From a virus (lineage: Duplodnaviria > Caudoviricetes): a stretch of DNA of 64,000 nucleotides. The stretch is from the IMG/VR virus record IMGVR_UViG_3300042542_005523; one strand, given 5' to 3'. Shown in pieces: positions 1 to 64,000 of this stretch; position 1 is the stretch's first letter; the number at the start of each line of letters is the position of its first letter. The position numbers and the translations under genes were made by a program. Under the pieces are notes generated by a model, which made no database searches, was not told where the DNA came from, and saw nothing but the letters and a program-made list of their open reading frames with translations.

Positions 1-2
1 AG

Positions 3-2939
3 ACATATCAAACGGATTATCTTCAGTACAAGTTCCCTGGTCTAGATCCAAGAAATCTTTTTCTAACAACGGAGCTTTCCGCTATAGCTTCAGGAGAAGC
101 TGGCAAGCAGCCTTATTGGAATAATCCACCAATACCCTCTGTGGAGGATATGGATTTAGTAGATAGCGTGCAAGAAGCTAAATGGGCACAGATAGTTTCA
201 AATCTATTAGTTGCAAATGTCACTGATTTCTTTATTTATACCAATTGTATAATTGATACAGAAGCTTATAAGAGATATGTTATAGGTGGGACTATAAAAG
301 GCAGATACGAGCCTTTCTCTAATGGGGTGGAGGTCTCTCCAGCATCCAGTGGTATTCTTTTGGGGAAAGATATAAACGGTGACGATGCTTATCTTTTTGC
401 CAGCAATCCTTCCTTAGCGGGGTCACTCAATATACGGGGAGGTCAGACTTATAATGCATCGGCTCCTCCTGCTTCTTCAACGGAATCGTATACCGGATTC
501 ATAGCTAGTTATGACGAGGATGGAAGAGTAATTGATTCGATGGTGATCCCGGGTAAAAGCACAAAGGTTCTAAGAATAATACCATCAGAGGACGGAAATT
601 CGATATACGTTGGTGGGTCATTCAATGGACTAATAGAGGTCGGAGACTATATCTGGTCTTCGGTAGCCCCTACCGTAGGTCCTACTGGTGCACCTATCGG
701 GTTAACCAATTCCGATGTTCCAGGACTTGATACCGATTATAGCTGGATTTATACACCAGGTGGAACAGGTGCATATTCTCCTAATGTGGGAATACAGTGG
801 ACTTACAGAAATCCATCCAGTACAAGTACATCAAATTCCAATTTTAGATTATACGGGGAGGATGGTGTAACACAGGTTTCTGGCGATCTATCAAGTTCAA
901 CTGCAATCAAGTACATTTCCCTTGGGTCTTCTCCGGCATCAGGATCTTTTTCACTGTCAAGCTCTAATTTGTACACAGGAATGGTAGTACAAATAGGAGG
1001 TGCTTATTATAGGATTGATACAATAACATTTAATCTACCGGATAGTAATTTTAGTTCTATTGTTCGTTGTATAGGTGTTACGTGGGTATCCGGGACACAA
1101 AGTTTAACATCAGGAAGTAATTATAATTTTGATTTCTGGTACTGGAATCAGCTATCATTCCCGTTGATTAGAAATGGCGCTACTAGTACAAGCTCAATAG
1201 AGGCAGGATCTGGTATTTTTATAATGGAATTAACTAACAATATTGGAAACACGACTTCTCTAAGGGACGTTAACTCCGAGACCGATTGGAAATACCAGGT
1301 TAAGAACTTTAGACACTTCCCTTCTGATGTTAATGCGGTAAACCCGAATACTGTTGAACAGCTGATGATGGATTCATCCCTGGATAAATTGGCTTTCTCT
1401 TTCCAGACTGATTATACTACACCCACTTACAAAATATCAACACTAAAGAATGCATGGAATAGAACTACTGATAATATTTACGTACCCGACCAATTAGGGA
1501 ACACCGGTACTTCATCAGATGTTAATGGCGTCATTATTATGAATTCATTAGATTTCAGCTTAAGAGCAGCGGCACAGATTAATAATGACGGAATGGATAG
1601 CGTAACTGCTGTTTCTGTAGCTTCGCTATCCGGAACGGAGACCTTAGCGGTCAATGGCTCTACTAATGTTAGCATCAATATAACCGGGGTTACACTTACC
1701 AATCCTACTGTTTATAGCGGCTATAAACCTTTCTATTTTATCATGGATTATTCAGACCCCGGTAACATAGGTATCACTGGAAGTTTCTTTAGCTCTTTTG
1801 GTACTAGTACTGCGAGGCCATTTGAAAGTAATGCTGGATACCTGAGTAAGTATAATGGTTATTATACGGTGACTAATCAGCACTATGGAGCTACATCTGG
1901 TACATATCTCGGTAAAGATATAGAACTTGGCCTACCCAGTCAGTATTTAGTAACCGGTTTTGTAAACCCATCAAATTCCACGGAGAAAGTAGTATTTGGT
2001 CCTTTGCCTAATATACAAATAATCACACAAACCACATCGGGATATCCAATATCAACAGATCTTGATATTTGGAATTCTAGACCTATTGCTACAGAAACTG
2101 GTAATCTGGTTGGTATTTTCGCAGGTGCAACATCCGATTCATACTCGACTAGTTTACAGAATATTTACGTCTTCAAGCAGGATTTAAATACTGGAATAGT
2201 GAGCACATTAAGTTTAGAAAATGTTAAAACAATAGGTGGTAATATATTCTCTTCTGATTCAATAGGGAACATATTCTTTACTGGTCAGAATGCTTCCACC
2301 TATGGCGGATCAACAGGACCTGCTTGGTTGGATTATGTTACGACTAATAGTAACGCTAATGTGTATTCTTTCCTTTCTGAGCAATACATTCCTCAACTTG
2401 GTGTCAATATGGGACAGATTATATCTAGACCAGGGTCGAACCCGTGGACGTGGTGTGACGTACACCAATCTGATAAGGGACTGACACTTCCGCAGCTTTG
2501 CACTGTTTTCTTCTCCAATTATAATTCTGCTATCTACGGAAAGCAAAATAACGTATGGATACTAAGCGATGCGAAAACCGGCACAGAGATATTGAATGTT
2601 AAGAACACTCCTTATTTTATTTACACATTCGCTCAGGAGGGCTATTACTCCATTTACAATTCAGTGGAGGATGCATTCGGAAATGTATATGAAGTATCTA
2701 ATCCTGCTTTTGTTACCGTAGTGAATTACACAGATAAAAACCCTAATGATAAAAATCCTTTCGCTGTTAATTCATCAGATTACGGATGGCCAATACCACC
2801 AAAAAACACTGATCAGAAGCTACAAGCTTTAGAGAAAACAATGGCTCAGGATCAAATTGAAAATGCTAAAAATAATAAATTACCTTTCGTTTCGAACCTA
2901 GTTATTAAGGATAATCCTGACGCCACTTTTAATCAGTAA
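3..2939 (+). CDS. Large virion structural protein (tail/baseplate-associated), 5'-truncated by the window edge
   Basis: The frame of the 141..2939 ORF is open back to position 3, so the true start lies upstream. S/T/G/N-rich beta-type sequence with a C-terminal PKD/Ig-like segment (VFFSNY...WILSD...YTFAQEGYYSI); structural-module context. Confidence 0.6.
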   Translation, partial: TYQTDYLQYKFPGLDPRNLFLTTELSAIASGEAGKQPYWNNPPIPSVEDMDLVDSVQEAKWAQIVSNLLVANVTDFFIYTNCIIDTEAYKRYVIGGTIKGRYEPFSNGVEVSPASSGILLGKDINGDDAYLFASNPSLAGSLNIRGGQTYNASAPPASSTESYTGFIASYDEDGRVIDSMVIPGKSTKVLRIIPSEDGNSIYVGGSFNGLIEVGDYIWSSVAPTVGPTGAPIGLTNSDVPGLDTDYSWIYTPGGTGAYSPNVGIQWTYRNPSSTSTSNSNFRLYGEDGVTQVSGDLSSSTAIKYISLGSSPASGSFSLSSSNLYTGMVVQIGGAYYRIDTITFNLPDSNFSSIVRCIGVTWVSGTQSLTSGSNYNFDFWYWNQLSFPLIRNGATSTSSIEAGSGIFIMELTNNIGNTTSLRDVNSETDWKYQVKNFRHFPSDVNAVNPNTVEQLMMDSSLDKLAFSFQTDYTTPTYKISTLKNAWNRTTDNIYVPDQLGNTGTSSDVNGVIIMNSLDFSLRAAAQINNDGMDSVTAVSVASLSGTETLAVNGSTNVSINITGVTLTNPTVYSGYKPFYFIMDYSDPGNIGITGSFFSSFGTSTARPFESNAGYLSKYNGYYTVTNQHYGATSGTYLGKDIELGLPSQYLVTGFVNPSNSTEKVVFGPLPNIQIITQTTSGYPISTDLDIWNSRPIATETGNLVGIFAGATSDSYSTSLQNIYVFKQDLNTGIVSTLSLENVKTIGGNIFSSDSIGNIFFTGQNASTYGGSTGPAWLDYVTTNSNANVYSFLSEQYIPQLGVNMGQIISRPGSNPWTWCDVHQSDKGLTLPQLCTVFFSNYNSAIYGKQNNVWILSDAKTGTEILNVKNTPYFIYTFAQEGYYSIYNSVEDAFGNVYEVSNPAFVTVVNYTDKNPNDKNPFAVNSSDYGWPIPPKNTDQKLQALEKTMAQDQIENAKNNKLPFVSNLVIKDNPDATFNQ

Positions 2940-2992
2940 AAATAAGTGGATAAATCGAATCCTTTTTGTTTATAAGTAATATAATATCTAAT

Positions 2993-3673
2993 ATGGAAAA
3001 ACTATCAAAAATCCCAAATTCGGAAAAAAGAAAACCTAAAAATCCGATAAGATTTAAAATTGAATTAAACGAGGAACAAAAAATAGCAAAATCACTGATT
3101 TACGATAATCCTGTTGTCTTGATAAAAGGTCAAGCAGGATCTGGTAAGACTTTAGTTGCTTGCCAGGTTGCTATGGACATGTTTTTCAAAAGGGAAATAG
3201 AAAAGATCATAATAACCAGACCGACTGTAGCAAAAGAGGATATAGGTTTTTTGCCCGGAGATCTTAAGGAAAAAATGGATCCGTGGTTGGCTCCCATCTA
3301 TTCAAATCTCCATCTTTTATACGATAGAGAGAAAGTTGATAAGATGCTAGCTGAGAATCAAATAGAGATAGTGCCTTTTGCCTTCATGAGAGGTAGAACA
3401 TTCCCTAATTCCTTCGTTGTCGTTGACGAGTGTCAAAACATCACACACAGTCAAACCGAGATGATGCTAGGCCGCTTAGGTAAAGGTGGTAAAATGGTTT
3501 TCTGCGGGGACATAACACAATCGGATCTTAAGAATAAGAAAGAAAGCGGAATAAGCTTTTTTGCTAGATTAGAGGAGAATGTTAAGGGTGTTAAAGTGAT
3601 CTCGCTTAAAACTAATCATAGACACGAAATAGTGGAACCGATCCTTAGAGTTTACGGTGACTTTAGAGATTAG
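2993..3673 (+). CDS. phoH: PhoH-family ATPase
   Basis: Walker A GQAGSGKT, ITRP, GFLPGD, RGRTF, DECQN and GDITQSD motifs; likely start is ATG 2993 (ORF call 2966). Confidence 0.95.
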   Translation: MEKLSKIPNSEKRKPKNPIRFKIELNEEQKIAKSLIYDNPVVLIKGQAGSGKTLVACQVAMDMFFKREIEKIIITRPTVAKEDIGFLPGDLKEKMDPWLAPIYSNLHLLYDREKVDKMLAENQIEIVPFAFMRGRTFPNSFVVVDECQNITHSQTEMMLGRLGKGGKMVFCGDITQSDLKNKKESGISFFARLEENVKGVKVISLKTNHRHEIVEPILRVYGDFRD

Positions 3674-3697
3674 TGTTTATTGATATAATTTCTCTTC

Positions 3698-3705
3698 GAT
3701 ATATA
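3698..3705 (+). promoter_or_regulatory. Putative late promoter box GATATATA
   Basis: Intergenic, about 30 nt before the structural gene at 3738; the motif recurs before many genes and resembles the T4 late promoter TATAAATA. Confidence 0.55.
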
Positions 3706-3737
3706 ACTCTGAAAAAAGGATAAAAAAATAATAAAAA

Positions 3738-4661
3738 ATGGCATCTGTAAGTATTACTGAAATTTTAGGTTCTGATTCGATATCGGGATCTAGAATTACC
3801 ATAAATTCCAACTTTCTAATTCTTCAGAATTGGGTAAATGGATTTGAAAATGTATTTGGAATAGACACCTCTACTGGTGTAATGGATCTAACTGGAGCTT
3901 CAACGGGTAGGGTTTCTGCTTTGACTATTAGAGCAAACACTTTCTCCACCCCTGCGTCAGGCACTGCACTAGCAGCAATAGCAAGTAACGGTGCTGCTTC
4001 TTTTGTTTCGACGTCAACACAGACACTAGCAGTATCTGGAGCATCCACATTTAGTGGGGCATTGGGTATAGCTGGTAATCTAACTCAAGCAGCTGGTGTA
4101 ACAGCTAGCTTTGCTGGTAACGTTGGTTATACTGGAAGATCGACTTACGGGGCTTATTCTAACGAGGTCCATGCAAACAACTGGAGCACTAATGGATCAT
4201 TAGCTGGTGGAGCACCTGGATTAACTTCTGCATTTCCTGTTAGTACAACTGGTGTAGGCGGCGGTGGTATATCTACTAATGTTAACAATCCTTACATCTT
4301 CACTGGAACTGAAGATGTTATCTATGCAAACTGCGGTCCAACCGGATTTTACATGCAGGTTGTTGGGGGAAGCGGAGGCACAGCATCTAACTTGCCTTCT
4401 GGATACAGAGTTACTATCGTTAACACTGCAAGAGCAACCACACCTTTTATTGCAACTGGAGTTACTGGTGTAACACAAACTTACTATACTGGGTTTAATA
4501 CTACCAGCACATATGGCTCGTATACTGGTATCACTTTCGCAGCTAATACTCCATACAGAAGTTCTGTTACACTACAATGGGAATCTAGAATTGCAGGTGA
4601 CCAAACAGAACAAAAAGGTTCATGGGTTATTCTAGGTGGACAGAACGTTACAGCTGGATAA
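3738..4661 (+). CDS. Virion structural protein (G/T/S/A-rich)
   Basis: N-terminal 'ITEILGSDSISGSRITINSNF' anchor typical of phage fibre/baseplate appendages; low-complexity beta-rich body. Confidence 0.55.
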   Translation: MASVSITEILGSDSISGSRITINSNFLILQNWVNGFENVFGIDTSTGVMDLTGASTGRVSALTIRANTFSTPASGTALAAIASNGAASFVSTSTQTLAVSGASTFSGALGIAGNLTQAAGVTASFAGNVGYTGRSTYGAYSNEVHANNWSTNGSLAGGAPGLTSAFPVSTTGVGGGGISTNVNNPYIFTGTEDVIYANCGPTGFYMQVVGGSGGTASNLPSGYRVTIVNTARATTPFIATGVTGVTQTYYTGFNTTSTYGSYTGITFAANTPYRSSVTLQWESRIAGDQTEQKGSWVILGGQNVTAG

Positions 4662-4682
4662 AAAAACAAAGGATAGAAGAAG

Positions 4683-6884
4683 ATGGCAAAAACCCCTTTT
4701 ATTAGGCCCCTGCAAGTTCAGGGTGGAACTTTTTATACATTTAGTTCAGCGGCAGAGGACCTTGCTTTTACATTTAATAATTCGGTCAATAAATTCAGGT
4801 TTTCCAAATTTGCACTATTGAATATTCCTGATATTAGCACCACTGCTTCTCAGGATAATACGGTTAAATTAAACGCTCCGGATAGCGCATTTATAGATTG
4901 GAGTACTGGTACATATAATCTCGTGCCTAGTGATGCTAATATTGCATTCTCTCAAAGCTTTCAATCGTACTGTTTAAATTTAGAAACGACTATAACCAGC
5001 AGCGATGAATACGACCCATCGTTAAAACAGAATGTCTCGGAGAGGGTTTTCTGGAAATGGATGAGAGAGATTGGAGCTTTGAGATTTAAAGCGGCGTCTT
5101 CTGAACAGGTGTCACCGTCTTTAGATCAAAATAGCGTTACGTTCGATTCTAATGGATTGCCAGTAACACAGAAGAGATACGTTGAGGGAGATGAGCCTAC
5201 TGGGCAAACCGGAGGTTATGGATTAACAGGTCCTTATAGTAAAGTGGTTCAGTATATTGGTGGTCTTGATATTGTTAACTCTGTTAGGAATCAAGATAAT
5301 GCTTATTCCGAGGTTTATGTATACGTGCCAACCTCTGACGGTAGCACTCCTACTGTTCTATTTAAGAACGTTGTTGATACCAATTACTACCCAGATTTTA
5401 CTTGGACCAACAATCCTTCGGATCCTTTAGATGCCGAATATCTAACTGGAAGATCTTATTTGGATGTAAATCCTTCTGGATTGAGTACTTTAGCTATCTT
5501 TGACGAGGAAGCTTCAGGCGTACCAACTGTTTCTTATAGTGATACTTTTGATGGATCAACTTACACAGGGAACTGGTATGCACCCCTAGATACACCAAAC
5601 AGTTATTTTTCTGACGATTCTTTCGTTAATCCATATAATAAGATTCTAAGCAAAACTTATGGATCGATAACAAATTGGGAATTCGTTAGATCAAACCTTG
5701 ATTCAATAGGATTGGATTTCGATCCAAATTCATACAAACAAATTATCGATAATCCTAGCATTTCTACCATTGAGGAATTTAATTCCACCTCGGATGCTAA
5801 CGATTTTGATTTTAATGCTGTTCTGATTTATTATGATGTATACGATCCTGCTAATGAAGCTGACGTTGCGACTAACTTGTATGGTGTTCTTTTTCTAGAC
5901 GACGTTAATTCGGAATCTGGCGATTCTTTCATTCCTAGATTTAGTAAATATAGACCAAATCCAGTTACTAAACTAAACGGTAACTCTTACGGATTTAAGA
6001 TCAATCTTAAATTCGATACCGATGTAGATCAGACAGGAGTAGAGCAGGCTATAAATGACTATTCGTCATTCTCGCTGTCTATGTTTATGGATGCTATGAA
6101 TGTATTGCAAGATGCCTCTGGTACTATAAATGACACGGCTTCACAGTTTATCTTCTTAGAGCAGAGAGTTACTGCTATGGAGGATTTGCTTCTATCTAGC
6201 ACAACCACAGCTACACTTGAAGCTAGAATAGCACAACTTGAATCTTCCTATGCTGCTAACCAATCGTTATTCACGAACACGAACGCAGTTATGCAGCTCA
6301 TAGATCAAAACTATGAGATTTTGAGGTCCATTATAAATGGGCAATCCTCTATAACAGTTTCATATGATCTTGATTTAGTAAAGCAAGGGATGGGTATTAA
6401 TGTCGACAGAACGATACCAAATGAGCTTTATATAAATAACGCTAACCAGGATTTCAATATAGGATCAAATTATGGTGTTGGTACTCTGACACAAACTGGT
6501 TCTAATGTGATACCGTTAGTTGAGTTTTCCAACTACTTCAAGCACGTAAACAACGGAATACCAATAACTTTAACGCAGGATCTAAACATCAGACTACAGG
6601 ATACTACCGTTAGATGGAAAACAGGGCAAAGATTCAGAATAACCTTTGGTGATAGAGTCTATCCCTCTGCATTCTTTGTTAATATCTTGACTAATGCAAC
6701 AGGTGAATATCCAGTTTCAAATCCAAGCGGGACTCCTTATTCAACCCTAATTATTTCATTAGATTCCGATTTCTTCTCTGGGTACGATTATATGCCAGTT
6801 CTAGAAATCGTGTGCATCGATCAAAATAACTTGATATTCCAGGTTGATGCTATAGGAAAAAGTTTAACAAATAATAATATCTAA
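4683..6884 (+). CDS. Virion structural protein (baseplate/tail)
   Basis: 733 aa, acidic, with an internal coiled coil (LEQRVTAMEDLL...LEARIAQLE); sits in the structural operon. Confidence 0.55.
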   Translation: MAKTPFIRPLQVQGGTFYTFSSAAEDLAFTFNNSVNKFRFSKFALLNIPDISTTASQDNTVKLNAPDSAFIDWSTGTYNLVPSDANIAFSQSFQSYCLNLETTITSSDEYDPSLKQNVSERVFWKWMREIGALRFKAASSEQVSPSLDQNSVTFDSNGLPVTQKRYVEGDEPTGQTGGYGLTGPYSKVVQYIGGLDIVNSVRNQDNAYSEVYVYVPTSDGSTPTVLFKNVVDTNYYPDFTWTNNPSDPLDAEYLTGRSYLDVNPSGLSTLAIFDEEASGVPTVSYSDTFDGSTYTGNWYAPLDTPNSYFSDDSFVNPYNKILSKTYGSITNWEFVRSNLDSIGLDFDPNSYKQIIDNPSISTIEEFNSTSDANDFDFNAVLIYYDVYDPANEADVATNLYGVLFLDDVNSESGDSFIPRFSKYRPNPVTKLNGNSYGFKINLKFDTDVDQTGVEQAINDYSSFSLSMFMDAMNVLQDASGTINDTASQFIFLEQRVTAMEDLLLSSTTTATLEARIAQLESSYAANQSLFTNTNAVMQLIDQNYEILRSIINGQSSITVSYDLDLVKQGMGINVDRTIPNELYINNANQDFNIGSNYGVGTLTQTGSNVIPLVEFSNYFKHVNNGIPITLTQDLNIRLQDTTVRWKTGQRFRITFGDRVYPSAFFVNILTNATGEYPVSNPSGTPYSTLIISLDSDFFSGYDYMPVLEIVCIDQNNLIFQVDAIGKSLTNNNI

Positions 6885-6889
6885 TCAAA

Positions 6890-9800
6890 ATGGCAGGCAC
6901 CCAAAATTCGATAAGTTCTTTAGTGGCTCAATTTCTGAGGCTTCAAAAGAATGCCTTAGAAATTATTAATGGCTTAAATGAGGTAGCGACGTCTACAAAT
7001 GAAACCGTTTCTATCGAGGTATTAGATGACAATGGGAATCCCACAACAGCGAGCATTCCTTCGTATGGATACATGAGAGCCCAAATCGAGAGGATTGATA
7101 ATAATATTAAATCTTTAGCTGGAATATCTAACGGATCAACTGTTAGAAATCCCGACGGAACATATTCGCAGGTCTTCAAAGCAGAGCCTTTAAAGAATCC
7201 TGCACCGATGAGCAATCTTCCCGTACCTGGAACATTCCAGACCAAGGACAATTGGTTCTTTGAAAGCTTTCTGAGTCCACTTTTATATGTGAGTATAGAT
7301 GTAACAGGAAAGATCTCTGAAAATGCTGATAGAATACTTGTTAAAAGAATTATTGCTAACACAACAACTCAGGCTCAAAAGGATTTCTTTGATAATTCTT
7401 TAAAGGGTAGAAATGACGTTTCTTATGATACCTTCGTATCCGAATTAACTGCTGCGGGAATTCAATACTTCACTGACGAAAGTCTAGAGCAATTACCTCT
7501 GAGAAAACTTAGATATACTGGATCTTTTAGTGTTACCTCTTTTTACGATAGCGTTGTTTCTACAACAAGCCAAAATGGACAACTAGTTCAAACAACTGTT
7601 CGTAATTATAAACTAACAAGTTTAAAGTACACAGATACAACAACAGGGGTAAAGAATAGCAGGACACTCAATAACGGGAATAGACTAGCAACCGCAGACG
7701 GAACGATCTATTTAATCACCTCTGTTAACCTAGACGAATCCTCAGTTCAATTACAGAGGGTATCCGGTTATCAGCAGGTTTTCTTAGGAGCTGATACACT
7801 TAGCTATTTCTCAAATGACCTTGGCGACAGATTCGTTGATGTTAACATCGGAAATGATGAAAGACAAGGAGTTTTCTTTAAGACAATCGATGATAATTTC
7901 AATATAGTTTCATCTGAGTGGTCCACAGGTATCACATTCTGGAGCAGTGAATTAACCACGCTGGATTCAGCTGGTAATCTTGTTTCACTGGAACAGTTTT
8001 ATTTGACACAGGTAGCGGATATCGGTAAGGTATTTCTCGATATGGCAAAGGAAAAAACAGTTCCTGCTATTCAAGGATTAACACCTAACGTGCCTACTGT
8101 TGCTGAGACAAACTTTAAAGTGGTTCAAATTAACAAGCAGGTTACTGACTCTGTTTCTGCTAAAACAGCTACAGATAAGGTTGCTGCTAAAAGTTCACTT
8201 AAGACCGAAATAGATGCATTGGATGCTTCGATTAATCAAACTAAAGTTCAGCTAAACCAAGCTAAATCACTGGGCACAACTAAAGCTTCCTCCGGAGCAG
8301 TTAGTACGATACAAGCGAAATTAGATTCCCTTATAAACGAGAAATCAAAGAAGAGTCAGCTTTACTCTTCTGTTGTAAAGGACATCCAAACAACTACGTC
8401 GGATCTTTCACAGATTGATACGCAGCCTAAATATAGGGTAAGAGGATTCTGGGCAATACCCGATCCTGTTTTCGATCCTTTAACCGGTTCTCAGCAGGTA
8501 ATAGCTTTCAAGGTAAGATACAGATATCTTTCCGATAGTGGTGCAACACAGCCAACTGAGCAAATTAAATTCGTTGATAATAACGGACAACAAAAGACCG
8601 GAGCTTTCTCCAACTGGGTAGAATATACAACTCCAATCAGAAAGAAAGTCTATGATGAGAATAGAGGAGTTTATGTTTGGGCTCCTGAGAATGTTGATAA
8701 TGCTGATGCTCAAAATATAAATCAAATTGATATTCCCATTCAAAAGGGTGAAAAAGTAGAAATACAAATCGCATCTGTGTCTGAAGCGGGATGGCCTAAT
8801 AATCCTCACGTATCGATATATTCCGATCCTGTTTCTATTTCCTTCCCTAGCGACTTAGCTGTAAATGGTATAACTGATCTATTGAAGAAAAATAGCGAGG
8901 ATTCAGCAGTGGTAACGGTTCAGGAGAATCTTAATGCACAGGGACTTCCGCAGCATCTTTCCGAGCAGTTTACTGAGAATGTAGTTACATATTTCCACCA
9001 GGCCTCGAGTATAGCATCTGGCTTTTTCAATTCAGCGGGTGGAACCATAAGCATATTTGATAAATTAGCGGAACTTCAACAACAGATTGCCACACTACAA
9101 TCTCTTGTCTCTGTTACTGTTGGTGTTCTTGAAGTTTATTTATTAGACGGTATTAGTTCACTTCAAGTTTCAGCTGGACAGGTAATTTCATTAAATGCGG
9201 GATACTATAATGATCTATTTGACCTAACTGTTCCTGCAAATGTAGGTAAGATATACACTAAGACCTATCTTATATCCCTTACTAACTCTCAGGCAACCCC
9301 TGTAGAACTTCAGTCTATAGTTCCTGGTGGATTTACCACTCAAGCTCCTATTTCGACTTATCCACAGATAGATGGCTACGGAACTAACCTTAGATATGGT
9401 GCGGTTCCTTTATCGGTAACAACATACGCATCTTCAGACGTAATTTCAAATACCGACATTTATCAGGCTGCTCCTTTTGCATGTGCTCAAACATATGGAC
9501 AGTACATGTATTCAAGGTACAAGAACATCGGATTGAATCAGGACCTATATCTAACAAGTTCACAGATACCGGCTTTCAATCCTTTATATGACTATTCAGG
9601 TACTACACCTAGCACTTCCTTCTTTGGTGTAACTGGTGGAATTATGCCTCTCAATGGATCTTGTTTGATACCATATGATCCGCAAAATACGCCAGTCACA
9701 GCTTCCGGCGGTACAGCTGCAGGTATCTGGTCTGGTTTATGGTCAGGAACAACACCACAGGGAGGAGGGTACGTTTCAGAATTCTGTATATCTACAACCC

Positions 9801-10453
9801 ATCCTGCTCTGAATACTGGTGCTACAGGTGATTATGTTACCTACGTTAAGCCTAATTTCGATAATACCGTAACTGGGTCTATTTTGTATCCTGCATTCAG
9901 ACATGCAATCGGATTCTACGCTGATACAACTCTACCTGAGTATTATTCACAAACTCAATATAGAACTCCAACAGCAGCGGCAGGAGCAACTGCTGCCTCT
10001 GTTGACATATACGATTCGCAGTGGCAGGATAGAGTTGGATTTGATGCAAACGATCAGTACCTCATTGGTAAATATTCCTGTGGTGCTTATCTTTTCTTAG
10101 GTATACCACAAACAACTTATTTAGCTGTAGATGGATTTACGTCTCAGTCATCTAAGAGGATCTATCAAGGACAGAATAACTCTGTCAATATTCCGATTAT
10201 ATTCCAATTTAGAGCACAGGATGTTGGCGGATATATCGGAGGATATAGAAAAGCTGGTACTTTGAGTAATGTAACTTATACTAAGAAGATTGGTATAGAC
10301 TTACAACAGAGAGCGATTAGTGTATTTTCTTTTGATATAGAAGTTACCGGTTCGTATAGAAACCAGACCCTTATAGCTCCTAACTTTGGCTCTCAAGTAA
10401 CTCCACCAGCAAATTCTACGGTTAATATTATAAATAACGTACTACGTGGTTAA
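6890..10453 (+). CDS. Large virion structural protein (baseplate wedge/tail, central coiled coil)
   Basis: 1187 aa; heptad region LKTEIDALDASINQTKVQL..., FN3-like segment (YRVRGFW...VRYRY); context. Confidence 0.55.
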   Translation: MAGTQNSISSLVAQFLRLQKNALEIINGLNEVATSTNETVSIEVLDDNGNPTTASIPSYGYMRAQIERIDNNIKSLAGISNGSTVRNPDGTYSQVFKAEPLKNPAPMSNLPVPGTFQTKDNWFFESFLSPLLYVSIDVTGKISENADRILVKRIIANTTTQAQKDFFDNSLKGRNDVSYDTFVSELTAAGIQYFTDESLEQLPLRKLRYTGSFSVTSFYDSVVSTTSQNGQLVQTTVRNYKLTSLKYTDTTTGVKNSRTLNNGNRLATADGTIYLITSVNLDESSVQLQRVSGYQQVFLGADTLSYFSNDLGDRFVDVNIGNDERQGVFFKTIDDNFNIVSSEWSTGITFWSSELTTLDSAGNLVSLEQFYLTQVADIGKVFLDMAKEKTVPAIQGLTPNVPTVAETNFKVVQINKQVTDSVSAKTATDKVAAKSSLKTEIDALDASINQTKVQLNQAKSLGTTKASSGAVSTIQAKLDSLINEKSKKSQLYSSVVKDIQTTTSDLSQIDTQPKYRVRGFWAIPDPVFDPLTGSQQVIAFKVRYRYLSDSGATQPTEQIKFVDNNGQQKTGAFSNWVEYTTPIRKKVYDENRGVYVWAPENVDNADAQNINQIDIPIQKGEKVEIQIASVSEAGWPNNPHVSIYSDPVSISFPSDLAVNGITDLLKKNSEDSAVVTVQENLNAQGLPQHLSEQFTENVVTYFHQASSIASGFFNSAGGTISIFDKLAELQQQIATLQSLVSVTVGVLEVYLLDGISSLQVSAGQVISLNAGYYNDLFDLTVPANVGKIYTKTYLISLTNSQATPVELQSIVPGGFTTQAPISTYPQIDGYGTNLRYGAVPLSVTTYASSDVISNTDIYQAAPFACAQTYGQYMYSRYKNIGLNQDLYLTSSQIPAFNPLYDYSGTTPSTSFFGVTGGIMPLNGSCLIPYDPQNTPVTASGGTAAGIWSGLWSGTTPQGGGYVSEFCISTTHPALNTGATGDYVTYVKPNFDNTVTGSILYPAFRHAIGFYADTTLPEYYSQTQYRTPTAAAGATAASVDIYDSQWQDRVGFDANDQYLIGKYSCGAYLFLGIPQTTYLAVDGFTSQSSKRIYQGQNNSVNIPIIFQFRAQDVGGYIGGYRKAGTLSNVTYTKKIGIDLQQRAISVFSFDIEVTGSYRNQTLIAPNFGSQVTPPANSTVNIINNVLRG

Positions 10454-10508
10454 AATGGTAATTCTATTTTGGATTGAACAAATGGAATTGACAGCCTTTT
10501 TAATCGAT

Positions 10509-10516
10509 GATAAATA
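10509..10516 (+). promoter_or_regulatory. Putative late promoter box GATAAATA
   Basis: Intergenic, about 30 nt before the 1833-aa structural gene. Confidence 0.55.
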
Positions 10517-10546
10517 CTAATAACAGATTCTAATAATTATTAGTAA

Positions 10547-13500
10547 ATGGCATTTCAAAAGTTATACGACTACAACACCTCATTCTCTTTAATGAGAACA
10601 AATCCCGTTTTATCGGGAAATGTAAAAATCACTGTTGATTCAGATGGAGGGGTTTGGCTGAATTCGATTAATGCGGATACCTCTTTAAGTACTGATACTT
10701 TTAAAAAGTATAATGTTACCGGAGAAAAAACATACGCACAGGATCTTTTTCAATTCTTTAACCCTAGCCTAATATCTAGAAGCATTGTTTTTAAGGTTGG
10801 TCAATTGACAAACGGTGAGAATCAATCCACTAATAACTATGCAGGGCAATATGATTTTTTATATTCTGCTGGTTCTCAAACACTTATAGATAAAAATTAT
10901 CCGGAAGACTTCTCTTATTTTGCACCACTTTGGGTAAAGAGTGAGATACCTGATTTCTTTGTTATATTCAAAGTACCTGGACCTCTTTCCTATACATATT
11001 CACAGAATCAGACTGTTATCAATTCTGGTGTGAAGTATAAGGTGGTTAAGAATTACGATCAGGATAATTTTGTGGTCAGATACGGAGTAGACGGAAGTGG
11101 AAATCCAGTTTATTATCAAAGTGGAGATTTTTTCACTGGTCTAAACTCTCTAACATCGTATAGCATTTTTTCAGGAAGCGGATCTGTTGTTATATTCGAT
11201 GAACTCTATAACATTAATAATGTAGATGATGTACAGACTTATTTTACCGATAAAATATTACCAAATTCCGGCGTAATAAAAACTTTCGATCTTAGGTCTG
11301 GTACAAGAATAGGTAACTATATCAGAGGTATATTTTCGGACATTGGGGAATCGTATTCACCAGTGAACATTAATCTAGGGGATGGCGGATTTACCTACTT
11401 CAATGGTATATCTGTAAATTCTGGAGTTTACACACAAGCGGGTGAATTGACCTGGGATTATTTCACAAGCTCTGATTCAACTGTACAAATCGACTTGGAA
11501 AGATTTATCACGGAAGGATTTTCTAGAAATGGGATAATTTGTCCTAGCCTTTTAAATCTTGAATTCCTTTTTGATGATCCTGAAGCAGTTGACTACGATA
11601 TCAATAGATATTACGGAGCCTATGTTTCTAGAAACGACACTGGTGAATTTATACTAAATGGTGAATTTCTTTATCAATTTAGAAATTCAGAGGGTAATCA
11701 AAATTACCCGATACCTAGCAGAAACGCATTCGGTTACTATTACGATAACACATCGTACCCTGTAGCTGCTACAGCAGGTGTTAGATTATATTATGAGGGA
11801 GCAAGTGGATTCCTTCCTGGATCAAATGACACTAATTCGATTAGCTCTTTGAAGTTATTCTATGTAACCGATAAGAATGACAACTTCTACTCACTTAAGA
11901 GAATTGATAACTGGGATAATTCAGTAACTGCAAGTTCTCCTTATGGTTACGGCCCTTATGATCCTTCTACAGAATTCTTTAGTGCTACTGGATCTACCGG
12001 ATGCACTGCAGGAACTTTTGTTTTACAGAACACATCAGTGGATCTTTTAAACTTCACAGGTATAGAGAATCAAGCTGTGAGTGCCAATGGATTTATAGCC
12101 GGTAAAAACGGAAACCCTTATTTCAACATAGAATTCCTACAACCTTGGAATATCCCAAGCAAAGATATTGTGATCAAGGTATATTGGCCACAGGGATCTA
12201 GATCGGAGGGAGCGGAGAGATTTGATATAATTAGAAGTGGTGATTTTTCTGCTACGATAGTTTGGGTAGCTGGTAGCACATATAGTAGCGGGAACGACTA
12301 TTATTTTAACGCATCTGCAGGTACTACCGGTGACATAGCTAATTCTTTTTCAACTTCAGTTTATGAAGTTTCCGAATTGGTGTGGGATTCTGGTACAGTT
12401 GAATCTAGCTCTATAATTAGAGTTAAAAATGCTAACGATATAGGCAATTCCACCTATTACATATCGGTCTTCGATGACTATGACTATTTTGAATCAAAAT
12501 ATCAATGGATGTGGTCACCGTCTAGCGCATATTCTATTGGTGACATTGTAAGATATGGCAGCCAATATTACCAGGCACTTTCAAACGTTACCGCTTCCCC
12601 TTCCTCATCCAATCAAAATCCTGATGATTTAGAGGGAACTACTTGGGAAAAATATTATTCATTTTCTAATAGCGGATACCTTAATATTAAAGACGAAGAC
12701 GCAGCCTTAGTTTCCGGAGTTAAGTATTTTCAAGGTGGTACAGATAAGCCGCTAGTTAGGGTATCCTTTGACGATGATATTTTAAATATTGTCAGAATAG
12801 GTAACTTCATACAAACCAAGCAGGGATTCTCCAGAATACAGGAGGTTGGTAGATATGTTGACGATCCGATATATGATACAAACACCAAACTTGTTACTGG
12901 ATTTAATGACTATAGTCTATTTAGAACTGCTGTTATTGCTGACCCGTATGAACAAATAGTTCTAGGCTCTGATTCGAAGTTCAATGTATTTGAACCCTAT
13001 ATTTTAAAAACTGGCGTATTTACATTTTTTGATTTCAAGGATTTTGATTTCGATTTTTGGTCATCTGTATATGGTATAAATCCAAATTACGAGACGTTCC
13101 GATATTTCCAACTTTTACCCGATACGGAAGGAGAAATAGTAGCTGATATACCTTATTATGTAAAGAACGGATCCGTCTATTATAACGGCATTCTTTATAA
13201 TGGAACTAACACCTTCACCGGTGTTAGCGGTGCTTCTAGTTTTACAAATAATAATACATCAACGATAATTCCTGTTGTTTATCCTCTTGAGTTTTCCAAT
13301 GCTTTATATGAGACATATAGTACAGATACTGGATATGAAAAAAATCTAAACAGCTTCCAGGGGTTCATTGGTATCAGATCGATAGAGCAAACTAATTTAC
13401 AGCCAAATAATGCAACAAAAGAGCAGCAATTTAATTACGGATTGCTTGCTAGCGAGTACTCTTATTTACAGGAGAATTACACGATTGAAAGAGCTAATTT

Positions 13501-16048
13501 ATCTAGAATAGTTCCTTTCATAAATAAATGGGGATATAAAAACGGTACTGATTCTAGAGGTCACCAATATAGATTAAATCTTAGTCCTTCTTTTTCTCCA
13601 AGTAACTTTTCACCTACGTTCCAGAATTTCTATCCTGACCCTAAGTATTTGACTCACGAATGGTTCCTTCTGGAAAATGTACCAAGGGAATTTCCTGTAG
13701 AATTTATGAAGGATCAACAAAGTTATATGGCTGGACCTATAGATCTTGGTTCAGCTGTAGATACAACACCTAATTCTTCTGATTATTTGCCGTCTTACTT
13801 TACAGTAACACCTGAGGATTATCCATCTGAATATCAAGATTTGACAGATCAGACAAAGGAGCTATTTACAGAGTTTACCTACAACGAGGGTAACGGTTAT
13901 TATGAAACTATCTTTAGAGGAGCAAAAGTTGTATTAAAGAAAAGATCTGATTTCAAAGCTGATATCCAAGGAAACGATGTTAATCTTTATGTCGATGGAT
14001 ATAGAGGATATGAGGGATATAGATATGCTTCTCTGCTAAGAGTAATCCCGGAGAATTCCACTACAATACAAACTCCCGTATCATACAGATTCATAGAAAA
14101 CAACACCCAGAAGTTTATAATTATGCTGATTGATGTTGTGATGAATGACTATAAGCTACAACCATTGGGATATACCGGGGGAACTGGCGGATCACCTATA
14201 GCTGACTATACCCTCCTTTATACTCTGAGCGACAAGAACGAGCTTGCTTCATCTTTTGTTAACGGACAGCCTTTATATACTATTGCGGATACAAAACTAA
14301 GTGCAGCTTTAAATCTATCTAATGCATCAGGCAGTGTTGTTAATACTTCAACAAATCCCGGAAGGATAGTGATAACACCAAATCCCAGCTACGATACAGA
14401 TTTAAGAGAGGAGGTTAATCTAACGTACCCAAATAGCGCTTCAGCTTCGGGATTGAGTTATCAAGGACCAGGAAGTTTCTCCGTACCTGATATAGGAACT
14501 CAGTACCCTTGGGCAACTGGAGTTGGCGAGAGATTTTTAGAATTTGGACCAGTGGGACAAAATGGCAATTATTATTTTACCATACCTTTCTCATTTTCAA
14601 GTCCTGTTACCGTTCCTGTCGGTACTAGCAGTATCTATAGAAACAAGCCTGTTTTTCAAGTGGAAGGTGGACAAAATTATTTTGATTTCATAGCAAAAAG
14701 AACTTCTTTTTCTTATGTTGCTGATAAAGTAAATGCTCTTAATTCCTATGTTACCTACGAATCCTACTTTTATAACGATTCCACATCAGCATCCTCTGTA
14801 AAACCGGATGATTTTTCTATCTACTTCGAGGATCCAGCTGAACTGTATAAAATTGCAGAATCCAGACCTGTTAAAGTTTATTCGTCTACTGCTGCTAGCT
14901 TTAGACCCGGATTGATACCAGGAAGAGGTCCACAGACTGAATCTGTGAGACAAGCTAATTCTTACGATATACAGGTTTTACCAGCAGGTGTTCCGTCTCA
15001 ACTTCTTAGGCATTCTGGAAAATACGAGCCCATGTTTAGGAAGACGATATTCTTCCAGTCTGATAAGGACGATACCATACCTAACACGGGAATAAATTTA
15101 TCATTTAGAAACTGTACATTTTCTCCTCAAACACTCGATTTTGGATTAATAAGAAATCTGAATTACACAAAGGTATCTGAAAACAATATTCTACAGGCTA
15201 GCGAGAAATTGCCAGCAGGTCCAAGATACCCACTCGTTGGTCAAACACCTATTGCTAGAAAAGATTTTAACGTTTTCCAGTCCTCGTGGGATGCTGGATA
15301 TTACAACAAGTACACTTCGGCTACTGTGGAAACACCAGTTGCTGGTACTAGGTCCATGATTGAGCAAAAAAGCTTTCTTGGAAGTAAGATGATGAAGACC
15401 CCAAAGAATATCATTATAGACAATCAGATAGTTCTTCAGCTGAGTAATACCGCCGGGACTAGCGACGTTAGCACTATAAACACAGATGCTTTCAATTCAT
15501 TAATCACCATACAGAATATAACGACTTCTAATTCGGCATCAGGTATAGGTGTACTTCTACCCTATAATACATCTATTCCTATTCAGTCACTGAATGTTAA
15601 TATATTTCCTAATGTTGAGATATTCTGGCAAAAACCAAACGCCACAACTATAACAGGTGTAATTAGATTGGATAGAATGCTAAGAAGATATCTAATGAAT
15701 GATGGCGTAGGAAACGTTTTCTTGGATAACATTATATCTGAATTTGGGGTAGGTGATCCTGCTTCTATACAGGATGATATACTGTCTTATCTTGAATTGA
15801 ATATAGCACCTGTATATGAAGGATCTGTATTACTTGTCTATGCTAAAAAGACAGCAACGGGTACGCAGGATCCAAAATACCAGGTTAGAGGTGATATAGC
15901 TGCATCAGAAAGATTAAGAAATGGATATTTGCCAGATAAGAACTTAATTCTAACGAAGGTTAATAATTTAGTTTATAATTTCACATATAAACTGGAGCCC
16001 AATTTTAATTACCAGATTATATTCAGATTTAATATAGATAAAATTTAA
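10547..16048 (+). CDS. Very large baseplate/tail protein with an internal CBM5/12-like module
   Basis: 1833 aa, aromatic/acidic-rich; WSPSSAYSIGDIVRYGSQYYQAL...TWE at 12512-12649 resembles carbohydrate-binding module 5/12. Confidence 0.6.
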   Translation: MAFQKLYDYNTSFSLMRTNPVLSGNVKITVDSDGGVWLNSINADTSLSTDTFKKYNVTGEKTYAQDLFQFFNPSLISRSIVFKVGQLTNGENQSTNNYAGQYDFLYSAGSQTLIDKNYPEDFSYFAPLWVKSEIPDFFVIFKVPGPLSYTYSQNQTVINSGVKYKVVKNYDQDNFVVRYGVDGSGNPVYYQSGDFFTGLNSLTSYSIFSGSGSVVIFDELYNINNVDDVQTYFTDKILPNSGVIKTFDLRSGTRIGNYIRGIFSDIGESYSPVNINLGDGGFTYFNGISVNSGVYTQAGELTWDYFTSSDSTVQIDLERFITEGFSRNGIICPSLLNLEFLFDDPEAVDYDINRYYGAYVSRNDTGEFILNGEFLYQFRNSEGNQNYPIPSRNAFGYYYDNTSYPVAATAGVRLYYEGASGFLPGSNDTNSISSLKLFYVTDKNDNFYSLKRIDNWDNSVTASSPYGYGPYDPSTEFFSATGSTGCTAGTFVLQNTSVDLLNFTGIENQAVSANGFIAGKNGNPYFNIEFLQPWNIPSKDIVIKVYWPQGSRSEGAERFDIIRSGDFSATIVWVAGSTYSSGNDYYFNASAGTTGDIANSFSTSVYEVSELVWDSGTVESSSIIRVKNANDIGNSTYYISVFDDYDYFESKYQWMWSPSSAYSIGDIVRYGSQYYQALSNVTASPSSSNQNPDDLEGTTWEKYYSFSNSGYLNIKDEDAALVSGVKYFQGGTDKPLVRVSFDDDILNIVRIGNFIQTKQGFSRIQEVGRYVDDPIYDTNTKLVTGFNDYSLFRTAVIADPYEQIVLGSDSKFNVFEPYILKTGVFTFFDFKDFDFDFWSSVYGINPNYETFRYFQLLPDTEGEIVADIPYYVKNGSVYYNGILYNGTNTFTGVSGASSFTNNNTSTIIPVVYPLEFSNALYETYSTDTGYEKNLNSFQGFIGIRSIEQTNLQPNNATKEQQFNYGLLASEYSYLQENYTIERANLSRIVPFINKWGYKNGTDSRGHQYRLNLSPSFSPSNFSPTFQNFYPDPKYLTHEWFLLENVPREFPVEFMKDQQSYMAGPIDLGSAVDTTPNSSDYLPSYFTVTPEDYPSEYQDLTDQTKELFTEFTYNEGNGYYETIFRGAKVVLKKRSDFKADIQGNDVNLYVDGYRGYEGYRYASLLRVIPENSTTIQTPVSYRFIENNTQKFIIMLIDVVMNDYKLQPLGYTGGTGGSPIADYTLLYTLSDKNELASSFVNGQPLYTIADTKLSAALNLSNASGSVVNTSTNPGRIVITPNPSYDTDLREEVNLTYPNSASASGLSYQGPGSFSVPDIGTQYPWATGVGERFLEFGPVGQNGNYYFTIPFSFSSPVTVPVGTSSIYRNKPVFQVEGGQNYFDFIAKRTSFSYVADKVNALNSYVTYESYFYNDSTSASSVKPDDFSIYFEDPAELYKIAESRPVKVYSSTAASFRPGLIPGRGPQTESVRQANSYDIQVLPAGVPSQLLRHSGKYEPMFRKTIFFQSDKDDTIPNTGINLSFRNCTFSPQTLDFGLIRNLNYTKVSENNILQASEKLPAGPRYPLVGQTPIARKDFNVFQSSWDAGYYNKYTSATVETPVAGTRSMIEQKSFLGSKMMKTPKNIIIDNQIVLQLSNTAGTSDVSTINTDAFNSLITIQNITTSNSASGIGVLLPYNTSIPIQSLNVNIFPNVEIFWQKPNATTITGVIRLDRMLRRYLMNDGVGNVFLDNIISEFGVGDPASIQDDILSYLELNIAPVYEGSVLLVYAKKTATGTQDPKYQVRGDIAASERLRNGYLPDKNLILTKVNNLVYNFTYKLEPNFNYQIIFRFNIDKI

Positions 16049-16053
16049 TAGGA

Positions 16054-17244
16054 ATGTCTAGACTAAATTTACAAACTTTCTATCCCGCGGACCCACAGGC
16101 TGATTTGGTCAATAAGCTGAATCAGAATTTTAATCAGATGTCTAATGCCATGGGAGGCACTCTAGGTGATCAAGGACCTACGGGGGAAAGAGGAACTATA
16201 GGACATGCTGGACCGGCTGGTTCAACAGGAGAAACCGGAAGAAGAGGAAGCAGATGGTTCGTACAGGTCTCTGGCCCAACCGGGCTAGATGTGAACACTG
16301 GAGATTTTTGGATGGATGCAAACGCAGATTGTTATATCTACGGAGCTACTGGATGGAATTACATCGCCAGTCTAGAAAGAGATCAGGACTTATTTAAGAA
16401 TATAACTGGTGTTGTTGGACCTAGTGGTCAAAGCTATGGTATAGCTGTGGCTTTAAATCAGGGGGATCTACAGGATTTTGCATTTGTTGTTGCAGATGAT
16501 AATCCGGAGCAAGCCGGTAACTTAAATCCACAGGGTGCTAAATTCGTTGTGTCCACTAACACTGATATAGATTCCGACTACCTCCTGGAATTCAGCAGGG
16601 CTGATCTAGATACAGCTGGATCAACTGGTGCAACGTCAGACTTCGTTAAGCATCCATTTTTCTCGTGGGGTGATAGTCTGAATTTAGATTCAATCGTTCC
16701 TTATGGGCCATATAAGATTGATTTTGGAGGTGGTGCTACAGGATACATGAGCATAAATGCTTCCAATCAGATTAAGTTTGAATCCCTGGCTAGCTCAATA
16801 ACTCTAGCAAATCAAAATATGACGGCGGGCGGAAACGTTATACTCAATGCACCAGCGGGTAATTTATTATCTGCAGGAACTACTAATATTCTGATCACCC
16901 CATCATACGCTGACTTTGGAAACGACCTTTCGGGAGGGATAAAATTTAATTTTAATTTTTATCCAAGCGTAGCAACGAACAATGGATATTTCAACATCAC
17001 TAAAAATGCCGGAGATTCTATCTCTACGCAACCTTATACACAGATACCTTTCCGTGTTACTAGGCTTTTTAACTACGATACCTCCCTGAATGCAACAGTT
17101 GGAGTTAATTTAGCTAAGTTTTCTTCTGGGCAATCCGGTACCGTTTTGGAAATTAGAGCAAATGGTAAAGTTTATACGAAAAAAACTTCGGAAAAGTACT
17201 ATAATAATACTAACAGTCCAGTCTTTACTTGGACTACCCCTTAA
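16054..17244 (+). CDS. Tail fibre-like protein with collagen (Gly-X-Y) repeat, paralogue 1
   Basis: N-terminal DLVNKLNQNF anchor, GDQGPTGERGTIGHAGPAGSTGETGRRG repeat, then W...GDFWMD...W module. Confidence 0.7.
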   Translation: MSRLNLQTFYPADPQADLVNKLNQNFNQMSNAMGGTLGDQGPTGERGTIGHAGPAGSTGETGRRGSRWFVQVSGPTGLDVNTGDFWMDANADCYIYGATGWNYIASLERDQDLFKNITGVVGPSGQSYGIAVALNQGDLQDFAFVVADDNPEQAGNLNPQGAKFVVSTNTDIDSDYLLEFSRADLDTAGSTGATSDFVKHPFFSWGDSLNLDSIVPYGPYKIDFGGGATGYMSINASNQIKFESLASSITLANQNMTAGGNVILNAPAGNLLSAGTTNILITPSYADFGNDLSGGIKFNFNFYPSVATNNGYFNITKNAGDSISTQPYTQIPFRVTRLFNYDTSLNATVGVNLAKFSSGQSGTVLEIRANGKVYTKKTSEKYYNNTNSPVFTWTTP

Positions 17245-17260
17245 ATATTTGATTTAGAAT

Positions 17261-17785
17261 ATGCCAGTTACACCTCAGTTAGAAAATAAAATAAATTGGT
17301 ACGAAATACCATATTTTGATTTAATAGATTCTAGAACTATCTTTATAGATCCATCTTATGGTGCTGTTGGAACAGACAGCACTGCTACAGCTGAGGCTAA
17401 TGGGGCTTATCTGGGCATTGGATTTAATTTGGATAATTATATTTCAATAGACGCTATACCAAAGAGCGAGGCTGTTAAGCTGAGAATAATATGTGATAGA
17501 CCTATACCCAGTTCTTCCACGCCTTCACTTAGTGGTTTTTCTTTTATAGGATTTTGGAGCGGTGCAACTAGACCCCAGACACTAAACTCTGATTATTTTA
17601 TATTTGGTGCTACCACTTCTAATCTTAACGTATGCTCCCAGATAGAGGTTACTGTTTTCGGATCAAATACAACTACAACAGCAAGCACACAGCCAGGAGC
17701 AACTGCTTACCCTTGGGTTTTCTGGGAGGCTTATAGTTATAACGGAAAGGGCGGATGGAGTGGAAATTTTGTGCTAGCCCCTTAA
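17261..17785 (+). CDS. Hypothetical fibre-associated protein
   Basis: 174 aa; resembles the C-terminal domains of the neighbouring fibre proteins. Confidence 0.45.
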   Translation: MPVTPQLENKINWYEIPYFDLIDSRTIFIDPSYGAVGTDSTATAEANGAYLGIGFNLDNYISIDAIPKSEAVKLRIICDRPIPSSSTPSLSGFSFIGFWSGATRPQTLNSDYFIFGATTSNLNVCSQIEVTVFGSNTTTTASTQPGATAYPWVFWEAYSYNGKGGWSGNFVLAP

Positions 17786-17803
17786 TGAGCAATATATAGA
17801 TAG

Positions 17804-19486
17804 ATGATAGATTTAAGGCTTTTAAACATACAGGAAGGAGATTCTCAAGCAGACATTGCCAATAAGCTGAATTATAATTTTAATCAGATTATAAATGCTG
17901 GGGACGGAGCGTACGGGTCAGTTGGAATACCAGGAGCAGTTGGATCTTATGGTGCAACTGGTATCACAGGTCCTGCTGGATTCCAGGGACAAAGGGGTAA
18001 TTTTTGGTTTGTTCAGGAAACTGGACCAACTGCTGGTGTAACCGGAGGTGATTATTGGGTTGATTTAGCTAGTGACTGCGAGGTTTTTGAATGGATAGAA
18101 TCGGATGGCACATATAGCTGGGTCAGTCAGGGATTTTTACTGTCCCAGAGCGGTGTTTTTGAAATCGCAGCTTCTACTACAGGCCTTACATCAGGTTATC
18201 CCACACAGGCCTATGTGATAGCTTTACCGTCGCCATTTGAAAAAACATTAGTTCTTTCAGGAGCTTCTGGTCCTAATGTTAAAAATCCACAGCTTTCTAA
18301 GGTAATGCTAGAAACAGGTGGAACAAGTGGATTTCCTCTTCTGGAGTTTTCCAAATATGATTACCAAAGCAATTCCCCTTTTAATTCTCTAACACCTAAA
18401 ATAAAGTGGTACACTACAAATACAGGTAGCTCCGATGCATATGGATTGAATTTTGAGGCAAGAGGTGGACTTGGATTTAATGTTGCAAACTTTAATGGCG
18501 TCGCATATAACGATGTCAGATTCACTGATGGAAGTATAGTATCTGGAATAACCGGAGCATTCTCTAGTGATCTTAACTATTATGCAGCAACTGGCGATTT
18601 TAGAATTGGCACCACGCTATCCATAAAGTCGGTAAATGCTGTGTGGAATAATGTTGGATTTACCGGACCCGTTTCTTTTTCAGCGACAACTGGGGTTGAT
18701 AGAATAAATTCTGGTAGAAACACTCTAATGGTTCAGAATGGAATAACTTATAATAGGACTACCTCTTATACCACTGGTCAAAATCTATTAAGTGTCAAAT
18801 ACACTGGATCGTCTTCGTATTCTGAATATGGACCTTATCTAGCAAGTCCAAATAATTTTTATCTGGCTGATTCGGACGGTAACAATAAATTTGCTAAAAA
18901 AACTAGTGGCTATTTCCCAAATCCTAAAACTGCATCCGGTAGTAATAATACGAGTTTCTATGTCTGGAATGGAAAAATTACAGGATCACAGGACGTTTAC
19001 ACAGTGGGAGCAGCAATAAGTACAACAACAAATTCTGATTTAATGCGTCACCAGATTGGTGAATTTTTTCATCCTGATATATCCGGAGCTTCAGTGGGGA
19101 ACCAAGCACTTGCCATATTTGTACCAAATCAAACCAGTAATAAAACTGGATATGGATATCTAGTTGACAATAACCAATCTATGACATTTAGAGTTAATAC
19201 AACATCTAGTGGGTATGGATTTAACACTGTTATATTGGACTCAGCATCCAATAATCCCGCAGCATTTTTCAACTTCACTGCTTATTCTAACGTGAAAAAT
19301 GCCGTTTTACTGGGCGATCTTGTAACAGGCGGGGATGAAAACACATACGCGGACCAATTTGAATTTAGTATAGTTAAAATGGGGACCGAACTAAAAGTAT
19401 ACTTCAAAGCTTGGGGAGGGAATTTAAAAAATTACACTACCAACGACAGCGCTATTGTTTGCGGGTGTGTGTCCACAACTTCATAA
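17804..19486 (+). CDS. Tail fibre-like protein with collagen repeat, paralogue 2
   Basis: DIANKLNYNF anchor, GSVGIPGAVGSYGATGITGPAGFQGQRG repeat, GDYWVD module. Confidence 0.7.
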   Translation: MIDLRLLNIQEGDSQADIANKLNYNFNQIINAGDGAYGSVGIPGAVGSYGATGITGPAGFQGQRGNFWFVQETGPTAGVTGGDYWVDLASDCEVFEWIESDGTYSWVSQGFLLSQSGVFEIAASTTGLTSGYPTQAYVIALPSPFEKTLVLSGASGPNVKNPQLSKVMLETGGTSGFPLLEFSKYDYQSNSPFNSLTPKIKWYTTNTGSSDAYGLNFEARGGLGFNVANFNGVAYNDVRFTDGSIVSGITGAFSSDLNYYAATGDFRIGTTLSIKSVNAVWNNVGFTGPVSFSATTGVDRINSGRNTLMVQNGITYNRTTSYTTGQNLLSVKYTGSSSYSEYGPYLASPNNFYLADSDGNNKFAKKTSGYFPNPKTASGSNNTSFYVWNGKITGSQDVYTVGAAISTTTNSDLMRHQIGEFFHPDISGASVGNQALAIFVPNQTSNKTGYGYLVDNNQSMTFRVNTTSSGYGFNTVILDSASNNPAAFFNFTAYSNVKNAVLLGDLVTGGDENTYADQFEFSIVKMGTELKVYFKAWGGNLKNYTTNDSAIVCGCVSTTS

Positions 19487-19494
19487 AAAATAAA

Positions 19495-21219
19495 ATGAGA
19501 TTTAGTAATAAGCAAATATTCACAGGAGACACTAAGGATCTCATAGTAGACAAGATAAACGAGAACTTTTCTCAGATTATTTCCTTTTCTACAGGACCAC
19601 AAGGAAGATCTGGCTTAATAGGTCCAACCGGATATCCGGGTGGAGCTGGTCAACTTGGTGCTACCGGTGTAAGTGGACAGAGAGCATCCGATTGGACTCT
19701 TAGTGTTATGCCACCTTCTAATCCTAATGAATATGACCAATGGATAGATCAGGGTGTAACCGGTAATGGTGACATCTATCAATATGATGGATCTAACTGG
19801 CAAAGTACAGGAATATCCTTAATAGAATCACAGTTCTTTAAAGTTAAAAATGATATCCCTACTTTTTCAGCCCCAACCGAATATTCGGCGATCTATTTTA
19901 CAGATCCTGATCAGAATACAAAGTCTTTGGTTATTTCGGACGGCGAGAACTCATCTAGCTACATAAATCCTAACTATTCAAAGCTTTTGGTGAGTACGAA
20001 TGATCAGGTAGCTACTCCTATTTTTTCTTTCCGCAAATCCAACAGCTCATCTACTTCACAGCCATCTTTTTACTGGGCTCAAACTGGGAATAATCCTAGG
20101 GTAAATTTCAATAGTAATTATGATTTAAATATATTGTCTAATAGCGGATCTCTACTAATCTATCCGCAGTATTCAGGATACGCTAACATGTCTGCTCAGC
20201 GAGCATATTTTAATGCTTATAATGATATTACGATGTCATCTGTTACTTTCTCTTCTACCGGAAGTCTACAAATACAGACCAATAATTATCAGCTCACAAG
20301 CAGCCAATTAAATGCATCAATGGAAACGTATGTGTACGGAGCTGTAAACATAGAGCCTGCAGCTTCTGTAGCGAGCAGAAAAGAGGGTGTAGTTATAAGC
20401 AGGGGAGCGACTTCTAGTAATGCGATATCTAGCTTCTATACAACACAATCTCAATCGGAGATTCAGAATCCGCCTTCTTCAGTATGGAGACAGGTTTTCA
20501 GTATTGAACAATCAACTGCTATACTGGATGAGGTCGATCCGATAACAGATGTTACATACAGGGATGTTAGATCCAGAGCAGTATTTGGAGCCACTGGTGA
20601 TGGCTACACCTCTTATAATATATGGACATCCGGTGTTCCAACAGGACCTACAGGACCTTTCTCCTATCATGTTGTAGGTAACACCTCGATTGCAGCTCAG
20701 TCTGGAATTTTTTATATCTCGTCTAAAATAATACCAGCAAATTTAAGATATTTCGCTGACGTTTCTTCCGTTTCTAATTTCTATACTGATACCATAACTT
20801 TCACTTTACCTACTTCGTGGCTAGGTGGAAATTCGGTTTATGTAAAAATACCAAGGACTGTAACAAATCCGCAGCAGACTGAGGGATATCCCCTATACGG
20901 TGCATCCTATGTTAACGAATTCAGAATATTCCTTGACTATGGCAGTTTTACAAACGTTAACCGAAAGATAGTCGGTGTAGTATGGGATCAATTAACAAAC
21001 ATATCTGGAACGACACAGGCTACATATCAGCAGCAATTTGTTACTTTTGGAACACCCTGCTATTACTTTGATATAATGTATCATTATAACAATAACAATC
21101 AGGTTATGGCTTACGTGAAAACCTGCTCCGGACAAAGTTATCCTTTAAGAATAACAAACTACACATCAAAAGTTACGATTCTTTCTGGTGAACCAGCAGC
21201 TCTATTAAGCTTCCCTTAA
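19495..21219 (+). CDS. Tail fibre-like protein with collagen repeat, paralogue 3
   Basis: Likely start is ATG 19495 (MRFSNKQIF), after the upstream stop. IVDKINENF anchor, GPQGRSGLIGPTGYPGGAGQLGATGVSGQR repeat, DQWID module. Confidence 0.7.
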   Translation: MRFSNKQIFTGDTKDLIVDKINENFSQIISFSTGPQGRSGLIGPTGYPGGAGQLGATGVSGQRASDWTLSVMPPSNPNEYDQWIDQGVTGNGDIYQYDGSNWQSTGISLIESQFFKVKNDIPTFSAPTEYSAIYFTDPDQNTKSLVISDGENSSSYINPNYSKLLVSTNDQVATPIFSFRKSNSSSTSQPSFYWAQTGNNPRVNFNSNYDLNILSNSGSLLIYPQYSGYANMSAQRAYFNAYNDITMSSVTFSSTGSLQIQTNNYQLTSSQLNASMETYVYGAVNIEPAASVASRKEGVVISRGATSSNAISSFYTTQSQSEIQNPPSSVWRQVFSIEQSTAILDEVDPITDVTYRDVRSRAVFGATGDGYTSYNIWTSGVPTGPTGPFSYHVVGNTSIAAQSGIFYISSKIIPANLRYFADVSSVSNFYTDTITFTLPTSWLGGNSVYVKIPRTVTNPQQTEGYPLYGASYVNEFRIFLDYGSFTNVNRKIVGVVWDQLTNISGTTQATYQQQFVTFGTPCYYFDIMYHYNNNNQVMAYVKTCSGQSYPLRITNYTSKVTILSGEPAALLSFP

Positions 21220-21253
21220 TATAAAATGTGATACTTTTAAACTGTAGATAAAT

Positions 21254-21532
21254 ATGATTGATTTAACAAAAGATGAAAGAGATTATGTGCTTGATCTATC
21301 TAGAACCTATAAGAAATTGCATTCCGAAATAGGAGAGATAGAGAAAATGATGAAGGATTTCTCAGAAAAAACTGAGATACTTATTAGGGATTTAGAGGGA
21401 AAAAGATCAGAGGAATTAAATTTTCTGGATCAGCTTTCTGAAAAATACGGGAAGGGACAAATTGACATTTTCACTTTGAAATGGAAAAAAATAGAAGAAA
21501 ATGAAAAATCTGAAGCAAGTTATCAGGGATAA
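21254..21532 (+). CDS. Small coiled-coil hypothetical protein
   Basis: 92 aa heptad-rich ORF directly after the fibre genes; possibly a fibre assembly chaperone (inference). Confidence 0.5.
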   Translation: MIDLTKDERDYVLDLSRTYKKLHSEIGEIEKMMKDFSEKTEILIRDLEGKRSEELNFLDQLSEKYGKGQIDIFTLKWKKIEENEKSEASYQG

Positions 21533-22364
21533 CGAAGAAACCGTAAAGGTAAAGTCTTATTCGTTTCTTAAAAGAAATGGTTTTGTTATAGCAGCTGTTA
21601 TTTTAGCTTTGTTACTACTTAGACAATGTAACGTAAGCGATAGAATGGAAGCTGAGGTAAAAAGAGAACATAATAATTTATTGGCTTCTCAGGATTCAGT
21701 GAGATTCGTCTCCAATAAGAATGGAAATCTGGTTAATGAGAAATCTGCTTATGAACTAAAGATGTCTGAATTATCCGAGGATAACAAGGATCTAATAGAG
21801 AAGCTAGATTTATCTAAGAAAAAAACACCAGAGGTTGTAATACAGACCGTTGTTAAATATATTGATGTTTTTAGAGACGTACCAACTAAGGTACATAAAG
21901 ACCAGACCGGACAGGAGTATGTAACCTTTACTCACAACCCAACACTACCTGGTCAGAATTCATTGAAGATTTCTGGTAAGATCCCATATGAAATTAAGAT
22001 AAATCAAAATGAGGCCGACCCCAAGATTGTAAGCGCTAATTTAATTACCAATCCCGCGGAGATTAACATGGAACAGCAAATATCTATTGTTTCTGGACTT
22101 TACAGAGATCCTAAAACTAAAAGGCTAATGACGAGAGTATCCACGGACTATCCTGGTATAACCTTTAGCGACATTAACTCATTTCAAATAAAAGATACAC
22201 CAGAGAATAGAAAAACTTTAATGCAGGAAAGAAAGAGATTCGGTCTTGGATTAAATATGGGATTTGGTTATGTTGTAGGTGCAGGTGGCATTTCACCTGG
22301 TGTTTATATTGGTGCGGGATTTCACTTCTCTCCAAAGTTTTTGCAAACAGACGGTTTTAAATAA
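21501..22364 (+). CDS. Membrane-anchored protein, possible spanin-like lysis protein
   Basis: Hydrophobic helix ending LLLLRQC (possible lipidated Cys), periplasmic coiled coil and a Gly/aromatic C-terminal membrane segment. Confidence 0.4.
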   Translation: MKNLKQVIRDNEETVKVKSYSFLKRNGFVIAAVILALLLLRQCNVSDRMEAEVKREHNNLLASQDSVRFVSNKNGNLVNEKSAYELKMSELSEDNKDLIEKLDLSKKKTPEVVIQTVVKYIDVFRDVPTKVHKDQTGQEYVTFTHNPTLPGQNSLKISGKIPYEIKINQNEADPKIVSANLITNPAEINMEQQISIVSGLYRDPKTKRLMTRVSTDYPGITFSDINSFQIKDTPENRKTLMQERKRFGLGLNMGFGYVVGAGGISPGVYIGAGFHFSPKFLQTDGFK

Positions 22365-22367
22365 TAA

Positions 22368-24152
22368 TTGATTAAAGTGGCTTATAGTACAACATCTAAA
22401 TTCGTTCAGCTTACACCATATCTACTAATGGAGTGGATGTATGCGGATCAACCAAATCCTGAGACGTATCCGGTAAACACAGGCACTGTAACGGTGGGAT
22501 ATAACAAGATGGTGAATGGATACATTACAGCCATTGTAAATAACTCGTCTATAGTTCCAACTAACCAGATCTATAATCTGGATTCTAATTATCCAGTGAC
22601 ACACAACACTGGTGAGAATAGCGTTGTGCAGATCTCGACCAACTCCTTTGTTACATTAGATCCCGGATTGATCATACCATTCAACGATTTCTCCGATGAG
22701 TTAACTCCAACTAACGAATTGGAAATTACGTTTCCTGGTAACATAGAGGTTGTCTACGATTCTATAAGATACCATATAGTTGCCGGCTATAACCTATCTA
22801 ATATAGATGGTGTTATCTTAAGTGTAAAATATCAGGATGTCAATCAAACATTTGTGACATTCTCACAAGCACTTATACAGAAGGGGACTCAGCAATCTTA
22901 TACTCTTAACCCTAGTCCACTTAAGATAGGGGCTAATATCTATGATAGATATCTCGAGGTGAAAGTTCCTAGTTTGGTTGATATGAACAATAAATATCAG
23001 GCGGCTGCTTCCTCTTTCAAAAGCCAAACACTTGCAGCTCTAACCAGTCAAAGTGGAAGGGGATACGTATACGCTTCTCCCATTAGGATAGAGGTTTGGA
23101 GTGTAGTTAGCAAATCTGATTATCTAGGATACGAGAGATACGATTCTGAATTAATTTCCGCTCTCTCACTAGAGAGTGAGGATCCTTTTTCTAATATAGG
23201 AGCTGTTATTAAGGAATCTACTTCGGGACAATTTTTTGAATATTTTGCAACAGACAATGAGGGATTTGTAGAGGATTTTATACTTTTCCAAAATTCAATA
23301 GGAAATAATTACTACATCAATCACCAAATAGAAACACTAGAACAAATTGGTGTTGCGATTATTACTACAAATACTTTCCAGACAATACAGACAACGGGGT
23401 ATGACGTTCCTAATTTCTATCGACCTATAGTTAGAAATTCTGCGGTGGCTGCAAGCTTCACCCTCAGATACACAATGTCTCTCGTAAACACTGTTGATAA
23501 TTCACGTGTGGTTAGAATTGGAACATATACGTCGAATAATCCGGGTCAATGGGGTCCAAATATTTCCCCAATACAGCTAAATACTTTTCCGCAGGTTATG
23601 AAGATCTATAACAAGGTCTATAATCAAGCGGCACTTAATATTCCTGGACAATCAAATCCAACTCCAACAGAGGTAGTTAGAACGAATAATCTTTTTATTA
23701 ACTACAGCAACATATCAACTACAAACATCCCTCTTATTATCCGTGATGGATCTATACAGAACGATACGTCTGCTGCACCAAACATTGCGCAGCCTTCTGG
23801 TAGATTGGTTGTAGATGTAACACCATTTGACAACTACTATAAGTTCAAGATGTATAAGAGCGGATCCGATGGTGCTCCTGTTGAGATAGATCTAGGTGAC
23901 ACTAGTAATTATAAGATGGTGTTTATAGATAACACCGGAAAGAAACTGTACGTTGCTTCTTTACAGGACAAAAATCTAGCTAACCCATCTAAGGGTGAGG
24001 TAGCTTTCAGAATGGACGATTCTATATCTGGAACCATACTTCAGCTGAGGGATCGAAGATTCTTCATAACTCAAGGTGGTGATCGGGTTAGTAGTGTAAC
24101 CAGCGTACAGTCAAATCCTAATGTGAACGTTACAGTTACTAGAAATACATAA
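22368..24152 (+). CDS. Virion structural protein (hypothetical)
   Basis: 594-aa ORF in the structural operon; start codon uncertain (TTG 22368 or GTG 22377). Confidence 0.5.
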   Translation: MIKVAYSTTSKFVQLTPYLLMEWMYADQPNPETYPVNTGTVTVGYNKMVNGYITAIVNNSSIVPTNQIYNLDSNYPVTHNTGENSVVQISTNSFVTLDPGLIIPFNDFSDELTPTNELEITFPGNIEVVYDSIRYHIVAGYNLSNIDGVILSVKYQDVNQTFVTFSQALIQKGTQQSYTLNPSPLKIGANIYDRYLEVKVPSLVDMNNKYQAAASSFKSQTLAALTSQSGRGYVYASPIRIEVWSVVSKSDYLGYERYDSELISALSLESEDPFSNIGAVIKESTSGQFFEYFATDNEGFVEDFILFQNSIGNNYYINHQIETLEQIGVAIITTNTFQTIQTTGYDVPNFYRPIVRNSAVAASFTLRYTMSLVNTVDNSRVVRIGTYTSNNPGQWGPNISPIQLNTFPQVMKIYNKVYNQAALNIPGQSNPTPTEVVRTNNLFINYSNISTTNIPLIIRDGSIQNDTSAAPNIAQPSGRLVVDVTPFDNYYKFKMYKSGSDGAPVEIDLGDTSNYKMVFIDNTGKKLYVASLQDKNLANPSKGEVAFRMDDSISGTILQLRDRRFFITQGGDRVSSVTSVQSNPNVNVTVTRNT

Positions 24153-24163
24153 TAAATTTAGAA

Positions 24164-24772
24164 ATGGCATCATCAAGAAATCAGAACGGAATCCCCGCTA
24201 GAAGACAATCTCAGTATTCTGTTGTTGGCGGAAGGTCAACTCCACAGGTGGTTTCTACACGTCCTGATGCTTCTAGCAATCTGCCAATATCCGTTGTGTA
24301 TTGGGGTTACTGGAAGCCAACAGGAACAACTTATACTATTCCCGGTTCTGCTATCGTAAGTGAATCGACACAGATCGGAGTGACAGCAGCAACAGGACCT
24401 GCAGCAGCACAGAGGGAAACCACTGTGTCTAGTCCTCAGGAATTACTACAGCAAGCAACTTCAGCGGGATCGTTCCTTTATAGCATAGGACCGCAAGCTG
24501 GCTTAACCGGCACAAGTGAAAATAACCTCACGAAGACACAAACAAAAACAGCAGCAGCTGCTTTCACAAACGCTGAGCTTGTTCAAGGTGTATCAGGTAT
24601 AGTTAGCGCTTTTAAGTCCACTGGATGGACTGATGCTGCTATAATAACATATTTTCTAACCCCCGGGAATCTTGGGTATAAGCAATTCCCAGGATTGACC
24701 ACTGCTTTGTTTATTCAGGCTGCGGGGACTATAATTAATGTTAGTTCTCTTTTAACTCAAAAAAATAAATAA
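24164..24772 (+). CDS. Hypothetical protein (T/A/S-rich)
   Basis: ORF fits tightly in the operon. Confidence 0.5.
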   Translation: MASSRNQNGIPARRQSQYSVVGGRSTPQVVSTRPDASSNLPISVVYWGYWKPTGTTYTIPGSAIVSESTQIGVTAATGPAAAQRETTVSSPQELLQQATSAGSFLYSIGPQAGLTGTSENNLTKTQTKTAAAAFTNAELVQGVSGIVSAFKSTGWTDAAIITYFLTPGNLGYKQFPGLTTALFIQAAGTIINVSSLLTQKNK

Positions 24773-24778
24773 GGATAG

Positions 24779-25336
24779 ATGATTCTTAATTCCAAAGGTA
24801 GTAATTTTTACTTCGTCTTTCCGAAAGGATTTTTTCCGGAGAGTGTAACTAATAAATACCTTCCTTATTTAAGGAAGCAACCCATTCCGTATGATACTAT
24901 TGCACAAATGATGAATAGTACGATACAATCTATAACCTTTCCGGAGCTACAGTCTGGTACCGTGGAGCAGACAAGATATCTTGGTAAGAAGCAAAGATAT
25001 AAGGGATCCGTTCCAATACAGGATTTATTTACACAGGATTTCACTGTTTCGTTCAAACTCCTCGATGGCTATATTAACTATTTAGTTATGATGGACACAT
25101 TGCTTTGGTTTCTTGATTTTAAAAATCCAATACAGTATGACTATGATCTGAGTATCAGATTGATGGATAATAGTGGTAATATAATATCTACCGTGGGTTT
25201 CAAGAATACTATTCTTACAGCCATCTCTAACCTCACATTAGGCTATACACAAAACTCTCCGGAGGTCCAAACTTTTACACTTAACTTCTCCTGTAACTTC
25301 ATTGAGATACATCTGGAAGCCAAAGAGGGAGTTTGA
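24779..25336 (+). CDS. Tail tube / tube-initiator-like protein (T4 gp19/gp54-like fold)
   Basis: Pattern SITFP...FTVSF...W....SIRLMD...ISNLTLGY....TFTLNF matches tail tube proteins; size 185 aa. Confidence 0.6.
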   Translation: MILNSKGSNFYFVFPKGFFPESVTNKYLPYLRKQPIPYDTIAQMMNSTIQSITFPELQSGTVEQTRYLGKKQRYKGSVPIQDLFTQDFTVSFKLLDGYINYLVMMDTLLWFLDFKNPIQYDYDLSIRLMDNSGNIISTVGFKNTILTAISNLTLGYTQNSPEVQTFTLNFSCNFIEIHLEAKEGV

Positions 25337-25342
25337 TATATA
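25335..25342 (+). promoter_or_regulatory. Putative late promoter box GATATATA
   Basis: About 20 nt upstream of 25363. Confidence 0.5.
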
Positions 25343-25362
25343 CATAAAGAAATTTAAACAAG

Positions 25363-25605
25363 ATGAAGAAATTTTCAACAGTTAAGGAATTAAACGAAAT
25401 GGAGTTTGCACAACCCCTTATAAACTCCAAAGAAAACATGATGGATCTGCTTGTAGCAGCTTCTGGAAATGATCAAAGAGTTTTGATTGACATTGTAAAT
25501 TGTCTAACAGAGGATCAAATGAAGAAGTGCTACAATAAGCTCATTAAGGTTTATGGATACACTGGCGCAGCTGGACAAAGAGTTGAGTTGAAGTCAAGAG
25601 CCTAA
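25363..25605 (+). CDS. Small hypothetical protein with CTS-like N-terminus (MKKFSTVKELNE)
   Basis: ORF with upstream GATATATA box. Confidence 0.55.
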   Translation: MKKFSTVKELNEMEFAQPLINSKENMMDLLVAASGNDQRVLIDIVNCLTEDQMKKCYNKLIKVYGYTGAAGQRVELKSRA

Positions 25606-25608
25606 TTT

Positions 25609-26331
25609 ATGATTCTAGTAGGAATAGACTTTTCCTTAAACTCACCTGCTTTTTGTGTGTTAGCCGATGGTAAGTACCATTGGGGATCAATCACTAGGTC
25701 TGACAGAGACCGTGATTCCCTTTTGAAGAACGCAAAGAAGCCTTATGCTGTTCTATCAGCTAGTTCCGATTTCAGAATAGAGTTCCTAGATAGAAAACCT
25801 ATTCCTGATGAATATTCGGAAAGGGAAAGAATAAAGATCGACTATTTCCTGGATGTTGTTCTGACTTTATGGAATGGCATCTGTGACATAATAGACAATA
25901 AAGGGGAAGAGGTTAAGATAGCTATGGAGGGACTTAGTTTTTCCTCTAATGGTAATGCATTGATCGATATATCAATGGCTACAGCGCTATTAAGAGAAAG
26001 AATATGCAGCCACATAGGAAGCGATAATTTCTACGTTTTCTCTCCTACGTCTATAAAAAAATTCGCTTTAAAGGGTAATGCTAAGAAGGACGAATTATAT
26101 GAGGCTTTGAGTACTAGAGAAAAAGACGGAACAAACTTGGATAATTTTTGTAGAATACTAGCAGATAACAAATCTGAATGGGTTACAGGAGCGAAAGCTG
26201 TGAATAAGCCGGTTGATGATTTAGTAGATGCAACTTGGATTTTATTATACTTAAGAGAAATATTAGAAGGTAAAAATGAGAAAAATTTGGAGAAAACTAA
26301 GAGCAAAAAAAAGAAACTGGCTAAAGCCTGA
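25609..26331 (+). CDS. RuvC-like Holliday junction resolvase
   Basis: ILVGIDFSLNSPA (catalytic Asp), AMEG, SIKK.A..KG.A.K and DDLVDA: RNase H-fold RuvC/A22 motifs. Confidence 0.85.
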   Translation: MILVGIDFSLNSPAFCVLADGKYHWGSITRSDRDRDSLLKNAKKPYAVLSASSDFRIEFLDRKPIPDEYSERERIKIDYFLDVVLTLWNGICDIIDNKGEEVKIAMEGLSFSSNGNALIDISMATALLRERICSHIGSDNFYVFSPTSIKKFALKGNAKKDELYEALSTREKDGTNLDNFCRILADNKSEWVTGAKAVNKPVDDLVDATWILLYLREILEGKNEKNLEKTKSKKKKLAKA

Positions 26332-26484
26332 TCAGCAGCGTTCTGCAGCTGTATCTAAAATCAATAGCGACTTATTAAATTTGGGAAACTCATCTAGAAT
26401 GGGCCAAATTATTACTGTCCTTTGCAAAAGCCACGAAACAAAAGTAAGTAATTAAACTTAAATAAAAAAAAACAATTAAAAATT

Positions 26485-27477
26485 ATGAGTAACTTGAATG
26501 ACATTTTCAATCTTGATGGCGACATGTTCGTAACCAAGACAAAATCTGGAGAATCTAAGGATTTGGAATTTTACAAGCCGTACCCCGAGGATGGTAAGGA
26601 CGGTGTGTATAAAGCACTTATTCGCTTCGTACCAAATCCTGCAGATCCTAAGAAATCTAAGGTCCATAAATACTATGTGTATTTGAACGACCCACAAAGC
26701 GGAGACGGCTTTTCTGTAGACTGCCCATCTACAGTTGGTAAGAAGTCTATTTTAAAAGACATCTTCTGGAAGCTTAAGAACTCTCACTCTGCTGCAGATC
26801 AGGAGTTGGCTAAGAAATTCTCTAGAAAGGAAGACTATTATTCCTTAGTACAAGTAGTACAGGATAAGAATAGACCTGAATTAGAGGGTAAAATAATGAT
26901 CTGGAAATTCGGTAAGAAGATCAATGATATGGTCGAGGCACAATTAAAACCAGAGTATGGTGACCCATGCAACCCATATGACCTATTCGACGGTAAACTT
27001 TTCGGAGTTAGCGTTAGAAAAGTTGGAGAATGGAACAACTACGATCTTTGTCAATTTGTAGGCGAGAGAGGACCAATCACCATCGATGGTAACAAGATGG
27101 AGAAAACACAAGAGGGAATGAACAGTGTTCTTGAGTATTTGAAAACCGGTCCTCAGAATCTTGGATCTTTTGAATATAAGGAGTGGGACGATAATTTAAC
27201 CGAAAAAGTAATGGGCATCATCAGAAGCACAGTACCAGACGGAAGACTTATCAATGAAATCGTTAGCGGTGTATCCAATGCATCTTCTAATGCTTCATCA
27301 GGACCAGCTAAAGCACCTTTTAAAGAGGACAAAGCTACTAGCGAATCTTCCGACTTCTATGCTGAGGTAACAACAAACTCAGCTTCTATGAAGCCAAATT
27401 CAGATTTCTTAAAATCTGAGACACCTAAGAGTTCAGGTGGATCTTCTTCACTAGAAGATTTATACGCAGATCTATAA
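26485..27477 (+). CDS. gp32: Single-stranded DNA-binding protein (T4 gp32-like)
   Basis: ALIRFVP, DCPSTVGK, IWKFGKKI, PYDLFDG.F, W.NYD and acidic C-terminal tail LEDLYADL. Confidence 0.85.
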   Translation: MSNLNDIFNLDGDMFVTKTKSGESKDLEFYKPYPEDGKDGVYKALIRFVPNPADPKKSKVHKYYVYLNDPQSGDGFSVDCPSTVGKKSILKDIFWKLKNSHSAADQELAKKFSRKEDYYSLVQVVQDKNRPELEGKIMIWKFGKKINDMVEAQLKPEYGDPCNPYDLFDGKLFGVSVRKVGEWNNYDLCQFVGERGPITIDGNKMEKTQEGMNSVLEYLKTGPQNLGSFEYKEWDDNLTEKVMGIIRSTVPDGRLINEIVSGVSNASSNASSGPAKAPFKEDKATSESSDFYAEVTTNSASMKPNSDFLKSETPKSSGGSSSLEDLYADL

Positions 27478-27491
27478 GATTTAAAATAATA

Positions 27492-27526
27492 GCAACCGGG
27501 GAGCTTGAGTTCTCCGGTTGTTTTTT
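27492..27526 (+). terminator. Rho-independent terminator
   Basis: caaccggggagc-ttga-gttctccggttg stem (with G:U pairs) plus T-run, after the SSB gene. Confidence 0.75.
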
Positions 27527-27531
27527 GTCCA

Positions 27532-28596
27532 ATGGAACCTAGTAAAATAGAATCACTCGTCAGGGAAGTCCTCAGTAGGGAATTCCCAGGATCCCCTAGT
27601 AAACAGAGGATATACCCTTCGGGAAACCGTCTTAATTTCTCGTGCCCATATTGCGGAGACTCTAATGACGCCAGAAAGAAGAGGGGTAACTTCTATATGG
27701 ACACTCAGGCCTATAAATGCTATAATGGAGGATGTGGAGTTTTTAAATCCTCCTTATCCTTCTTTAATGAATTCGGGGTTTATGGAAAATTATCCAGAGA
27801 AGAGATTTCCGAGATCAAGAAGATACTGGATGAAAATAGAGATAAGAGAAGACCGATAATAGGCTCTACTGATATCTCCATGTTCTTCGAAGATGACATC
27901 AACAAGTTCATTATACCCAGATCACAATTTATGGAAAGCCTGGGTTTAAAGGATGTAGCTGGTCAACCTATAGAAAGATACCTAAGGAAGAGATACCAGT
28001 CTGTAGACAATAGATTTGCATGGGATCCTAAGAAGGAGAAGCTATTCCTTTTCAATCTTAACAAGGAAGACAAGATAATTGGGCTTCAGCTGAGAAATAT
28101 GAATTCAATAAAGGGGTCGTCCAAGTATCTGACTTATAAGCTAAGTGGAATATGGGAAAAACTTCTATTCTGTAAGGACAGTGAATTCTTGGATGGCTGT
28201 CGAAAAATAGATCCTATCTCATCTGTTTTTAATGTCGCTACAATTGACTTCGGAGATGATATAACAATATTCGAAGGACCGATGGATTCCTGGCTTTGGA
28301 AAAATTCAGTGGGACTTTGCTCGGTTGAAAATAGATTCCCGTTTGATGTCGAAAATATTAGATTCTGGTACGATTGGGATAAGGCTGGACTTAACAAATC
28401 CATAGAGTTGCTCACGTCTGGATTTAAGGTGTTTAACTGGGGAAAATTTTTGGAAGATCACACTATAACAAAGAATAGAAAATGGGATTTGAATGATCTT
28501 GTCATCCATCTGAGAAAGACTGGTAAGAAGATCAGAAGATTCGAAAATTACTTTACTGACGATGTATTGGACTTGGGATACTTTATCGATGGATGA
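27532..28596 (+). CDS. gp61: DNA primase (T4 gp61-like)
   Basis: Zn ribbon NFSCPYCGDS...YKCYNGGC; TOPRIM FEGPMDS and YDWD; likely start is ATG 27532, after the terminator. Confidence 0.88.
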   Translation: MEPSKIESLVREVLSREFPGSPSKQRIYPSGNRLNFSCPYCGDSNDARKKRGNFYMDTQAYKCYNGGCGVFKSSLSFFNEFGVYGKLSREEISEIKKILDENRDKRRPIIGSTDISMFFEDDINKFIIPRSQFMESLGLKDVAGQPIERYLRKRYQSVDNRFAWDPKKEKLFLFNLNKEDKIIGLQLRNMNSIKGSSKYLTYKLSGIWEKLLFCKDSEFLDGCRKIDPISSVFNVATIDFGDDITIFEGPMDSWLWKNSVGLCSVENRFPFDVENIRFWYDWDKAGLNKSIELLTSGFKVFNWGKFLEDHTITKNRKWDLNDLVIHLRKTGKKIRRFENYFTDDVLDLGYFIDG

Positions 28597-28819
28597 TCCA
28601 AACGAGATCCGCGATAAAATGGAAGAATGGGAAAATAGAATTGACGATGACTCGCATCCCAAATTTAAATTCCCCTTGGAAATTAAGGATTCTGACCTTG
28701 ATGTGTTAAACACCGATATGAAAGAGCCTGACGTGAAAAAACCTCAGGATAAAAAGAAAACAGTGGTTATTAAAACCATAGAAAATAAAAATAAGAAAAA
28801 CAAAAAAAGTTTATTCTAA
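28589..28819 (+). CDS. Small hypothetical protein
   Basis: Likely start MDDPNE at 28589, overlapping the primase stop; abuts the next gene. Confidence 0.5.
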   Translation: MDDPNEIRDKMEEWENRIDDDSHPKFKFPLEIKDSDLDVLNTDMKEPDVKKPQDKKKTVVIKTIENKNKKNKKSLF

Positions 28820-29268
28820 TGGAAAAAGAGGAAAAGCAAGAAGACTATAAGCAAATGTTTGATAGGGAAAGAGAAGAGTGGAGAGAAAAAATACAGTCTG
28901 TAGCACTTAATCTAAAAGACATAAGAACGGTTGCAAAAGCACAGGTCGATCTTTTTGGATACAGACAAATGCTTCTTGAATACAGCTTTAAATTAGCCGG
29001 TATAGTATCTAAGCTTAATGCTAAGTACAGGGAGAGTAAATCTGCTAAGCTAAAAGAATACTCTGAGAAGACCGATGTTAGATACGGGTCTAACGAGAAG
29101 ACTGTTCTAATTGAGGGTGATTTAACAGCTTTGGTTGAAAAAATAGAACTCGTAGAGGGACATAGAAAATTCATGGACCAGACGGTTCAAACCGTGGATC
29201 ATATGTTATATGGAATCCGCCAAAGGATAGCTCTCGAGGAATATCTGAGAGGGAGTACGGTAAAATAA
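28819..29268 (+). CDS. uvsY: Recombination mediator, UvsY-like
   Basis: Helical 149-aa protein with EYS...Y...EK...IEGD...LVE...MDQTV..VD...YGIRQRI pattern, next to uvsW. Confidence 0.65.
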   Translation: MEKEEKQEDYKQMFDREREEWREKIQSVALNLKDIRTVAKAQVDLFGYRQMLLEYSFKLAGIVSKLNAKYRESKSAKLKEYSEKTDVRYGSNEKTVLIEGDLTALVEKIELVEGHRKFMDQTVQTVDHMLYGIRQRIALEEYLRGSTVK

Positions 29269-29303
29269 TCTCTATTTTATTCCATAGAGGAGATACATAT
29301 GAC

Positions 29304-29996
29304 ATGGATTATTATGTTTATGTCTATCTAGATCCCAGAAGTCCTGGGTTTTACCAATATGGAGAATATAATTTTGATTATGAGCCTTTCTATATAGGAA
29401 AGGGAAGAAATTGGAGGTTTAGAAATCATTTATTAAAAGTTAAAAGAGGTAAATATCAGAATTTGCCAAAATTTCATACGATAAAACAAATATTGGAAGC
29501 TGGGATGGAACCGATAATTATTAAATATATTGAAAATTTAAACGAATCAGAATCTTTTACCATAGAGGAGGATATGATTCAAAAAATTGGCAGGAGAGAT
29601 CTAAAAAGGGGTCCTTTAAGAAATCTCAGTAATGGAGGAGAAGGTAACGGTAACAGAAAATTTACCGAGGAACATAGAAAAAATTTAAGTGCTTCTAAAA
29701 AAGGCGTAGTTACCGAAAATTTAAAAAGCCATCTTGCTAACCTCCATAAAAAATTAAAGGGAAATAAACATACGCTGGGGCTTAAATTTTCCCAGGATAC
29801 TAAAAATAAAATGATAGCATCTAGGATAAAACCTATCCTTAAGATTTCCTTGGATGGGACAATTTTGGAGGAGTTTTCTTCCATAAAAGAAGCAATAGAA
29901 AAAACTAACATAAATCCAAAGACAGTTCTGAGAGGGATTGGAAAAACCGCGGGAGGATTTATCTGGGCCTATAAAGATAAAAAAAATAATGCTTAA
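29304..29996 (+). mobile_element. Free-standing GIY-YIG homing endonuclease (NUMOD3/NUMOD1-type C-terminus)
   Basis: YYVYVY...FYIGKG..R...H, EE.MI, N...GGEG; HRKNLSASKKG; KTAGGFIWAY; lower GC than flanks. Confidence 0.85.
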
Positions 29997-31512
29997 ATTT
30001 ATAGTATCTGACGATCACCAATGGCTTGTCCTAACCCAGTCTCCTGACGAGGTTGAGAAGAAGCAAATTGAGATATCGATGACTAAGAAAATACACAACC
30101 ACTTTTTCCATCCTTTGGTCAAGAAAAAAATATGGGACGGTAATGTCTGTTTCATAGAAAAGAAAGGACCATTCTGGAGAGTTCCTATAGGCTTGTGGAG
30201 AGAATTGATGCAGATAGGTGAAGAGTATAAAATAGAGATAGAGATAGACGGGCTAGCAAATATCATCAACCAGAAATTGACATTAGAAGAATTTACGGAG
30301 TGGTCTAATGAATTTTTTGATGATGCAGATAAAAAGCCCAGAGATTACCAGATAGAAACTGCATGGAAGATTATCAAATATAGATATTCTGTTTCAGAGG
30401 TAGCTACTTCCTCCGGGAAGACACTTATATCCTTTATGATATTCGCTTATTTGAAAAGCCAGGGCCTCATTAGGAAGTATATGATGATAGCACCTAATAC
30501 TAACCTTGTCATACAGGCAAGTGAGGATTTTGATGACTATGGCCTACAGAAACTGGGGGTTAAAATACAACAGATCGGAGCAGGTAATAAACTAAGACCA
30601 GGATGTGATCTAATAATAGGTACATTCCAGTCCCTAGTGAAACAGGAGGCTGAATTTTTCGAAGAAGTTGATGCTGTATTCGTGGACGAAGCACACCATA
30701 CTAATTCAATGTCCATCAAGAAGATAGTAGCAAAATGCATGCATTCCCAATGGAGATATGGACTTACCGGTACTTTAACAAAAAGAGGAACAGCGGACTA
30801 TTTAACCATACAGCAGTTTCTTGGTCCATTGGTTGTTGAGATACCACCTAGCTTCCTTTTTGAAAATAATTATGCAACCCCGATATCAATAAAGGTTGTC
30901 ATTCTAGATTGGCTCGAGCAGGAATATAAGGACAAGCTATCCGAATTGAAGCTAAATCACGGTAATATAGAGGGAACAGAGATTTATAACGTTGAGAGGA
31001 GGATGGTTGTTGAATCCAAGAAGAGGATCAACTATATTGTTGACTTTATATCGAAAATCTCCAAAAATTCACTGGTCCTATTTCAGTCTGTGAAGGACGA
31101 ATATGGCAAACAAATATTCAATCTAATAAGAGATAAGAATAACGATAAGGAAGTTTTTTATGTTGATGGTGACACCGACGAGAATTTAAGGGAGGAGTAT
31201 AAATCAAGAATGGGTTTCGGAGAGAATAGAATCTTGATAGCAACATACGGAACATTTGCGACAGGGATTTCTATTAACAATCTTCACAATATCTTTCTTG
31301 TTGAATCATACAAGAGCGAGGTCTTAATCAAGCAAAGCTTGGGAAGAGGAATGAGAAAAATGGAAGGAAAGGAGAAAGTTAACGTGATAGACTTTGTTGA
31401 TGATTTCAGTAGTCCCAAATATCAGAATTATCTAATGAAGCACAGCCTTGTTAGAATCGAGATCTATAAAAGAGAAGGATTTTCTTATAAAGTATTCAAG
31501 GTTAAGCTTTAG
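29989..31512 (+). CDS. uvsW: UvsW-like SF2 DNA helicase
   Basis: PRDYQ, ATSSGKT, DEAH, GLTGT, FATGISI.NL and QSLGRGMR; likely start is ATG 29989. Confidence 0.9.
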   Translation: MLKFIVSDDHQWLVLTQSPDEVEKKQIEISMTKKIHNHFFHPLVKKKIWDGNVCFIEKKGPFWRVPIGLWRELMQIGEEYKIEIEIDGLANIINQKLTLEEFTEWSNEFFDDADKKPRDYQIETAWKIIKYRYSVSEVATSSGKTLISFMIFAYLKSQGLIRKYMMIAPNTNLVIQASEDFDDYGLQKLGVKIQQIGAGNKLRPGCDLIIGTFQSLVKQEAEFFEEVDAVFVDEAHHTNSMSIKKIVAKCMHSQWRYGLTGTLTKRGTADYLTIQQFLGPLVVEIPPSFLFENNYATPISIKVVILDWLEQEYKDKLSELKLNHGNIEGTEIYNVERRMVVESKKRINYIVDFISKISKNSLVLFQSVKDEYGKQIFNLIRDKNNDKEVFYVDGDTDENLREEYKSRMGFGENRILIATYGTFATGISINNLHNIFLVESYKSEVLIKQSLGRGMRKMEGKEKVNVIDFVDDFSSPKYQNYLMKHSLVRIEIYKREGFSYKVFKVKL

Positions 31513-31523
31513 CGCTAATTTTT

Positions 31524-31531
31524 GATATATA
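31524..31531 (+). promoter_or_regulatory. Putative late promoter box GATATATA
   Basis: About 15 nt upstream of 31547. Confidence 0.55.
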
Positions 31532-31546
31532 GAATAAAAATTTCTT

Positions 31547-32101
31547 ATGAAAATCAAGAATTTTGACCGATTCATATCGGAGAATAGAAGATATTATAGT
31601 TCAGATCAGAGATACGGTCCTTTAAAGGGGAAGCTTTCCATTTTCAAGGACAGAGAAAGATCTAGCGATATAGGAAACTGGTTAGAGGATATAAAGGGAA
31701 GGGTTAAGAGTGAGATGGTAGCCAGAGCGGATAGACCAGGAAAGACTAAAAATCTAGGAGATCCTTTGGGAGTTTTAGGTTCGATATCTGGTTTTCTTCT
31801 TAATCTAGGAGCTGGAGTTAGCGATGCCCTTTTCGGAGACGCTAAAAAAGGAGAAGACTATAAAAAGAGAAGCAAAGAGGATTTAGACAGATGGGAAAGA
31901 AAAACATTTAGCGGGGATCAGAAAAAAGTTACAGATAAGGATGCTGCTAGTTTTTACATGAATGGTGTGGAAAGAGGCAAGAAAATTTTCGGTAAAGACT
32001 TCGATCCAGACAAACCAAAGACTGAGGAAGAGAAAAGATATGCTGAGGATCTATACGATGCAACATCGAGATATTACGGTAGAATAAATCAAAAGAGATA
32101 A
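31547..32101 (+). CDS. Hypothetical protein with CTS-like N-terminus (MKIKNFDRFISE)
   Basis: Charged ORF; the N-terminal motif is shared with other ORFs in the window. Confidence 0.6.
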   Translation: MKIKNFDRFISENRRYYSSDQRYGPLKGKLSIFKDRERSSDIGNWLEDIKGRVKSEMVARADRPGKTKNLGDPLGVLGSISGFLLNLGAGVSDALFGDAKKGEDYKKRSKEDLDRWERKTFSGDQKKVTDKDAASFYMNGVERGKKIFGKDFDPDKPKTEEEKRYAEDLYDATSRYYGRINQKR

Positions 32102-32108
32102 AGAGATA

Positions 32109-33035
32109 ATGAGATTAAAAAATTTCGTTGAGTTTAAGAATGTATCTGAAGGCGGGAAGGCTATTAAAAGCGCTAGACCAATCAGACAGGACGAAGCTAT
32201 GAAAACTATAGAAAATATAAAGGAGGTTTTATTACCTCTTTTAGATCTTGATTCCTATAAAGAGGGAAAGGATTATATTTTTATAGGCTCAACTGGAAAA
32301 AAGAAAAATCCAGAGGACACGTCCGGTGATATAGATCTTGGATTTAACGGAAATTATTTTGCTACCAAGCATGGCATATCATTTAAAGAGTGCTCAAAGA
32401 CTCTCATGGATATGCTAAGTCCCGAACTACCTAAAGTTCTTGGATTTGAGCCTGAAATGAATAATCTATCTGGACTGAATATACTTAGTGTAGCTTGGCC
32501 AATAGCTGGTGATGCAAATAACGGGTTTGTTCAATTGGATCTTATGCCTCTTCAAAATATGGAATGGGCGAAGTTTATCTATTATTCACCTGATTATAGA
32601 ACGGACGAAAGCCAGTGGAAATCTGCTCATAGGAATTGGCTTTTGAGTGCAGCTCTTGTTGCAAGGAGGGAGATATTGGCTAATGATGAGCAAGGTGAGG
32701 TTTTAGATTACAGAACACCTGCTTTGATCCTGCCTAGTGGTTTATACCTTCAAACCAAAAGCTTTAGAGGTAAATTAAAGCCAAGATTAAAAAATGCCCA
32801 GAAGATTCCAGGAACGGAGGAATTCATAACAGACGATCCTCAGGAATTTATAAATTATGCTCTTGGACCAGGGTACAGCGAGAATGATGTTAAAACATTC
32901 GAAAAAGTTTTATCTATAATGACTTCTCCGAATTTCAAATATAAAGAATTTCTTCCCCAGATAAAGGAGAAGTTTATACAATTACTAAATAGAACAGATT
33001 TACCAGTTCCACCTGAGACAGAAAAATTAGGTTGA
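32109..33035 (+). CDS. Pol-beta-superfamily nucleotidyltransferase with CTS-like N-terminus
   Basis: IG(60)S(61)TGKK...SGD(74)ID(76)L and third Asp in VQLD(144)L; N-terminus MRLKNFVEFKNVSE. Confidence 0.75.
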   Translation: MRLKNFVEFKNVSEGGKAIKSARPIRQDEAMKTIENIKEVLLPLLDLDSYKEGKDYIFIGSTGKKKNPEDTSGDIDLGFNGNYFATKHGISFKECSKTLMDMLSPELPKVLGFEPEMNNLSGLNILSVAWPIAGDANNGFVQLDLMPLQNMEWAKFIYYSPDYRTDESQWKSAHRNWLLSAALVARREILANDEQGEVLDYRTPALILPSGLYLQTKSFRGKLKPRLKNAQKIPGTEEFITDDPQEFINYALGPGYSENDVKTFEKVLSIMTSPNFKYKEFLPQIKEKFIQLLNRTDLPVPPETEKLG

Positions 33036-33075
33036 AACAAAAGTAAATTTTAAGTTAAAATTAAAAAGCGAATTT

Positions 33076-35016
33076 ATGTCGAGTATTTCCCATCTACAGG
33101 ATCTTTACCACAAAAAAGGGAACGAGTTTATCAACAATCTCTTTAGCTCCTTCGTGACAGTGAACGAAAAGATGGACGGTTCTGCGTTCACATTTGAACG
33201 CGATATCGATAATGGTAAGTTTAAGTTTTATAAAAGGGATCAAAGAAATCCCATCACGATGGTTGACCGAACCATTATGAAGTACTACGAGAAACCCATA
33301 CAGTACATAGAGTCACTTCCGCCCCACATAATACAATTGATACCAAGAGGATGGAGATTTGGATTGGAATATTTCTCTTCACCCCAGCCACTTGAGATTG
33401 CTTACGATAGAGTGCCGAATAACAATCTCATTCTTTCATACGTCCATAAATTGGATAACGGTAGAGCAAAGTCAACTATACAGAGTAAAGAGGATCTAGA
33501 TAAATGGGCTGATTTACTGGGAGTGGAAAAACCTCCTATTATTTTTCAGGGGAAATTAACAGATGGCCAAAAAAGAAGTATCCTTGAGTTTATAAACACA
33601 CCATTCTCTGATCTAATAGAGGAATTTAGAACAAAGAGCTTTGTAGCTTACATAGTTGGTGTTTTAAATCCTAAATTGGAAAAGACAGCATTGAATAATG
33701 ATCTAGAAAAGGCAATCGAAGGTATAGTATTTAGATTTGGCTCTGATGAGGAAGGTGAAGAACCTGTTTTAGCAAAAATGGTAGATCCGCTTTTCACCGA
33801 GCTGGCAAAGAGTAAATATGTCCAGAAGAAAGAAACAAAGCCTAGCGATTTCCTAGTTATAACTGTTCTAGATGTTATGAACTTCATACTAGAAAAGGGA
33901 GTTGGTAGTTTTGATTTTAAGGGGAAGACCGAAGACGAAAGATATCTTTCTTTCATTTCCGATGTGTTTGTTAACTTCTTAGATGAGTATAAGGAGAAGT
34001 ACAGCGAAACTGATTTCGAGGAACCTGAATATTTAAAGAAGGACGAGTTTAGAGTCAATAAGAAAATGGTTCCAAATAGAGCTGCTCTTGCCTATATAGA
34101 AGAAGATGATGCTTTCGAATCCCTATATAAATTGATTGTTAACCAGTTTAGAAAAATAAAAAAGAGAGCTGGTGGAATAATAAATCAGGATTTCATAGAT
34201 CAGTTCAATTCAGTCGTGAAAGAGATAGAGGAAGCTATTTCTGAAAAAGAGGCTAAGAAAATAAACGAATCAGAGATACCTTCTTTTAATGATTTCAAAT
34301 CTAAATTTAGAAAGAAAGTGGAGTATGTCACCGAGGAATCAGATAACGAGTCTGAAGAACCCCAACCATACGGCGAAACTTTCTCGCAATTCATATCAGA
34401 TCTTGAGCATATAGACACAAAGGAAGTTAAAAATGTAGCTCCGCTAGAAGAGGATTCTAATAAAGATGAATTAAAGCCAATTAATATTATCGTTGGCAGA
34501 TTCCAACCTTTCCATAAAGGTCACTTAGCAATGGCGAAAGAGCTAAAAGAGGAAAATGATTTACCATCTATAGCTATTGTAGTCTACCCTGGCCACAATA
34601 AATCTGGCAAATCCCCATTCGACGAGAATGTTATAAAGACTTACATGGAGTCTGTTGTTAGAGAATACCCGGATTTGCTGAGTGGATTTCTAATTGTCAA
34701 TAAAGGTCTTTTAGGTATTATAGCTGGAGAGGTTAGAAACATAGGCTATAGAATAGAGTTAATAGGAGCGGGTGAAGATAGAGTTGATGATTATAACAAG
34801 CAAGTAGATTACCTGGTTAAAGCGGGCAAGGAATTTCCAACCACTACAAAGATCTTTAAAACTAAAAGAATAGCTAGCTCAAGTGAGGTAAGAGATAAAC
34901 TCAAGAATGAGGATTTCACAGCATTTAAGAAGTTAGTACCACCTTGCGTCGCTTCATTATACGCAACCCTTGTTTCTGGGGTACATAACGGATTAAAACA
35001 AAGTTCTAAAAAGTAA
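33076..35016 (+). CDS. RNA/DNA ligase-like nucleotidyltransferase fused to a HIGH-motif (cytidylyltransferase/NMNAT-like) domain
   Basis: N-terminal EK(32)MDG (motif I), GLEYF, EGIVF (IV), LAKMV (V); C-terminal GRFQPFHKGH, SPF, GEDR, SSSEVR. Confidence 0.75.
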   Translation: MSSISHLQDLYHKKGNEFINNLFSSFVTVNEKMDGSAFTFERDIDNGKFKFYKRDQRNPITMVDRTIMKYYEKPIQYIESLPPHIIQLIPRGWRFGLEYFSSPQPLEIAYDRVPNNNLILSYVHKLDNGRAKSTIQSKEDLDKWADLLGVEKPPIIFQGKLTDGQKRSILEFINTPFSDLIEEFRTKSFVAYIVGVLNPKLEKTALNNDLEKAIEGIVFRFGSDEEGEEPVLAKMVDPLFTELAKSKYVQKKETKPSDFLVITVLDVMNFILEKGVGSFDFKGKTEDERYLSFISDVFVNFLDEYKEKYSETDFEEPEYLKKDEFRVNKKMVPNRAALAYIEEDDAFESLYKLIVNQFRKIKKRAGGIINQDFIDQFNSVVKEIEEAISEKEAKKINESEIPSFNDFKSKFRKKVEYVTEESDNESEEPQPYGETFSQFISDLEHIDTKEVKNVAPLEEDSNKDELKPINIIVGRFQPFHKGHLAMAKELKEENDLPSIAIVVYPGHNKSGKSPFDENVIKTYMESVVREYPDLLSGFLIVNKGLLGIIAGEVRNIGYRIELIGAGEDRVDDYNKQVDYLVKAGKEFPTTTKIFKTKRIASSSEVRDKLKNEDFTAFKKLVPPCVASLYATLVSGVHNGLKQSSKK

Positions 35017-35020
35017 CTGA

Positions 35021-36106
35021 ATGCAGGTTTCAAAAGGAAAACCTAAAAAATCAGAAACGCCGGAGGATATAGTTGCTTTAGAAATAGAGCAATGTAAATC
35101 TATTCTTGGTTCCATGTCCGATAGATTGGAGAAATTTGATTTATCCGGTGTAGACGAAGCCGGGCTCAGAAAGCTGAAAAAACTAATAAAGAATATAAAA
35201 AGCTCTTCCTCTCTTGTAGATATTATACACGATAATAATAAGAGATCTAGCCAGATTATAGAAACACTATATAAAGTATTCTTTAGCAGGTCTAACGAGG
35301 ATTCGCGTATTATGTTCAGAAAGGGATACGTTGAGGATTTCTACATTAATCTAGATCCTGCTACCTTAGATACCATAGAGAAAAGATTCATTAAAAAACA
35401 GCCAATCAAGGGGTCTATAAGTTTCTCCGATGCTGTAAAGAACGGTACAACTGATATAGGATGGATTGATAGTTTTAATGGAATCTCTAGAAAAGACCTG
35501 AAGGAGATTTATACTATAGATGCCTACTTTCCAAGCGGTAAAAGAAGAAGAGGTAAGGGTGAAACTCTTTCTTGTCTTTCTTTTGGTGGCTTTATCAACA
35601 ATGAGAGGGGAGCGGATGTTTTTATAGACGGCAATCGTGTTGAAGTAAAGTCTACTATAAGCGCATCTATTACCAGCGAGGATAATCTGGTATCCCCTAA
35701 GATTAAGCAGTTTATAGATCTGTCATATAGGATAAGTGGCAAATCAAAAAAGAAGGAGAAAACATACGGTAAGAGATCCCTGAATCTTCTCATAGCTAAG
35801 ATAAAATCTAGTCAAGTAAAGGCAAACGAGTTCTGGAAGAGATTTCACCAGATAGTTGGATTTAGGACCGACCGTGATCCGGATAAGATAGTTCCAATAT
35901 TAATATGTCATCAGATAGAGCATTACTCTAAGCCAGAGAACTTTAACACGATGATAATCTATAGTGAGAATACAGGGGGATTTCCAGATGCCCTTTCCGT
36001 TCTAGTGAAGAATGAATCATTTGTAAACGATCGAAACATAGAGATACTTAACGACTTGAATATATACTTCAGGGTTTATCCCAATAAGGTAGAAATATTT
36101 TTATAA
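35021..36106 (+). CDS. Putative PD-(D/E)xK nuclease-fold protein
   Basis: GKGE...ADVFIDGNRVEVK resembles a restriction-fold E...D-x(n)-ExK active site. Confidence 0.45.
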   Translation: MQVSKGKPKKSETPEDIVALEIEQCKSILGSMSDRLEKFDLSGVDEAGLRKLKKLIKNIKSSSSLVDIIHDNNKRSSQIIETLYKVFFSRSNEDSRIMFRKGYVEDFYINLDPATLDTIEKRFIKKQPIKGSISFSDAVKNGTTDIGWIDSFNGISRKDLKEIYTIDAYFPSGKRRRGKGETLSCLSFGGFINNERGADVFIDGNRVEVKSTISASITSEDNLVSPKIKQFIDLSYRISGKSKKKEKTYGKRSLNLLIAKIKSSQVKANEFWKRFHQIVGFRTDRDPDKIVPILICHQIEHYSKPENFNTMIIYSENTGGFPDALSVLVKNESFVNDRNIEILNDLNIYFRVYPNKVEIFL

Positions 36107-36107
36107 A

Positions 36108-36650
36108 ATGGCTTCAATTAAAAAATTTAATGAATTCTTAGAATCTGTTTTCGAGTCCGATGGATTTGGAACAAAACCCTTTCTTTTAAGGAAAGAAAAG
36201 GACATCTTTAACTATCTCTTCTACATAGACACAGGAGAGGAAGGAAAACAAGATGCCTTTAGACTTATGATTGGTAAATACTCAAGCCATCAGGTTATAG
36301 ATCAGCCTAAGAACTCATATTGCGTGCTTAGCGTTAATAAGCTATCATCCGAACAACTAGAGGATATATCGGTAACCAAAGCTGATTTGCCACCTACGAC
36401 ATCCTCAGAGTTTAAAATGTCGGAAAGCGAGGTATCTAGACTATTCGAAACCATTTCTAAATGTATTTTGGATTATCTGGAGTATAATGCTAAAGTATCT
36501 AAGATTTACGACGAGATACAGGATAATCTAGTTTTCTCCGGTGAAGGCACCTATATGGAATTTATGAAATCTATAATTATTTCATATTTAGGCGAAGATT
36601 GGAGTGTACAGGAGGGAGTTGATAAAAATTCAATTTTAATCTCCAGATAA
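36108..36650 (+). CDS. Hypothetical protein with CTS-like N-terminus (MASIKKFNEFLES)
   Basis: ORF; shared N-terminal motif. Confidence 0.6.
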   Translation: MASIKKFNEFLESVFESDGFGTKPFLLRKEKDIFNYLFYIDTGEEGKQDAFRLMIGKYSSHQVIDQPKNSYCVLSVNKLSSEQLEDISVTKADLPPTTSSEFKMSESEVSRLFETISKCILDYLEYNAKVSKIYDEIQDNLVFSGEGTYMEFMKSIIISYLGEDWSVQEGVDKNSILISR

Positions 36651-36702
36651 TTGAAACTTTTTTAAGTAATTTTCATATAAACTAATAAATAAATTAAAAA
36701 CA

Positions 36703-36879
36703 ATGGAAAAATTCGAACAAATCAAAGCTCTTCTTGAAGGAGTACAAGGCGACATTGAAAAATTCTACAGCAAGGGGAATTCAAGCGCAGGAACAAGAGT
36801 TAGACAAGCCATGCAAGAGCTTAAGAAATTAGCTCAGGATTTGAGAGTGGATGTTCAAGATAAAAAGAACGCTGCTTAA
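36703..36879 (+). CDS. Histone H1-like protein, Hc1-type N-terminal domain (not in the ORF track)
   Basis: My translation gives 58 aa, MEKFEQIKALLEGVQGDIEKFYSKGNSSAGTRVRQAMQELKKLAQDLRVDVQDKKNAA. The KF..KGN..AGTR.R pattern is that of the Hc1/Bacteroidota histone-H1-like family. Confidence 0.8.
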   Translation: MEKFEQIKALLEGVQGDIEKFYSKGNSSAGTRVRQAMQELKKLAQDLRVDVQDKKNAA

Positions 36880-36897
36880 TCTCTAGGACAAATTATT

Positions 36898-36928
36898 AAA
36901 AATGGGATCTTTAGGGTCCCATTTTTAT
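36898..36928 (+). terminator. Rho-independent terminator
   Basis: aaaatgggatc-ttta-gggtcccatttt stem plus T-run, after the Hc1-like gene. Confidence 0.7.
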
Positions 36929-36965
36929 TTAAAGTGAATATATAAACTATCTAAAACAAATTAAA

Positions 36966-37172
36966 ATGAGTTACTACTTAGCAAAAGTAAATTTTGAAAC
37001 CGGTGAAGTTAGCAGAAAGGGTGAGCCGGTTGTTAGAAAATCTGAATTTTTAGTAGCAGCAGAATCCGTTATTGAAGCGGAGACTAAAGTTGCTGAATAT
37101 ATGAAAGGCACTATGATGTCTTTTGAGACTGTGCAGATCGCAAAGACAAGGATCGAAGCAGTCGTAAATTAA
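36966..37172 (+). CDS. Small protein resembling Bacteroidota DUF4494 family
   Basis: Y.AKV....K...FLV.A.S..EAE.K pattern, recognised from memory. Confidence 0.5.
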   Translation: MSYYLAKVNFETGEVSRKGEPVVRKSEFLVAAESVIEAETKVAEYMKGTMMSFETVQIAKTRIEAVVN

Positions 37173-37194
37173 AAAGAAGAATTGATTTAATTAA

Positions 37195-37422
37195 ATGGCT
37201 GAAACATCTTTTTATGCACCCCCGCAATCACCTATTGCAATACAACCTGGTGACAAGGGATTCGAGACTGTTGGAAAGGGATACAATAGATTCCTCTGGA
37301 CTTTTTCAGATTGGAAAAAGAAAAAGAAGAAGATAATAAATCCGGATACAAACTGGACCTTGTCTTCTAAACCAATCACTCAGAAGGAGTGGGAAAAGAA
37401 AAAGAAGGACTTATATTTATAA
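37195..37422 (+). CDS. Small basic hypothetical protein
   Basis: 75-aa ORF, Trp/Lys-rich. Confidence 0.5.
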   Translation: MAETSFYAPPQSPIAIQPGDKGFETVGKGYNRFLWTFSDWKKKKKKIINPDTNWTLSSKPITQKEWEKKKKDLYL

Positions 37423-37435
37423 GCCTTTCCTTTTT

Positions 37436-37443
37436 GATATATA
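37436..37443 (+). promoter_or_regulatory. Putative late promoter box GATATATA
   Basis: About 28 nt upstream of 37472. Confidence 0.55.
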
Positions 37444-37471
37444 GTCTACATCAAAGAAAAAATATTTAATT

Positions 37472-37882
37472 ATGCCTTCACAAAGTTCAGCACAACAGAG
37501 GCTTTTCGGACAAGCCTATGGTATCAAGACAGGAGAGCTTAAGCCATCAGATCTAAATCCAAAGTACAAATCTGAAATTCTAGCACTATCTAAAAAGATG
37601 ACCAAGAAACAGTTGGACGATTTCGCATCTACCAAGACCAAGAAGCTTCCTCATTATGTAAAAGAGGACGAAGTTAACGAGAAAGGTGGATTAGCAGTTG
37701 GTGGTAAAACAACTGTTGTTCCTCTTGTTAATGTTACAGGTGCGGAAGAATATTCGCCAAGTGGTCCTGGTCCAATAGTTCCTTTTCTAAATACAGACGT
37801 TCAGAAGAAAAAGAAAGGTAAAAAGAATTTACAGAATCTAAAAGATTATAGAGACTGGGTAAATGAAAATAAGGATCTATAA
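37472..37882 (+). CDS. DUF3008-like protein with C-terminal CTS-like motif
   Basis: MPSQS.AQQR...MTKKQLDDFAST..K.LP..V resembles DUF3008; ends NLKDYRDWVNE. Confidence 0.55.
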   Translation: MPSQSSAQQRLFGQAYGIKTGELKPSDLNPKYKSEILALSKKMTKKQLDDFASTKTKKLPHYVKEDEVNEKGGLAVGGKTTVVPLVNVTGAEEYSPSGPGPIVPFLNTDVQKKKKGKKNLQNLKDYRDWVNENKDL

Positions 37883-37911
37883 ACACATAAAGGAAAATAA
37901 CAATAAACAAA

Positions 37912-38325
37912 GTGAAAAACGTACTTTCTTTTTCAGATTACGATCCAGCGGATGAATACAAATCCGAATTAAGGAGGGAGCTAAACCTTAATTCTGCTAG
38001 AAGAAGCCCTGCTTACAAGGAGCTTCTTCGTATGGGATTTGAGGAGGTAACATCAGATCAACAGGAACTTAATAACACCTTGAAGTTTATTAGAACCAGA
38101 AGACATGCTAAGGACAAGGGTCACGATTTTCCTTTCTATACTATACATCCATCTGGGACTGTTAGAAGATACAATCCTCCGAAGTCAGCTGAGCAACCAG
38201 AGGGAAGCGGAAACGACATTAAAAATTTCCCAAAGCCTTTCATAAGAGGAAGAGATTATATAAAAGCTATTAAGTATCTAATAGGCTATCTAGAGAGAAA
38301 AGAAGAGAAAGGTGATTATAAATAA
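37912..38325 (+). CDS. Hypothetical protein (MKNVLSFSDY N-terminus)
   Basis: ORF in operon. Confidence 0.55.
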   Translation: MKNVLSFSDYDPADEYKSELRRELNLNSARRSPAYKELLRMGFEEVTSDQQELNNTLKFIRTRRHAKDKGHDFPFYTIHPSGTVRRYNPPKSAEQPEGSGNDIKNFPKPFIRGRDYIKAIKYLIGYLERKEEKGDYK

Positions 38326-38403
38326 ATAGAGCGCAGCTGAACATCTTCCAAAATAATATGTTTGGTGGTTCTCAAGTGAGAATGATAAAGATAAAGAATA
38401 ATT

Positions 38404-38631
38404 ATGTGCGATTGCGGTGCTCCGGATACTAACTACAGGGACTATAGAATAGGCCCAAAGAAGGAAAGCAAGATTCTAAATAAATGGATTCTGGATAATC
38501 ACGGGAGAAAGCTTCTAATAAACTCACCAATCTACGATACATATAATGATATCATAGGATATGTTACCAAGGACGAAACGGGAAACATAATAAGGATATT
38601 CAAAGGAAATATAAAAAACATACTAAATTAA
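38404..38631 (+). CDS. Small hypothetical protein
   Basis: 75-aa ORF in operon. Confidence 0.5.
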   Translation: MCDCGAPDTNYRDYRIGPKKESKILNKWILDNHGRKLLINSPIYDTYNDIIGYVTKDETGNIIRIFKGNIKNILN

Positions 38632-38632
38632 A

Positions 38633-39079
38633 ATGTACTATCCAACAGGTAAAACAACAGAAGGCAGAGAATTGATCTGCATGAAAAAGAACGCTGATCT
38701 TGTTAATGAAAAATTAGGATCTTGCGATGAAGCTTGCATTATGGAATGCACAGACAATTGGCTGAATGAAAGCAACTCATGCGTTGCCTGTAATCAATTG
38801 AACGAATATCTAAACGAGTGTGGTTACTCTATGCAAGTAAACGAGGATGGTGGAATGGCAGCTCCTCTAGCATCTTTAGGTGCTACCCCAGGCATGGGAA
38901 ATCCTGCTACACCGCAGAACGGTGGAACTAATGCTGGATTCTATAATCCTAGCTTATCTGGATCTGGTGATAAGTTTGACAGCCTAACTGTTGGAACACC
39001 TGCTGCCAATAAAAGAAAGAAGAGCCTAGTTAAGAAGTTTAGAGAATTTGTCAAACTTAAAGAGTCTAATAAGAGATAA
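38633..39079 (+). CDS. Hypothetical Cys-rich protein with multiple (L/V)NE sites and a C-terminal VKKFREF motif
   Basis: ORF followed by a terminator. Confidence 0.55.
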   Translation: MYYPTGKTTEGRELICMKKNADLVNEKLGSCDEACIMECTDNWLNESNSCVACNQLNEYLNECGYSMQVNEDGGMAAPLASLGATPGMGNPATPQNGGTNAGFYNPSLSGSGDKFDSLTVGTPAANKRKKSLVKKFREFVKLKESNKR

Positions 39080-39107
39080 TTTGTAATTTTTGACATATAA
39101 ATAAAAC

Positions 39108-39136
39108 GAAAAGGAGACATTATGTCTCCTTTTTTC
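39108..39136 (+). terminator. Rho-independent terminator
   Basis: aaaaggagaca-tta-tgtctcctttttt perfect stem plus T-run. Confidence 0.8.
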
Positions 39137-39303
39137 TTGCGGCAATCTTTTTGAAACATGGTTCTAAAAATTACAAAAATGAAAGATTTTAAACCTATAT
39201 CATTAAAGATTGAAAAAACAAGGGTGAAACATCCTCAGAGATCCGGCTCTATAAATCCGGAACTAAAAATAAAAGTTTTAAAAATAAAAAAGTAAAAAAA
39301 ACT

Positions 39304-41187
39304 ATGGGAAAAGTAATTGGAATTGACTTGGGAACAACAAACTCTTGTGTTTCGGTCATAGAAGCAGATCAGCCAGTTGTTATTGTTAATGCCGAGGGAA
39401 AGAGAACAACTCCAAGCGTTATCGGATTCAACGATGGTGAAATTAAAATCGGGGATCCAGCTAGGAGACAAGCTGTGACAAACCCTACGAACACATTGTA
39501 CTCTGTTAAGAGATTCATTGGATCTAACTTTGACGATGTGAAGAAAGAGGCTAAGAAAATGCCTTATGTGGTTAAAAAGGGCAGCGATAATAGAGTTATC
39601 GTGGAAGCTAATGGAAGAGATTATATCCCACAGGAGATCGCAGCTATGGTTCTTCAGAATCTTAAAAGAGTTGCAGAGGATTACCTCGGAAGCGAAGTAA
39701 CAGAAGCGGTTATCACTGTGCCTGCTTATTTTAATGACGCACAGAGGCAAGCAACAAAAGAGGCAGGTGAGATTGCTGGTCTTAATGTATTGAGAATTAT
39801 CAACGAGCCAACGGCTGCAGCACTAGCTTATGGACTTGATAAAATGGACAAAGATCAAAAGGTAGCGGTATATGACCTCGGCGGTGGTACATTTGACGTA
39901 TCCATCTTGGAAATAGGATCTGGCGTATTTGAAGTTCTTTCAACTAACGGTGACACACATCTTGGTGGTGACAACTTCGATGAGAAGATCATTGATTGGA
40001 TTGTGGAAGAGTTCAAGTCGCAAACTGGAATAGATGCCTCTAAGGACCCAATGGCTTATCAACGTATTAGAGAAGCTGCTGAGAAGGCTAAAATCGAATT
40101 ATCAAATTCATCAGAAACAGAAATTAACCTACCTTATCTAAGCGCTCTTTCAGATGGGCCTAAGCACTTTGTAGGTAAACTTTCGAGAGCTAAATTTGAG
40201 CAAATGATTGATGATTTAATTCAGAAGACACTTGCTCCCTGTAGAAAAGCTATCAAAGATTCCAAACTTAAAGTTTCTGAAATAGATGAGATTCTATTGG
40301 TTGGTGGATCAACAAGAATTCCTAAGGTTCAAGAGGAAGTAGAAAAGCTATTTGGTAAAAAGCCAAATAAGAGCGTAAATCCCGATGAGGTTGTTGCTAT
40401 TGGAGCGGCAGTTCAGGGAGCAGTTTTAAAAGGAGACATCACGGACGTTCTTTTGCTTGATGTTACACCGCTTTCTTTAGGTATTGAAACAATGGGAGGT
40501 GTATTCACCAAATTGATTGAAGCTAACTCAACTATCCCTATTAGAAAAAGCGAGTCATTCTCTACTGCCGTTGATAACCAGGCAAATGTGGAAATCCATG
40601 TTTTACAGGGTGAAAGACCAATGGCTTCAGATAACAAGACTCTGGGAAGATTCATGCTAACTGATGTTCCGCCTGCTCCAAGAGGGATTCCTCAGATTGA
40701 AGTTACCTTTGATATTGATGCTAACGGTATCATTAGCGTTTCTGCTAAGGATAAAGGAACAGGTAAAGAGCAGAACATCAAGATTGAATCTGGTAACAAG
40801 CTGTCAGATGATGAAATCAAGAAGATGAAGGATGACGCTTTATCTAATGAGAAAGCAGACAAGGAAAGACTTAAGTTATCCCAGGCTAAAAATGAGTTGG
40901 ATGGCTTAATTTTCCAAGCTGAAAAAATGATTAAAGATTTTGAAGAAAAGACATCTGAGGAGGAAAGAGCTAAGATTAATTCTATGATCGAGTCCGCTAA
41001 GGAGACCGTAAAAGGTGAGGATGCTGAAAAGATGGAATCTAGCACCAAGGATCTAGTCGAGGCACTCCAAGAAATCTCCACTAAAGTTTATGCTCAAGAG
41101 CAAGCTAACTCCGGCGAAGCTGGTGAAACAACTAGCTCAACAAGCACAGAAGCTGAAGAGGTTGAATTTGAGGAGGTTAAGGGATAA
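39304..41187 (+). CDS. dnaK: Hsp70 chaperone DnaK
   Basis: [56 protein letters not shown] and DIDANGI. Confidence 0.97.
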
Positions 41188-41203
41188 CCCAATATTATCC
41201 TAG

Positions 41204-41229
41204 AAAAAGCCGGGTAACCGGCTTTTTTT
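41204..41229 (+). terminator. Rho-independent terminator
   Basis: aaaaagccgg-gtaa-ccggcttttttt after dnaK. Confidence 0.85.
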
Positions 41230-41257
41230 GTGCGGATATGTTTTTTATATTTGTCAC

Positions 41258-41647
41258 ATGGCTAGAGAAATATTAATACAGGAAGAGTATCTGGACAATC
41301 CGTGGAGAATGATGGTCTGCTGTATATGTCTAAACCAAACAAACAATAAACAGGTTAGACCGATATTAGAATCCCTATTTTCCATAATACCTGATCAGGT
41401 ATCTGCTATTTCCTGTGAGAAGGAAAGAATTTCAGAATGTCTAAAGTCTACTGGATTCCAAAACGTAAAAGCGGATAGAATAAAAAAGATGAGTCAAAAG
41501 TGGATAGAAGGGTTCGAGAATCCTTCAGAGTTACCAGGGATAGGTAAATACGGTCAGGACTCCTGGGATATCTTCATAAATGGAAATACGGAAAGAGAAA
41601 CCTCTGATAAAAAATTAATAACCTATCTGTCCTTTTTTAGAAGATAA
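41258..41647 (+). CDS. MBD4-like HhH-GPD DNA glycosylase
   Basis: PWRMMVCCICLNQT, GF.NVKA.RI.KMS..W and HhH ELPGIGKYGQDSW.IF; likely start MAREILIQE at 41258. Confidence 0.75.
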   Translation: MAREILIQEEYLDNPWRMMVCCICLNQTNNKQVRPILESLFSIIPDQVSAISCEKERISECLKSTGFQNVKADRIKKMSQKWIEGFENPSELPGIGKYGQDSWDIFINGNTERETSDKKLITYLSFFRR

Positions 41648-42466
41648 AGCCAGAGCCAATCTGTTTAAAAGACCATCCATTCTCTCAAAAAATTCTCCCT
41701 CGTATTGCATTTCTAGATTTGCTTCGTAATAGGGAATTCCTTTGTTTATATAGAAAGCTTCTACAAGTTCATCTGGGCAATTTATGCCAGAGTATCTACA
41801 TTGGTAGACTAGTGGCATGATTGAATTTATCGGATCCCAGTTTGAATCACCTATCTCTATAGGGTCACTTGAGTAATCGTTTGCTCCATCGTCCCCGTGA
41901 ATGTAAAAAGCTGCGGTTTTTCCTTCTAGGTGATTCTTGAGGAGATTATCATATTCTCCTGATAATTCAGTCGGTCCGGTGATCTCAGAATTTTTAATAT
42001 TACCCTCGCCCATTATTTCTATGGCTTCTTCCCTGGTTAGCGTTAGATTAGCGCAAACCAATCTATCAAACATTGCTTTAACCTGGGTAGAAACCGAATA
42101 CCAGTTTATAGGACTAACCACAAGGAAAGCGTCACACTCTTCCAGTTTATCGTAAATCTCCGCTTCATACATCAAGTCCTTTTTTTCCATGTCTTTTCCA
42201 TAACATGTACATTTCCAATGACAATGAAATCCACCCGAAGTAGAAACGCATCCTTTACATGGACTTATCGTTACATCCCCGATTGATAGGTCTATTACCT
42301 CTATATCGTAAACACTAGACCAGTACTCAAATATGTAGTTGATCAATTTTTTAGATTTAGGTGTTTGGTTTGAGCAGGACTTTAGTTTTCTTGGCGAGCC
42401 CTGAAACACCAGAAGTTTAGGTTTGCTATATGTTCTAAATTCTTGAAATTCCCTTAGATTTTCCAT
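41615..42466 (-). CDS. Flavodoxin-fold NAD(P)H-dependent FMN reductase / iron-sulfur flavoprotein family
   Basis: FQGSPRK, SPCKGC...CHWKCTC, EKLEECDAFLVVSPINWYSVSTQVKAMFDRL; N-terminus MENLREFQEF. Confidence 0.8.
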   Translation of the reverse strand: MENLREFQEFRTYSKPKLLVFQGSPRKLKSCSNQTPKSKKLINYIFEYWSSVYDIEVIDLSIGDVTISPCKGCVSTSGGFHCHWKCTCYGKDMEKKDLMYEAEIYDKLEECDAFLVVSPINWYSVSTQVKAMFDRLVCANLTLTREEAIEIMGEGNIKNSEITGPTELSGEYDNLLKNHLEGKTAAFYIHGDDGANDYSSDPIEIGDSNWDPINSIMPLVYQCRYSGINCPDELVEAFYINKGIPYYEANLEMQYEGEFFERMDGLLNRLALALSSKKGQIGY

Positions 42467-42503
42467 ATTCTTTTTGTCGATCTATCGAAGCTGTATAAAT
42501 TAC

Positions 42504-42803
42504 TTACTTCTTCTTAGCTGAATTGCTAAGAAATTCTTCTTTTAAATAATTAGTGATCTCTGTTGGTGATTTTCTCTTCTCTTTCACAATGCTAGTGAAA
42601 TTTTCCGATTTGCCACACTCATCTAGAAAATCACAGAAATAAGATCCCTCGTACATTGGGTCTAGTACCTGGGGAAGAGGCTGGTGGGCTGATTGGTAAT
42701 TTCTAGAATTAACCCGCGTAACGTATGCATCACCCGGAACCTGAACCGTTCCCGGATCAAAATCTTCGTTTAGAAAATCGGTAAGGGACTTTATATTTTT
42801 CAT
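42504..42803 (-). CDS. Hypothetical protein with CTS-like N-terminus (MKNIKSLTDFLNE)
   Basis: ORF with an upstream GATATATA box on the minus strand. Confidence 0.6.
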   Translation of the reverse strand: MKNIKSLTDFLNEDFDPGTVQVPGDAYVTRVNSRNYQSAHQPLPQVLDPMYEGSYFCDFLDECGKSENFTSIVKEKRKSPTEITNYLKEEFLSNSAKKK

Positions 42804-42826
42804 TACGATGTAAGTTTTGTTGGATT

Positions 42827-42834
42827 TATATATC
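42827..42834 (-). promoter_or_regulatory. Putative late promoter box GATATATA (minus strand)
   Basis: The + strand reads tatatatc; about 23 nt upstream of the minus-strand gene starting at 42803. Confidence 0.55.
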
Positions 42835-42917
42835 TGTGGAAAATTAAATAAAAAAGAAAGGGAATATTGGAAATAAATCGCATAACTTCAATACAATACT
42901 AACAAATCCAATAAAGC

Positions 42918-44336
42918 ATGATAGTAGATATAGAAAATAAAGGAACGTATCTGAACGTTTCTCATTTCAGTGACGAGGGCGATCTAGTTTTTTTGCACAT
43001 TCCCGTTCCTGAGGAGGAGAGATTTGTTTGGTCAAAGTGCTATCCTAATGACAGAAAAAAAGACCCAGAATGGAAAGACTGGACGGGTGCACCAGTTAAA
43101 AAGGATCCTTCTGAGAGATACGATAAGTATAGAATGGCTCAAATGCTGGAAGAGTCAGATCGCAGCATAACAGCACCACTTTGGGAGTATCAGACACCAA
43201 AGAAATACTTTCTCGATATCGAGGTTGAGATCACGGATGAGATGGCAGATGCGTTAGATACGGAGAACACAAAGAATAGAGTTTTATCAATCGGTATCGC
43301 AACAGACAAATGCAAGCTTATTGTTTTAGGTCTAGATCCTCTAACTCAAGAGCAACAGGTTTCCATTCATAATAAGCTGAATAGCTACTTCGAAAAAACC
43401 GGTGACGAGTGGAGCTTTAAATACAAGCAATTTGAAAGCGAGTATGATATGATGTATACTTTCTTTAAGGACATAGGATCGAAGATGCCATTCATTACAG
43501 GATGGAACTGGCTAGGGTATGACTGGCCGTATTTGATAAACCGTGCAAAGAAGCTGGGAATAGATCCCAAGATGATATCACCGTCACGTACTCTAATAGG
43601 AAAGAATCAGCTACCACAACACATACTAATGGTCGATTACTTGGATATCTATAAAAAATGGGACCGTGTTATAAAGATCAAGGAAAGTAATAGGTTGGAT
43701 TATGTTGCTGAAAAAGCTATAGGACTCAAGAAGATCTCATATAACGGAACTCTCCGTGATCTATATCAATCTAATTTTGAAGACTTTATCTACTATAACG
43801 CAGTCGATTGTGCTCTTGTTCATTATATAGATCAGAAGCTAAAGACCTTACAGACTTTCTTTAAGATAGCATTGGTAACAGGCGTAGAAATTAATAGAGC
43901 ACTTTCCCCAGTTTGGTCAACAGAGAGCATGATGCTCAGAAAGTTCCTAGAAAGAAAACAGGTATTTGTTAACGAGAGGAAAGAAGAGCAGGCAGTTAAA
44001 TTTGCAGGTGGATATGTTAAGGAGCCAATAGCGGGATTGCACGAATGGATAGCTTGTTATGACTTTGCCTCCCTGTACCCAAATACAATTGTTCAATGGG
44101 GTATATCCCCTGAAGTCTATAAAGGGAAGAGCATATTAACTCCAAAGGAAAGTTGGGTTAAAACATCATCTGGTGCGTACTTCGGAGGAGAAGACGAAGA
44201 GCCTATACTAAGAGGCATAGTTAGCGATCTTTATGCAAAAAGAAGAGCTACAAAGAACAAAATGTTAGCTTTACAGATCGAAATCGATAGACTTGAAAAA
44301 TTACTAAAAAAAGAATCAGAAAATTCCCCTAAATAG
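42918..44336 (+). CDS. Family B DNA polymerase, N-terminal subunit (3'-5' exonuclease + motif A; gp43A-like)
   Basis: Exo I LDIEVE, Exo II GWN...YDWPYL, Exo III YNAVD, motif A YDFASLYP; the ORF stops after the first fingers helix and lacks motifs B and C. Confidence 0.9.
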   Translation: MIVDIENKGTYLNVSHFSDEGDLVFLHIPVPEEERFVWSKCYPNDRKKDPEWKDWTGAPVKKDPSERYDKYRMAQMLEESDRSITAPLWEYQTPKKYFLDIEVEITDEMADALDTENTKNRVLSIGIATDKCKLIVLGLDPLTQEQQVSIHNKLNSYFEKTGDEWSFKYKQFESEYDMMYTFFKDIGSKMPFITGWNWLGYDWPYLINRAKKLGIDPKMISPSRTLIGKNQLPQHILMVDYLDIYKKWDRVIKIKESNRLDYVAEKAIGLKKISYNGTLRDLYQSNFEDFIYYNAVDCALVHYIDQKLKTLQTFFKIALVTGVEINRALSPVWSTESMMLRKFLERKQVFVNERKEEQAVKFAGGYVKEPIAGLHEWIACYDFASLYPNTIVQWGISPEVYKGKSILTPKESWVKTSSGAYFGGEDEEPILRGIVSDLYAKRRATKNKMLALQIEIDRLEKLLKKESENSPK

Positions 44337-44418
44337 GGGGACCAAGACTAGCCAGGGTGATATATAAAAAACCCCGGTGGGAGTCAAACCTTAATTTAAA
44401 CTATTAAAAACGAAGAAA

Positions 44419-44883
44419 ATGGCTAACACAGACAACAAATGTGCTGATCTAGAAGTTCAGGACTATTACAAAGGAACAGAGGACACACTGGGACTAATCT
44501 ACAACAAACAGAAGGAGCTTCAAGCTAGATATGGGTTCGATTTTACGGATTGGACACTAAAGCAAATTGCTGACTTTTGGATGGTAAACAAACACGCCCT
44601 AGCCGACGAACTTAATGAGATGTTCGATGCACTCGGCGGTGTTAATGATGGTATAGGCTCTGCCGCATGGAAGTATTGGAAAAAAGACAATGCTAAAGCC
44701 GCAGACATGAAAATTTCAGACCTATCAGAATCTGATAAGTTGGAGCTTTATTACGAGTGGATCGACGGTCTCCACTTTTTTATGAATTTTGGTATTTCCA
44801 TGGGAATGACAAGCGAGGATATCGTGAATCTCTATATGGCAAAGCAAAAAGAAAATCACGACCGTCAAGATAGAGGTTACTAA
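44419..44883 (+). CDS. Dimeric all-alpha dUTPase/dCTPase (T4 gp56-like)
   Basis: [19 protein letters not shown] and Y..K..EN..RQ..GY. Confidence 0.8.
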
Positions 44884-44897
44884 AAAAAATTAATTTA

Positions 44898-45887
44898 ATG
44901 GAAAATTCAATATATTCCTATGGGGAAAAGATCCTCCAGGAGAACCCGAATAGGTTCGTTATATTCCCTATAGAGCATCCGGATTTATGGGATCTTTATA
45001 AAAAGCAGCAGGCTTGCATATGGACTGCGGAAGAGATAGATCTATCCCAGGATTTAAACGACTGGAGGAATGTTCTTAATGACGATGAGAAATATTTTGT
45101 TAAGAATATCTTAGCTTTCTTCGCTGCCTCAGATGGAATAGTGAATGAAAATCTAGCGGAGAACTTCGTTAAGGAGGTTCAGTACTCCGAAGCCAAGTTC
45201 TTCTATGGGTTTCAGATCATGATGGAGAATATCCACAGCGAGACTTACTCCTTGCTGATTGATACCTATATACAGGAACAGGAAGAAAAAAATATGCTTT
45301 TTAAAGCTATTGATACAATCCCAGCTGTTAAGAAAAAAGCAGAATGGGCTCTAAAGTGGATTCAGTCCCCTCATTTCCAAGAGAGACTTATCGCTTTTGC
45401 AGCTGTAGAAGGAATCTTCTTCTCCGGTTCTTTTTGCTCTATTTTCTGGTTAAAGAAAAGAGGGTTAATGCCAGGTCTTTCATTCTCTAATGAGTTAATC
45501 TCAAGAGATGAGGGAATGCATTGCGATTTTGCTGTACATTTGCACAACAATCACATTATCAATAAAGTTTCTCCAGATAGAATAAAAGAGATTCTCACCA
45601 GCGCTTTGGAAATTGAGAAGGAATTCATAACGGAGTCACTTCCAGTTAGACTAATTGGTATGAACTCCGAATTGATGATCCAGTATCTTGAATTTGTGAC
45701 TGATAGATTATTAGTAGACCTCGGCTGCTCGAGAGTTTATAATTCTGAAAATCCATTCGATTTTATGGCTAATATAGCATTACAGGGAAAGACTAACTTT
45801 TTTGAAAAGAGGGTGGGCGAATATCAGAAAGCGGGTATTATGAATAAAAATGAAGACGACCCATTTGGGTTCGATACAGATTTCTAA
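44898..45887 (+). CDS. nrdB: Ribonucleotide reductase class Ia beta subunit
   Basis: [45 protein letters not shown] and NFFEKRV.EY. Confidence 0.96.
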
Positions 45888-45905
45888 AAATAAGTTAAAT
45901 AAAAT

Positions 45906-48422
45906 ATGCAAGTAATTAAGAGAGACGGTTCTAAAGAACCAGTGAGATTTGAGAAAGTTTCTAATAGAATTAGGAAGATGACCTATGGTCTAAATCAAGA
46001 CCTAGTTGATCCTGTGGGTATTTCACAGAAGGTAATTGCGGGGATTTATGATGGTATATCCACTCAAGAGTTGGATACGCTAGCCGCTGAGACAGCTGCC
46101 TCTATGATACCGAAACACCCTGACCATTCCATTCTAGCTTCTAGAATTGCAGTTTCCAGACTGCATAAAACAACAAAGAAGAAATTCTCAGATACCATAG
46201 ATACTCTTTATAATTACATAGATCCTGTTACTAACAAGCCAGCTGGAATGATTAGTGAAAAGACCTATCAGGTTGTAATGCAGAATAAAAACAAGCTGGA
46301 TAGCGCAATACTACACGAGAGAGATTTCGATTTTGAGTATTTTGGATTTAAGACTCTTGAGAGAAGCTACCTATTAAAAACAAATGGCGAGGTAGCAGAA
46401 ACACCGCAGCACATGTATATGCGTGTTGCCGCTGGTATATGGGGAGATGATATGAAGAACGTTATTAAAACTTACGAACTTCTTTCGAATCATATGATGA
46501 CCCACGCAACGCCCACCCTATTCAACTCTGGAACTAGAAAGCCTCAACTTTCATCCTGTTTCCTTCTAATGATGGACGATGATTCAATTCCTGGTATCTA
46601 TAAGACATTATCAGATGTTGCTGTTATCTCACAGAACGCAGGAGGTATTGGATTGGCTATTCATAACGTCAGAAGCACAGGTTCTTATATTAAAGGCACA
46701 AATGGTAATTCCAATGGTATTATACCAATGCTAAGAGTTTTCAACGAGACTGCAAGATATGTTGATCAAGGAGGCGGAAGACGTAAAGGATCCTTCGCAA
46801 TCTATATCGAGCCTTGGCATGCTGACATCGAGGATTTCTTAGATCTTAGAAAGAATACAGGTAAGGAAGAAAGAAGAGCTCGTGATCTTTTCTTGGCTCT
46901 TTGGACACCGGATATCTTCATGAAGAGAGTGAAAGAAAATGGCGAATGGTCACTATTCTCGCCATCTGACGTGGAAGGTATTTGGGAACTATATGGAGAT
47001 GCATTTGATCAAGCTTATATTGCTGCTGAAGAAGCTGGAAAGGCTAGAAAAACAGTCAAAGCAAGAGATCTCTGGGCGAAAATAATCGAGTCACAAATAG
47101 AGACAGGAACACCCTATATTCTATACAAGGACCATGCTAATAAGAAATCCAATCAGAAGAATATCGGCACAATTAAAAGCTCTAACCTATGTACCGAGAT
47201 CATGGAGGTTACTTCTAAAGAGGAACAAGCCGTTTGTAACCTTGCATCCATTCCGGTTAACAAGTTCTTAAAGTCTACCGACGCTAGAACAACTAAGTTA
47301 ATAAGAGGCAAGTGCGACGTTGATCACGATGAGCTCTATAAGGTGTCTTATCAGACAACACTTAATCTAAATCAGGTTATTGATGTCAACTATTATCCAA
47401 CAGAGGAGACTAAGAGATCCAATATGAAGCACAGACCAATCGGAATAGGCATTCAGGGATTGGCCGATCTATATGCCATCATGGGTATCGGATTCACATC
47501 GGAAGAAGCCAGAAAGATAAACTCTGATATTTTTGAGACAATATATTTTGCATCATGCACAGCTTCTAAAGATCTAGCAAAAGCCAATGGTGCATATGAA
47601 TCATTCGAGGGCTCCCCGATTAGCAAAGGAGAATTCCAGTTTAATATGTGGGGATTCAATGACGACGATCTTTCAGGAAGATGGGACTGGGGAAAATTGA
47701 GAAAGGATGTTATGAAACATGGTGTTAGAAACTCACTGCTATTAGCACCAATGCCTACAGCTTCTACAGCTCAGATCATGGGTAACAATGAGGCATTTGA
47801 GCCTTTCACATCTAATATCTACACCAGAAGAACACTATCAGGAGAATTTGTAGTTGTTAATAAGCATCTCGTGAAAGATCTCATCAATCTTGACCTTTGG
47901 GGAGAGGATATGAAGAATATGATCATAATCAATAAGGGATCTATACAGAACATTCCTAGCATACCGGATGATATCAAGGAGGTCTATAAAACGGTGTGGG
48001 AGATTAAGCAAAAAGATCTATTGGATATGTCAGCAGACAGAGGAAGATTTATTTGCCAATCTCAGTCTATGAACTTGTTCATCGAGGGTGTGAATGCTGC
48101 TAAATTGACAGCTGCTCACTTCCATAGTTGGGAGATAGGCTTAAAGACTGGTATGTACTATTTAAGAACTAAATCAGCAGCTGATGCTCTTTCAGGGCTA
48201 GGAGTTGATCTATCTAAATATAAGACACAAAAGACAGAAGAGGCTAAACCAGTTCAAGCTGAGCCGGCTAAACAAATTGAGGTTACTAAAGTGGCAACTT
48301 CTCTGCCTCCGGAGATCACAGCCAATTCACAGGAGTTAGCTGACCTGGCTGCTAAATTAACTTCTGACATAGTCTGTAGTCTTGATAGCGGGCCAGACGA
48401 GTGTATTGCTTGCGGATCTTAA
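45906..48422 (+). CDS. nrdA: Ribonucleotide reductase class Ia alpha subunit with ATP cone
   Basis: VIKRDG ATP cone, ATPTLFN, QLSSCF, SNLCTEI, CNLAS, APMPTAS and C-terminal CSL...C.ACGS; no intein seen. Confidence 0.97.
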   Translation: MQVIKRDGSKEPVRFEKVSNRIRKMTYGLNQDLVDPVGISQKVIAGIYDGISTQELDTLAAETAASMIPKHPDHSILASRIAVSRLHKTTKKKFSDTIDTLYNYIDPVTNKPAGMISEKTYQVVMQNKNKLDSAILHERDFDFEYFGFKTLERSYLLKTNGEVAETPQHMYMRVAAGIWGDDMKNVIKTYELLSNHMMTHATPTLFNSGTRKPQLSSCFLLMMDDDSIPGIYKTLSDVAVISQNAGGIGLAIHNVRSTGSYIKGTNGNSNGIIPMLRVFNETARYVDQGGGRRKGSFAIYIEPWHADIEDFLDLRKNTGKEERRARDLFLALWTPDIFMKRVKENGEWSLFSPSDVEGIWELYGDAFDQAYIAAEEAGKARKTVKARDLWAKIIESQIETGTPYILYKDHANKKSNQKNIGTIKSSNLCTEIMEVTSKEEQAVCNLASIPVNKFLKSTDARTTKLIRGKCDVDHDELYKVSYQTTLNLNQVIDVNYYPTEETKRSNMKHRPIGIGIQGLADLYAIMGIGFTSEEARKINSDIFETIYFASCTASKDLAKANGAYESFEGSPISKGEFQFNMWGFNDDDLSGRWDWGKLRKDVMKHGVRNSLLLAPMPTASTAQIMGNNEAFEPFTSNIYTRRTLSGEFVVVNKHLVKDLINLDLWGEDMKNMIIINKGSIQNIPSIPDDIKEVYKTVWEIKQKDLLDMSADRGRFICQSQSMNLFIEGVNAAKLTAAHFHSWEIGLKTGMYYLRTKSAADALSGLGVDLSKYKTQKTEEAKPVQAEPAKQIEVTKVATSLPPEITANSQELADLAAKLTSDIVCSLDSGPDECIACGS

Positions 48423-48431
48423 TTAAGAATA

Positions 48432-48439
48432 GATAAATA
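48432..48439 (+). promoter_or_regulatory. Putative late promoter box GATAAATA
   Basis: Immediately upstream of adk. Confidence 0.45.
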
Positions 48440-48443
48440 GGAT

Positions 48444-49085
48444 ATGAATTCTAGCATTAAAAGATTTTCCGATTTTGTAAACGAAAGGGAGCTTCCTGAT
48501 AAGCAGGGAAAAATAATAGTTCTACTTGGCCCTCCTGGATCAGGGAAAGGTACTCTAGCAAAGGGACTAATAAAGGACTATGATTTCCAGCACATCTCAA
48601 CAGGTGATCTAATTAGAAACTCAGACGATAAGGAGCTGAAGAAAATCATAGCAAATGGAAAGATGATTCCAGATGATAAGATGCTTGAGATACTAAAGGA
48701 AAAAGTTAAGGAACTTGATTTAGAAAAAAATATAGCATTTGACGGATTCCCTAGGAATATAGAGCAATCTAAGATGCTAGATAAAATGCTAGGTAAGCTA
48801 GGTCTTGGTTTAAATTATGCTATTTTCTTAGACCTTCCAAGAGAAGAAGCAATCGATAGATTAAAGAAAAGAGCTAAAGAAGAGGGAAGGAAGGACGATG
48901 CTAGTTTTGAAACTATTAACAAGAGATTTGACGAGTATCTTGAAAAGACTTTACCTCTGATAGAGCTTTACACTAAAAACAGGAAAGTCAAGAGAATAGA
49001 CTCGTCTGAAGGGAAGGATGCGGTTTTGTCTAATGTTGTTGATGCTTTGGGCTTGAAAAAGTCCAAGGAGCAAAATAAAGGATAA
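48444..49085 (+). CDS. adk: Adenylate kinase (short LID) with N-terminal CTS-like extension
   Basis: GPPGSGKGT, HISTGDLIR, FDGFPR and R.DD; extra N-terminus MNSSIKRFSDFVNE. Confidence 0.92.
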   Translation: MNSSIKRFSDFVNERELPDKQGKIIVLLGPPGSGKGTLAKGLIKDYDFQHISTGDLIRNSDDKELKKIIANGKMIPDDKMLEILKEKVKELDLEKNIAFDGFPRNIEQSKMLDKMLGKLGLGLNYAIFLDLPREEAIDRLKKRAKEEGRKDDASFETINKRFDEYLEKTLPLIELYTKNRKVKRIDSSEGKDAVLSNVVDALGLKKSKEQNKG

Positions 49086-49720
49086 TGCGTTCTGAAGCAG
49101 TCGACCAATTCGTAAATTCCTTAAAAAAGAGGATTAAAGAGGAGAAGCTTAAACAGAGTGTCGAAAGGACATTCTTAGAGGAAGCCGTGAATCTTCTGGT
49201 CTCAGTTTTCTCTTCTGGAACTGGATCTTTTGTAAAGGGTGTTAAGAATTATAAATCTAAGGACTTTAGCTCTTATATTGATGTTGAATCCACAGACGAA
49301 GGAAAACTTAAAACCATAATAAAGGAGTCAATTCGGGGCATAGATTCTAAAATGAAATGGCTGGATCTAGGCGATCTAGTTATAATAAGCTGCAATCTCA
49401 AAAGTCTAGAACTCATATCGGGTTCTCTAGAAAATCCTGTACTGGTAGAAGTTTATCCTTCTCCTTCTGGAAAAAATACCAGAATTCGTGTTATGTTAGG
49501 TAACAGGGACAAACACTGCGGTAAGGTTCTAAGAAAGAACATGAAGTGGGTAACCTGGATCTGGAACGGTAAATTACACAAGATAGTACTAGATAGAGTT
49601 GATCCATTTGCTACAGAGATAATCTTTTCGGGTGAAATAGATGGGCAAACATACGGGATAGCTACAGAATTAGATTATTCAGGTCTTAATTATGAAATCT
49701 TATCAGTAAATAAACTATAA
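49085..49720 (+). CDS. Hypothetical protein
   Basis: 211-aa ORF, translationally coupled to adk. Confidence 0.55.
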   Translation: MRSEAVDQFVNSLKKRIKEEKLKQSVERTFLEEAVNLLVSVFSSGTGSFVKGVKNYKSKDFSSYIDVESTDEGKLKTIIKESIRGIDSKMKWLDLGDLVIISCNLKSLELISGSLENPVLVEVYPSPSGKNTRIRVMLGNRDKHCGKVLRKNMKWVTWIWNGKLHKIVLDRVDPFATEIIFSGEIDGQTYGIATELDYSGLNYEILSVNKL

Positions 49721-49740
49721 CGATAACAAAATTTTTCAAA

Positions 49741-51024
49741 ATGCCAACAAGTAGAAATAAAAAGAAAGGTGGTAATAAATCAAATACACCTAAACAAAAT
49801 TTTAAACAGGTGCAACAAAATTCAACAATGAAAGCTGCCCCTATATCAGGGTTACAGGAGATTAAAAAACAAACGTCTACCCTGTGTTTGGTTATGATCG
49901 TAAAAGACGAGGCCGATAACATCAGGGAGTGTTTATCAAAAGTAGCACCTTATATCAATTACTGGGTGATTGTAGACACTGGATCCACTGATAATACCAT
50001 CGAGGTAATCAGAGAAACAATGGCAGAGTTTGAGATAGAAGGAGAACTTCACGAGAGACCTTGGGTTAACTTTGAGGTTAACAGAACTGAAAGTCTTGAG
50101 TTGGCTAAGGATAAGTGTGACTATAGATGGATTATCGATGCGGATGATACGTTTATGGTTGAACAATTCGGATTTAATCCATTTGCACACATCGATAATT
50201 CGATGGACACTTATCAGATCACATACAGACTTAATGCTCTTCAATACCATAGAGCTCAGATAGTTAGATCTAATCAGCCTTGGGTTTATAAGGGTGTACT
50301 TCACGAGTATCTTCATTGCGATTTACCAAATCTAAAAAGCGCTATTCTTCCAGGATGCTACGTTAAAGCAGACATTAGCCCCTTGAAAAGAGCTAGCTCT
50401 CTAGAGGAAAAGTATGCTAAGGATGCTGAGATTCTAGAAAAAGCGTTAGTGGACGAGCCAAACAATACCAGATACATGTTCTATCTGGCTCAAAGTTACA
50501 GGGATTCAGATCAGCTGGAAAAGTCCCTAGAAGCTTATAAGAAAAGAGCAGAAGCCGGGGAATGGGAGGAGGAAGTTTACTATTCTCTCTATATGATAGC
50601 TAAATTAATGGAGAAGATGGCATTCCCCGCAACGGAGGTTGTCAATGCTTATTCTAAAGCATGGGAGTATAGACCGCAAAGATTGGAAGCTGTATTTCAC
50701 GTTATGAGAAAGCTCAGAGAAGAGAACAGGTACGTTTTATCTTTCACTTATGGAGACCTAGCTATTAAAACACCAGGGACTAGCGACATTCTGTTCGTAG
50801 AGCCTGAAATCTGGCAATGGAGAATGGTTGATGAGTATTCTATAGCAGCTTTCTATATAGGTCACCCGGAAATAGCTTTTGAGAAGACCTCTCAGATAGT
50901 TGGATCCCCGATCTTTTCAACACTACACCCGCAAGAACAGGATAGATTAAAGAGAAATCTTGAGTTCTATAAGAAGGGAAATGAAAATGTTAAATCTGGC
51001 AAGGCCAAATTAACAAGAGTATAA
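49741..51024 (+). CDS. Glycosyltransferase family 2 with C-terminal TPRs
   Basis: LCLVMIVKDE, VDTGSTD, W.NF...R..SL, DADD and GVLHE; TPR-like RYMFYLAQSY.D and EEVYYS. Confidence 0.85.
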   Translation: MPTSRNKKKGGNKSNTPKQNFKQVQQNSTMKAAPISGLQEIKKQTSTLCLVMIVKDEADNIRECLSKVAPYINYWVIVDTGSTDNTIEVIRETMAEFEIEGELHERPWVNFEVNRTESLELAKDKCDYRWIIDADDTFMVEQFGFNPFAHIDNSMDTYQITYRLNALQYHRAQIVRSNQPWVYKGVLHEYLHCDLPNLKSAILPGCYVKADISPLKRASSLEEKYAKDAEILEKALVDEPNNTRYMFYLAQSYRDSDQLEKSLEAYKKRAEAGEWEEEVYYSLYMIAKLMEKMAFPATEVVNAYSKAWEYRPQRLEAVFHVMRKLREENRYVLSFTYGDLAIKTPGTSDILFVEPEIWQWRMVDEYSIAAFYIGHPEIAFEKTSQIVGSPIFSTLHPQEQDRLKRNLEFYKKGNENVKSGKAKLTRV

Positions 51025-51040
51025 TTTCTAAAATTTGTTT

Positions 51041-51048
51041 GATATATA
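51041..51048 (+). promoter_or_regulatory. Putative late promoter box GATATATA
   Basis: About 25 nt upstream of 51074. Confidence 0.55.
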
Positions 51049-51073
51049 GACTATTAAAAAATAAAAAATAGAA

Positions 51074-51595
51074 ATGAAACACATTAAAATTTACGAGAAC
51101 TTTGTTTCGAATGTTAACGAGAGCTCAATCCCGGTTTACGACGATACTGCATTTAATAAAACAGGTGGTGAACCAGAAATGAACGTTAGCCCACTTAAGG
51201 CAATTGCTGTTATTCAAGATTTATTGGATCAGAAAGCAATGGGAGAAGTTGACGAGGTAACCGTAGTAGCTGAAATACCAACACAAGGAAAAACTAAGCC
51301 TGTGTACGTGGATGAGGTTATCGCAAAAGCAAAAGAGGAAGCTGCTCTTAAGTACAGACGCGAAACTGGAATAGATATAGAAAAAGCTGCACCTTCAGAT
51401 ATCGAAAGAGCTGGTGTTATGCAAGATGTTTTCTTTGATTCTGAATTTATTGTGGATAGAATCGATAAAAGCGCTGATGGAACATTCATCGTTTGCTATC
51501 CTCAAAGCTTGTCTGCTAAGGCTAAGACTAATCCTGCTCACTATTCAGTATATTTAAAGCCAGAGCAAATTGAAGAGGTTCACTACTCTTACTAA
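51074..51595 (+). CDS. Hypothetical protein with CTS-like N-terminus (MKHIKIYENFVSNVNES)
   Basis: Monocistronic, between a promoter box and a terminator. Confidence 0.6.
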   Translation: MKHIKIYENFVSNVNESSIPVYDDTAFNKTGGEPEMNVSPLKAIAVIQDLLDQKAMGEVDEVTVVAEIPTQGKTKPVYVDEVIAKAKEEAALKYRRETGIDIEKAAPSDIERAGVMQDVFFDSEFIVDRIDKSADGTFIVCYPQSLSAKAKTNPAHYSVYLKPEQIEEVHYSY

Positions 51596-51619
51596 TTTTA
51601 ATTTTTAAACTAAACCCAT

Positions 51620-51654
51620 AGATGCCCGGATATTTTATTCGGGCATCTTTTTTT
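51620..51654 (+). terminator. Rho-independent terminator
   Basis: agatgcccgga...ttcgggcatct stem plus T-run. Confidence 0.8.
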
Positions 51655-51694
51655 CTACGGTGATTGTTATTAATCTTGAATAATTATAGAAGGA

Positions 51695-52462
51695 ATGTAT
51701 ATAAGCTCAATAGAAAACAGAGAGATCCTTGAATCCCTAAAAGATTTTTGTAAAGTAAGAAATCTAGGCACTGCACTTGAGAATAGTGCTGAACCTAGTC
51801 CCCGTGCTAGATTCATAATGGACTTGTGTGAAAGGGTAGGAATAACCTACGAGATTGACTATTTTGTGAGCGGAGGTTGTCACTATCATAATATAGTATT
51901 AAGGGGGAATTCCGCAAGAATGGTTATTGCCCATCATGACATAGTTAACATTGAATCTGAAAATGCAAACGATAACTCAGCTTCTGTTATAAATGCTATA
52001 CTTCTTAAAAAGTTAGTTCCTGAAGTACATGTCGTAATAACAGACGGTGAGGAGGTGGGATTTGCTGGATCTAGTAGGCTAGCTGGTCAAATAAAGAATG
52101 GTTCTTTTGGCTCTATAGAATGGGTGCTTAACTTGGAGTTAAGCGGTAGGGGTGGTAGAAATTTCATGATCGGTGACTACGCAGGTGAGCTCACGGATAG
52201 AATAAAGGAGATGTTTGGCCCCCCAGTTAAAAGAACTCCAGGAAGTGATTGCTTGCCTTTATACATGAACGGGATAGACACAAATGTTATCAATCCCCTG
52301 CCTCTCTTATTGGAGGGGGAATCTGATATGCTCAATGAAAATGGGTATCTTGATAACTCATCTTGGTATCTTTGTCACAGTATGATGGATACTTTTGACA
52401 AAATCTCCATACAAGATATGGAGGAATTCGTAACAGAGGTTCTAGTTCCTTTAGTTAGATAA
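51695..52462 (+). CDS. M28-family zinc peptidase
   Basis: IAHHD, ANDNSAS, TDGEEVGFAGS, LNLE, SD and CHS.MD Zn-ligand pattern. Confidence 0.8.
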   Translation: MYISSIENREILESLKDFCKVRNLGTALENSAEPSPRARFIMDLCERVGITYEIDYFVSGGCHYHNIVLRGNSARMVIAHHDIVNIESENANDNSASVINAILLKKLVPEVHVVITDGEEVGFAGSSRLAGQIKNGSFGSIEWVLNLELSGRGGRNFMIGDYAGELTDRIKEMFGPPVKRTPGSDCLPLYMNGIDTNVINPLPLLLEGESDMLNENGYLDNSSWYLCHSMMDTFDKISIQDMEEFVTEVLVPLVR

Positions 52463-52468
52463 AATAAT

Positions 52469-54256
52469 ATGGCTACAAAACCGAGTAAAGAAATACAAGT
52501 CCTCAGCGACTTTGAACACATTTTGGCTAGACCTACCATATATGTTGGTAGCGTAAAAACTTCAGAAGAACAGGTACCTATAGTGGAAGAGAGCAAGTGC
52601 ATCAAGTCACAGCCCAGACCGATCTCCGTTGGTATGTATAAACTTTTCGATGAGGTTTTTTCTAATTGCGTCGATGAGGCCAAGAGGATGAAATCGCCGA
52701 TGAAGAAAATCACGGTAGATATCGATTCCCGCTCTAATTCGATCTCCATTACTGATTCCGGTGACGGATTTCTCAATGGATCCAAAAAGAATAAAAAGAG
52801 CGGATTATCCAACGTTGAGACCGCAGTATCCATGCTAAGAGCTGGTTCCAATTTCGATAACGATGATATAGAGGAATCCCTAATTGGTACCAACGGGATG
52901 GGAGTTAGTCTTGTTAACGCTTTGTCGTCATTCTTCGAGATAGAGACAACAAACAGTCAAGAAACATATTCCCAAAGATGGGAGAATTTCTTAGCATCTA
53001 AACCCGATGTAAAGGCGAAGTCTTCTGGTAGTGAAACAGGAACAAGGGTTAGCTTTTCTCCTCTACCTAAGATATTCGATAATAATAAATGGGACCGAGA
53101 TATCCTATGGTCCACACTGGTTCTGAAAAAGAGGGTATTGGAAACCGAAAAAAAGACCGAGAATATTAACATAGAGTTTATATGGGACGGTAAAAAGACC
53201 TCGATCAGCTCAACTCTATCACCGGGATTTTCATACAAGTGTCAAATAGGTGAACTTCTAATATGGCCAAAGAGTGAATCCACTTCTTCCTTTGCTTTTG
53301 TGAACTCTGCAATATGCACAGGTATTCACCAGAAGATAGTTATGGATAGGATCAATGGTGAGCTGGAGGATAGCCTAGGTCATCATTTCTATGACCATCT
53401 ACTGATTCTTAATTTATCCCCGGGGTTAGTAAGATTTGGCGACCAGAATAAAACTAAATTTGTAAGTAAAAGGGAAGAGGTAGAACCAACCATCGTTAGA
53501 AGTTTCGAAGCCGGTTTACAAAAATTCTACAGAACAGAAACATTTAAATCGATAAAGAAATCTGTTGACGAGAGGAGAAAAGATGCGGAGATAAAGAAGA
53601 TTAGAAAGGAAAAAAAGAATGTAAAGATAAAATTTTCGCATAAGTATTTTCCTCCAACAGCTTCTAAGGCAGAGAATCTATTTATAGTAGAGGGGCTAAG
53701 CGCTATGGGATCTCTTCTTCAGAAAAGAGATCCTAAGAAGGACGGTGTCTATGCATTAAAGGGAAAGATTAAAAATGCAAGATCTCTCGGTGACCTATCA
53801 TCAAATAGAGAGATATTGGAGCTAATGCAAATATTAAATCTGGATCCGGAGGAAAAGAGCTTTGATGGACCTTTTAAAAACATAGTTATATCAACAGACC
53901 AGGATCCCGATGGATCCCATATTACCAGCTTGCTGGTTAATCTTTTCTATACCTGGTTTCCGTGGATAGTGGGACAGGGAAGGTTACATATATTGGAAAC
54001 ACCTCTAGTTAGCTCGGGTGATAGGGTTAAAAAATATTACTTCTCGCTAGATGAATTCAAGAGAGCATCTTCTTCTGATCTTAAGAATGTAAGGTACCTT
54101 AAAGGACTAGGATCTCTATCTTTGGATGATTGGGATTTTGTTATGAGAAACAGAAGAATCCTGCAGATATCACCAGATCCAGAATCCAAGTCAAGCCTGG
54201 AAATGGCTTTTGGTAAATCCTCTCAGGCAAGAAAAAATTGGTTATCTGGATTTTAA
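52469..54256 (+). CDS. Type IIA topoisomerase large subunit (GyrB / T4 gp39+gp60-like)
   Basis: EHIL.RPTIY.GS, E..SN..DE, GSNFD, GTNGMG, TOPRIM IVEGLSA, ALKGK, DQDPDGSHI and YLKGLGS. Confidence 0.92.
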   Translation: MATKPSKEIQVLSDFEHILARPTIYVGSVKTSEEQVPIVEESKCIKSQPRPISVGMYKLFDEVFSNCVDEAKRMKSPMKKITVDIDSRSNSISITDSGDGFLNGSKKNKKSGLSNVETAVSMLRAGSNFDNDDIEESLIGTNGMGVSLVNALSSFFEIETTNSQETYSQRWENFLASKPDVKAKSSGSETGTRVSFSPLPKIFDNNKWDRDILWSTLVLKKRVLETEKKTENINIEFIWDGKKTSISSTLSPGFSYKCQIGELLIWPKSESTSSFAFVNSAICTGIHQKIVMDRINGELEDSLGHHFYDHLLILNLSPGLVRFGDQNKTKFVSKREEVEPTIVRSFEAGLQKFYRTETFKSIKKSVDERRKDAEIKKIRKEKKNVKIKFSHKYFPPTASKAENLFIVEGLSAMGSLLQKRDPKKDGVYALKGKIKNARSLGDLSSNREILELMQILNLDPEEKSFDGPFKNIVISTDQDPDGSHITSLLVNLFYTWFPWIVGQGRLHILETPLVSSGDRVKKYYFSLDEFKRASSSDLKNVRYLKGLGSLSLDDWDFVMRNRRILQISPDPESKSSLEMAFGKSSQARKNWLSGF

Positions 54257-54305
54257 TTATTTAGACGATCTGGTTCTCTGCGGGGATTTCCAATAGATTT
54301 GTAAT

Positions 54306-55220
54306 ATGGAAAGAAGATATGGATATTGCTGTATTAACCTCTCTCTTGAAAAGGAGAAGGTTTCTACGAATCGGGGTATGGTCAAAAGAACCTTCCTGGA
54401 AAGAGGATTACCCTACGCCTCACAACTGGCTTTATTGAACGTAAAGGATCTCTATAAGGTCTTAACGTGGAATGCCGAAACTGGGATACGTATGTACCGG
54501 ATGAGTTCCGATATATTCCCATGGTGCTCTGAGTATGAATTATCAGACCTGCCCGACTTCGAGGAGATCGCGATAGCTCTAAAATTATGCGGCGATCTAT
54601 CTAAGACCACAGATCAGAGACTAACATTTCACCCGTCTCCATATTGCGTGATAGCTTCCGAAAGACCGGATGTGGTTCAGAAATCATTTAAGGAGCTAAG
54701 ACAGCATGCCGAGATAATGGATCTAATGGGATTGGATCAGTCTTATGACTATCCAATAAACATCCACATCAACACATCAAAGCCAACCAAAGAGGAAGCT
54801 GCTGAAAGGTTCTGTAAAGCCTATCTAGAGCTACCCGATAATGTGAAAAGAAGATTGGTTGTGGAGGTTGACGACAAAAAGTCACAATTCACTTCGGTTG
54901 ATCTCGCACAACTTGTCCACTCTAAGGTGGGGATCCCGGTTACATTTGACTATCTGCATAACATTTGCAATCCTCCAGAGGGAATATCTGAGGCTGAGTC
55001 TTTGTCCATTTGTGTTTCGACATGGGGAGATTTTACACCAATCACTCACTATTCGGATTCTAGAAAACTAAACGAAGATGCTAGCTCTAAGGAGCTTGCT
55101 CATTCTGACTGGATCTGGGGGAATCCCGAAACATACGGGATGAATTTTGATATAGAATTCGAAGTGAAGCAGAAGGATCTTGCTTTGCTGAGATATCTAG
55201 ATAGTAAAAATAATAAATAG
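54306..55220 (+). CDS. uvsE: UV damage endonuclease UvsE
   Basis: YGYCCIN, YRMSSD.FP, RLTFHP, HIN, DYLH, HYS, HSD and EVKQKD. Confidence 0.9.
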   Translation: MERRYGYCCINLSLEKEKVSTNRGMVKRTFLERGLPYASQLALLNVKDLYKVLTWNAETGIRMYRMSSDIFPWCSEYELSDLPDFEEIAIALKLCGDLSKTTDQRLTFHPSPYCVIASERPDVVQKSFKELRQHAEIMDLMGLDQSYDYPINIHINTSKPTKEEAAERFCKAYLELPDNVKRRLVVEVDDKKSQFTSVDLAQLVHSKVGIPVTFDYLHNICNPPEGISEAESLSICVSTWGDFTPITHYSDSRKLNEDASSKELAHSDWIWGNPETYGMNFDIEFEVKQKDLALLRYLDSKNNK

Positions 55221-55223
55221 TAA

Positions 55224-55514
55224 ATGAAAGAAGAAGACATAAAAGAATGGATGATGTGGAAAGCGATGGAGGAATTTAATTCCAATGTTTCCGAAAATGG
55301 AGGTGTCGTGAACGGTATTAAGTACACTCAGGATCTGGATCTAGAGTTACAAATCAGAATAGATTATCTAAAAGACGAGTTTGGTCAGGAAGAAACTGAG
55401 GTAGAGATTTCAAAATATAAGAACCCAGACGGTAGCTTCATAGAGGGGTTTCACTCCAATGAAGAAGTTTGGGACTCTATCTTAACGAATCTTAAGAAAT
55501 CCAAAAATATATAA
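55224..55514 (+). CDS. Small acidic hypothetical protein
   Basis: ORF in operon. Confidence 0.5.
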   Translation: MKEEDIKEWMMWKAMEEFNSNVSENGGVVNGIKYTQDLDLELQIRIDYLKDEFGQEETEVEISKYKNPDGSFIEGFHSNEEVWDSILTNLKKSKNI

Positions 55515-55518
55515 TCTC

Positions 55519-55848
55519 ATGTCTAAAAGCTTCTACCCCTCTAAGGGATTCGGTTCGGAAGGACCTCATCCTCAATTTAACATACTCAGAAAGCATATCG
55601 ATAGAGCGGTTCAGGATCTTTTTTTGAGTGCTCTTAGAAATCCAACAGAAGAGTTGAACTATGTGTTCAGGTCGGATGACCAGATTGATTCCTTTACTCA
55701 AAGAATGATTAAATACTGGGAATCACATGAGGATTATGAGATCTGTGCAGAAATACAAAAGCTGGGTAGAAATTTCAAAAAGGAGTGGAAAGAAAGATCT
55801 ACACCGGATTCTTTCGAGCCTAAGAAAATTATAGACATATTCAAGTAA
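55519..55848 (+). CDS. Hypothetical protein
   Basis: ORF in operon. Confidence 0.5.
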   Translation: MSKSFYPSKGFGSEGPHPQFNILRKHIDRAVQDLFLSALRNPTEELNYVFRSDDQIDSFTQRMIKYWESHEDYEICAEIQKLGRNFKKEWKERSTPDSFEPKKIIDIFK

Positions 55849-55854
55849 AAAATT

Positions 55855-56907
55855 ATGGCAAAAGATTACTACTCAATACTAGGTATTGCCAGGAACGCAT
55901 CGTCCGAAGATATTAAGAAAGCTTATAGAAAGCTAGCTATTAAATATCACCCGGATAAAAATAACGGAGACAAAGAGTCGGAAAGAAAATTCAGAGAGGT
56001 GAGTGAGGCATACGAAACACTCTCGGATCAGGATAAAAAAAGAAAATATGATAATCCAGATCCATTCAGGAGCCAAGGGTGGAATCCGTTTCAGGGAACT
56101 GATCCATTTCAGGGAAACGATTTCTATAGCTTTTTTGGAGGGAGAAACGGTGGCTTCTCACAAGATCCTTTGATTAATAAGGGTAGAAATGTTAACGTAT
56201 CAATGGAAGTCACACTTGATGAAATATTAAGTGGTGCTACTAAGAGAGTAGCTATATGGAGAAAAGAAGGATGTTCGTATTGCTCGGGAACAGGATCTGC
56301 TTCAGGTAAGCTTGAAACGTGTAACGAGTGCCACGGATCGGGTAAGATAAGACAGACCGTAAATACTGCATTCGGTACGGTTGCCCATGAATCTTTTTGT
56401 AATACGTGTCAGGGTTCTGGATCTAAAAGTACTGACCCGTGTAGGCATTGCAACGGATCGGGTACAGAAAGAATATTGGACGAGATAGACATAGCTATGC
56501 CAAGAGGCAGCGTTGGAGGTATGAGTTTTGTAGTTTCTGGGAAGGGTGACCATGCAAAATCACCCTGCAATCCGGGAGATCTTGTTGTGAATGTGAATGA
56601 GATAGCGCATCGATATTTTAAGAGGGATGGTATAAATCTAGTATGCGAGGAATCTATAAGCTATAAGGAAGCTTGCTTAGGAACAGATATAAATATACCA
56701 AACCTGAAAGGTGGTGAATATAAGATCAAGGTTCCGGGAGGAACGAGTCCTGGTAAAATATTTAGACTACAGGGTAAAGGTATTCCGGAATTTAATGGAT
56801 TTATAAACGGGGATATCCTCGTTAAGGTTAGCATTAAAGTACCTCAGTTCATATCTGACGAACAGAGAATAAAGTTGGAAGAATTGGATAAATCACTCTC
56901 TATATGA
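55855..56907 (+). CDS. dnaJ: DnaJ co-chaperone (type I, with zinc finger)
   Basis: J-domain with HPD, G/F region, four CxxCxGxG repeats and C-terminal domain (GDL.V, G.GIP). Confidence 0.95.
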   Translation: MAKDYYSILGIARNASSEDIKKAYRKLAIKYHPDKNNGDKESERKFREVSEAYETLSDQDKKRKYDNPDPFRSQGWNPFQGTDPFQGNDFYSFFGGRNGGFSQDPLINKGRNVNVSMEVTLDEILSGATKRVAIWRKEGCSYCSGTGSASGKLETCNECHGSGKIRQTVNTAFGTVAHESFCNTCQGSGSKSTDPCRHCNGSGTERILDEIDIAMPRGSVGGMSFVVSGKGDHAKSPCNPGDLVVNVNEIAHRYFKRDGINLVCEESISYKEACLGTDINIPNLKGGEYKIKVPGGTSPGKIFRLQGKGIPEFNGFINGDILVKVSIKVPQFISDEQRIKLEELDKSLSI

Positions 56908-57269
56908 TGGACCTTATTCTTTTTCTACTCGTCTCATTTTCATTTTGCTACTTGGTGGTAACCTCCTATATAGTAGCTCCTGTTAGAAATTACTTTCTAG
57001 TAAAATATCCATATATTGGGAAACTACTTAGCTGCATACAGTGCTTTGGATTTTGGAGCGGCTTTCTATTTTCATTGCTTTCTTATTTTGGGTTAATCTC
57101 TATCAATCAAGATAATATTAGATACTCAGATATCCCTATATTGAGTTTTTTCCTCTGCGGACTGCTAGCAAGTCTTTTCTCTGTACTGGCGAATTCCCTT
57201 ATTTTTTATCTAAACTCTAGAGATATATACATTATAGAAAAAGATAAAAAAAAGAACCAAAATGAGTAA
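56904..57269 (+). CDS. Small membrane protein, DUF1360-like
   Basis: Three hydrophobic segments with P.R...GKLLSC.QC.GFW.G. Confidence 0.55.
   Translation: MMDLILFLLVSFSFCYLVVTSYIVAPVRNYFLVKYPYIGKLLSCIQCFGFWSGFLFSLLSYFGLISINQDNIRYSDIPILSFFLCGLLASLFSVLANSLIFYLNSRDIYIIEKDKKKNQNE
57222..57229 (+). promoter_or_regulatory. Putative late promoter box GATATATA
   Basis: About 32 nt upstream of 57262, inside the upstream ORF. Confidence 0.45.
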
Positions 57270-58773
57270 AGTAAAAAGCTGGACAGATTTTAATAAATTC
57301 TCATTCAGTACTATCGCTATAAACGAGAGTGATCCAGCACAAGTACTTAGCGACGAGAATGCTAAAGCTGCTGAACAAATAAGGAAGTATCTAAAAGAGA
57401 AAGGGGTAAGCGTAGATGGAATCACAATCGACTTCTCTTCCGACGGCGTCGAAGCAGCCCCAAAGGAAGATCCTAATAAAACTGTATCCTATTCTACAGG
57501 TGGAGTTACAGGTGGAGATAGAATTAGGGGTGGAGATAGAATTGGACACACAGGTGCTCACAGCTCAAGTTCGAACGATAAATTAGGAAATTTAGCTGAT
57601 ACCCTTGCTGATGCTGCTGAGTATGCAGGAAGAGGACTTGGAAACACTATCAAATCAGATTCGACGACGTTCGGTAGTGCGCTTAGTGCTGATGGTAGAA
57701 AACAGATTAAAGATTATTTCTTCGGTACCGGTGGAGAAGTGGAAACAATAGGTGGTGGCGTTTCAGGATTTGCAGCTTTTTCAGGTTCTTCTTTAAATGG
57801 TGGTATAGATGCTTCCAACCAGGAGTCATATCAAAACAAAAAAACAGAGGTTCTCAAGACTGAAAATCCCGATCTTAGTAAAGCCACGAGCAATTTAACT
57901 CAACCAAACTACTATAATATAGGTAAACCCTCTTTTGTTGGATCAAAAGAATATAAGGATATACTTGATTCCATAGGAAAAAATAGAAAATCCGCACTTA
58001 GATTTTTGGAGGATATAGGAGTTGATACTGAACTAATAAGGGAAAGAGAAAATCACTTAGTTGCTCTTAGATCCTCTTTAGATATAAAGAATTCTTATCC
58101 GAACGATTTTACTGACTTTTTTATATTGTTCAAAATTGATGGTGATATTGACACATTTCTGGGAAGTACAACACCATCACCAGCATTTAGAGTTAAAGAG
58201 TGGTACGACTATCTCATTAAAATAGGATTTACAAAACTAATAGTTCAACAGGGATCATATATTTTAGACCCGGGTGTTTATAAATTTGTGATAAAAGATA
58301 CTGATACGAAAAGTAAATATTTCGGTTCATCTATTTTACAGCAAGACGGAACCTCTAATTTTCATAAATATGGATTGATGGGGAGTGCAGCTGAGGCTAA
58401 AAGGACCAACACATTCTCTCCTGGTAGTCTTGAAAAAGGAAGAATTGATCTTTGTATAACTCCTGCTCTACCTGAAGGAAGAAATGCAGACGGATTAGAT
58501 GCTACGACATCGGGAGATCAGGTTATAAAGAACGCGAAATCATTTGATAAGATACTAGCAGCAGCTAAATCTAATCCTTCAGCAACTCTTCCTTATATTC
58601 TAGCAGAAAATAACGGGGTTAAATCTAAAAGAGAGGAGAGAAGGGAGAGAAGAGAGGAAAGGAAAGAAGAAAAGAAGGGCACAGAGAAAGCTGAAGTAAA
58701 TGCAGAAGATGCAAAAGTTAACGAATCTTTCAGCCAAAATGGTATGAAATACCTTAAAAAATTCGGCGAATAA
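57262..58773 (+). CDS. Hypothetical 503-aa protein with CTS-like motifs at both termini
   Basis: Starts MSKVKSWTDF...INES and ends VNES...MKYLKKFGE; Gly-rich internal region. Confidence 0.6.
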   Translation: MSKVKSWTDFNKFSFSTIAINESDPAQVLSDENAKAAEQIRKYLKEKGVSVDGITIDFSSDGVEAAPKEDPNKTVSYSTGGVTGGDRIRGGDRIGHTGAHSSSSNDKLGNLADTLADAAEYAGRGLGNTIKSDSTTFGSALSADGRKQIKDYFFGTGGEVETIGGGVSGFAAFSGSSLNGGIDASNQESYQNKKTEVLKTENPDLSKATSNLTQPNYYNIGKPSFVGSKEYKDILDSIGKNRKSALRFLEDIGVDTELIRERENHLVALRSSLDIKNSYPNDFTDFFILFKIDGDIDTFLGSTTPSPAFRVKEWYDYLIKIGFTKLIVQQGSYILDPGVYKFVIKDTDTKSKYFGSSILQQDGTSNFHKYGLMGSAAEAKRTNTFSPGSLEKGRIDLCITPALPEGRNADGLDATTSGDQVIKNAKSFDKILAAAKSNPSATLPYILAENNGVKSKREERRERREERKEEKKGTEKAEVNAEDAKVNESFSQNGMKYLKKFGE

Positions 58774-58817
58774 GAAACTTAGCTTCATTTTTTCAATAGA
58801 ACTTCTAAACATAGAAG

Positions 58818-59324
58818 TTGAATAAATTAAGCATCACAGATCAGATCAATACCCAATATAGGGATTATGCCCTATATGTTATACAGAGCAGGGGTATTCC
58901 AAATTTCTATGATTTCCTAACTCCGGTACAGAGATTAATCTTAGAAAACTCCCCATCCAGATACAATAAAACCGTTGGACTAGTAGGGGAGGTTATTAAA
59001 ACCGGATTTTATCATCATGGAGATTGCCTTGATGGCGACACCCTCATAAATCTAGCAGACGGAACATCTATAAAGATTAAAGAGTGGTATAAAAACAATC
59101 CAGAGGCTGACCTATTGGTAAGATCTTTCGATACAGATTCCGGTGAAGAAGTTATAGGATATGCGCATAGCCCTAGAATAGGCCAACTAAATAATGAATA
59201 TCTAGAGATAGAATTAGAATCGGGCGAAATAATAAGATGCACAGATAATCATCCATTCTTAGTGGATGGTGAATGGATTAAAGCCGGTGATTTGGTGAAA
59301 GGGCACGACATAACAAATTTATGA
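58818..59324 (+). CDS. Topoisomerase II medium subunit (gp52/GyrA-like), N-terminal fragment fused to split intein N-half
   Basis: Y.DYALYVI..R.IP...D.L.PVQR and YHHGD extein, then CLDGDT (intein block A, Cys at 59025) and IRCTDNHPF (block B); stop at 59324. Confidence 0.9.
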   Translation: MNKLSITDQINTQYRDYALYVIQSRGIPNFYDFLTPVQRLILENSPSRYNKTVGLVGEVIKTGFYHHGDCLDGDTLINLADGTSIKIKEWYKNNPEADLLVRSFDTDSGEEVIGYAHSPRIGQLNNEYLEIELESGEIIRCTDNHPFLVDGEWIKAGDLVKGHDITNL

Positions 59325-59342
59325 TTTTTTCATACCATCATT

Positions 59343-59350
59343 GATATATA
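59343..59350 (+). promoter_or_regulatory. Putative late promoter box GATATATA for the HNH gene
   Basis: About 13 nt upstream of 59364. Confidence 0.5.
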
Positions 59351-59363
59351 AAATAAAAAATCC

Positions 59364-60242
59364 ATGATGATAGAGAAATATTGCGAAAGGTGTGGCATTA
59401 AATACCAAACAGATAAAAAATCATTTTTTAAGTATTGTAGTACCTTATGTAGGTCTAGAGATAAATTCATAGCTATCAAGGATAAGCATGGAAATGAATT
59501 TAACGTGTGGAAAAATAATTTCCAAAAATACCCTGATTTTTATCTTAGTCTGAGTAAGATCAATAATACAAGAAATAAATGTTTTATATGTGGCATTGAA
59601 TATAATTCTTTTAGAATGTGCTGTAGCAAAGAATGCTCAAGCATAATGAAAAAGCAAACTACTTTTAAAACTACAGGGGCTGAACATAATCTATCATCTG
59701 GTTCCAAATCTAGATCCAATATGGAAGAAAACCTCATCCAATTATACGGGGTCAGTAACGTATATCAAAGGCATGATGTTAAAGAAAAATTAAAAAATAC
59801 TTGGTATTTGAAATATGGATATGACAACCCATCCAAATCTAAAAATGTAAAAGAGAAGAAAAGAAAGGAAGCAGAGAAGAATGGATTTTGGATTCCAAGG
59901 GAAGAATGGTCTGAAAGAAAAATCTATGAAGCTAATGTTCACGAGATTACTTGGTCGCAAATGAGAAATTTTGCAAAACTTAAATTCGGAAGTGATATAT
60001 GGGATAGAATAAAGGAATCAAGGGGGTTACCTCAGACAGAATGGCTAACAGTCGATCATAGATATTCTAGAAACCAGGGATTTTTGGAAAAGATGGATCC
60101 TAGTATAATTGGGCACATCTGCAATATAGATATATTAACATTCAGCGAAAACCGAAATAAATGGTCGACGTCTAGTATAACAATCGGTGAATTAAAAGCA
60201 GAAATAGAAGAATTCAATAAAAATATAAGAGATGCGGATTAA
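59364..60242 (+). mobile_element. Free-standing HNH-type homing endonuclease between the split intein halves
   Basis: Two CxxC...CSxxC Zn modules, YGVSNV/YGYDNPS repeats and C-terminal DHRYS...GF.....IGHICN...L...EN..K; low GC. Confidence 0.75.
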
Positions 60243-61539
60243 ATCAATAAAAAAAATTATCTTGGATTCACCCAAGCCTTTTTATGATATAACAGTAGAA
60301 AAGTACTCCAATTTTTCAATTGGTAAATCAAACATAATATCCCATAATTCTTCTTTGGCCGGAGCAATATCAAAACTAGCAAGGCCATTCGGTTGCTCCT
60401 TCCAGATATTAGAAGGTGATGGATTTTTTGGATCGCCTGTTAACCCTTCGCCATCCGCTCCTAGGTACACCTCTGTTAGAATTAACAATAAGATAAAAGA
60501 GCTAATAGAAAAGCACTCCGATCTTAACGAGGCAAACGAAGAGGGATCTCACGATTGGATTCACGTGGAAATGCCTATAGGTCTTATGACCCATATGGTT
60601 GGTATTGCAGTTGGCTATAGAACTAATATACTACCCAGAAAAATGGAGGATGTTATAGAGTACCTCTCGGGTCAGCCTAAATTATTGAAGCCGCATTTCC
60701 GAGATTTTTCAGGCAAAGTAACCAAGTATAATAATGAGGAGAACACATGGTTAATAGAGTCCGGTCTTGAGGTCAATGCCTCTAAGAAATCAATGAGAAT
60801 ATTCGATCTTCCGCCAGCTATCAGATACGATAGCTTTATGGTGAGGCTTGAATCAAAGCTTGATCTATTAGGATGTGAATACCGCATAGAAAATAAATCT
60901 CAGAGTAAGTGTGATCTTACAATTACATTCCGTGGAATTGACGACGATAAGTTCAAATACGTTTCCGATAATATTTCAAGGATTACAAAGATTATAATCA
61001 AGGAAGATATTGTTTTAGTCAAAGACGGGGGAGTAGCTGAATATGGATCAATAAAGGAATACCTGGATCAATTTAAGGTACATCTGGAAGAGGTAAGATT
61101 GAAAAGACTGAAAAAAGATGCATTGAATCTTTTGTCTGATCTTGAGTTTCTAGAAGCAAAATTAAAGTTTCTAAATTTCATGATACAGAAGAAAAGAAGT
61201 AATTCAGAGATCTCCCAGTTCTTGTCAGTGTACAATTCAAGGATAACATCAAGATTACAGAGAATAGAAGCAGTTAAACTAAGCGTAGAAAGCATAGAAG
61301 AGACTAAGAGCGAGATCGAGCGTATTAAGAAGGCAACAACAGAGAATAAGAAAGCTGTTAAAGAACAGGAGACAAAATACAAAGAGGCAAAGAAGCTTTT
61401 AAAAAAGCTATCGAAACCACTGGTTAGGACTAACTCACTATTCGAGCCCACCGAGATTGACGGGATAGAAATATTCCAGCCGGAAGAGGAATCAGAAGAA
61501 AAAGAGGGGGAAGATCAAGAATTAGACGAAAACATTTAA
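60232..61539 (+). CDS. Split intein C-half fused to the topoisomerase II gp52/GyrA-like C-terminal fragment
   Basis: MRIKSIKK...FYDITV...NF.I...IISHN (39 aa), then Ser+1 at 60349; extein has G.FGS....SAPRYT (catalytic Tyr) and GIAVGY.TNI.P. Confidence 0.9.
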   Translation: MRIKSIKKIILDSPKPFYDITVEKYSNFSIGKSNIISHNSSLAGAISKLARPFGCSFQILEGDGFFGSPVNPSPSAPRYTSVRINNKIKELIEKHSDLNEANEEGSHDWIHVEMPIGLMTHMVGIAVGYRTNILPRKMEDVIEYLSGQPKLLKPHFRDFSGKVTKYNNEENTWLIESGLEVNASKKSMRIFDLPPAIRYDSFMVRLESKLDLLGCEYRIENKSQSKCDLTITFRGIDDDKFKYVSDNISRITKIIIKEDIVLVKDGGVAEYGSIKEYLDQFKVHLEEVRLKRLKKDALNLLSDLEFLEAKLKFLNFMIQKKRSNSEISQFLSVYNSRITSRLQRIEAVKLSVESIEETKSEIERIKKATTENKKAVKEQETKYKEAKKLLKKLSKPLVRTNSLFEPTEIDGIEIFQPEEESEEKEGEDQELDENI

Positions 61540-61570
61540 ACTAAACATCTAAAACTATAAAAGGAAAAAA

Positions 61571-62353
61571 ATGATAAAACTAAGAATCACCAGTACCAAC
61601 AATCTGATTAATTTTCTCAAGCGATTGAAACCCGTAGATAGAAGCGTGCTTCTAGAACTAACGTCCGATAACATTTTCTGTAAGGTTCACACACCGGATA
61701 AGGCTGTTATGAAATTTGCTTCTCTAGCTTTCGGTGAAGTTTTCGAAGGTGAGATAACATGGAAAGACATTCTTAAGGGTAAGACTCAAGAAGAAAGAGT
61801 TAAAATTGGATTGATTGAGGTTGGTAAATTTATGGATTGCTTCAAGCATTTCAGACCAGAAGAGGATGTTTTCATGGAGATATCAACTGAGGTGTTAGAG
61901 GGAAACCTTGTAGCTACAGATGTGCTTCTGACCTCTAAATCTCTACACATTAGAGTTAAATGTGCTGATCTATCTCTTCTCTCCTATGTTGATGATAATA
62001 TTTTGGATATGGTTCACTCTAAGGAAGACACTATTGCCCAATTTAAGATTTACCAATCTGATTTTTCATCAATAGTTTCGTTATGTGGATTGGAAAGTAA
62101 TTCGGAAGAACTTCTTTATTTTGACGTGTCCAGCAAGGAGGTTAGAGCTAAAGGTGAGTCATTCAATTACAAAATCAGCATCTCTCCAGAAGAGATAAGA
62201 GTTGATAGCGACAATGCTACTTCGCAGATCTACAAAACCCAACTTTCCTACATGGAATCTGAAACTTGTGATTGTTATGTACATGAAAACAGATTGGTTT
62301 TATTCTCGCAGCAGAGTAACACGTCTATTGCAATTGGTATTGTAATTAAATAA
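61571..62353 (+). CDS. Probable DNA polymerase sliding clamp (gp45/PCNA-like)
   Basis: 260 aa with two repeated beta-alpha-beta halves, immediately upstream of the polymerase C-half; assigned from size, pattern and context only. Confidence 0.5.
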   Translation: MIKLRITSTNNLINFLKRLKPVDRSVLLELTSDNIFCKVHTPDKAVMKFASLAFGEVFEGEITWKDILKGKTQEERVKIGLIEVGKFMDCFKHFRPEEDVFMEISTEVLEGNLVATDVLLTSKSLHIRVKCADLSLLSYVDDNILDMVHSKEDTIAQFKIYQSDFSSIVSLCGLESNSEELLYFDVSSKEVRAKGESFNYKISISPEEIRVDSDNATSQIYKTQLSYMESETCDCYVHENRLVLFSQQSNTSIAIGIVIK

Positions 62354-62361
62354 AAAAACAA

Positions 62362-63510
62362 ATGACAGAGACGGAAATCGAAGAGATAAAGAATAAGATA
62401 ACGGAGCTTACGTCTTTAAAGAATGAGTTAAAGAATGAGGAGCAGGCTGTTAAGCTAACGATGAATTCCATCTACGGCGCGGTAGGAAATTCTTTCTTTG
62501 TTTGCTTTAATACCGATGTTGCAGAGGCAGTTACCCTACAGGGTCAGGATATGATCAAGTTCTCTGAAAAGATTGTAAATAGATATTTTCAGGAACATTG
62601 GCATCTAGATACTGAGCTGCACGAGCAATTGGGGCTATCCCAAGTTAAGAGAGTCCACAAGCCACTGGTTATCTACTCTGACACTGACTCTAATTATGTT
62701 GCTTTTGAGGAAGTTGTAAACTCATGTGACTGGAAAGGAGATCCTAAAGATCTTATCCTACAGATAAACGAGAAAAGATTTAAGGGATATCTAAAAAACT
62801 GCTTCGAGATTTATTCAAAGAAATGGGGTACTGAAAATAAACAGGATTTCGAGTTGGAGACACTTGCTATAAATGGTATATTCCTAGGTAAGAAAAAGTA
62901 TGTTACTAATCTTGTGTACGAGGACGGAGTCCACATGGAGCCTTTATCCAGATTAAAGATAACTGGTGTTGAAATGATCAAAGGCGGAACACCCCCATTC
63001 GTTAGAGAGAAGCTAAGCTATCTTACAAAATTCATCTTCTCCAAAGGTAAAAAGTTCAGTATCAAAGAATTTGTACAAGAGCTTAAATCCATTAAAAAAG
63101 ATTTTAAAGCTCAGGAGTCCCAGAATATCTCTGCAGCTATACAAATCAACAACTACGAGAAGTTTGTTTTGAATGACGTCTCAGCGCTAGAAGTTGGAAA
63201 GGGATGTCCCATCCATGTTAGAGCAAGTGCATATCACAATTATCTACTGAATAATTCAAAATTTAAGGACAAGTATGCTATGATTAGAAGTTCAGATAAA
63301 GTTAATTTCTTCTTTGTTAAAACCAAATCCGCAGCTGAAAATAATGTATTTGCATTTGTTCAAGGTAATTTCCCATACGAATTTGCACCGCAGATAGATT
63401 ACGATCAGCAATTCACCAAGACTATTTTGGACCCAATCAACAGGTTCATTGAAGCTATGGGCCACAACCCTATAAGTCCAAATCTATTCATGATAAATCC
63501 TCTTTTTTAA
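62362..63510 (+). CDS. Family B DNA polymerase, C-terminal subunit (motifs B, C, thumb; gp43B-like)
   Basis: Motif B KLTMNSIYG, motif C YSDTDS, KKKY and C-terminal hydrophobic clamp-binding-like tail (INPLF). Confidence 0.9.
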   Translation: MTETEIEEIKNKITELTSLKNELKNEEQAVKLTMNSIYGAVGNSFFVCFNTDVAEAVTLQGQDMIKFSEKIVNRYFQEHWHLDTELHEQLGLSQVKRVHKPLVIYSDTDSNYVAFEEVVNSCDWKGDPKDLILQINEKRFKGYLKNCFEIYSKKWGTENKQDFELETLAINGIFLGKKKYVTNLVYEDGVHMEPLSRLKITGVEMIKGGTPPFVREKLSYLTKFIFSKGKKFSIKEFVQELKSIKKDFKAQESQNISAAIQINNYEKFVLNDVSALEVGKGCPIHVRASAYHNYLLNNSKFKDKYAMIRSSDKVNFFFVKTKSAAENNVFAFVQGNFPYEFAPQIDYDQQFTKTILDPINRFIEAMGHNPISPNLFMINPLF

Positions 63511-63511
63511 T

Positions 63512-63703
63512 ATGGGATTCAGTAAAAGATACCTCCCTGATTTAGATAAATTGGTGGAGATGAGAAAGGAGATTAATGACGATCGGGAATTTCTAAAATT
63601 CGTAGTCGGTAAGAGTGACTGCTTAATGGGAAGCACAGAATCCCTTCAGATGATTAGATATATTGAGGAGGAAATAGAAAATGAAAGAAAAGATGGGATT
63701 TGA
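63512..63703 (+). CDS. Small hypothetical protein
   Basis: 63-aa ORF coupled to flanking genes. Confidence 0.5.
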   Translation: MGFSKRYLPDLDKLVEMRKEINDDREFLKFVVGKSDCLMGSTESLQMIRYIEEEIENERKDGI

Positions 63704-63980
63704 AGAGGAAATAGATTTCGAAATGTCTGCAGAGGATTTGCAGCTCTATAAAGATACTGTGATCAGTGAGTACTTCACCATATTTTCAAACAAAGAAATC
63801 TTTGTTAAAACAGACAAAGTAAACGATGGAAGAAAGGTACAGAAGCTTTATGAGATACTCGATCTTTTTATATTGGAAGGAATGCAGGACGAAACTATCG
63901 GCCAGATAGAATCCCTTATCGATGCTCTAACTATTAAGATACTAGTTGAAAAAGATATCATTCCCAGCGCTGATATATAA
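63681..63980 (+). CDS. Small acidic hypothetical protein
   Basis: 99-aa ORF. Confidence 0.5.
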   Translation: MKEKMGFEEEIDFEMSAEDLQLYKDTVISEYFTIFSNKEIFVKTDKVNDGRKVQKLYEILDLFILEGMQDETIGQIESLIDALTIKILVEKDIIPSADI

Positions 63981-64000
63981 AAGAAAAAATTCTGAATGCT

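What the first reader, a model, noticed from the sequence alone, without database searches (positions are those of the whole stretch)
32109..36106. Operon of three nucleotide-handling enzymes: NTase, ligase-HIGH fusion and putative nuclease
Seen: a Pol-beta NTase (GS...DxD...D), then a protein joining a covalent-Lys ligase domain (KMDG, EGIVF, K) to a HIGH-type nucleotidyltransferase (GRFQPFHKGH...SSSEVR), then a PD-(D/E)xK-like ORF. Established: phage RNA ligases repair tRNAs cut by host anticodon nucleases, and phage NMNAT-like enzymes can rebuild NAD+ depleted by defence systems. Inference: this is a counter-defence module for RNA end repair, cofactor rebuilding or signal-nucleotide manipulation. 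The NTase carries the CTS-like tag, so it may act immediately on infection.
Basis: partly seen in the sequence, partly recalled or inferred. Interest (0 to 1): 0.72.

Follow-up and report, generated by a model that had tools for sequence, protein, structure and literature searches.

The report
Phage polymerase-ligase-nuclease repair cassette

Summary

- **ORF1** (32109-33035) folds as a minimal family-X (Pol beta/ASFV Pol X-like) palm-plus-thumb nucleotidyltransferase, not a CD-NTase or CCA enzyme.
- **ORF2** (33076-35016) has an N-terminal RNA-ligase fold. It is closest to T4 Rnl2, and K32 aligns with Rnl2 K35. Its C-terminal HxGH adenylyltransferase is nearest to archaeal NMNAT and PPAT but scores far below the NMNAT family cut-off.
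- **ORF3** (35021-36106) has an invariant E...D...ExK nuclease motif. Its fold was not tested.

ORF2 and ORF3 are one fused protein in many relatives, including distant ones, and ORF4 is fused to ORF2 in others. The order UvsW-ORF0-ORF1-ORF2-(ORF3)-ORF4-Hc1 holds in all 80 related viral contigs. The ligase module forms a family of 527 cluster representatives, which I found described in no paper.

Complete relatives (319-434 kb) also carry a DNA ligase, an Rnl1-like ligase and a canonical Rnl2-like ligase. ORF2 is therefore an extra, divergent ligase paralogue.

My best reading is a cut-fill-seal break-repair cassette working on 3'-OH/5'-phosphate ends (confidence 0.4). NAD+ rebuilding by the HIGH domain is possible. 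RNA-repair counter-defence and signal-nucleotide roles have no positive support.

The N-terminal tag resembling the T4 capsid targeting sequence (CTS) is real and conserved. Packaging into the capsid is untested.

The parts
31524..31531 (+). GATATATA box 15 nt upstream of the ORF0 ATG; candidate promoter of the row.
   Evidence: All 12 + strand GATAWATA boxes in the window are intergenic, and the 11 with a listed ORF lie 7-60 nt before its ATG. Function as a promoter is not shown.
31547..32101 (+). ORF0: a 184-aa charged protein of unknown function with an N-terminal CTS-like tag (MKIKNFDRFISE).
   Evidence: It is the upstream neighbour of ORF1 in most of the 80 related loci. The tag is conserved in its homologues. 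No Pfam, PHROG, NCBIfam or PADLOC hit.
32109..33035 (+). ORF1: a 308-aa minimal family-X-like (Pol beta / ASFV Pol X-like) palm-plus-thumb nucleotidyltransferase. G60-S61 at 32286-32291; D74 and D76 at 32328-32336; D144 at 32538-32540. The N-terminal tag is residues 1-14 (32109-32150).
   Evidence: invariant residues; model, pLDDT 92; PDB fold searches; viral and Atlas relatives.
33076..33825 (+). ORF2 residues 1-250: RNA-ligase-type covalent nucleotidyltransferase domain. Motif I K32 at 33169-33171, motif III E98, motif IV E215, motif V K234.
33826..34260 (+). ORF2 residues 251-395: all-helical module that always follows the ligase domain.
   Evidence: High-confidence helices in the model. 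It is conserved across the 527-member family. Foldseek aligns about 372 columns to full-length T4 Rnl2, but equivalence to the Rnl2 C-terminal domain is not established.
34261..34470 (+). ORF2 residues 396-465: acidic linker carrying two tag-like F-x-x-F motifs (IPSFNDFKSKF and ETFSQFISDLE).
   Evidence: The family consensus keeps E-S-x-x-P-x-F-x-D-F.
34471..35016 (+). ORF2 residues 466-646: HIGH-type (HxGH) adenylyltransferase domain. H480-x-G-H483 at 34513-34524; SSSEVR at 34876-34893.
35021..36106 (+). ORF3: a 361-aa protein with a PD-(D/E)xK motif. E181 at 35561-35563, D199 at 35615-35617, E208 at 35642-35644 and K210 at 35648-35650. The N-terminal 140 residues or so are of unknown function.
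   Evidence: The fold was not computed.
36108..36650 (+). ORF4: a 180-aa protein of unknown function with an N-terminal CTS-like tag. It is fused to the ORF2 homologue in some relatives.

Best explanation
This is a conserved cassette of a lake-water T4-like jumbo phage. Its enzymes all work on 3'-OH/5'-phosphate nucleic-acid ends.

**Shown:** the fold or motif identity of each part, the gene fusions and the conserved neighbourhood.

**Inferred pathway:**
1. The PD-(D/E)xK nuclease (ORF3) makes or trims breaks, leaving 5'-phosphate and 3'-OH ends. ORF3 is a separate gene here and the third domain of the ORF2 protein in many relatives.
2. The minimal Pol X-like enzyme (ORF1) adds nucleotides at the 3'-OH. 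These may be ribonucleotides, as in bacterial LigD.
3. The divergent Rnl2-like domain of ORF2 seals the nick through a K32-AMP intermediate.
4. The fused HIGH adenylyltransferase handles the adenylate side of the reaction. Most simply it makes NAD+ or another AMP-phospho compound from ATP. Less likely, it acts on the 5'-adenylylated end itself.

The substrate (phage DNA, RNA-DNA hybrid or structured RNA) is not determined.
For: **Domain identities**
- Pol X-like palm plus thumb with three invariant Asp.
- HxGH and SxxxxR adenylyltransferase motifs.
- Invariant E181/D199/E208/K210 in ORF3.

**Functional linkage**
- ORF2 and ORF3 form a single protein of 1000-1037 aa in close relatives. Thirteen of 38 long representatives (N-module 31-66% identical) carry the same nuclease core.
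- ORF4 is fused to ORF2 in P0114 and P0248.
- ORF1 is adjacent to ORF2 in every one of the 80 IMG/VR loci that reaches past ORF1 (79; ORF1 42-100% identical).
- The ORF1-like fold is fused to CTP_transf_like domains in other viral clusters and to a PDDEXK_1 nuclease in an archaeal cluster.

**Chemistry and context**
- PD-(D/E)xK cleavage products, polymerase extension and Rnl2-type sealing all use 3'-OH/5'-PO4 ends (established knowledge). No end-healing kinase or phosphatase is needed, and none is present.
- Neighbours include gp32 and a UvsW-type helicase.
- An HhH-GPD glycosylase gene lies directly upstream of a distant 1288-aa ORF2 homologue.
- T4 rnlB lies 3 kb from uvsW.
- Relatives keep separate DNA ligase, Rnl1-like and Rnl2-like genes, so ORF2 has its own role.
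Against: - No activity has been measured.
- Synteny of the whole region is conserved, so adjacency of ORF1 and ORF2 adds little on its own.
- In a distant huge phage (LR756500) no ORF1 relative sits near the ORF2 homologue.
- ORF3 is absent from most close relatives (4 of 80 loci have it), so the nuclease is dispensable there.
- The ligase lysine is replaced in 24% of family representatives, and some members have both catalytic motifs degenerate. Catalysis is therefore not universally kept.
- The role of the HIGH domain in a repair pathway is unexplained.
Confidence: 0.4

Rival explanations
1. **Injected enzyme kit with a true NMNAT.** The proteins are separate enzymes united mainly by co-packaging. 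Each carries a tag like the T4 CTS, is loaded into the prohead and is cut by the gp21-type protease (ORF2 between its two halves). All are injected with the DNA. The HIGH domain is a genuine NMNAT that completes NAD+ salvage with the phage Nampt, and the fusions reflect a polyprotein rather than coupled chemistry.
For: - ORF0, ORF1 and ORF4 start with [IL]-x-x-F-x-x-F ... hydrophobic-x-E. This is conserved in homologues and kept internally at ORF2-ORF4 fusion junctions, and two copies lie in the ORF2 linker.
- T4 IPI, IPII and IPIII start MKTF/YxEF...(I)xE. The T4 CTS is 10 aa long and is cut by gp21 (PMC10229621).
- A Peptidase_S77 (gp21 family) gene is present in 4 of 4 complete relatives.
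- Nampt-like genes occur in 4 of 5 relatives, and in those four ORF2 is the only PF01467 hit.
- The best solved matches are NMNATs, with GRFQPFHKGH identical to MJ0541.
Against: - No virion proteomics exist.
- The tag also sits on adenylate kinase, and the GATAWATA box also precedes dUTPase, so neither marks structural genes only.
- The score for the NMNAT equivalog is 23.8 bits against a cut-off of 181.
- The Nampt gene is about 83 kb away in the 97%-identical relative.
- One complete relative lacks Nampt but keeps the HIGH motif.
Confidence: 0.2
2. **RNA repair counter-defence.** The ligase reseals tRNAs or other RNAs cut by host ribotoxins, with ORF1 rebuilding 3' ends.
For: - The ligase fold is closer to RNA ligases than to DNA ligases.
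- The phage carries tRNA arrays and tRNA-like RNAs (earlier notes).
- T4 Rnl1 with Pnkp is the precedent (PMC3884662).
Against: - Ribotoxin breaks end in 2',3'-cyclic phosphate and 5'-OH and need a kinase/phosphatase. None is in the cassette, and a scan of five related genomes for the Pfam model PF08645 (the phosphatase half of such enzymes) found nothing.
- Complete relatives already have Rnl1-like and canonical Rnl2-like ligases.
- ORF1 resembles templated Pol X enzymes, not CCA-adding enzymes.
- A PD-(D/E)xK nuclease partner has no place in tRNA resealing.
Confidence: 0.12
3. **Lysine-independent adenylylation.** The HIGH domain uses ATP to adenylylate the 5'-phosphate of the broken strand directly. 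AppN is chemically an NAD-like dinucleoside pyrophosphate. Alternatively the domain reverses abortive adenylylation. In either case the ligase-like domain performs only the final sealing step.
For: - The fusion is persistent: 94 of 150 representatives have both domains.
- K32 is lost in 24% of representatives, several of which keep an intact TxGH/HxGH motif.
- The Rnl2 adenylyltransferase domain can catalyse step 3 on its own (PMC3884662).
Against: - No HIGH-family enzyme is known to act on polynucleotide ends. NadD and NadR did not cap RNA in one report (PMC8131947).
- Loss of K32 is no more frequent in fused than in unfused members (24 of 94 against 9 of 50).
- Members with both motifs degenerate also exist.
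Confidence: 0.08
4. **Mainly non-catalytic role.** The family acts as a scaffold, a DNA-binding protein or a head-internal protein, and the enzyme folds are relics.
For: A subset of representatives has lost both the motif I lysine and the HxGH histidines. The most conserved residues of the N-module (E31, D64, R65, Y71, Y99) are not all classical ligase motifs.
Against: In the window protein and its whole clade, K32, E98, E215, K234, HxGH and SxxxxR are all intact. ORF1 and ORF3 catalytic residues are invariant.
Confidence: 0.07
5. **Signal-nucleotide manipulation.** ORF1 makes or ORF2 destroys cyclic or linear signalling nucleotides of CBASS or Thoeris-type defences.
For: CD-NTases appear among the weaker fold matches of ORF1.
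Confidence: 0.03

Closest known systems
T4 RNA ligase 2 (Rnl2, gene rnlB) and the Rnl2/REL1/NgrRnl branch of ATP-dependent RNA ligases
   Same: - The E-K-x-x-G motif I aligns with Rnl2 E34-K35.
- A helical module follows the catalytic domain.
- The gene lies near a UvsW-type helicase, as rnlB does in T4.
   Different: - Only 13-16% identity, and the score is below the Pfam PF09414 cut-off (22.5 against 27 bits).
- It is fused to a HIGH adenylyltransferase and often to a nuclease.
- The same phage lineage carries a separate canonical PF09414 ligase.
- The lysine is not conserved family-wide.
Archaeal-type NMN adenylyltransferase (MJ0541, NadM; phage KVP40 NatV and the NARP2 pathway, the last two from my own knowledge)
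   Same: - GRFQPFHKGH is identical to MJ0541, and the SxxxxR motif is present.
- The best profile hits in the PDB are NMNATs (E about 1e-6).
- A Nampt-like gene is present in related genomes.
   Different: - 23.8 bits against a cut-off of 181 for the NMNAT equivalog.
- PPAT aligns over a longer stretch, so the acceptor substrate is open.
- There is no Nudix partner domain.
- It is fused to a ligase instead.
Family X DNA polymerases, especially the minimal ASFV Pol X and the palm-thumb of Pol beta
   Same: - Palm with GS plus three Asp, followed by a thumb-like domain.
- Like ASFV Pol X, it lacks the 8-kDa and fingers domains.
   Different: - No sequence-level match to PF14792 or PF14791.
- About 45 extra C-terminal residues and an N-terminal tag.
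- Templated synthesis is not shown.
Bacterial LigD (polymerase + phosphoesterase + ligase) and the ASFV Pol X / ligase / AP-endonuclease repair set
   Same: It combines a small polymerase, an end-processing nuclease and a ligase in one locus or polypeptide. A ligase that prefers a 3' ribonucleotide would match LigD logic (my own knowledge).
   Different: - All three catalytic folds differ: the LigD polymerase is primase-type, its ligase has an OB domain and its PE domain is not PD-(D/E)xK.
- No Ku is present in 5 related genomes.
- LigD has no HIGH domain.
T4 internal-protein capsid targeting sequence (CTS) cleaved by gp21
   Same: - An N-terminal K-x-F/Y-x-E/D-F motif followed by hydrophobic-x-E, compared directly with T4 IPI, IPII and IPIII.
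- A gp21-family protease is present in relatives.
   Different: - The tag is longer and more variable.
- It occurs on enzymes and inside a linker.
- Neither packaging nor cleavage has been demonstrated.

Membership tests
ATP-dependent RNA ligase (Rnl2-like covalent nucleotidyltransferase) | Adenylyltransferase fold of the ligase/capping superfamily | tested here: met
   [not shown]
ATP-dependent RNA ligase (Rnl2-like covalent nucleotidyltransferase) | Motif I lysine nucleophile (KxxG) | tested here: met
   K32-M-D-G35 is aligned to T4 Rnl2 E34-K35 by hhalign. Family-wide the lysine is kept in only 94 of 123 sequences.
ATP-dependent RNA ligase (Rnl2-like covalent nucleotidyltransferase) | Motifs III, IV and V (acidic, acidic, lysine) | tested here: inconclusive
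   E98, E215 and K234 sit in the expected order and sequence context. No residue-level structural alignment to Rnl2 was available for them.
ATP-dependent RNA ligase (Rnl2-like covalent nucleotidyltransferase) | Pfam PF09414 gathering score | tested here: not met
   The window protein scores 22.5 bits against a cut-off of 27. The relative P0248 passes with 29.3 bits.
ATP-dependent RNA ligase (Rnl2-like covalent nucleotidyltransferase) | Self-adenylylation and strand sealing | not testable with these tools
   Needs biochemistry.
NMN adenylyltransferase (archaeal/NadM type) | (H/T)xGH and SxxxxR ATP-binding motifs of the HIGH superfamily | tested here: met
   H480-K-G-H483 and S601-R606. PF01467 scores 27 bits against a cut-off of 21, and TIGR00125 scores 31.2 against 27.7.
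NMN adenylyltransferase (archaeal/NadM type) | Curated equivalog score (TIGR01527 / PRK01153) | tested here: not met
   23.8 bits against a cut-off of 181.2, and 28.3 against 127.
NMN adenylyltransferase (archaeal/NadM type) | NMN as acceptor substrate | not testable with these tools
   PPAT and NaMNAT match the family profile about as well.
Family X DNA polymerase | Palm with hG[GS] and a three-carboxylate triad | tested here: met
   G60, S61, D74, D76 and D144 are invariant in 57 sequences.
Family X DNA polymerase | Palm-plus-thumb architecture | tested here: met
   [not shown]
Family X DNA polymerase | 8-kDa and fingers (HhH) DNA-binding domains | tested here: not met
   Only about 25 residues precede the palm. 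ASFV Pol X lacks these domains too.
Family X DNA polymerase | Sequence membership (PF14792 / PF14791) | tested here: not met
   No Pfam hit for ORF1 or for any of 57 homologues.
PD-(D/E)xK nuclease | E ... D ... (D/E)xK catalytic motif | tested here: met
   E181, D199, E208 and K210 are invariant in 18 sequences, and the core is kept in 13 distant fused forms.
PD-(D/E)xK nuclease | Alpha-beta-beta-beta-alpha-beta core fold | not tested
There is no Pfam or PDB sequence hit.
T4-type capsid targeting sequence | Short N-terminal motif followed by a gp21-type (L/I)xE site | tested here: inconclusive
   The pattern is shared with T4 IPI-III, and a gp21-family protease is present in relatives. Packaging and cleavage were not observed.
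NARP2-type NAD+ reconstitution (Nampt + NMNAT) | Nampt encoded by the same phage | tested here: met
   PF04095 hits occur in 4 of 5 related genomes, including the 97%-identical one. The window's own genome is not held.
NARP2-type NAD+ reconstitution (Nampt + NMNAT) | The two genes are linked in one locus | tested here: not met
   They lie about 83 kb apart in G002.

The most novel reading that the evidence does not exclude
The row ORF0-ORF4 is a set of head-internal, injected enzymes. Each module carries a tag like the T4 CTS. ORF2 (and its longer fused relatives) is a polyprotein cut at tag-linked hydrophobic-x-E sites by the gp21-type prohead protease. The phage would then deliver a ready-made polymerase, ligase, adenylyltransferase and nuclease with its DNA, to mend or process the incoming genome and restore adenylate/NAD pools before any phage gene is expressed.
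Probability: 0.2. Interest if true: 0.8.

Novelty: new variant of a known kind. Interest (0 to 1): 0.55.

Why it matters
The biological role of Rnl2-type ligases in phage infection is still unknown (PMC3884662). Here a divergent Rnl2-like module forms a large phage family of 527 representatives at 50% identity. It is almost always N-terminal, is usually welded to a HIGH adenylyltransferase and often to a PD-(D/E)xK nuclease, and in one jumbo-phage clade always sits next to a minimal Pol X-like enzyme.

Public annotation calls it only "cytidyltransferase-like". My literature searches found no paper on the fusion.

The architecture gives direct, cheap biochemical tests of what such ligases work with. 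If the repair reading holds, it would add a viral counterpart to LigD or ASFV-type minimal repair sets. If the tags are packaging signals, it would be an unusually rich cargo of injected enzymes.

Tried and rejected
**Sequence searches that found nothing useful**
- Single-sequence and profile searches of ORF1, ORF3 and the ORF2 N-module against PDB sequences gave nothing significant.
- Pfam scans of every member of the ORF1 and ORF3 alignments gave only noise.
- PHROGs, PADLOC and NCBIfam gave nothing for ORF0, ORF1, ORF3 or ORF4. The one PADLOC row for ORF3 (type IV Cas5, E 0.002, no stretch passing) was judged chance.

**Complex prediction**
- Complex prediction of ORF2 with ORF1 returned no verdict, so it says nothing either way.

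**Neighbourhoods outside the clade**
- In the distant huge phage LR756500, no ORF1 relative lies among the genes beside the ORF2 homologue.
- In the Lak phages an ORF1 relative exists, but tblastn finds no ORF2 relative.
- Neighbours of the stand-alone HIGH proteins in Stenotrophomonas phage Moby and Xanthomonas phage X1 did not match the ORF1 or ligase profiles.
- Looked for a Pol X-like GS...DxD motif in the C-terminal extensions of long ORF2 homologues: none.

**Correlation test**
- Tested whether loss of K32 tracks presence of the HIGH domain: no clear link.

**Data limits**
- The window's own genome is not held, so whole-genome statements rest on five related IMG/VR records.
- Contigs of the RNA library X20 cover only parts of the row, and DNA carry-over cannot be excluded. 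The uncovered parts mean nothing.
- A search for DUF6267 in the literature found no paper.
- The count of GATAWATA boxes (13) equals chance expectation. Only their placement is notable.

Full report
**What is there**

The + strand carries a tight row of five ORFs:
- ORF0, 31547-32101, 184 aa
- ORF1, 32109-33035, 308 aa
- ORF2, 33076-35016, 646 aa
- ORF3, 35021-36106, 361 aa
- ORF4, 36108-36650, 180 aa

The gaps between them are 7, 40, 4 and 1 nt. A GATATATA box lies 15 nt before ORF0. The scan found no terminator-like site in a + strand gap between these genes. A UvsW-type SF2 helicase lies upstream, preceded by a GIY-YIG homing endonuclease, and an Hc1-like gene lies downstream. The host genome is a lake-water T4-like jumbo phage. 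Complete relatives are 319-434 kb with terminal repeats. The stretch occurs at 85-100% of sampled words in 19 lake or freshwater runs from 18 studies, five of which may be the source of this DNA.

**ORF2, N-terminal part**

- Pfam gives only a sub-threshold RNA_ligase hit (22.5 bits against 27, residues 27-224).
- A search of 1.84 billion representatives with residues 1-400 found 527 relatives. In nearly all of the 150 listed the match starts at the N-terminus. Lengths cluster near 400, near 600-700 and at 950-1290 aa.
- An AlphaFold model from 123 of them has pLDDT 93.6.
- Foldseek's best 40 PDB hits are all RNA ligases, led by full-length T4 Rnl2 (E 5e-7).
- hhalign against the T4 rnlB product puts E31-K32-M-D-G on E34-K35-I-H-G.
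- K32, E98, E215 and K234 are present in the window protein. Across the family the lysine is kept in 94 of 123 sequences and replaced by Q, N, D or M in most of the rest.

**ORF2, C-terminal part**

- Residues 466-646 pass Pfam CTP_transf_like and NCBIfam TIGR00125.
- GRFQPFHKGH is identical to the M. jannaschii NMNAT.
- A profile of 57 such domains hits NMNAT and NadM (E about 1e-6), NaMNAT and, over a longer stretch, PPAT.
- The NMNAT equivalog model is missed by a wide margin (23.8 against 181 bits).
- The domain is therefore a HIGH-type adenylyltransferase whose acceptor is open.
- In four of five related genomes it is the only PF01467 protein, and those same four carry a Nampt-like gene about 80 kb away. 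This keeps an NAD+ salvage role alive.

**ORF1**

- No sequence method names it.
- G60, S61, D74, D76 and D144 are invariant.
- The model (pLDDT 92) gives only weak Foldseek E-values, all to Pol-beta-superfamily enzymes.
- TUTases, CD-NTases, OAS and CCA enzymes align over only about 100 palm residues.
- ORF1 is thus a minimal palm-plus-thumb Pol X-like enzyme. It belongs to a wide, unnamed phage family that includes a protein of Agrobacterium jumbo phage Atu_ph07.

**ORF3**

- There are no Pfam, PDB or PHROG hits.
- In 18 relatives R177-G-K-G-E181, D199, E208 and K210 are invariant. This is the classical PD-(D/E)xK pattern.

**Are the genes linked?**

- ORF2 homologues of 1000-1037 aa are ORF2 plus ORF3 in one chain. 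P0012 residues 674-1012 are 40% identical to ORF3, and P0015 is 35% identical.
- An iterated search over the C-terminal extensions of long family members finds the same GxGE...D...ExK core in 13 of 38. These have N-modules 31-66% identical to the window's.
- The nuclease is therefore an old partner that is split off here and lost in most close relatives. It is present in 4 of 80 loci.
- ORF4 is fused to ORF2 in P0114 and P0248.
- In 80 IMG/VR loci chosen by ORF1 (42-100% identity), the order UvsW-ORF0-ORF1-ORF2-(ORF3)-ORF4-Hc1 is kept throughout. The whole region is syntenic, so this alone is weak evidence.
- Independent hints come from the ESM Atlas. The ORF1 fold is found fused to CTP_transf_like domains in other viral clusters and to a PDDEXK_1 nuclease in an archaeal cluster.
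- Outside the clade the link loosens. LR756500 has UvsW and a 653-aa ligase-HIGH protein but no ORF1 relative beside it.

**What the ligase is not**

- Complete relatives also encode a gp30-type DNA ligase, an Rnl1-type ligase and a canonical PF09414 ligase with E 1e-24 to 1e-30. ORF2 is therefore neither the replicative ligase nor the obvious tRNA-repair ligase.
- No Ku turned up in these genomes, and neither did the one Pfam model scanned for a polynucleotide kinase-phosphatase (PF08645).

**Mechanism**

The three catalytic activities share one end chemistry (established knowledge). PD-(D/E)xK nucleases leave 5'-phosphate and 3'-OH, polymerases extend 3'-OH, and Rnl2-type ligases join 3'-OH to 5'-phosphate in duplexes.

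Several facts point to a cut-fill-seal break-repair set:
- the gene fusions;
- the setting among gp32, UvsW, glycosylase and polymerase genes;
- a glycosylase gene directly upstream of a distant homologue.

The closest analogies in logic are bacterial LigD and the ASFV Pol X / ligase / AP-endonuclease set. The RNA-ligase character suggests nicks with a 3' ribonucleotide. This is inference, and I give it 0.4.

The HIGH domain is the unexplained piece. It may be:
- a true NMNAT;
- a supplier of another adenylylated cofactor;
- speculatively, an enzyme acting on the NAD-like AppN end. Loss of K32 in a quarter of the family, with TxGH often retained, is compatible with this last idea but does not demonstrate it.

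**The tag**

- ORF0, ORF1 and ORF4 begin with [IL]-x-x-F-x-x-F followed within 3-10 residues by hydrophobic-x-E. This is conserved in homologues and kept inside the ORF2-ORF4 fusion junctions. Two copies lie in the ORF2 linker.
- T4 IPII and IPIII begin MKTYQEFIAE, and IPI begins MKTFKEF...ITE.
- The T4 CTS is a 10-aa N-terminal signal removed by gp21 (PMC10229621, PMC3012670).
- A gp21-family protease is present in all four complete relatives.
- The tag also occurs on adenylate kinase and two other ORFs.

The resemblance is real, but packaging is untested. This is my novel case (0.2).

**Expression**

One metatranscriptome (a freshwater sediment run) holds contigs 90-97% identical to parts of ORF1-ORF4. 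Two of them bridge the ORF2/ORF3 and ORF3/ORF4 junctions. This is compatible with co-transcription, but DNA carry-over cannot be excluded.

**Verdict**

The counter-defence interpretation is only partly supported. The architecture is an undescribed variant built from known enzyme kinds. The scan had noted this same stretch before, in another window of the same genome.

Noticed in passing
window 29304-29996 and 29938-31512: A GIY-YIG (LEM-3/NUMOD) homing endonuclease gene sits directly upstream of, and overlaps the start of, the UvsW-type helicase gene. It is present in only 3 of 80 related loci. T4 has the same arrangement, segE directly before uvsW.
   Followed up: partly
window 32092-32107: An 8-nt tandem repeat (AAAGAGAT twice) spans the ORF0 stop and the ORF1 start. 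A strain in run X15 lacks one copy, which turns the junction into an overlapping TAATG without changing either protein.
   Followed up: partly
window 3698, 10509, 21247, 25335, 31524, 37436, 44359, 48432, 51041, 57222, 59343, 63972: All 12 + strand GATAWATA boxes are intergenic, and the 11 with a listed ORF lie 7-60 nt upstream of its ATG, including those of dUTPase, adenylate kinase and ORF0. The raw count equals chance, but the placement does not look random.
   Followed up: partly
window 48444-49085, 51074-51595, 57262-58773: The same N-terminal tag (x-K-x-F/Y-x-D/E/N-F ... hydrophobic-x-E) also heads adenylate kinase and two ORFs without any Pfam family.
   Followed up: partly
related genomes G003-G006 (IMG/VR records behind L037, L043, L027, L059): Each complete 319-434 kb relative carries four ligase-type genes: a gp30-like DNA ligase, an Rnl1-like ligase, a canonical Rnl2-like ligase and the ORF2 family protein.
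   Followed up: partly
L088:3-6902: On a marine contig a 152-aa HhH-GPD glycosylase gene overlaps the start of a 1288-aa ORF2 homologue. A 402-aa protein two genes upstream also shows a weak ligase motif I match.
   Followed up: no
loci among L008-L087: In 6 of 80 related loci the UvsW-type helicase is hit as two ORFs, suggesting a split or interrupted helicase gene in some relatives.
   Followed up: no
ORF2 family representatives such as P0304, P0318, P0338, P0348, P0360: A subgroup of the ligase-HIGH family has lost both the motif I lysine and the HxGH histidines (for example DRFQPITMDH). This points to catalytically dead derivatives with some other role.
   Followed up: partly
L090 (Stenotrophomonas phage Moby) and L091 (Xanthomonas phage X1): A stand-alone 162-166 aa copy of the same HIGH domain (E 1e-25 to 1e-30 against the ORF2 C-domain profile) lies between the hoc-like and gp26 genes of these cultured T4-like phages. 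They could serve as experimental models.
   Followed up: partly

What the first reader, a model, noticed from the sequence alone, without database searches (positions are those of the whole stretch)
42918..63510. DNA polymerase B split without an intein into two genes about 18 kb apart, broken in the fingers coiled coil
Seen: 42918..44336 has the exonuclease and motif A and ends LYAKRRATKNKMLALQIEIDRLEKLL. ORF 62362..63510 begins MTETEIEEIKNKITELTSLKNELKNEEQAVKLTMNSIYG (motif B) and carries motif C. Neither end has intein motifs. Established: some T4-like phages have gp43A/gp43B split in the fingers domain. Inference: the heptad extensions zip the halves together non-covalently. The wide separation, with the C-half co-transcribed with the putative clamp, would allow independent regulation or subunit exchange.
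Basis: partly seen in the sequence, partly recalled or inferred. Interest (0 to 1): 0.68.

Follow-up and report, generated by a model that had tools for sequence, protein, structure and literature searches.

The report
Two-gene DNA polymerase in giant phage
This lake-water giant phage encodes its only T4-type DNA polymerase as two separate proteins, cut at the tip of the "fingers", from genes 18 kb apart; the split is real and almost certainly functional, but it is a known kind and is the usual state in a large group of related phages.

Summary
ORF 42918..44336 (472 aa) carries the exonuclease motifs, motif A and the first finger helix of a family-B polymerase. ORF 62362..63510 (382 aa) carries the second finger helix with motif B, motif C, the thumb and a conserved C-terminal tail. 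The two abut on a full-length profile (positions 109-495 and 489-840). Neither end has Hint/intein signal, and no intron RNA was found.

The arrangement is not a remnant. More than 45 related contigs share the gene order. Four complete relatives (319-434 kb) each have exactly one N-half and one C-half, and no intact polB.

The same break occurs in phage PAU (2.4 kb apart), MA9V-2 (3.6 kb) and huge phages LR7565xx (up to about 280 kb, opposite strands). Of 144 scored relatives among the 150 nearest cluster representatives, 113 are N-half-only and 22 are fused. The fused forms are scattered on the tree.

A complex prediction passed its controls. It places the main interface in the shared palm sheet as well as the finger helices, so "heptad extensions" is only partly right.

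The gene before the C-half folds like a PCNA clamp.

Fingertip splits are known in T4-like phages and engineered Pfu, so this is a new member of a known kind. This scan had already noted the N-half in an overlapping window and split polymerases in other phages.

The parts
42918..44336 (+). polB N-half (472 aa): N-terminal domain, 3'-5' exonuclease (ExoI-III), palm motif A and the first finger helix. Ends with a TAG stop.
   Evidence: phrog_2062 (N-half-only family) 9.6e-74; phrog_262 positions 109-495.
44208..44336 (+). Coding stretch for finger helix 1 (residues about 431-472). It includes the RB69 R482/K486-equivalent KRRATKNK and an a/d-type hydrophobic pattern. The last 5-9 residues vary among relatives.
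   Evidence: (contacts 431-466 at i/i+3/i+4 spacing).
62362..63510 (+). polB C-half (382 aa): finger helix 2 with motif B (K31 = RB69 K560), palm motif C, thumb, and the invariant C-terminal tail ISPNLFMINPLF (a likely clamp-binding peptide).
   Evidence: phrog_1918 (C-half-only family) 2.2e-64.
61571..62353 (+). 260-aa PCNA/gp45-like sliding clamp gene. Its stop lies 8 nt before the C-half start. It sits directly before the C-half in seven loci of five distinct contigs and about 0.9 kb before it in three.
   Evidence: AF2 model, mean pLDDT 66.6. Foldseek PDB top 50 are all PCNA or 9-1-1 clamps, E about 1e-9. Atlas feature lead. Weak BLASTP match to PAU gp109, E 0.001. Synteny.
44419..61539 (+). 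Intervening conserved module of 18 ORFs: MazG-like NTP pyrophosphohydrolase, RNR small and large subunits, dTMP-kinase-like, glycosyltransferase, M28-like peptidase, topoisomerase II large subunit, UvdE, DnaJ, fractured topoisomerase II medium subunit, and unknowns.
   Evidence: The same order occurs in related contigs.
51620..51648 (+). Strongest terminator-like hairpin between the halves (13-bp stem followed by a T run). It probably divides the block into at least two transcription units.
   Evidence: a consensus scan only.

Best explanation
The two ORFs are the two subunits of the phage's replicative T4-type family-B DNA polymerase. Each is translated on its own. They assemble non-covalently into one enzyme.

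How the pieces fit:
- The motif A strand of the N-half completes the palm sheet with the motif C hairpin of the C-half.
- The two amphipathic finger helices pack as the normal antiparallel finger hairpin, which simply lacks its tip loop.
- The N-half supplies proofreading, the motif A catalytic Asp, and the R/K residues of finger helix 1.
- The C-half supplies motif B, the motif C Asp residues, the thumb and the clamp-binding tail. Its gene sits directly behind the clamp gene.

Shown: the sequence anatomy, conservation, absence of an intact copy in complete relatives, and absence of intein or intron signal. Inferred: that the halves assemble and are active. This rests on a prediction plus published precedents.

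Likely origin: a cut at the fingertip, a recurrent landing site for free-standing homing-endonuclease genes, after which the gap grew or the halves were moved apart.
For: Anatomy and complementarity of the halves.

No other polB piece in the window: fused relatives P0009 and P0029 hit only these two ORFs.

Conservation:
- N-half 61-78% and C-half 72-74% identical across more than 45 IMG/VR contigs with the same gene order.
- Finger helices and the C-terminal tail are conserved.

Complete relatives G002-G005 (319-434 kb, CheckV 100%; two have terminal repeats) each have one N-half and one C-half 14-17 kb apart. The only other match is a weak exonuclease-only ORF in G003.

The same break in other phages:
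- PAU gp105/gp110, MA9V-2, Lak-B6 and LR756500.
- LR756501, LR756502, LR756504 and LR745206.

Complex prediction: ipSAE 0.80 against a best control of 0.53. That mark was reached by 51 of 78 solved complexes and 2 of 108 mismatched pairs. The runs share at least 94% of contacts and the partner pLDDT is at least 86. Because single-chain PolB structures are solved, this pass may come from memory.

Published precedents:
- Engineered fingertip-split Pfu forms an active 1:1 complex, and natural fingertip splits exist in T4-like phages (PMC3061061).
- PhiKZ gp82+gp50 is an active 1:1 complex (PMC13648687).

Origin lead: L068 has N-half, then a homing endonuclease (phrog_3339, 9e-104), then the C-half. 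Its sister cluster P0084 is fused.
Against: - There is no biochemical or expression evidence for this phage.
- The window's own complete genome is not held, so absence of another polymerase rests on relatives. The nearest relative, G006, is only 66% complete.
- The complex score is a model's confidence and could reflect memory of single-chain PolB structures.
- One control scored 0.53.
Confidence: 0.87

Rival explanations
1. The two ORFs are decaying remnants of a disrupted polB, and replication depends on an intact polymerase elsewhere in the genome or on the host.
For: The window's own full genome could not be searched.
Against: - Both halves keep every catalytic motif.
- They are conserved at 61-78% identity over many contigs with intact frames.
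- Complete relatives hold no other polB.
- 113 of 144 related cluster representatives end at the same point.
Confidence: 0.03
2. The halves are joined into one chain after transcription or translation, by a split intein, trans-splicing intron halves or translational bypass.
For: - Inteins are active in this lineage. The window's topoisomerase II medium subunit is fractured by a split intein.
- A 98-99% identical relative has an intein in motif C of the C-half.
Against: - Pfam found no Hint or intein signal at either polB end, while it did find the topoisomerase split intein in the same window.
- Only 9 residues follow finger helix 1, and about 5 residues precede helix 2. That is too short for intein halves or stumps.
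- No Rfam intron was found.
- Eighteen kb of conserved genes lie between the halves.
Confidence: 0.02
3. The split is adaptive rather than a neutral scar. An open fingertip or separately timed subunits change substrate range (for example modified dNTPs) or let assembly of the polymerase be regulated.
For: - The split state is the majority in a large clade.
- A fingertip split plus Q484R let Pfu accept bulky gamma-phosphate-modified nucleotides (PMC3061061).
- A strong terminator-like hairpin lies between the halves.
- Nucleotide-metabolism and glycosyltransferase genes lie in the gap.
Against: - Fused and split forms alternate among close relatives, which fits near-neutral change.
- There is a single copy of each half, so nothing to exchange.
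- No expression-timing data exist.
Confidence: 0.08

Closest known systems
Bicistronic gp43 (gp43A/gp43B) of T4-related phages 133, 44RR, 31, 25 and 65 (Petrov et al., as described in PMC3061061)
   Same: A family-B replicase cut in the fingertip between the two finger helices. There are two separately translated ORFs and no intein. The fingertip is viewed as a hotspot for DNA insertions.
   Different: - There the halves are 2 bp to 3 kb apart. Here they are 18,025 bp apart with 19 genes between, and in relatives up to hundreds of kb apart on opposite strands.
- This is a different PolB lineage, about 25-32% identical to T4-type cyanophage gp43.
- Here the split is the majority state of the clade.
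Sphingomonas phage PAU gp105 / gp110 (NC_019521), with gp109 as clamp (PMC4889955)
   Same: Same break point. The N-half is followed by a MazG-like gene (phrog_173). A clamp gene lies directly before the C-half.
   Different: The gap is only 2.4 kb with four genes, and the N-half is about 29% identical. The split itself is annotated in the record but was not discussed in the papers I could search.
PhiKZ DNAP-N (gp82) + DNAP-C (gp50) (PMC13648687)
   Same: A jumbo-phage PolB encoded by two distant genes. It forms a stable, active 1:1 complex resembling RB69 polymerase.
   Different: The PhiKZ break lies in a large palm insertion after motif A, not in the fingertip. PhiKZ has extra domains and a monomeric clamp-derived partner (Rhc). 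Here a PCNA-like clamp gene is present.
Engineered fingertip-split Pfu polymerase (PMC3061061)
   Same: A cut in the fingers near the tip. The halves co-purify 1:1 and have wild-type activity.
   Different: It is an engineered archaeal enzyme, made from one bicistronic construct or refolded fragments.
Fractured genes with split inteins and a free-standing homing endonuclease (Dassa et al. 2009, from my own knowledge)
   Same: An essential replication gene is encoded in two pieces. The window's own topoisomerase II medium subunit (58818..61539) shows exactly this layout.
   Different: The polB halves have no intein parts, so they cannot be spliced into one chain.

Membership tests
Family-B DNA polymerase, T4/RB69 gp43 type | Exonuclease motifs ExoI (DxE), ExoII (NxxxFD-like) and ExoIII (YxxxD) | tested here: met
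   FLDIEV 98-103, NWLGYD 197-202 and YYNAVD 292-297 in the N-half. The last two align to the RB69 motifs. PF03104 scores 39.4 bits against a cutoff of 23.
Family-B DNA polymerase, T4/RB69 gp43 type | Polymerase motifs A (DxxSLYPS), B (KxxxNSxYG) and C (YGDTDS) | tested here: met
   Motif A is in the N-half at 381-389. Motifs B (31-39) and C (105-110) are in the C-half. PF00136 is above its cutoff in both halves.
Fingertip-split (bicistronic) gp43-type polymerase | Break lies between the two finger helices, after the RB69 K486 equivalent and before the K560 equivalent | tested here: met
   The N-half aligns to T4 gp43 up to residue 502 and the C-half from residue 534. C-half K31 equals RB69 K560.
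Fingertip-split (bicistronic) gp43-type polymerase | Two independent ORFs with their own stop and start, and no intein or intron | tested here: met
   TAG stop at 44334-44336 and ATG at 62362 after an in-frame TAA. No Hint hit and no Rfam family.
Fingertip-split (bicistronic) gp43-type polymerase | Halves associate and reconstitute polymerase activity | not testable with these tools
   Only a prediction is available: ipSAE 0.80 against a best control of 0.53. That mark was reached by 51 of 78 solved complexes and 2 of 108 mismatched pairs. The pass may be from memory of single-chain PolB structures.
Split-intein fractured gene | N-intein (about 100 aa, Hint blocks A/B) after the N-extein, and C-intein ending in HN before C/S/T | tested here: not met
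   Pfam found no Hint or Intein_splicing hit in P0001 or P0002. The same search found both intein parts in the window's topoisomerase pieces. The polB tails are only about 5-9 residues beyond the helices.
PhiKZ-type split PolB (DNAP-N/DNAP-C) | Break inside a large palm-insertion domain after motif A | tested here: not met
   The break is in the fingertip. The two halves total 854 aa, about the size of unsplit T4-type enzymes, so there is no large insertion (PMC13648687).
PCNA/gp45-type sliding clamp (ORF 61571..62353) | Two-domain clamp fold | tested here: met
   The Foldseek PDB top 50 are all PCNA or 9-1-1 clamps (E about 1e-9, TM 0.4-0.5) on a model of moderate confidence, pLDDT 66.6.
PCNA/gp45-type sliding clamp (ORF 61571..62353) | Sequence-family match (PF00705, PF02747 or PF09116) | tested here: not met
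   No Pfam, PHROG or PDB sequence hit. There is only an Atlas feature lead and a weak match to PAU gp109, E 0.001.

The most novel reading that the evidence does not exclude
In this very large clade of giant phages the two-subunit polymerase is the norm, and the split is kept because it is useful. An open fingertip might admit modified nucleotides, or separately expressed halves might gate replisome assembly. Under this reading the split is not just a tolerated scar of homing-endonuclease invasion. The gap between the halves would then be an ancient locus with conserved flanks (MazG on one side, clamp on the other) that has grown from 2.4 kb in PAU to 18 kb here.
Probability: 0.1. Interest if true: 0.6.

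Novelty: new member of a known kind. Interest (0 to 1): 0.3.

Why it matters
- **Annotation:** in giant freshwater and Bacteroidota-type phages, two "partial" PolB genes far apart should be read as one two-subunit replicase, not as pseudogenes.
- **Assembly:** halves that lie up to hundreds of kb apart on opposite strands in relatives show that assembly needs no coupled translation.
- **Evolution:** the repeated switching between fused and split forms, together with one case of a homing endonuclease sitting exactly in the break, gives a natural series for studying how essential enzymes become multi-subunit.
- **Polymerase engineering:** the many natural split points and conserved finger helices are a ready catalogue of tolerated fingertip cuts.

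Tried and rejected
- **Own genome search:** The nearest held record, G001, is a 39-kb fragment without polB.
- **Near-identical DNA in GenBank phages:** megablast found nothing.
- **Intein stump idea** (a lead from an earlier finding on another phage): rejected. There is no Hint signal and the tails are too short.
- **RNA-level joining:** no Rfam family anywhere in the window.
- **Expression:**
  - Three metatranscriptome runs hold small shares of the stretch, kept as contigs. Pieces at 90-99% likeness lie over the N-half 3' end, and in one run over the start of the C-half.
  - The tool warns that DNA can be present in such libraries and that contigs cannot show transcripts. I draw no conclusion from this.
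- **Joined DNA form:** no contig joining 44336 to 62362 was seen in the four runs laid. This is absence in contigs only and proves nothing.
- **Promoters:** sigma-70-type matches were fewer than in shuffles (41 against 58), so they say nothing about promoters.
- **L071:** the ORF after the split N-half P0023 is not a C-half.
- **Literature:** searches for a paper that discusses the PAU/Lak/huge-phage fingertip split found none. Petrov's original papers are not in the library, so I cite them through PMC3061061.
Full report
**1. What is there**

The window holds two + strand ORFs, 42918..44336 (472 aa, P0001) and 62362..63510 (382 aa, P0002).

- Pfam places the family-B exonuclease domain and the first part of the polymerase domain (profile 16-140) in the first ORF. 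It places the rest of the polymerase domain (profile 133-451) in the second ORF. All hits are above the curated cut-offs.
- On the PHROG profile of full-length T4-type polymerases (phrog_262, 856 positions) the ORFs cover 109-495 and 489-840, so they abut.
- PHROGs also has separate families for N-half-only (phrog_2062) and C-half-only (phrog_1918) proteins, and both are hit strongly. Such halves are therefore already common in phage databases.
- ExoI-III and motif A lie in the N-half. Motifs B and C lie in the C-half.
- Against solved structures, the N-half aligns to T4 gp43 up to residue 502 and the C-half from residue 534. C-half K31 is RB69 K560.
- The cut therefore lies in the fingertip, between the two finger helices.
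- The N-half ends at a TAG stop. The C-half ATG follows an in-frame TAA by four codons.
- Neither half has a Hint or intein hit, and Rfam finds nothing in the window.
- Contigs from a lake-water DNA run not flagged as a possible source of this DNA cover both junctions almost without difference.

**2. What lies between and around**

The 18,025-bp gap holds 19 + strand ORFs:
- a MazG-like NTP pyrophosphohydrolase;
- ribonucleotide reductase small and large subunits;
- a dTMP-kinase-like protein and a glycosyltransferase;
- an M28-like peptidase;
- the topoisomerase II large subunit, UvdE and DnaJ;
- a topoisomerase II medium subunit that is itself fractured by a split intein with a free-standing homing endonuclease;
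- a 260-aa ORF that ends 8 nt before the C-half.

That 260-aa ORF has no sequence-family hit. Its AlphaFold model (pLDDT 66.6) matches only PCNA and 9-1-1 clamps in the top 50 PDB hits. It also resembles PAU gp109 weakly, the protein that Kazlauskas et al. identified as PAU's gp45-like clamp "next to the DNA polymerase" (PMC4889955).

Upstream of the N-half lie a gp32-like SSB, a primase and a DnaB-type helicase. Both halves thus sit in one co-directional replication block. One strong terminator-like hairpin lies at 51620-51648.

**3. Is it a remnant?**

No.

- IMG/VR holds 49 contigs with the N-half (42 at 61-98% identity, seven at 36-38%) and 11 with the C-half.
- The more-than-45 contigs at 61% identity or above share the order polB_N, MazG, RNR..., topoisomerase II, clamp, polB_C.
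- Four relatives rated 100% complete (319-434 kb; two with terminal repeats) each hold exactly one N-half and one C-half. These lie 14-17 kb apart on one strand. No intact polB is present. The only other match is a weak exonuclease-only ORF in one genome.
- Fused relatives used as queries hit only these two ORFs in the window.
- The window's own full assembly is not held, so absence elsewhere in this very genome is inferred.

**4. How widespread, and how did it arise?**

The same break is found across a range of distances:

| Phage | Arrangement of the halves |
|---|---|
| Sphingomonas phage PAU (gp105, gp110) | 2.4 kb apart |
| Chryseobacterium phage MA9V-2 | 3.6 kb apart |
| Lak-B6 | a C-half piece about 10 kb upstream of the N-half |
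| LR756500 | about 10-13 kb apart; the C-half is itself in two pieces at motif C |
| LR745206, LR756501, LR756502, LR756504 | about 100-280 kb apart, opposite strands |
| Flavobacterium phage MaF61 | fused |

- A search of 1.84 billion cluster representatives gave 243 clusters at E of 1e-30 or better.
- Of the best 150, 144 were long enough to place on a tree. Of these, 113 are N-half-only proteins that end in the same helix, 22 are fused and 9 were left unclassified.
- The fused proteins have real, uninterrupted fingertip loops.
- On a tree of the N-half region the fused forms are scattered, needing at least 14 changes on well-supported branches of a quick tree.
- An AU test rejects a single fused clade, with a log-likelihood difference of 1493 and p = 9e-75.
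- One split cluster (P0085) has a homing endonuclease (phrog_3339, 9e-104) exactly between its halves, while its sister cluster is fused.
- PAU shares both flanks with the window: a MazG-like gene after the N-half and the clamp before the C-half.
- The fused relative P0009 sits behind the topoisomerase genes and a 247-aa ORF, that is, at the C-half position.

My reading, which is inference: the fingertip is cut repeatedly, at least sometimes by free-standing endonuclease genes. Once the enzyme works as two chains, the gap can grow or the halves can be moved apart.

**5. How it most likely works**

- The complex prediction gave ipSAE 0.80 against a best control of 0.53. That mark was reached by 51 of 78 solved complexes and 2 of 108 mismatched pairs. 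The runs agree in at least 94% of contacts, and the partner pLDDT is at least 86.
- Single-chain PolB structures are solved, so this pass may be from memory. It shows likeness to those structures, not binding.
- The lowest-error contacts join the motif A strand (N-half 377-381) to C-half 111-115 and 165-169 in the palm.
- N-half residues 431-466 touch C-half residues 1-30 with helical periodicity.
- Both finger helices are conserved and amphipathic, while the extreme tips vary.
- The C-terminal tail ISPNLFMINxLF is invariant in 12 relatives. It resembles the clamp-binding tail of RB69 gp43; that comparison rests on my own knowledge.
- Published work shows that such cuts are tolerated. Fingertip-split Pfu is a fully active 1:1 complex, and natural fingertip splits exist in T4-like phages (PMC3061061). 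PhiKZ's two distant PolB genes give an active 1:1 complex (PMC13648687).

**6. Comparison and novelty**

- This is the same kind of split as the bicistronic gp43 of T4-related phages, found in another PolB lineage and with far greater gene separation.
- PAU's two polymerase genes have been annotated for years.
- I found no paper that discusses the split in the PAU/Lak/huge-phage group.
- Earlier notes of this scan had already flagged this N-half in an overlapping window, and split polymerases in other phages.
- I rate it a new member of a known kind, of modest interest.
- The clade-wide survey (majority split, repeated switching, distances up to hundreds of kb) is the part that adds something.

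Noticed in passing
window 58818..59324, 59364..60242, 60232..61539: The topoisomerase II medium subunit (GyrA-like, PF00521/phrog_551) is fractured. Piece 1 carries the N-extein plus the N part of an intein. Piece 2 carries the C part of the intein plus the C-extein. A free-standing homing endonuclease gene (phrog_3339, DUF7487) lies between them. The 98% relative L058 has one contiguous 465-aa gene. A lake-water DNA contig joins 59024 to 60361 with 12 other letters between, which is an intein-free allele.
   Followed up: partly
L058:10001-11677 (IMGVR_UViG_3300032319_000936): In a 98-99% identical relative the polB C-half carries a 176-aa intein (PF14890, 3e-10) inside motif C (YSDTD|S). The window lacks it. 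Identity to the window is 85% upstream of the site and 99% downstream of it.
   Followed up: partly
L001, L002 and L058 (near-identical relatives): These relatives carry extra inserts that are absent from the window. The RNR large subunit has about 1.46 kb after residue 288. The homologue of ORF 39304 has 414 bp. The topoisomerase II large subunit has about 700 bp. They are probably further inteins or introns that come and go between strains.
   Followed up: no
LR756500.1 248813-252414 and MK250025.1 (Lak-B6) 519346-519627: In LR756500 the C-half is itself in two pieces about 2.2 kb apart, broken at motif C. In Lak-B6 only a short C-half piece (profile 475-569) was detected, about 10 kb upstream of the N-half on the same strand.
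   Followed up: no
L068 (Logan SRR26926517 contig), 1366-5732: The layout is polB N-half, then a 524-aa homing endonuclease (phrog_3339, 9e-104), then the polB C-half. The sister cluster on the tree (P0084) is a fused 906-aa polymerase.
   Followed up: partly
window 61571..62353 and 63478..63507: A PCNA-like clamp gene lies directly before the C-half in seven loci of five distinct contigs, and about 0.9 kb before it in three. The polymerase C-terminal tail ISPNLFMINxLF is invariant in 12 relatives. This is probably the clamp-binding peptide.
   Followed up: partly
window 55855..56907, 54306..55220, 39304..41187: The phage encodes a full three-domain DnaJ, a UvdE UV endonuclease, and a 627-aa protein of a conserved family of unknown function (phrog_22485, E 1e-255).
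   Followed up: no
window 62340..62364 and 44400..44421: The leaders before the C-half and MazG start codons are A-rich and lack a Shine-Dalgarno-like purine run. With the Bacteroidota hosts of cultured relatives (Prevotella, Chryseobacterium, Flavobacterium), this hints at a Bacteroidota-type host.
   Followed up: no

Follow-up and report, generated by a model that had tools for sequence, protein, structure and literature searches.

A split intein and an endonuclease-like gene form a probable composite mobile element in the gp52 topoisomerase gene of an uncultured T4-like lake phage

Results

Gene organization

The window, as we call the whole 64,000-nt stretch of viral DNA analysed (IMG/VR record IMGVR_UViG_3300042542_005523), belongs to an uncultured T4-like lake phage whose topoisomerase II medium-subunit gene (gp52, GyrA-like) is interrupted by 1,324 nt (59025-60348; Table 1). 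The insert is a composite mobile element, a class-1 mini-intein split at the canonical endonuclease-insertion loop, with a free-standing endonuclease-like gene in the break. When the ORFs were re-derived we obtained the gene boundaries of a first-pass annotation made from the sequence alone, and the features that it had listed for the two intein halves are all present: Cys1 at 59025, the T-D-N-H block B, the EYLEIELESGE stretch and a stop after 99 aa in IntN, and the 39-aa length, the basic N-terminus, the terminal HN and Ser+1 at 60349 in IntC. Its description of the locus as a fractured gene, with IntN and IntC in separate ORFs and a 292-aa ORF between them, also holds, as does the overlap of this ORF with the next start, since the ATG of ORF3 lies 11 nt inside the 3' end of ORF2. 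An overlap of 4 or 11 nt is common to five loci (L006, L007, L019, L022 and L023), and the frame of ORF2 differs from that of ORF1.

Table 1. Features of the fractured gp52 locus in window coordinates.
Feature	Coordinates	Strand	Description
ORF1 (N-extein + IntN)	58818-59324	+	69-aa gp52 N-extein, then 99-aa IntN, TGA stop
gp52 N-extein, type IIA topoisomerase A-subunit-like	58818-59024	+	69 aa, TTG start, C-terminal end ...GFYHHGD; PF00521, phrog_551
IntN	59025-59324	+	99 aa + TGA; Cys1, block B T-D-N-H, net charge -12
A/T-rich spacer 5' of ORF2	59325-59363	+	39 nt, 100% identity to L022
ORF2, free-standing endonuclease-like gene	59364-60242	+	292 aa; two Cys clusters, DUF7487 repeats, C-terminal HNH-like (His-Me finger) domain
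ORF3 (IntC + C-extein)	60232-61539	+	39-aa IntC, then 396-aa C-extein
IntC	60232-60348	+	39 aa, MRIKSIKK...ISHN, net charge +4
gp52 C-extein	60349-61539	+	396 aa; Ser+1 (SSLAGAISKLARPF...) first; catalytic ...APRYTSV... inside
Upstream co-conversion-like flank	58793-59024	+	Outer limit between 58737 and 58955; three-way comparison
Downstream co-converted flank	60349-60383	+	Limit between 60357 and 60384; three-way comparison

Host protein and insertion site

The exteins were recognized as gp52 by PF00521 (1.6e-26) and phrog_551 (2.8e-38). Joined together they make a protein of 465 aa that is identical at 465/465 positions to P0097, the uninterrupted gp52 carried by syntenic and near-identical phage contigs (L001-L004), the N-extein corresponding to residues 1-69 and the C-extein to residues 70-465. 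The insertion site aligns to Asp82/Ser83 of E. coli GyrA, with the C-extein aligning from Ser83 on, and the APRYTSV motif aligns with AMRYTE of GyrA and with the T4 gp52 structures 8ylu and 8yo3, in agreement with the earlier view that the site falls within HHGD and precedes the catalytic RY. The residue at position +1 is Ser in all of the intein-bearing alleles scored for it (26/26), whereas 86 intein-free alleles have S, A or Q.

The mycobacterial GyrA intein (Mxe/Mle GyrA) also lies in the DNA-cleavage core of a type IIA topoisomerase A subunit. That intein is contiguous and adjoins the catalytic Tyr (RY/T), ∼40 residues downstream of the site in the window. The NCBIfam model GyrA_w_intein aligns only to the extein parts of the window.

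The intein halves

IntN matched TIGR01445 (intein_Nterm) with 49.5 bits (cut-off 24.5) over model positions 1-83 and IntC matched TIGR01443 (intein_Cterm) with 21.1 bits (cut-off 15.6), while the Pfam model Intein_splicing matched both halves below its threshold (21.2 and 19.4 bits vs a gathering score of 35.8). Cys1 and the C-T-x-N-H of block B are invariant in 79 IntN homologues with identities down to 44%; the IntC homologues are exactly 39 aa long in 26 cases out of 26, with invariant FYD and terminal HN. Taken together, the two halves have dN/dS values of 0.03-0.21, those of IntN being 0.05-0.21. The complementarity between an acidic IntN and a basic IntC claimed in the first-pass annotation is confirmed by the computed charges (Table 1), which range from -4 to -15 for IntN and from +1 to +7 for IntC across the family. 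Moreover, a contiguous 140-aa mini-intein (P0258) is 50% identical to the two halves and collinear with IntN plus IntC except for a 3-aa indel at the junction, which locates the split at the canonical endonuclease-insertion loop.

IntN and IntC are predicted to associate: modelling of their complex gave a score of 0.85, against 0.01 for the best of three controls. Of 78 solved complexes 51 attain the mark used to read this score, as do 2 of 108 mismatched pairs, although the predictor may be reproducing solved split inteins from its training. Solved inteins are all distant, the best PDB match being a DnaE-type chain at E = 0.023. Using tblastn we found no other intein and no ORF2 paralogue within the window.

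The endonuclease-like gene

ORF2 combines a DUF7487 match just above threshold (27.5 bits vs a cut-off of 27) with weak matches to PHROG homing-endonuclease/HNH families. Its C-terminal motif, D231-H232...N254...N263, is invariant across 38 homologue clusters, and a dN/dS of 0.07-0.21 indicates purifying selection. The C-terminal domain was modelled (pLDDT 87) as two strands followed by a helix, and its comparison with 48,161 chains placed mostly His-Me nucleases on top (endonuclease I, BrxU, Gme HNH, GVE2 HNH, Cas9 HNH and I-HmuI), with insignificant scores (Z of only 3.7-4.0 or less); Foldseek on the isolated domain gave E values of 1.6 or more, and a fold search with the whole ORF2 model returned nothing beyond zinc-finger and helical noise. 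ORF2 was matched by none of the HNH models of Pfam and NCBIfam, even when the isolated C-terminal domain was searched at E = 10, and there was no GIY-YIG or Vsr match. The C-terminal domain of ORF2 also occurs in cultured T4-like phages, in free-standing genes that include some annotated as homing endonucleases. All in all, the first-pass annotation was right about a free-standing 292-aa gene between the halves, and its HNH label stands only as probable. A derivation of ORF2 from an intein domain that had been carved out was rejected, as ORF2 and the embedded HNH domains of P0279 and P0293 did not resemble each other in BLAST.

A dedicated promoter for ORF2 was also rejected. The promoter-like box described earlier does not rise above chance, with 12 sigma-70-like sites vs 10.9 expected; TATAAATA is absent from the 39-nt spacer, which lacks a T4 late-promoter box. 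Neither a hairpin over the ORF2 start (z = -0.37) nor a fold over the ORF2/ORF3 overlap (z = +0.56) was better than shuffled sequences, and RNA runs contained only 5-9% of the sampled words. Because the start of ORF3 overlaps the stop of ORF2, translation of the C-half may be coupled to that of ORF2.

Relatives at the same site

Short ORFs ending in IntN form ∼80 protein clusters with IntN identities of 44-98%, and the full stretch was found at 90% or more of sampled words in 17 lake-water metagenome runs, 12 of which are not possible sources of the window. The insertion site is not unique, and contiguous inteins occupy it in at least 56 of the best 150 representative clusters. Among the relatives at this site, some inteins are contiguous, either minis or large forms that contain an endonuclease domain, and others are split, the endonuclease gene between the halves being intact, shortened or absent. 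In fact, L007 and L008 have a truncated copy of 207 aa, and L005 and L017 keep the split intein with just a spacer (of 21 and 105 nt, respectively) and no endonuclease gene, and therefore ORF2 is dispensable for the topoisomerase.

A scan of IMG/VR with ORF1 gave eight loci (L009-L016), of which the seven read across the site (L010-L016) are intein-free, and a search of GenBank phage nucleotide sequences with the locus gave no match. The closest genome record, a 39-kb fragment (G001), is without the intein.

Mosaic ancestry of the locus

The backbone of the window is 99.1-99.9% identical in nucleotides to the intein-free contig L002. With the intein-bearing L022 the element shares 98-100% identity and the backbone only 91-94%. 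When the window, L002 and L022 were compared three ways, the window agreed with L022 at 9 of the 10 informative sites between 58793 and 59021, whereas farther upstream 30 of 33 sites match L002, two match L022 and one matches neither. Downstream, all six informative sites in 60349-60357 match L022 and the window equals L002 from 60384 on; when compared to L002, the first 24 nt of the C-extein contain eight synonymous differences and the next difference is at +396. These data place the exchange breakpoints close to the insertion, within ∼70-230 nt on its upstream side and 9-35 nt on its downstream side. At synonymous sites the element diverges from L022 by 0-0.06 and the C-extein by 0.27. Furthermore, in three lake metagenome runs element-bearing contigs coexist with empty-allele contigs, in which 59024 is joined to 60361 through the codons AGT TCA CTA GCT. 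From these comparisons, the element carries unusually clear marks of recent transfer between phage genomes.

Discussion

We have shown that the gp52 gene of this phage is broken by an element with the two halves of an intein and an endonuclease-like gene, and we consider it likely that ORF1 and ORF3 encode a split intein that splices in trans. The phage would translate an N-extein-IntN polypeptide of 168 aa and an IntC-C-extein polypeptide of 435 aa, and the acidic IntN and the basic IntC would come together in a Hint fold; Cys1 would begin an N-S acyl shift, the N-extein would be transferred to Ser+1, the equivalent of GyrA Ser83, and cyclization of the terminal Asn would yield a seamless gp52 of 465 aa, the product that intein-free relatives encode directly. 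The earlier proposal that active topoisomerase would require trans-splicing is strengthened, because the predicted product coincides over its whole length with a natural allele and the complex prediction passes its controls.

It could be argued that the intein halves are only non-covalent docking domains that hold the gp52 pieces together without splicing. Fragmented phage enzymes can function unligated, as reported for Aeh1 NrdA, which is fractured by an endonuclease (PMC3045599; summarised in PMC2677866), and PolB in the genome studied here is split into two distant genes with no intein. However, Cys1, the Thr and His of block B, the terminal His-Asn and Ser+1 do not vary even between deeply diverged homologues, fixation of Ser+1 is confined to the intein-bearing alleles, and an unspliced Hint domain would place 138 aa where the DNA-contacting helix begins, at the position of GyrA Ser83, all of which makes mere docking very improbable. 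The first-pass annotation itself named the case in which the stops are errors and the intein is contiguous; we give practically no credence to the idea that sequencing or assembly mistakes produced the stops in a single intein that contains its endonuclease domain. Contiguous inteins of 155-435 aa, some with an HNH domain, do occupy the same site in other GyrA-like proteins, but the stop, the spacer and the frame changes recur across independent samples, in ∼80 protein clusters and 17 runs, which effectively refutes such errors; the spacer is identical in L022, from a different sample, and ORF2 is out of the ORF1 frame, overlaps ORF3 and shows no relationship to the HNH domains that contiguous inteins contain.

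ORF2 most likely cleaves intein-free gp52 alleles in mixed infections, and repair of the cut allele would then copy in the whole element together with short flanks. That the element is currently mobile by such homing seems to us rather probable, although the mosaic pattern could have arisen by ordinary homologous recombination instead of endonuclease-driven homing. A splicing intein in an immobile element, where ORF2 is a passenger that has become inactive or re-purposed and ordinary homologous recombination between co-infecting phages left the mosaic, would fit the loss of the endonuclease in some lineages (absent in L005 and L017/L018, truncated to 207 aa in L007/L008) and the failure of any curated nuclease model to match ORF2. 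We regard this as unlikely given the purifying selection on ORF2 and its invariant D-H...N...N motif, the short exchange tract centred on the insertion, the coexistence of filled and empty alleles in the same samples, and the pairwise synonymous divergence, by which the element is much younger than the host gene.

The locus is a new example of the fractured-gene layout known since 2009, when Dassa, London, Stoddard, Schueler-Furman and Pietrokovski described gp41-1, NrdJ-1, IMPDH-1 and other GOS split inteins (PMC2677866). In those loci as in ours, a DNA-metabolism gene is split by an intein that is itself broken at the endonuclease-insertion loop, a free-standing endonuclease or endonuclease-like gene lies on the same strand between the halves, with overlapping reading frames, and an acidic IntN pairs with a basic IntC. 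The 26 loci of that work have only GIY-YIG or Vsr-like endonucleases, whereas ORF2 joins an HNH-like domain to a DUF7487 module; nevertheless, the GIY-YIG/Vsr type describes the known set and is not required, and the authors anticipated HNH cases (PMC2677866). They do not mention topoisomerase, gyrase or gp52, while the host here is gp52 at the GyrA Asp82/Ser83 position. In the searchable literature we found neither a published topoisomerase split intein nor a description of this arrangement. Specialists would welcome it as a good further case of the layout but would hardly be surprised by it.

Among inteins at the same site, the contiguous ones of GyrA/ParC/gp52-like proteins (e.g. P0258, P0279, P0293 and P0297) share the HGD/S insertion, the Cys1...HN/S ends and a homologous splicing domain with the split intein of the window, but they are single polypeptides, either mini-inteins of 140-160 aa or inteins of ∼400 aa with an embedded HNH domain that has no similarity to ORF2. 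In the uncultured huge phage LR756500.1 (L021), whose GenBank record is unannotated, gp52 is broken at the same site (YHHGD/C ... VHN/S). Its IntN is only 42% identical to ours and its 300-aa ORF between the halves has in common with ORF2 the Cys-cluster/DUF7487 N-terminal part, whereas the C-terminal part looks by eye Vsr/PD-(D/E)xK-like (...IIEFNGCRWH...) instead of HNH-like. Essential replication genes split by a free-standing homing endonuclease gene are also represented by Aeh1 nrdA/mobE and Aeromonas phage 25 gp43A/B. According to the summary in PMC2677866, these are intein-less and their two expressed pieces function unligated, in contrast to the window, where an intein with all catalytic residues is present.

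Protein ligation relies heavily on split inteins as reagents, and there is demand for new natural pairs without cross-reaction to those already in use. The pair described here is small (99 + 39 aa) and of the Cys1/Ser+1 chemistry that gp41-1 likewise uses, and ∼80 IntN and 26 IntC natural variants are available for comparison. Only tentatively do we put forward the fuller picture, in which an active homing unit of lake phages has a modular endonuclease and a fast orthogonal pair, and GyrA Asp82/Ser83 preserves the whole proposed pathway of split-intein origin. If this is true, the pathway would be found among living relatives, as an empty site, a contiguous mini-intein, an intein with embedded HNH, a split intein with a truncated endonuclease gene and a bare split intein; the endonucleases would be modular, with the Cys-cluster/DUF7487 part binding DNA and either an HNH-like (the window) or a Vsr-like (LR756500.1) part acting on the same target; and the two halves would splice rapidly in trans and be orthogonal to gp41-1 and Npu DnaE.

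Finally, if trans-splicing does take place, a phage topoisomerase II would depend on splicing at the residue equivalent to GyrA Ser83, which is the start of the DNA-contacting helix. The locus is moreover a clean natural record of the origin, movement and decay of a fractured gene, for which donor-like and recipient-like genomes, exchange breakpoints and the empty allele have all been identified. As both alleles occur in the same lakes, homing could be tracked over time in the field.

Results

The gp52 gene of the window (topoisomerase II medium subunit, GyrA-like) is genuinely broken, at the position of GyrA D82|S83, by a conserved, naturally split class-1 intein. The three ORFs involved, including the overlap of the middle gene with the next start, match the first-pass annotation exactly.

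Features of the fractured gp52 locus, its neighbourhood and related loci
Locus	Feature	Position	Strand	Description
Window	PolB N-half	42918-44336		472 aa, ending ...LALQIEIDRLEKLLKKESENSPK
Window	Upstream ORF	57262-58773		503 aa, directly upstream of gp52
Window	ORF1	58818-59324	+	168 aa: gp52/GyrA-like N-terminus to ...GFYHHGD, Cys1 at 59025, 99 intein residues (IntN), stop
Window	Inserted element	59025-60348		
Window	ORF1/ORF2 spacer			39 nt, A/T-rich
Window	ORF2	59364-60242	+	292 aa
Window	ORF3	60232-61539	+	435 aa, starting 11 nt ahead of the ORF2 stop: 39 residues (IntC) to ...ISHN, then Ser+1 at 60349 and remaining gp52
Window	PolB C-half	62362-63510		382 aa, starting MTETEIEEIKNKITELTSLKNELKNEEQ, immediately ahead of KLxxNSxYG
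L005	Region with shortened PolB C-half	8427-8516		
L007	Region with shortened PolB C-half	7492-8214		
L017	Region with shortened PolB C-half	6738-7442		
L005	DUF7487 gene	6736-8328	-	529-530 aa
L022	DUF7487 gene	4019-5608	-	529-530 aa
L021	Region with Toprim-containing topoisomerase piece	1416-3261		Piece opens with an IntC (...ILSNGIISHN|SALS...)

Both outer ORFs matched DNA_topoisoIV (Pfam), and Intein_splicing matched in two pieces, its N-terminal part on ORF1 and its C-terminal part on ORF3, both under the gathering score. The proposed split-intein identity is borne out by the NCBIfam models, as ORF1 reached 49.5 bits with intein_Nterm (curated cut-off 24.5) and ORF3 21.1 bits with intein_Cterm (15.6), and the acidic IntN and basic IntC noted earlier have net charges of -12 and +4. 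The 69-aa N-extein and the 396-aa C-extein together make up 465 aa, identical at 465/465 positions to P0097, the uninterrupted gp52 of the syntenic contigs L001-L004, and the inserted DNA is therefore 1,324 nt long. In an alignment of P0097 with solved GyrA chains, ...HHGD|SS... lay opposite ...HPHGD|SA... of E. coli, so that the break falls after Asp82 and before Ser83 (counting along chain 2y3p plus the missing initiator Met); Ser83 is the quinolone-resistance position, where the DNA-contacting helix begins. In agreement with the site first assigned to the HHGD motif, the catalytic ...RY... is found ~40 residues downstream, within the C-extein. Trans-splicing of the gp52 halves is very likely.

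When ORF1 (residues 63-168) and ORF3 (residues 1-48) were predicted as a complex, three runs gave a score of 0.85, and the highest of three controls reached 0.01. The score of 0.85, attained by 51/78 solved complexes and 2/108 mismatched pairs, expresses likeness and not proof, because split-intein complexes have already been solved. Even the nearest of the solved inteins is a remote match to that of the window (E = 0.023, over 34 residues of a DnaE-type chain). P0258, a 618-aa gp52-like protein, contains a contiguous 140-aa mini-intein that is 50% identical to and collinear with IntN plus IntC, with a 3-aa indel at the junction, and therefore the IntN/IntC break corresponds to the canonical loop.

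ORF1-like proteins stopping after about 98-116 intein residues formed ~80 clusters (IntN identity 44-98%), and 17 lake-water metagenome runs contained the exact stretch at ≥90% of its words; this recurrence effectively rules out that the stops are sequencing or assembly errors. IntC was exactly 39 aa long in 26/26 IntC-bearing relatives among the best matches. Cys1, the block-B Cys-Thr-x-Asn-His, the Phe-Tyr-Asp of IntC and the terminal His-Asn were invariant in the homologues, and these parts evolve under selection, with dN/dS of 0.05-0.21 for IntN, 0.03-0.11 for IntC and 0.07-0.21 for ORF2. Position +1 was Ser in all intein-bearing alleles scored, and 86 intein-free alleles had S, A or Q there, in sequences that are not phylogenetically independent; the fixation of Ser only with the intein matches the expectation of a nucleophile requirement.

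Six states were found among relatives at the gp52 D|S site: empty (L001-L004, L010-L016), a split intein with a roughly 290-aa ORF2 (L006, L019/20, L022, L023/24), a split intein whose middle ORF, as called, is just 207 aa long (L007/8), a bare split intein whose halves are separated by 21 or 105 nt (L005, L017/18), the contiguous mini-intein of P0258, and contiguous inteins of 155-435 aa. Among the 150 best representative clusters of GyrA/ParC/gp52-like proteins, at least 56 have this last state, one example being a 406-aa HNH-containing intein in a full-length 1,203-aa GyrA. In distant phages the intein is better conserved than its host gene, protein identity to L005 being 83% for IntN, 90% for IntC and only 62% for the C-extein.

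In the unannotated record of a huge phage, LR756500.1 (L021), gp52 is fractured at the same site, and the ORF between the halves shares the DUF7487 part of ORF2 and ends in a Vsr-type-like nuclease (judged by eye). Its Toprim subunit has a second split intein, and therefore this topoisomerase appears to be fractured at two or more sites. The 373-aa ORF ahead of the Toprim piece has a C-terminus (...HLDHMISIK...IGHIENL...VNLGKK) resembling the HNH-like domain of ORF2. P0261 (423 aa), the middle piece of a fused topoisomerase, opens with an IntC (...NGIISHN|SAQSG, Toprim part) and closes with an IntN, at ...KYHHGE|CLDYDTE, which implies a putative three-piece enzyme joined by two different split inteins. 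GyrA-like P0265 (949 aa) carries two contiguous inteins, one at HGD|S and another directly before the catalytic Arg-Tyr (...SAAS|CFTGDT...VFVHN|CRYTE...). In L006 (1-34) the topoisomerase large subunit is split, with a 233-aa Toprim piece and a 416-aa OrfB_IS605/Cas12f-like TnpB gene directly upstream.

The homologues of ORF2, 286-292 aa long, form ~38 clusters. ORF2 comprises two Cys clusters, DUF7487 repeats (score 27.5 bits, cut-off 27) and, at the C-terminus, a domain in which D231-H232 ... N254 ... N263 are invariant. No Pfam or NCBIfam HNH model matched it, even with this domain isolated, and PHROG homing-endonuclease and HNH families matched weakly. The domain alone gave a confident predicted fold (pLDDT 87), whose best neighbours among 48,161 chains were almost all His-Me finger nucleases, though at Z ≤3.7 and with Foldseek E ≥1.6. 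The gene was annotated earlier as an HNH endonuclease; we regard its C-terminal domain as probably HNH-like. The promoter-like box annotated at ORF2, like possible hairpins, was indistinguishable from chance. Relatives keep an overlap between ORF2 and ORF3, 4 or 11 nt long, which suggests translational coupling.

Discussion

The origin of ORF2 may be sought in the fission of a bifunctional intein or in invasion by a free-standing gene. Cultured T4-like phages of Klebsiella and Escherichia have free-standing genes that contain its C-terminal domain (31-33% identity), and some of these genes are annotated as homing endonucleases. No similarity was seen between ORF2 and the HNH domains carried inside same-site contiguous inteins, which favours invasion.

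The window and the intein-free L002 are 99.1-99.9% identical (nt) in the backbone. Their differences cluster at the insertion site, with 8 synonymous ones ≤70 nt upstream and 8 among the 24 nt that follow it; further downstream, the first is at +396; the Ser+1 codon is TCT in the window and AGC or AGT in L001-L004. L022, an intein-bearing relative from a different sample, has a backbone only 91-94% identical, whereas the N-extein (99.5%), IntN (98.0%), spacer (100%), ORF2 (98.6%) and IntC (100%) are nearly the same; synonymous divergence is 0-0.06 in the element and 0.27 in the C-extein. A three-way comparison placed the switch from L002-like to L022-like sequence between 58737 and 58793/58955 and the return between 60357 and 60384, and thus the window is an L002-type genome given the element and short flanks by an L022-type donor. 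Such a mosaic is the footprint expected of homing, and it may also have arisen by ordinary recombination. In three lake metagenome runs (X6, X7, X11), element-spanning contigs were accompanied by short contigs joining 59024 to 60361 via AGT TCA CTA GCT, which are the codons at the empty site in L003, so both alleles are present in the same samples; contig depth is an unreliable guide to their frequencies. We consider current mobility by homing likely.

The family-B DNA polymerase of the window is encoded by two genes ~18 kb apart; tblastn with IntN and IntC of the gp52 locus revealed no intein at these halves, whose ends, charged and heptad-like, might form a coiled coil with each other. The split C-half is also present in the intein-free L001-L004. 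In L005, L007 and L017 it is shortened to about 234-240 aa, with a weak Intein_splicing match and then another ORF of 372-384 aa, and this polymerase may be a second fractured gene. The 529-530-aa DUF7487 gene of L005 and L022 lies on the opposite strand, flanked by the orf260 homologue and the PolB C-half. It is missing from L001-L004 and the window (61540-62361), and appears to be one more insertion polymorphism of the free-standing, endonuclease-like kind. The 503-aa ORF, Gly/Ser-rich with a basic ERRERREERKEEKK tail, had no match in Pfam or PHROG; no gene of the neighbourhood varies more (protein identity to L002 92%, neighbours 97-100%), with counterparts of 495-506 aa in L001-L003.

The layout of the locus is, as first proposed, that of the fractured genes in Dassa et al. 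2009 (PMC2677866), who described 26 loci in eight enzyme types, with GIY-YIG or Vsr-like endonucleases, and considered fracture by HNH endonucleases possible too. Topoisomerase, gyrase and gp52 are absent from that work, and the window differs in its gp52 host and probably HNH-like middle gene. The openly accessible literature searched held no description of a topoisomerase or gp52 split intein. The locus is a further case of an already known arrangement, with a free-standing, probably HNH-like endonuclease gene between the halves. The IntN/IntC pair is a candidate new split-intein tool, and the locus represents a well-documented natural case of fractured-gene dynamics.
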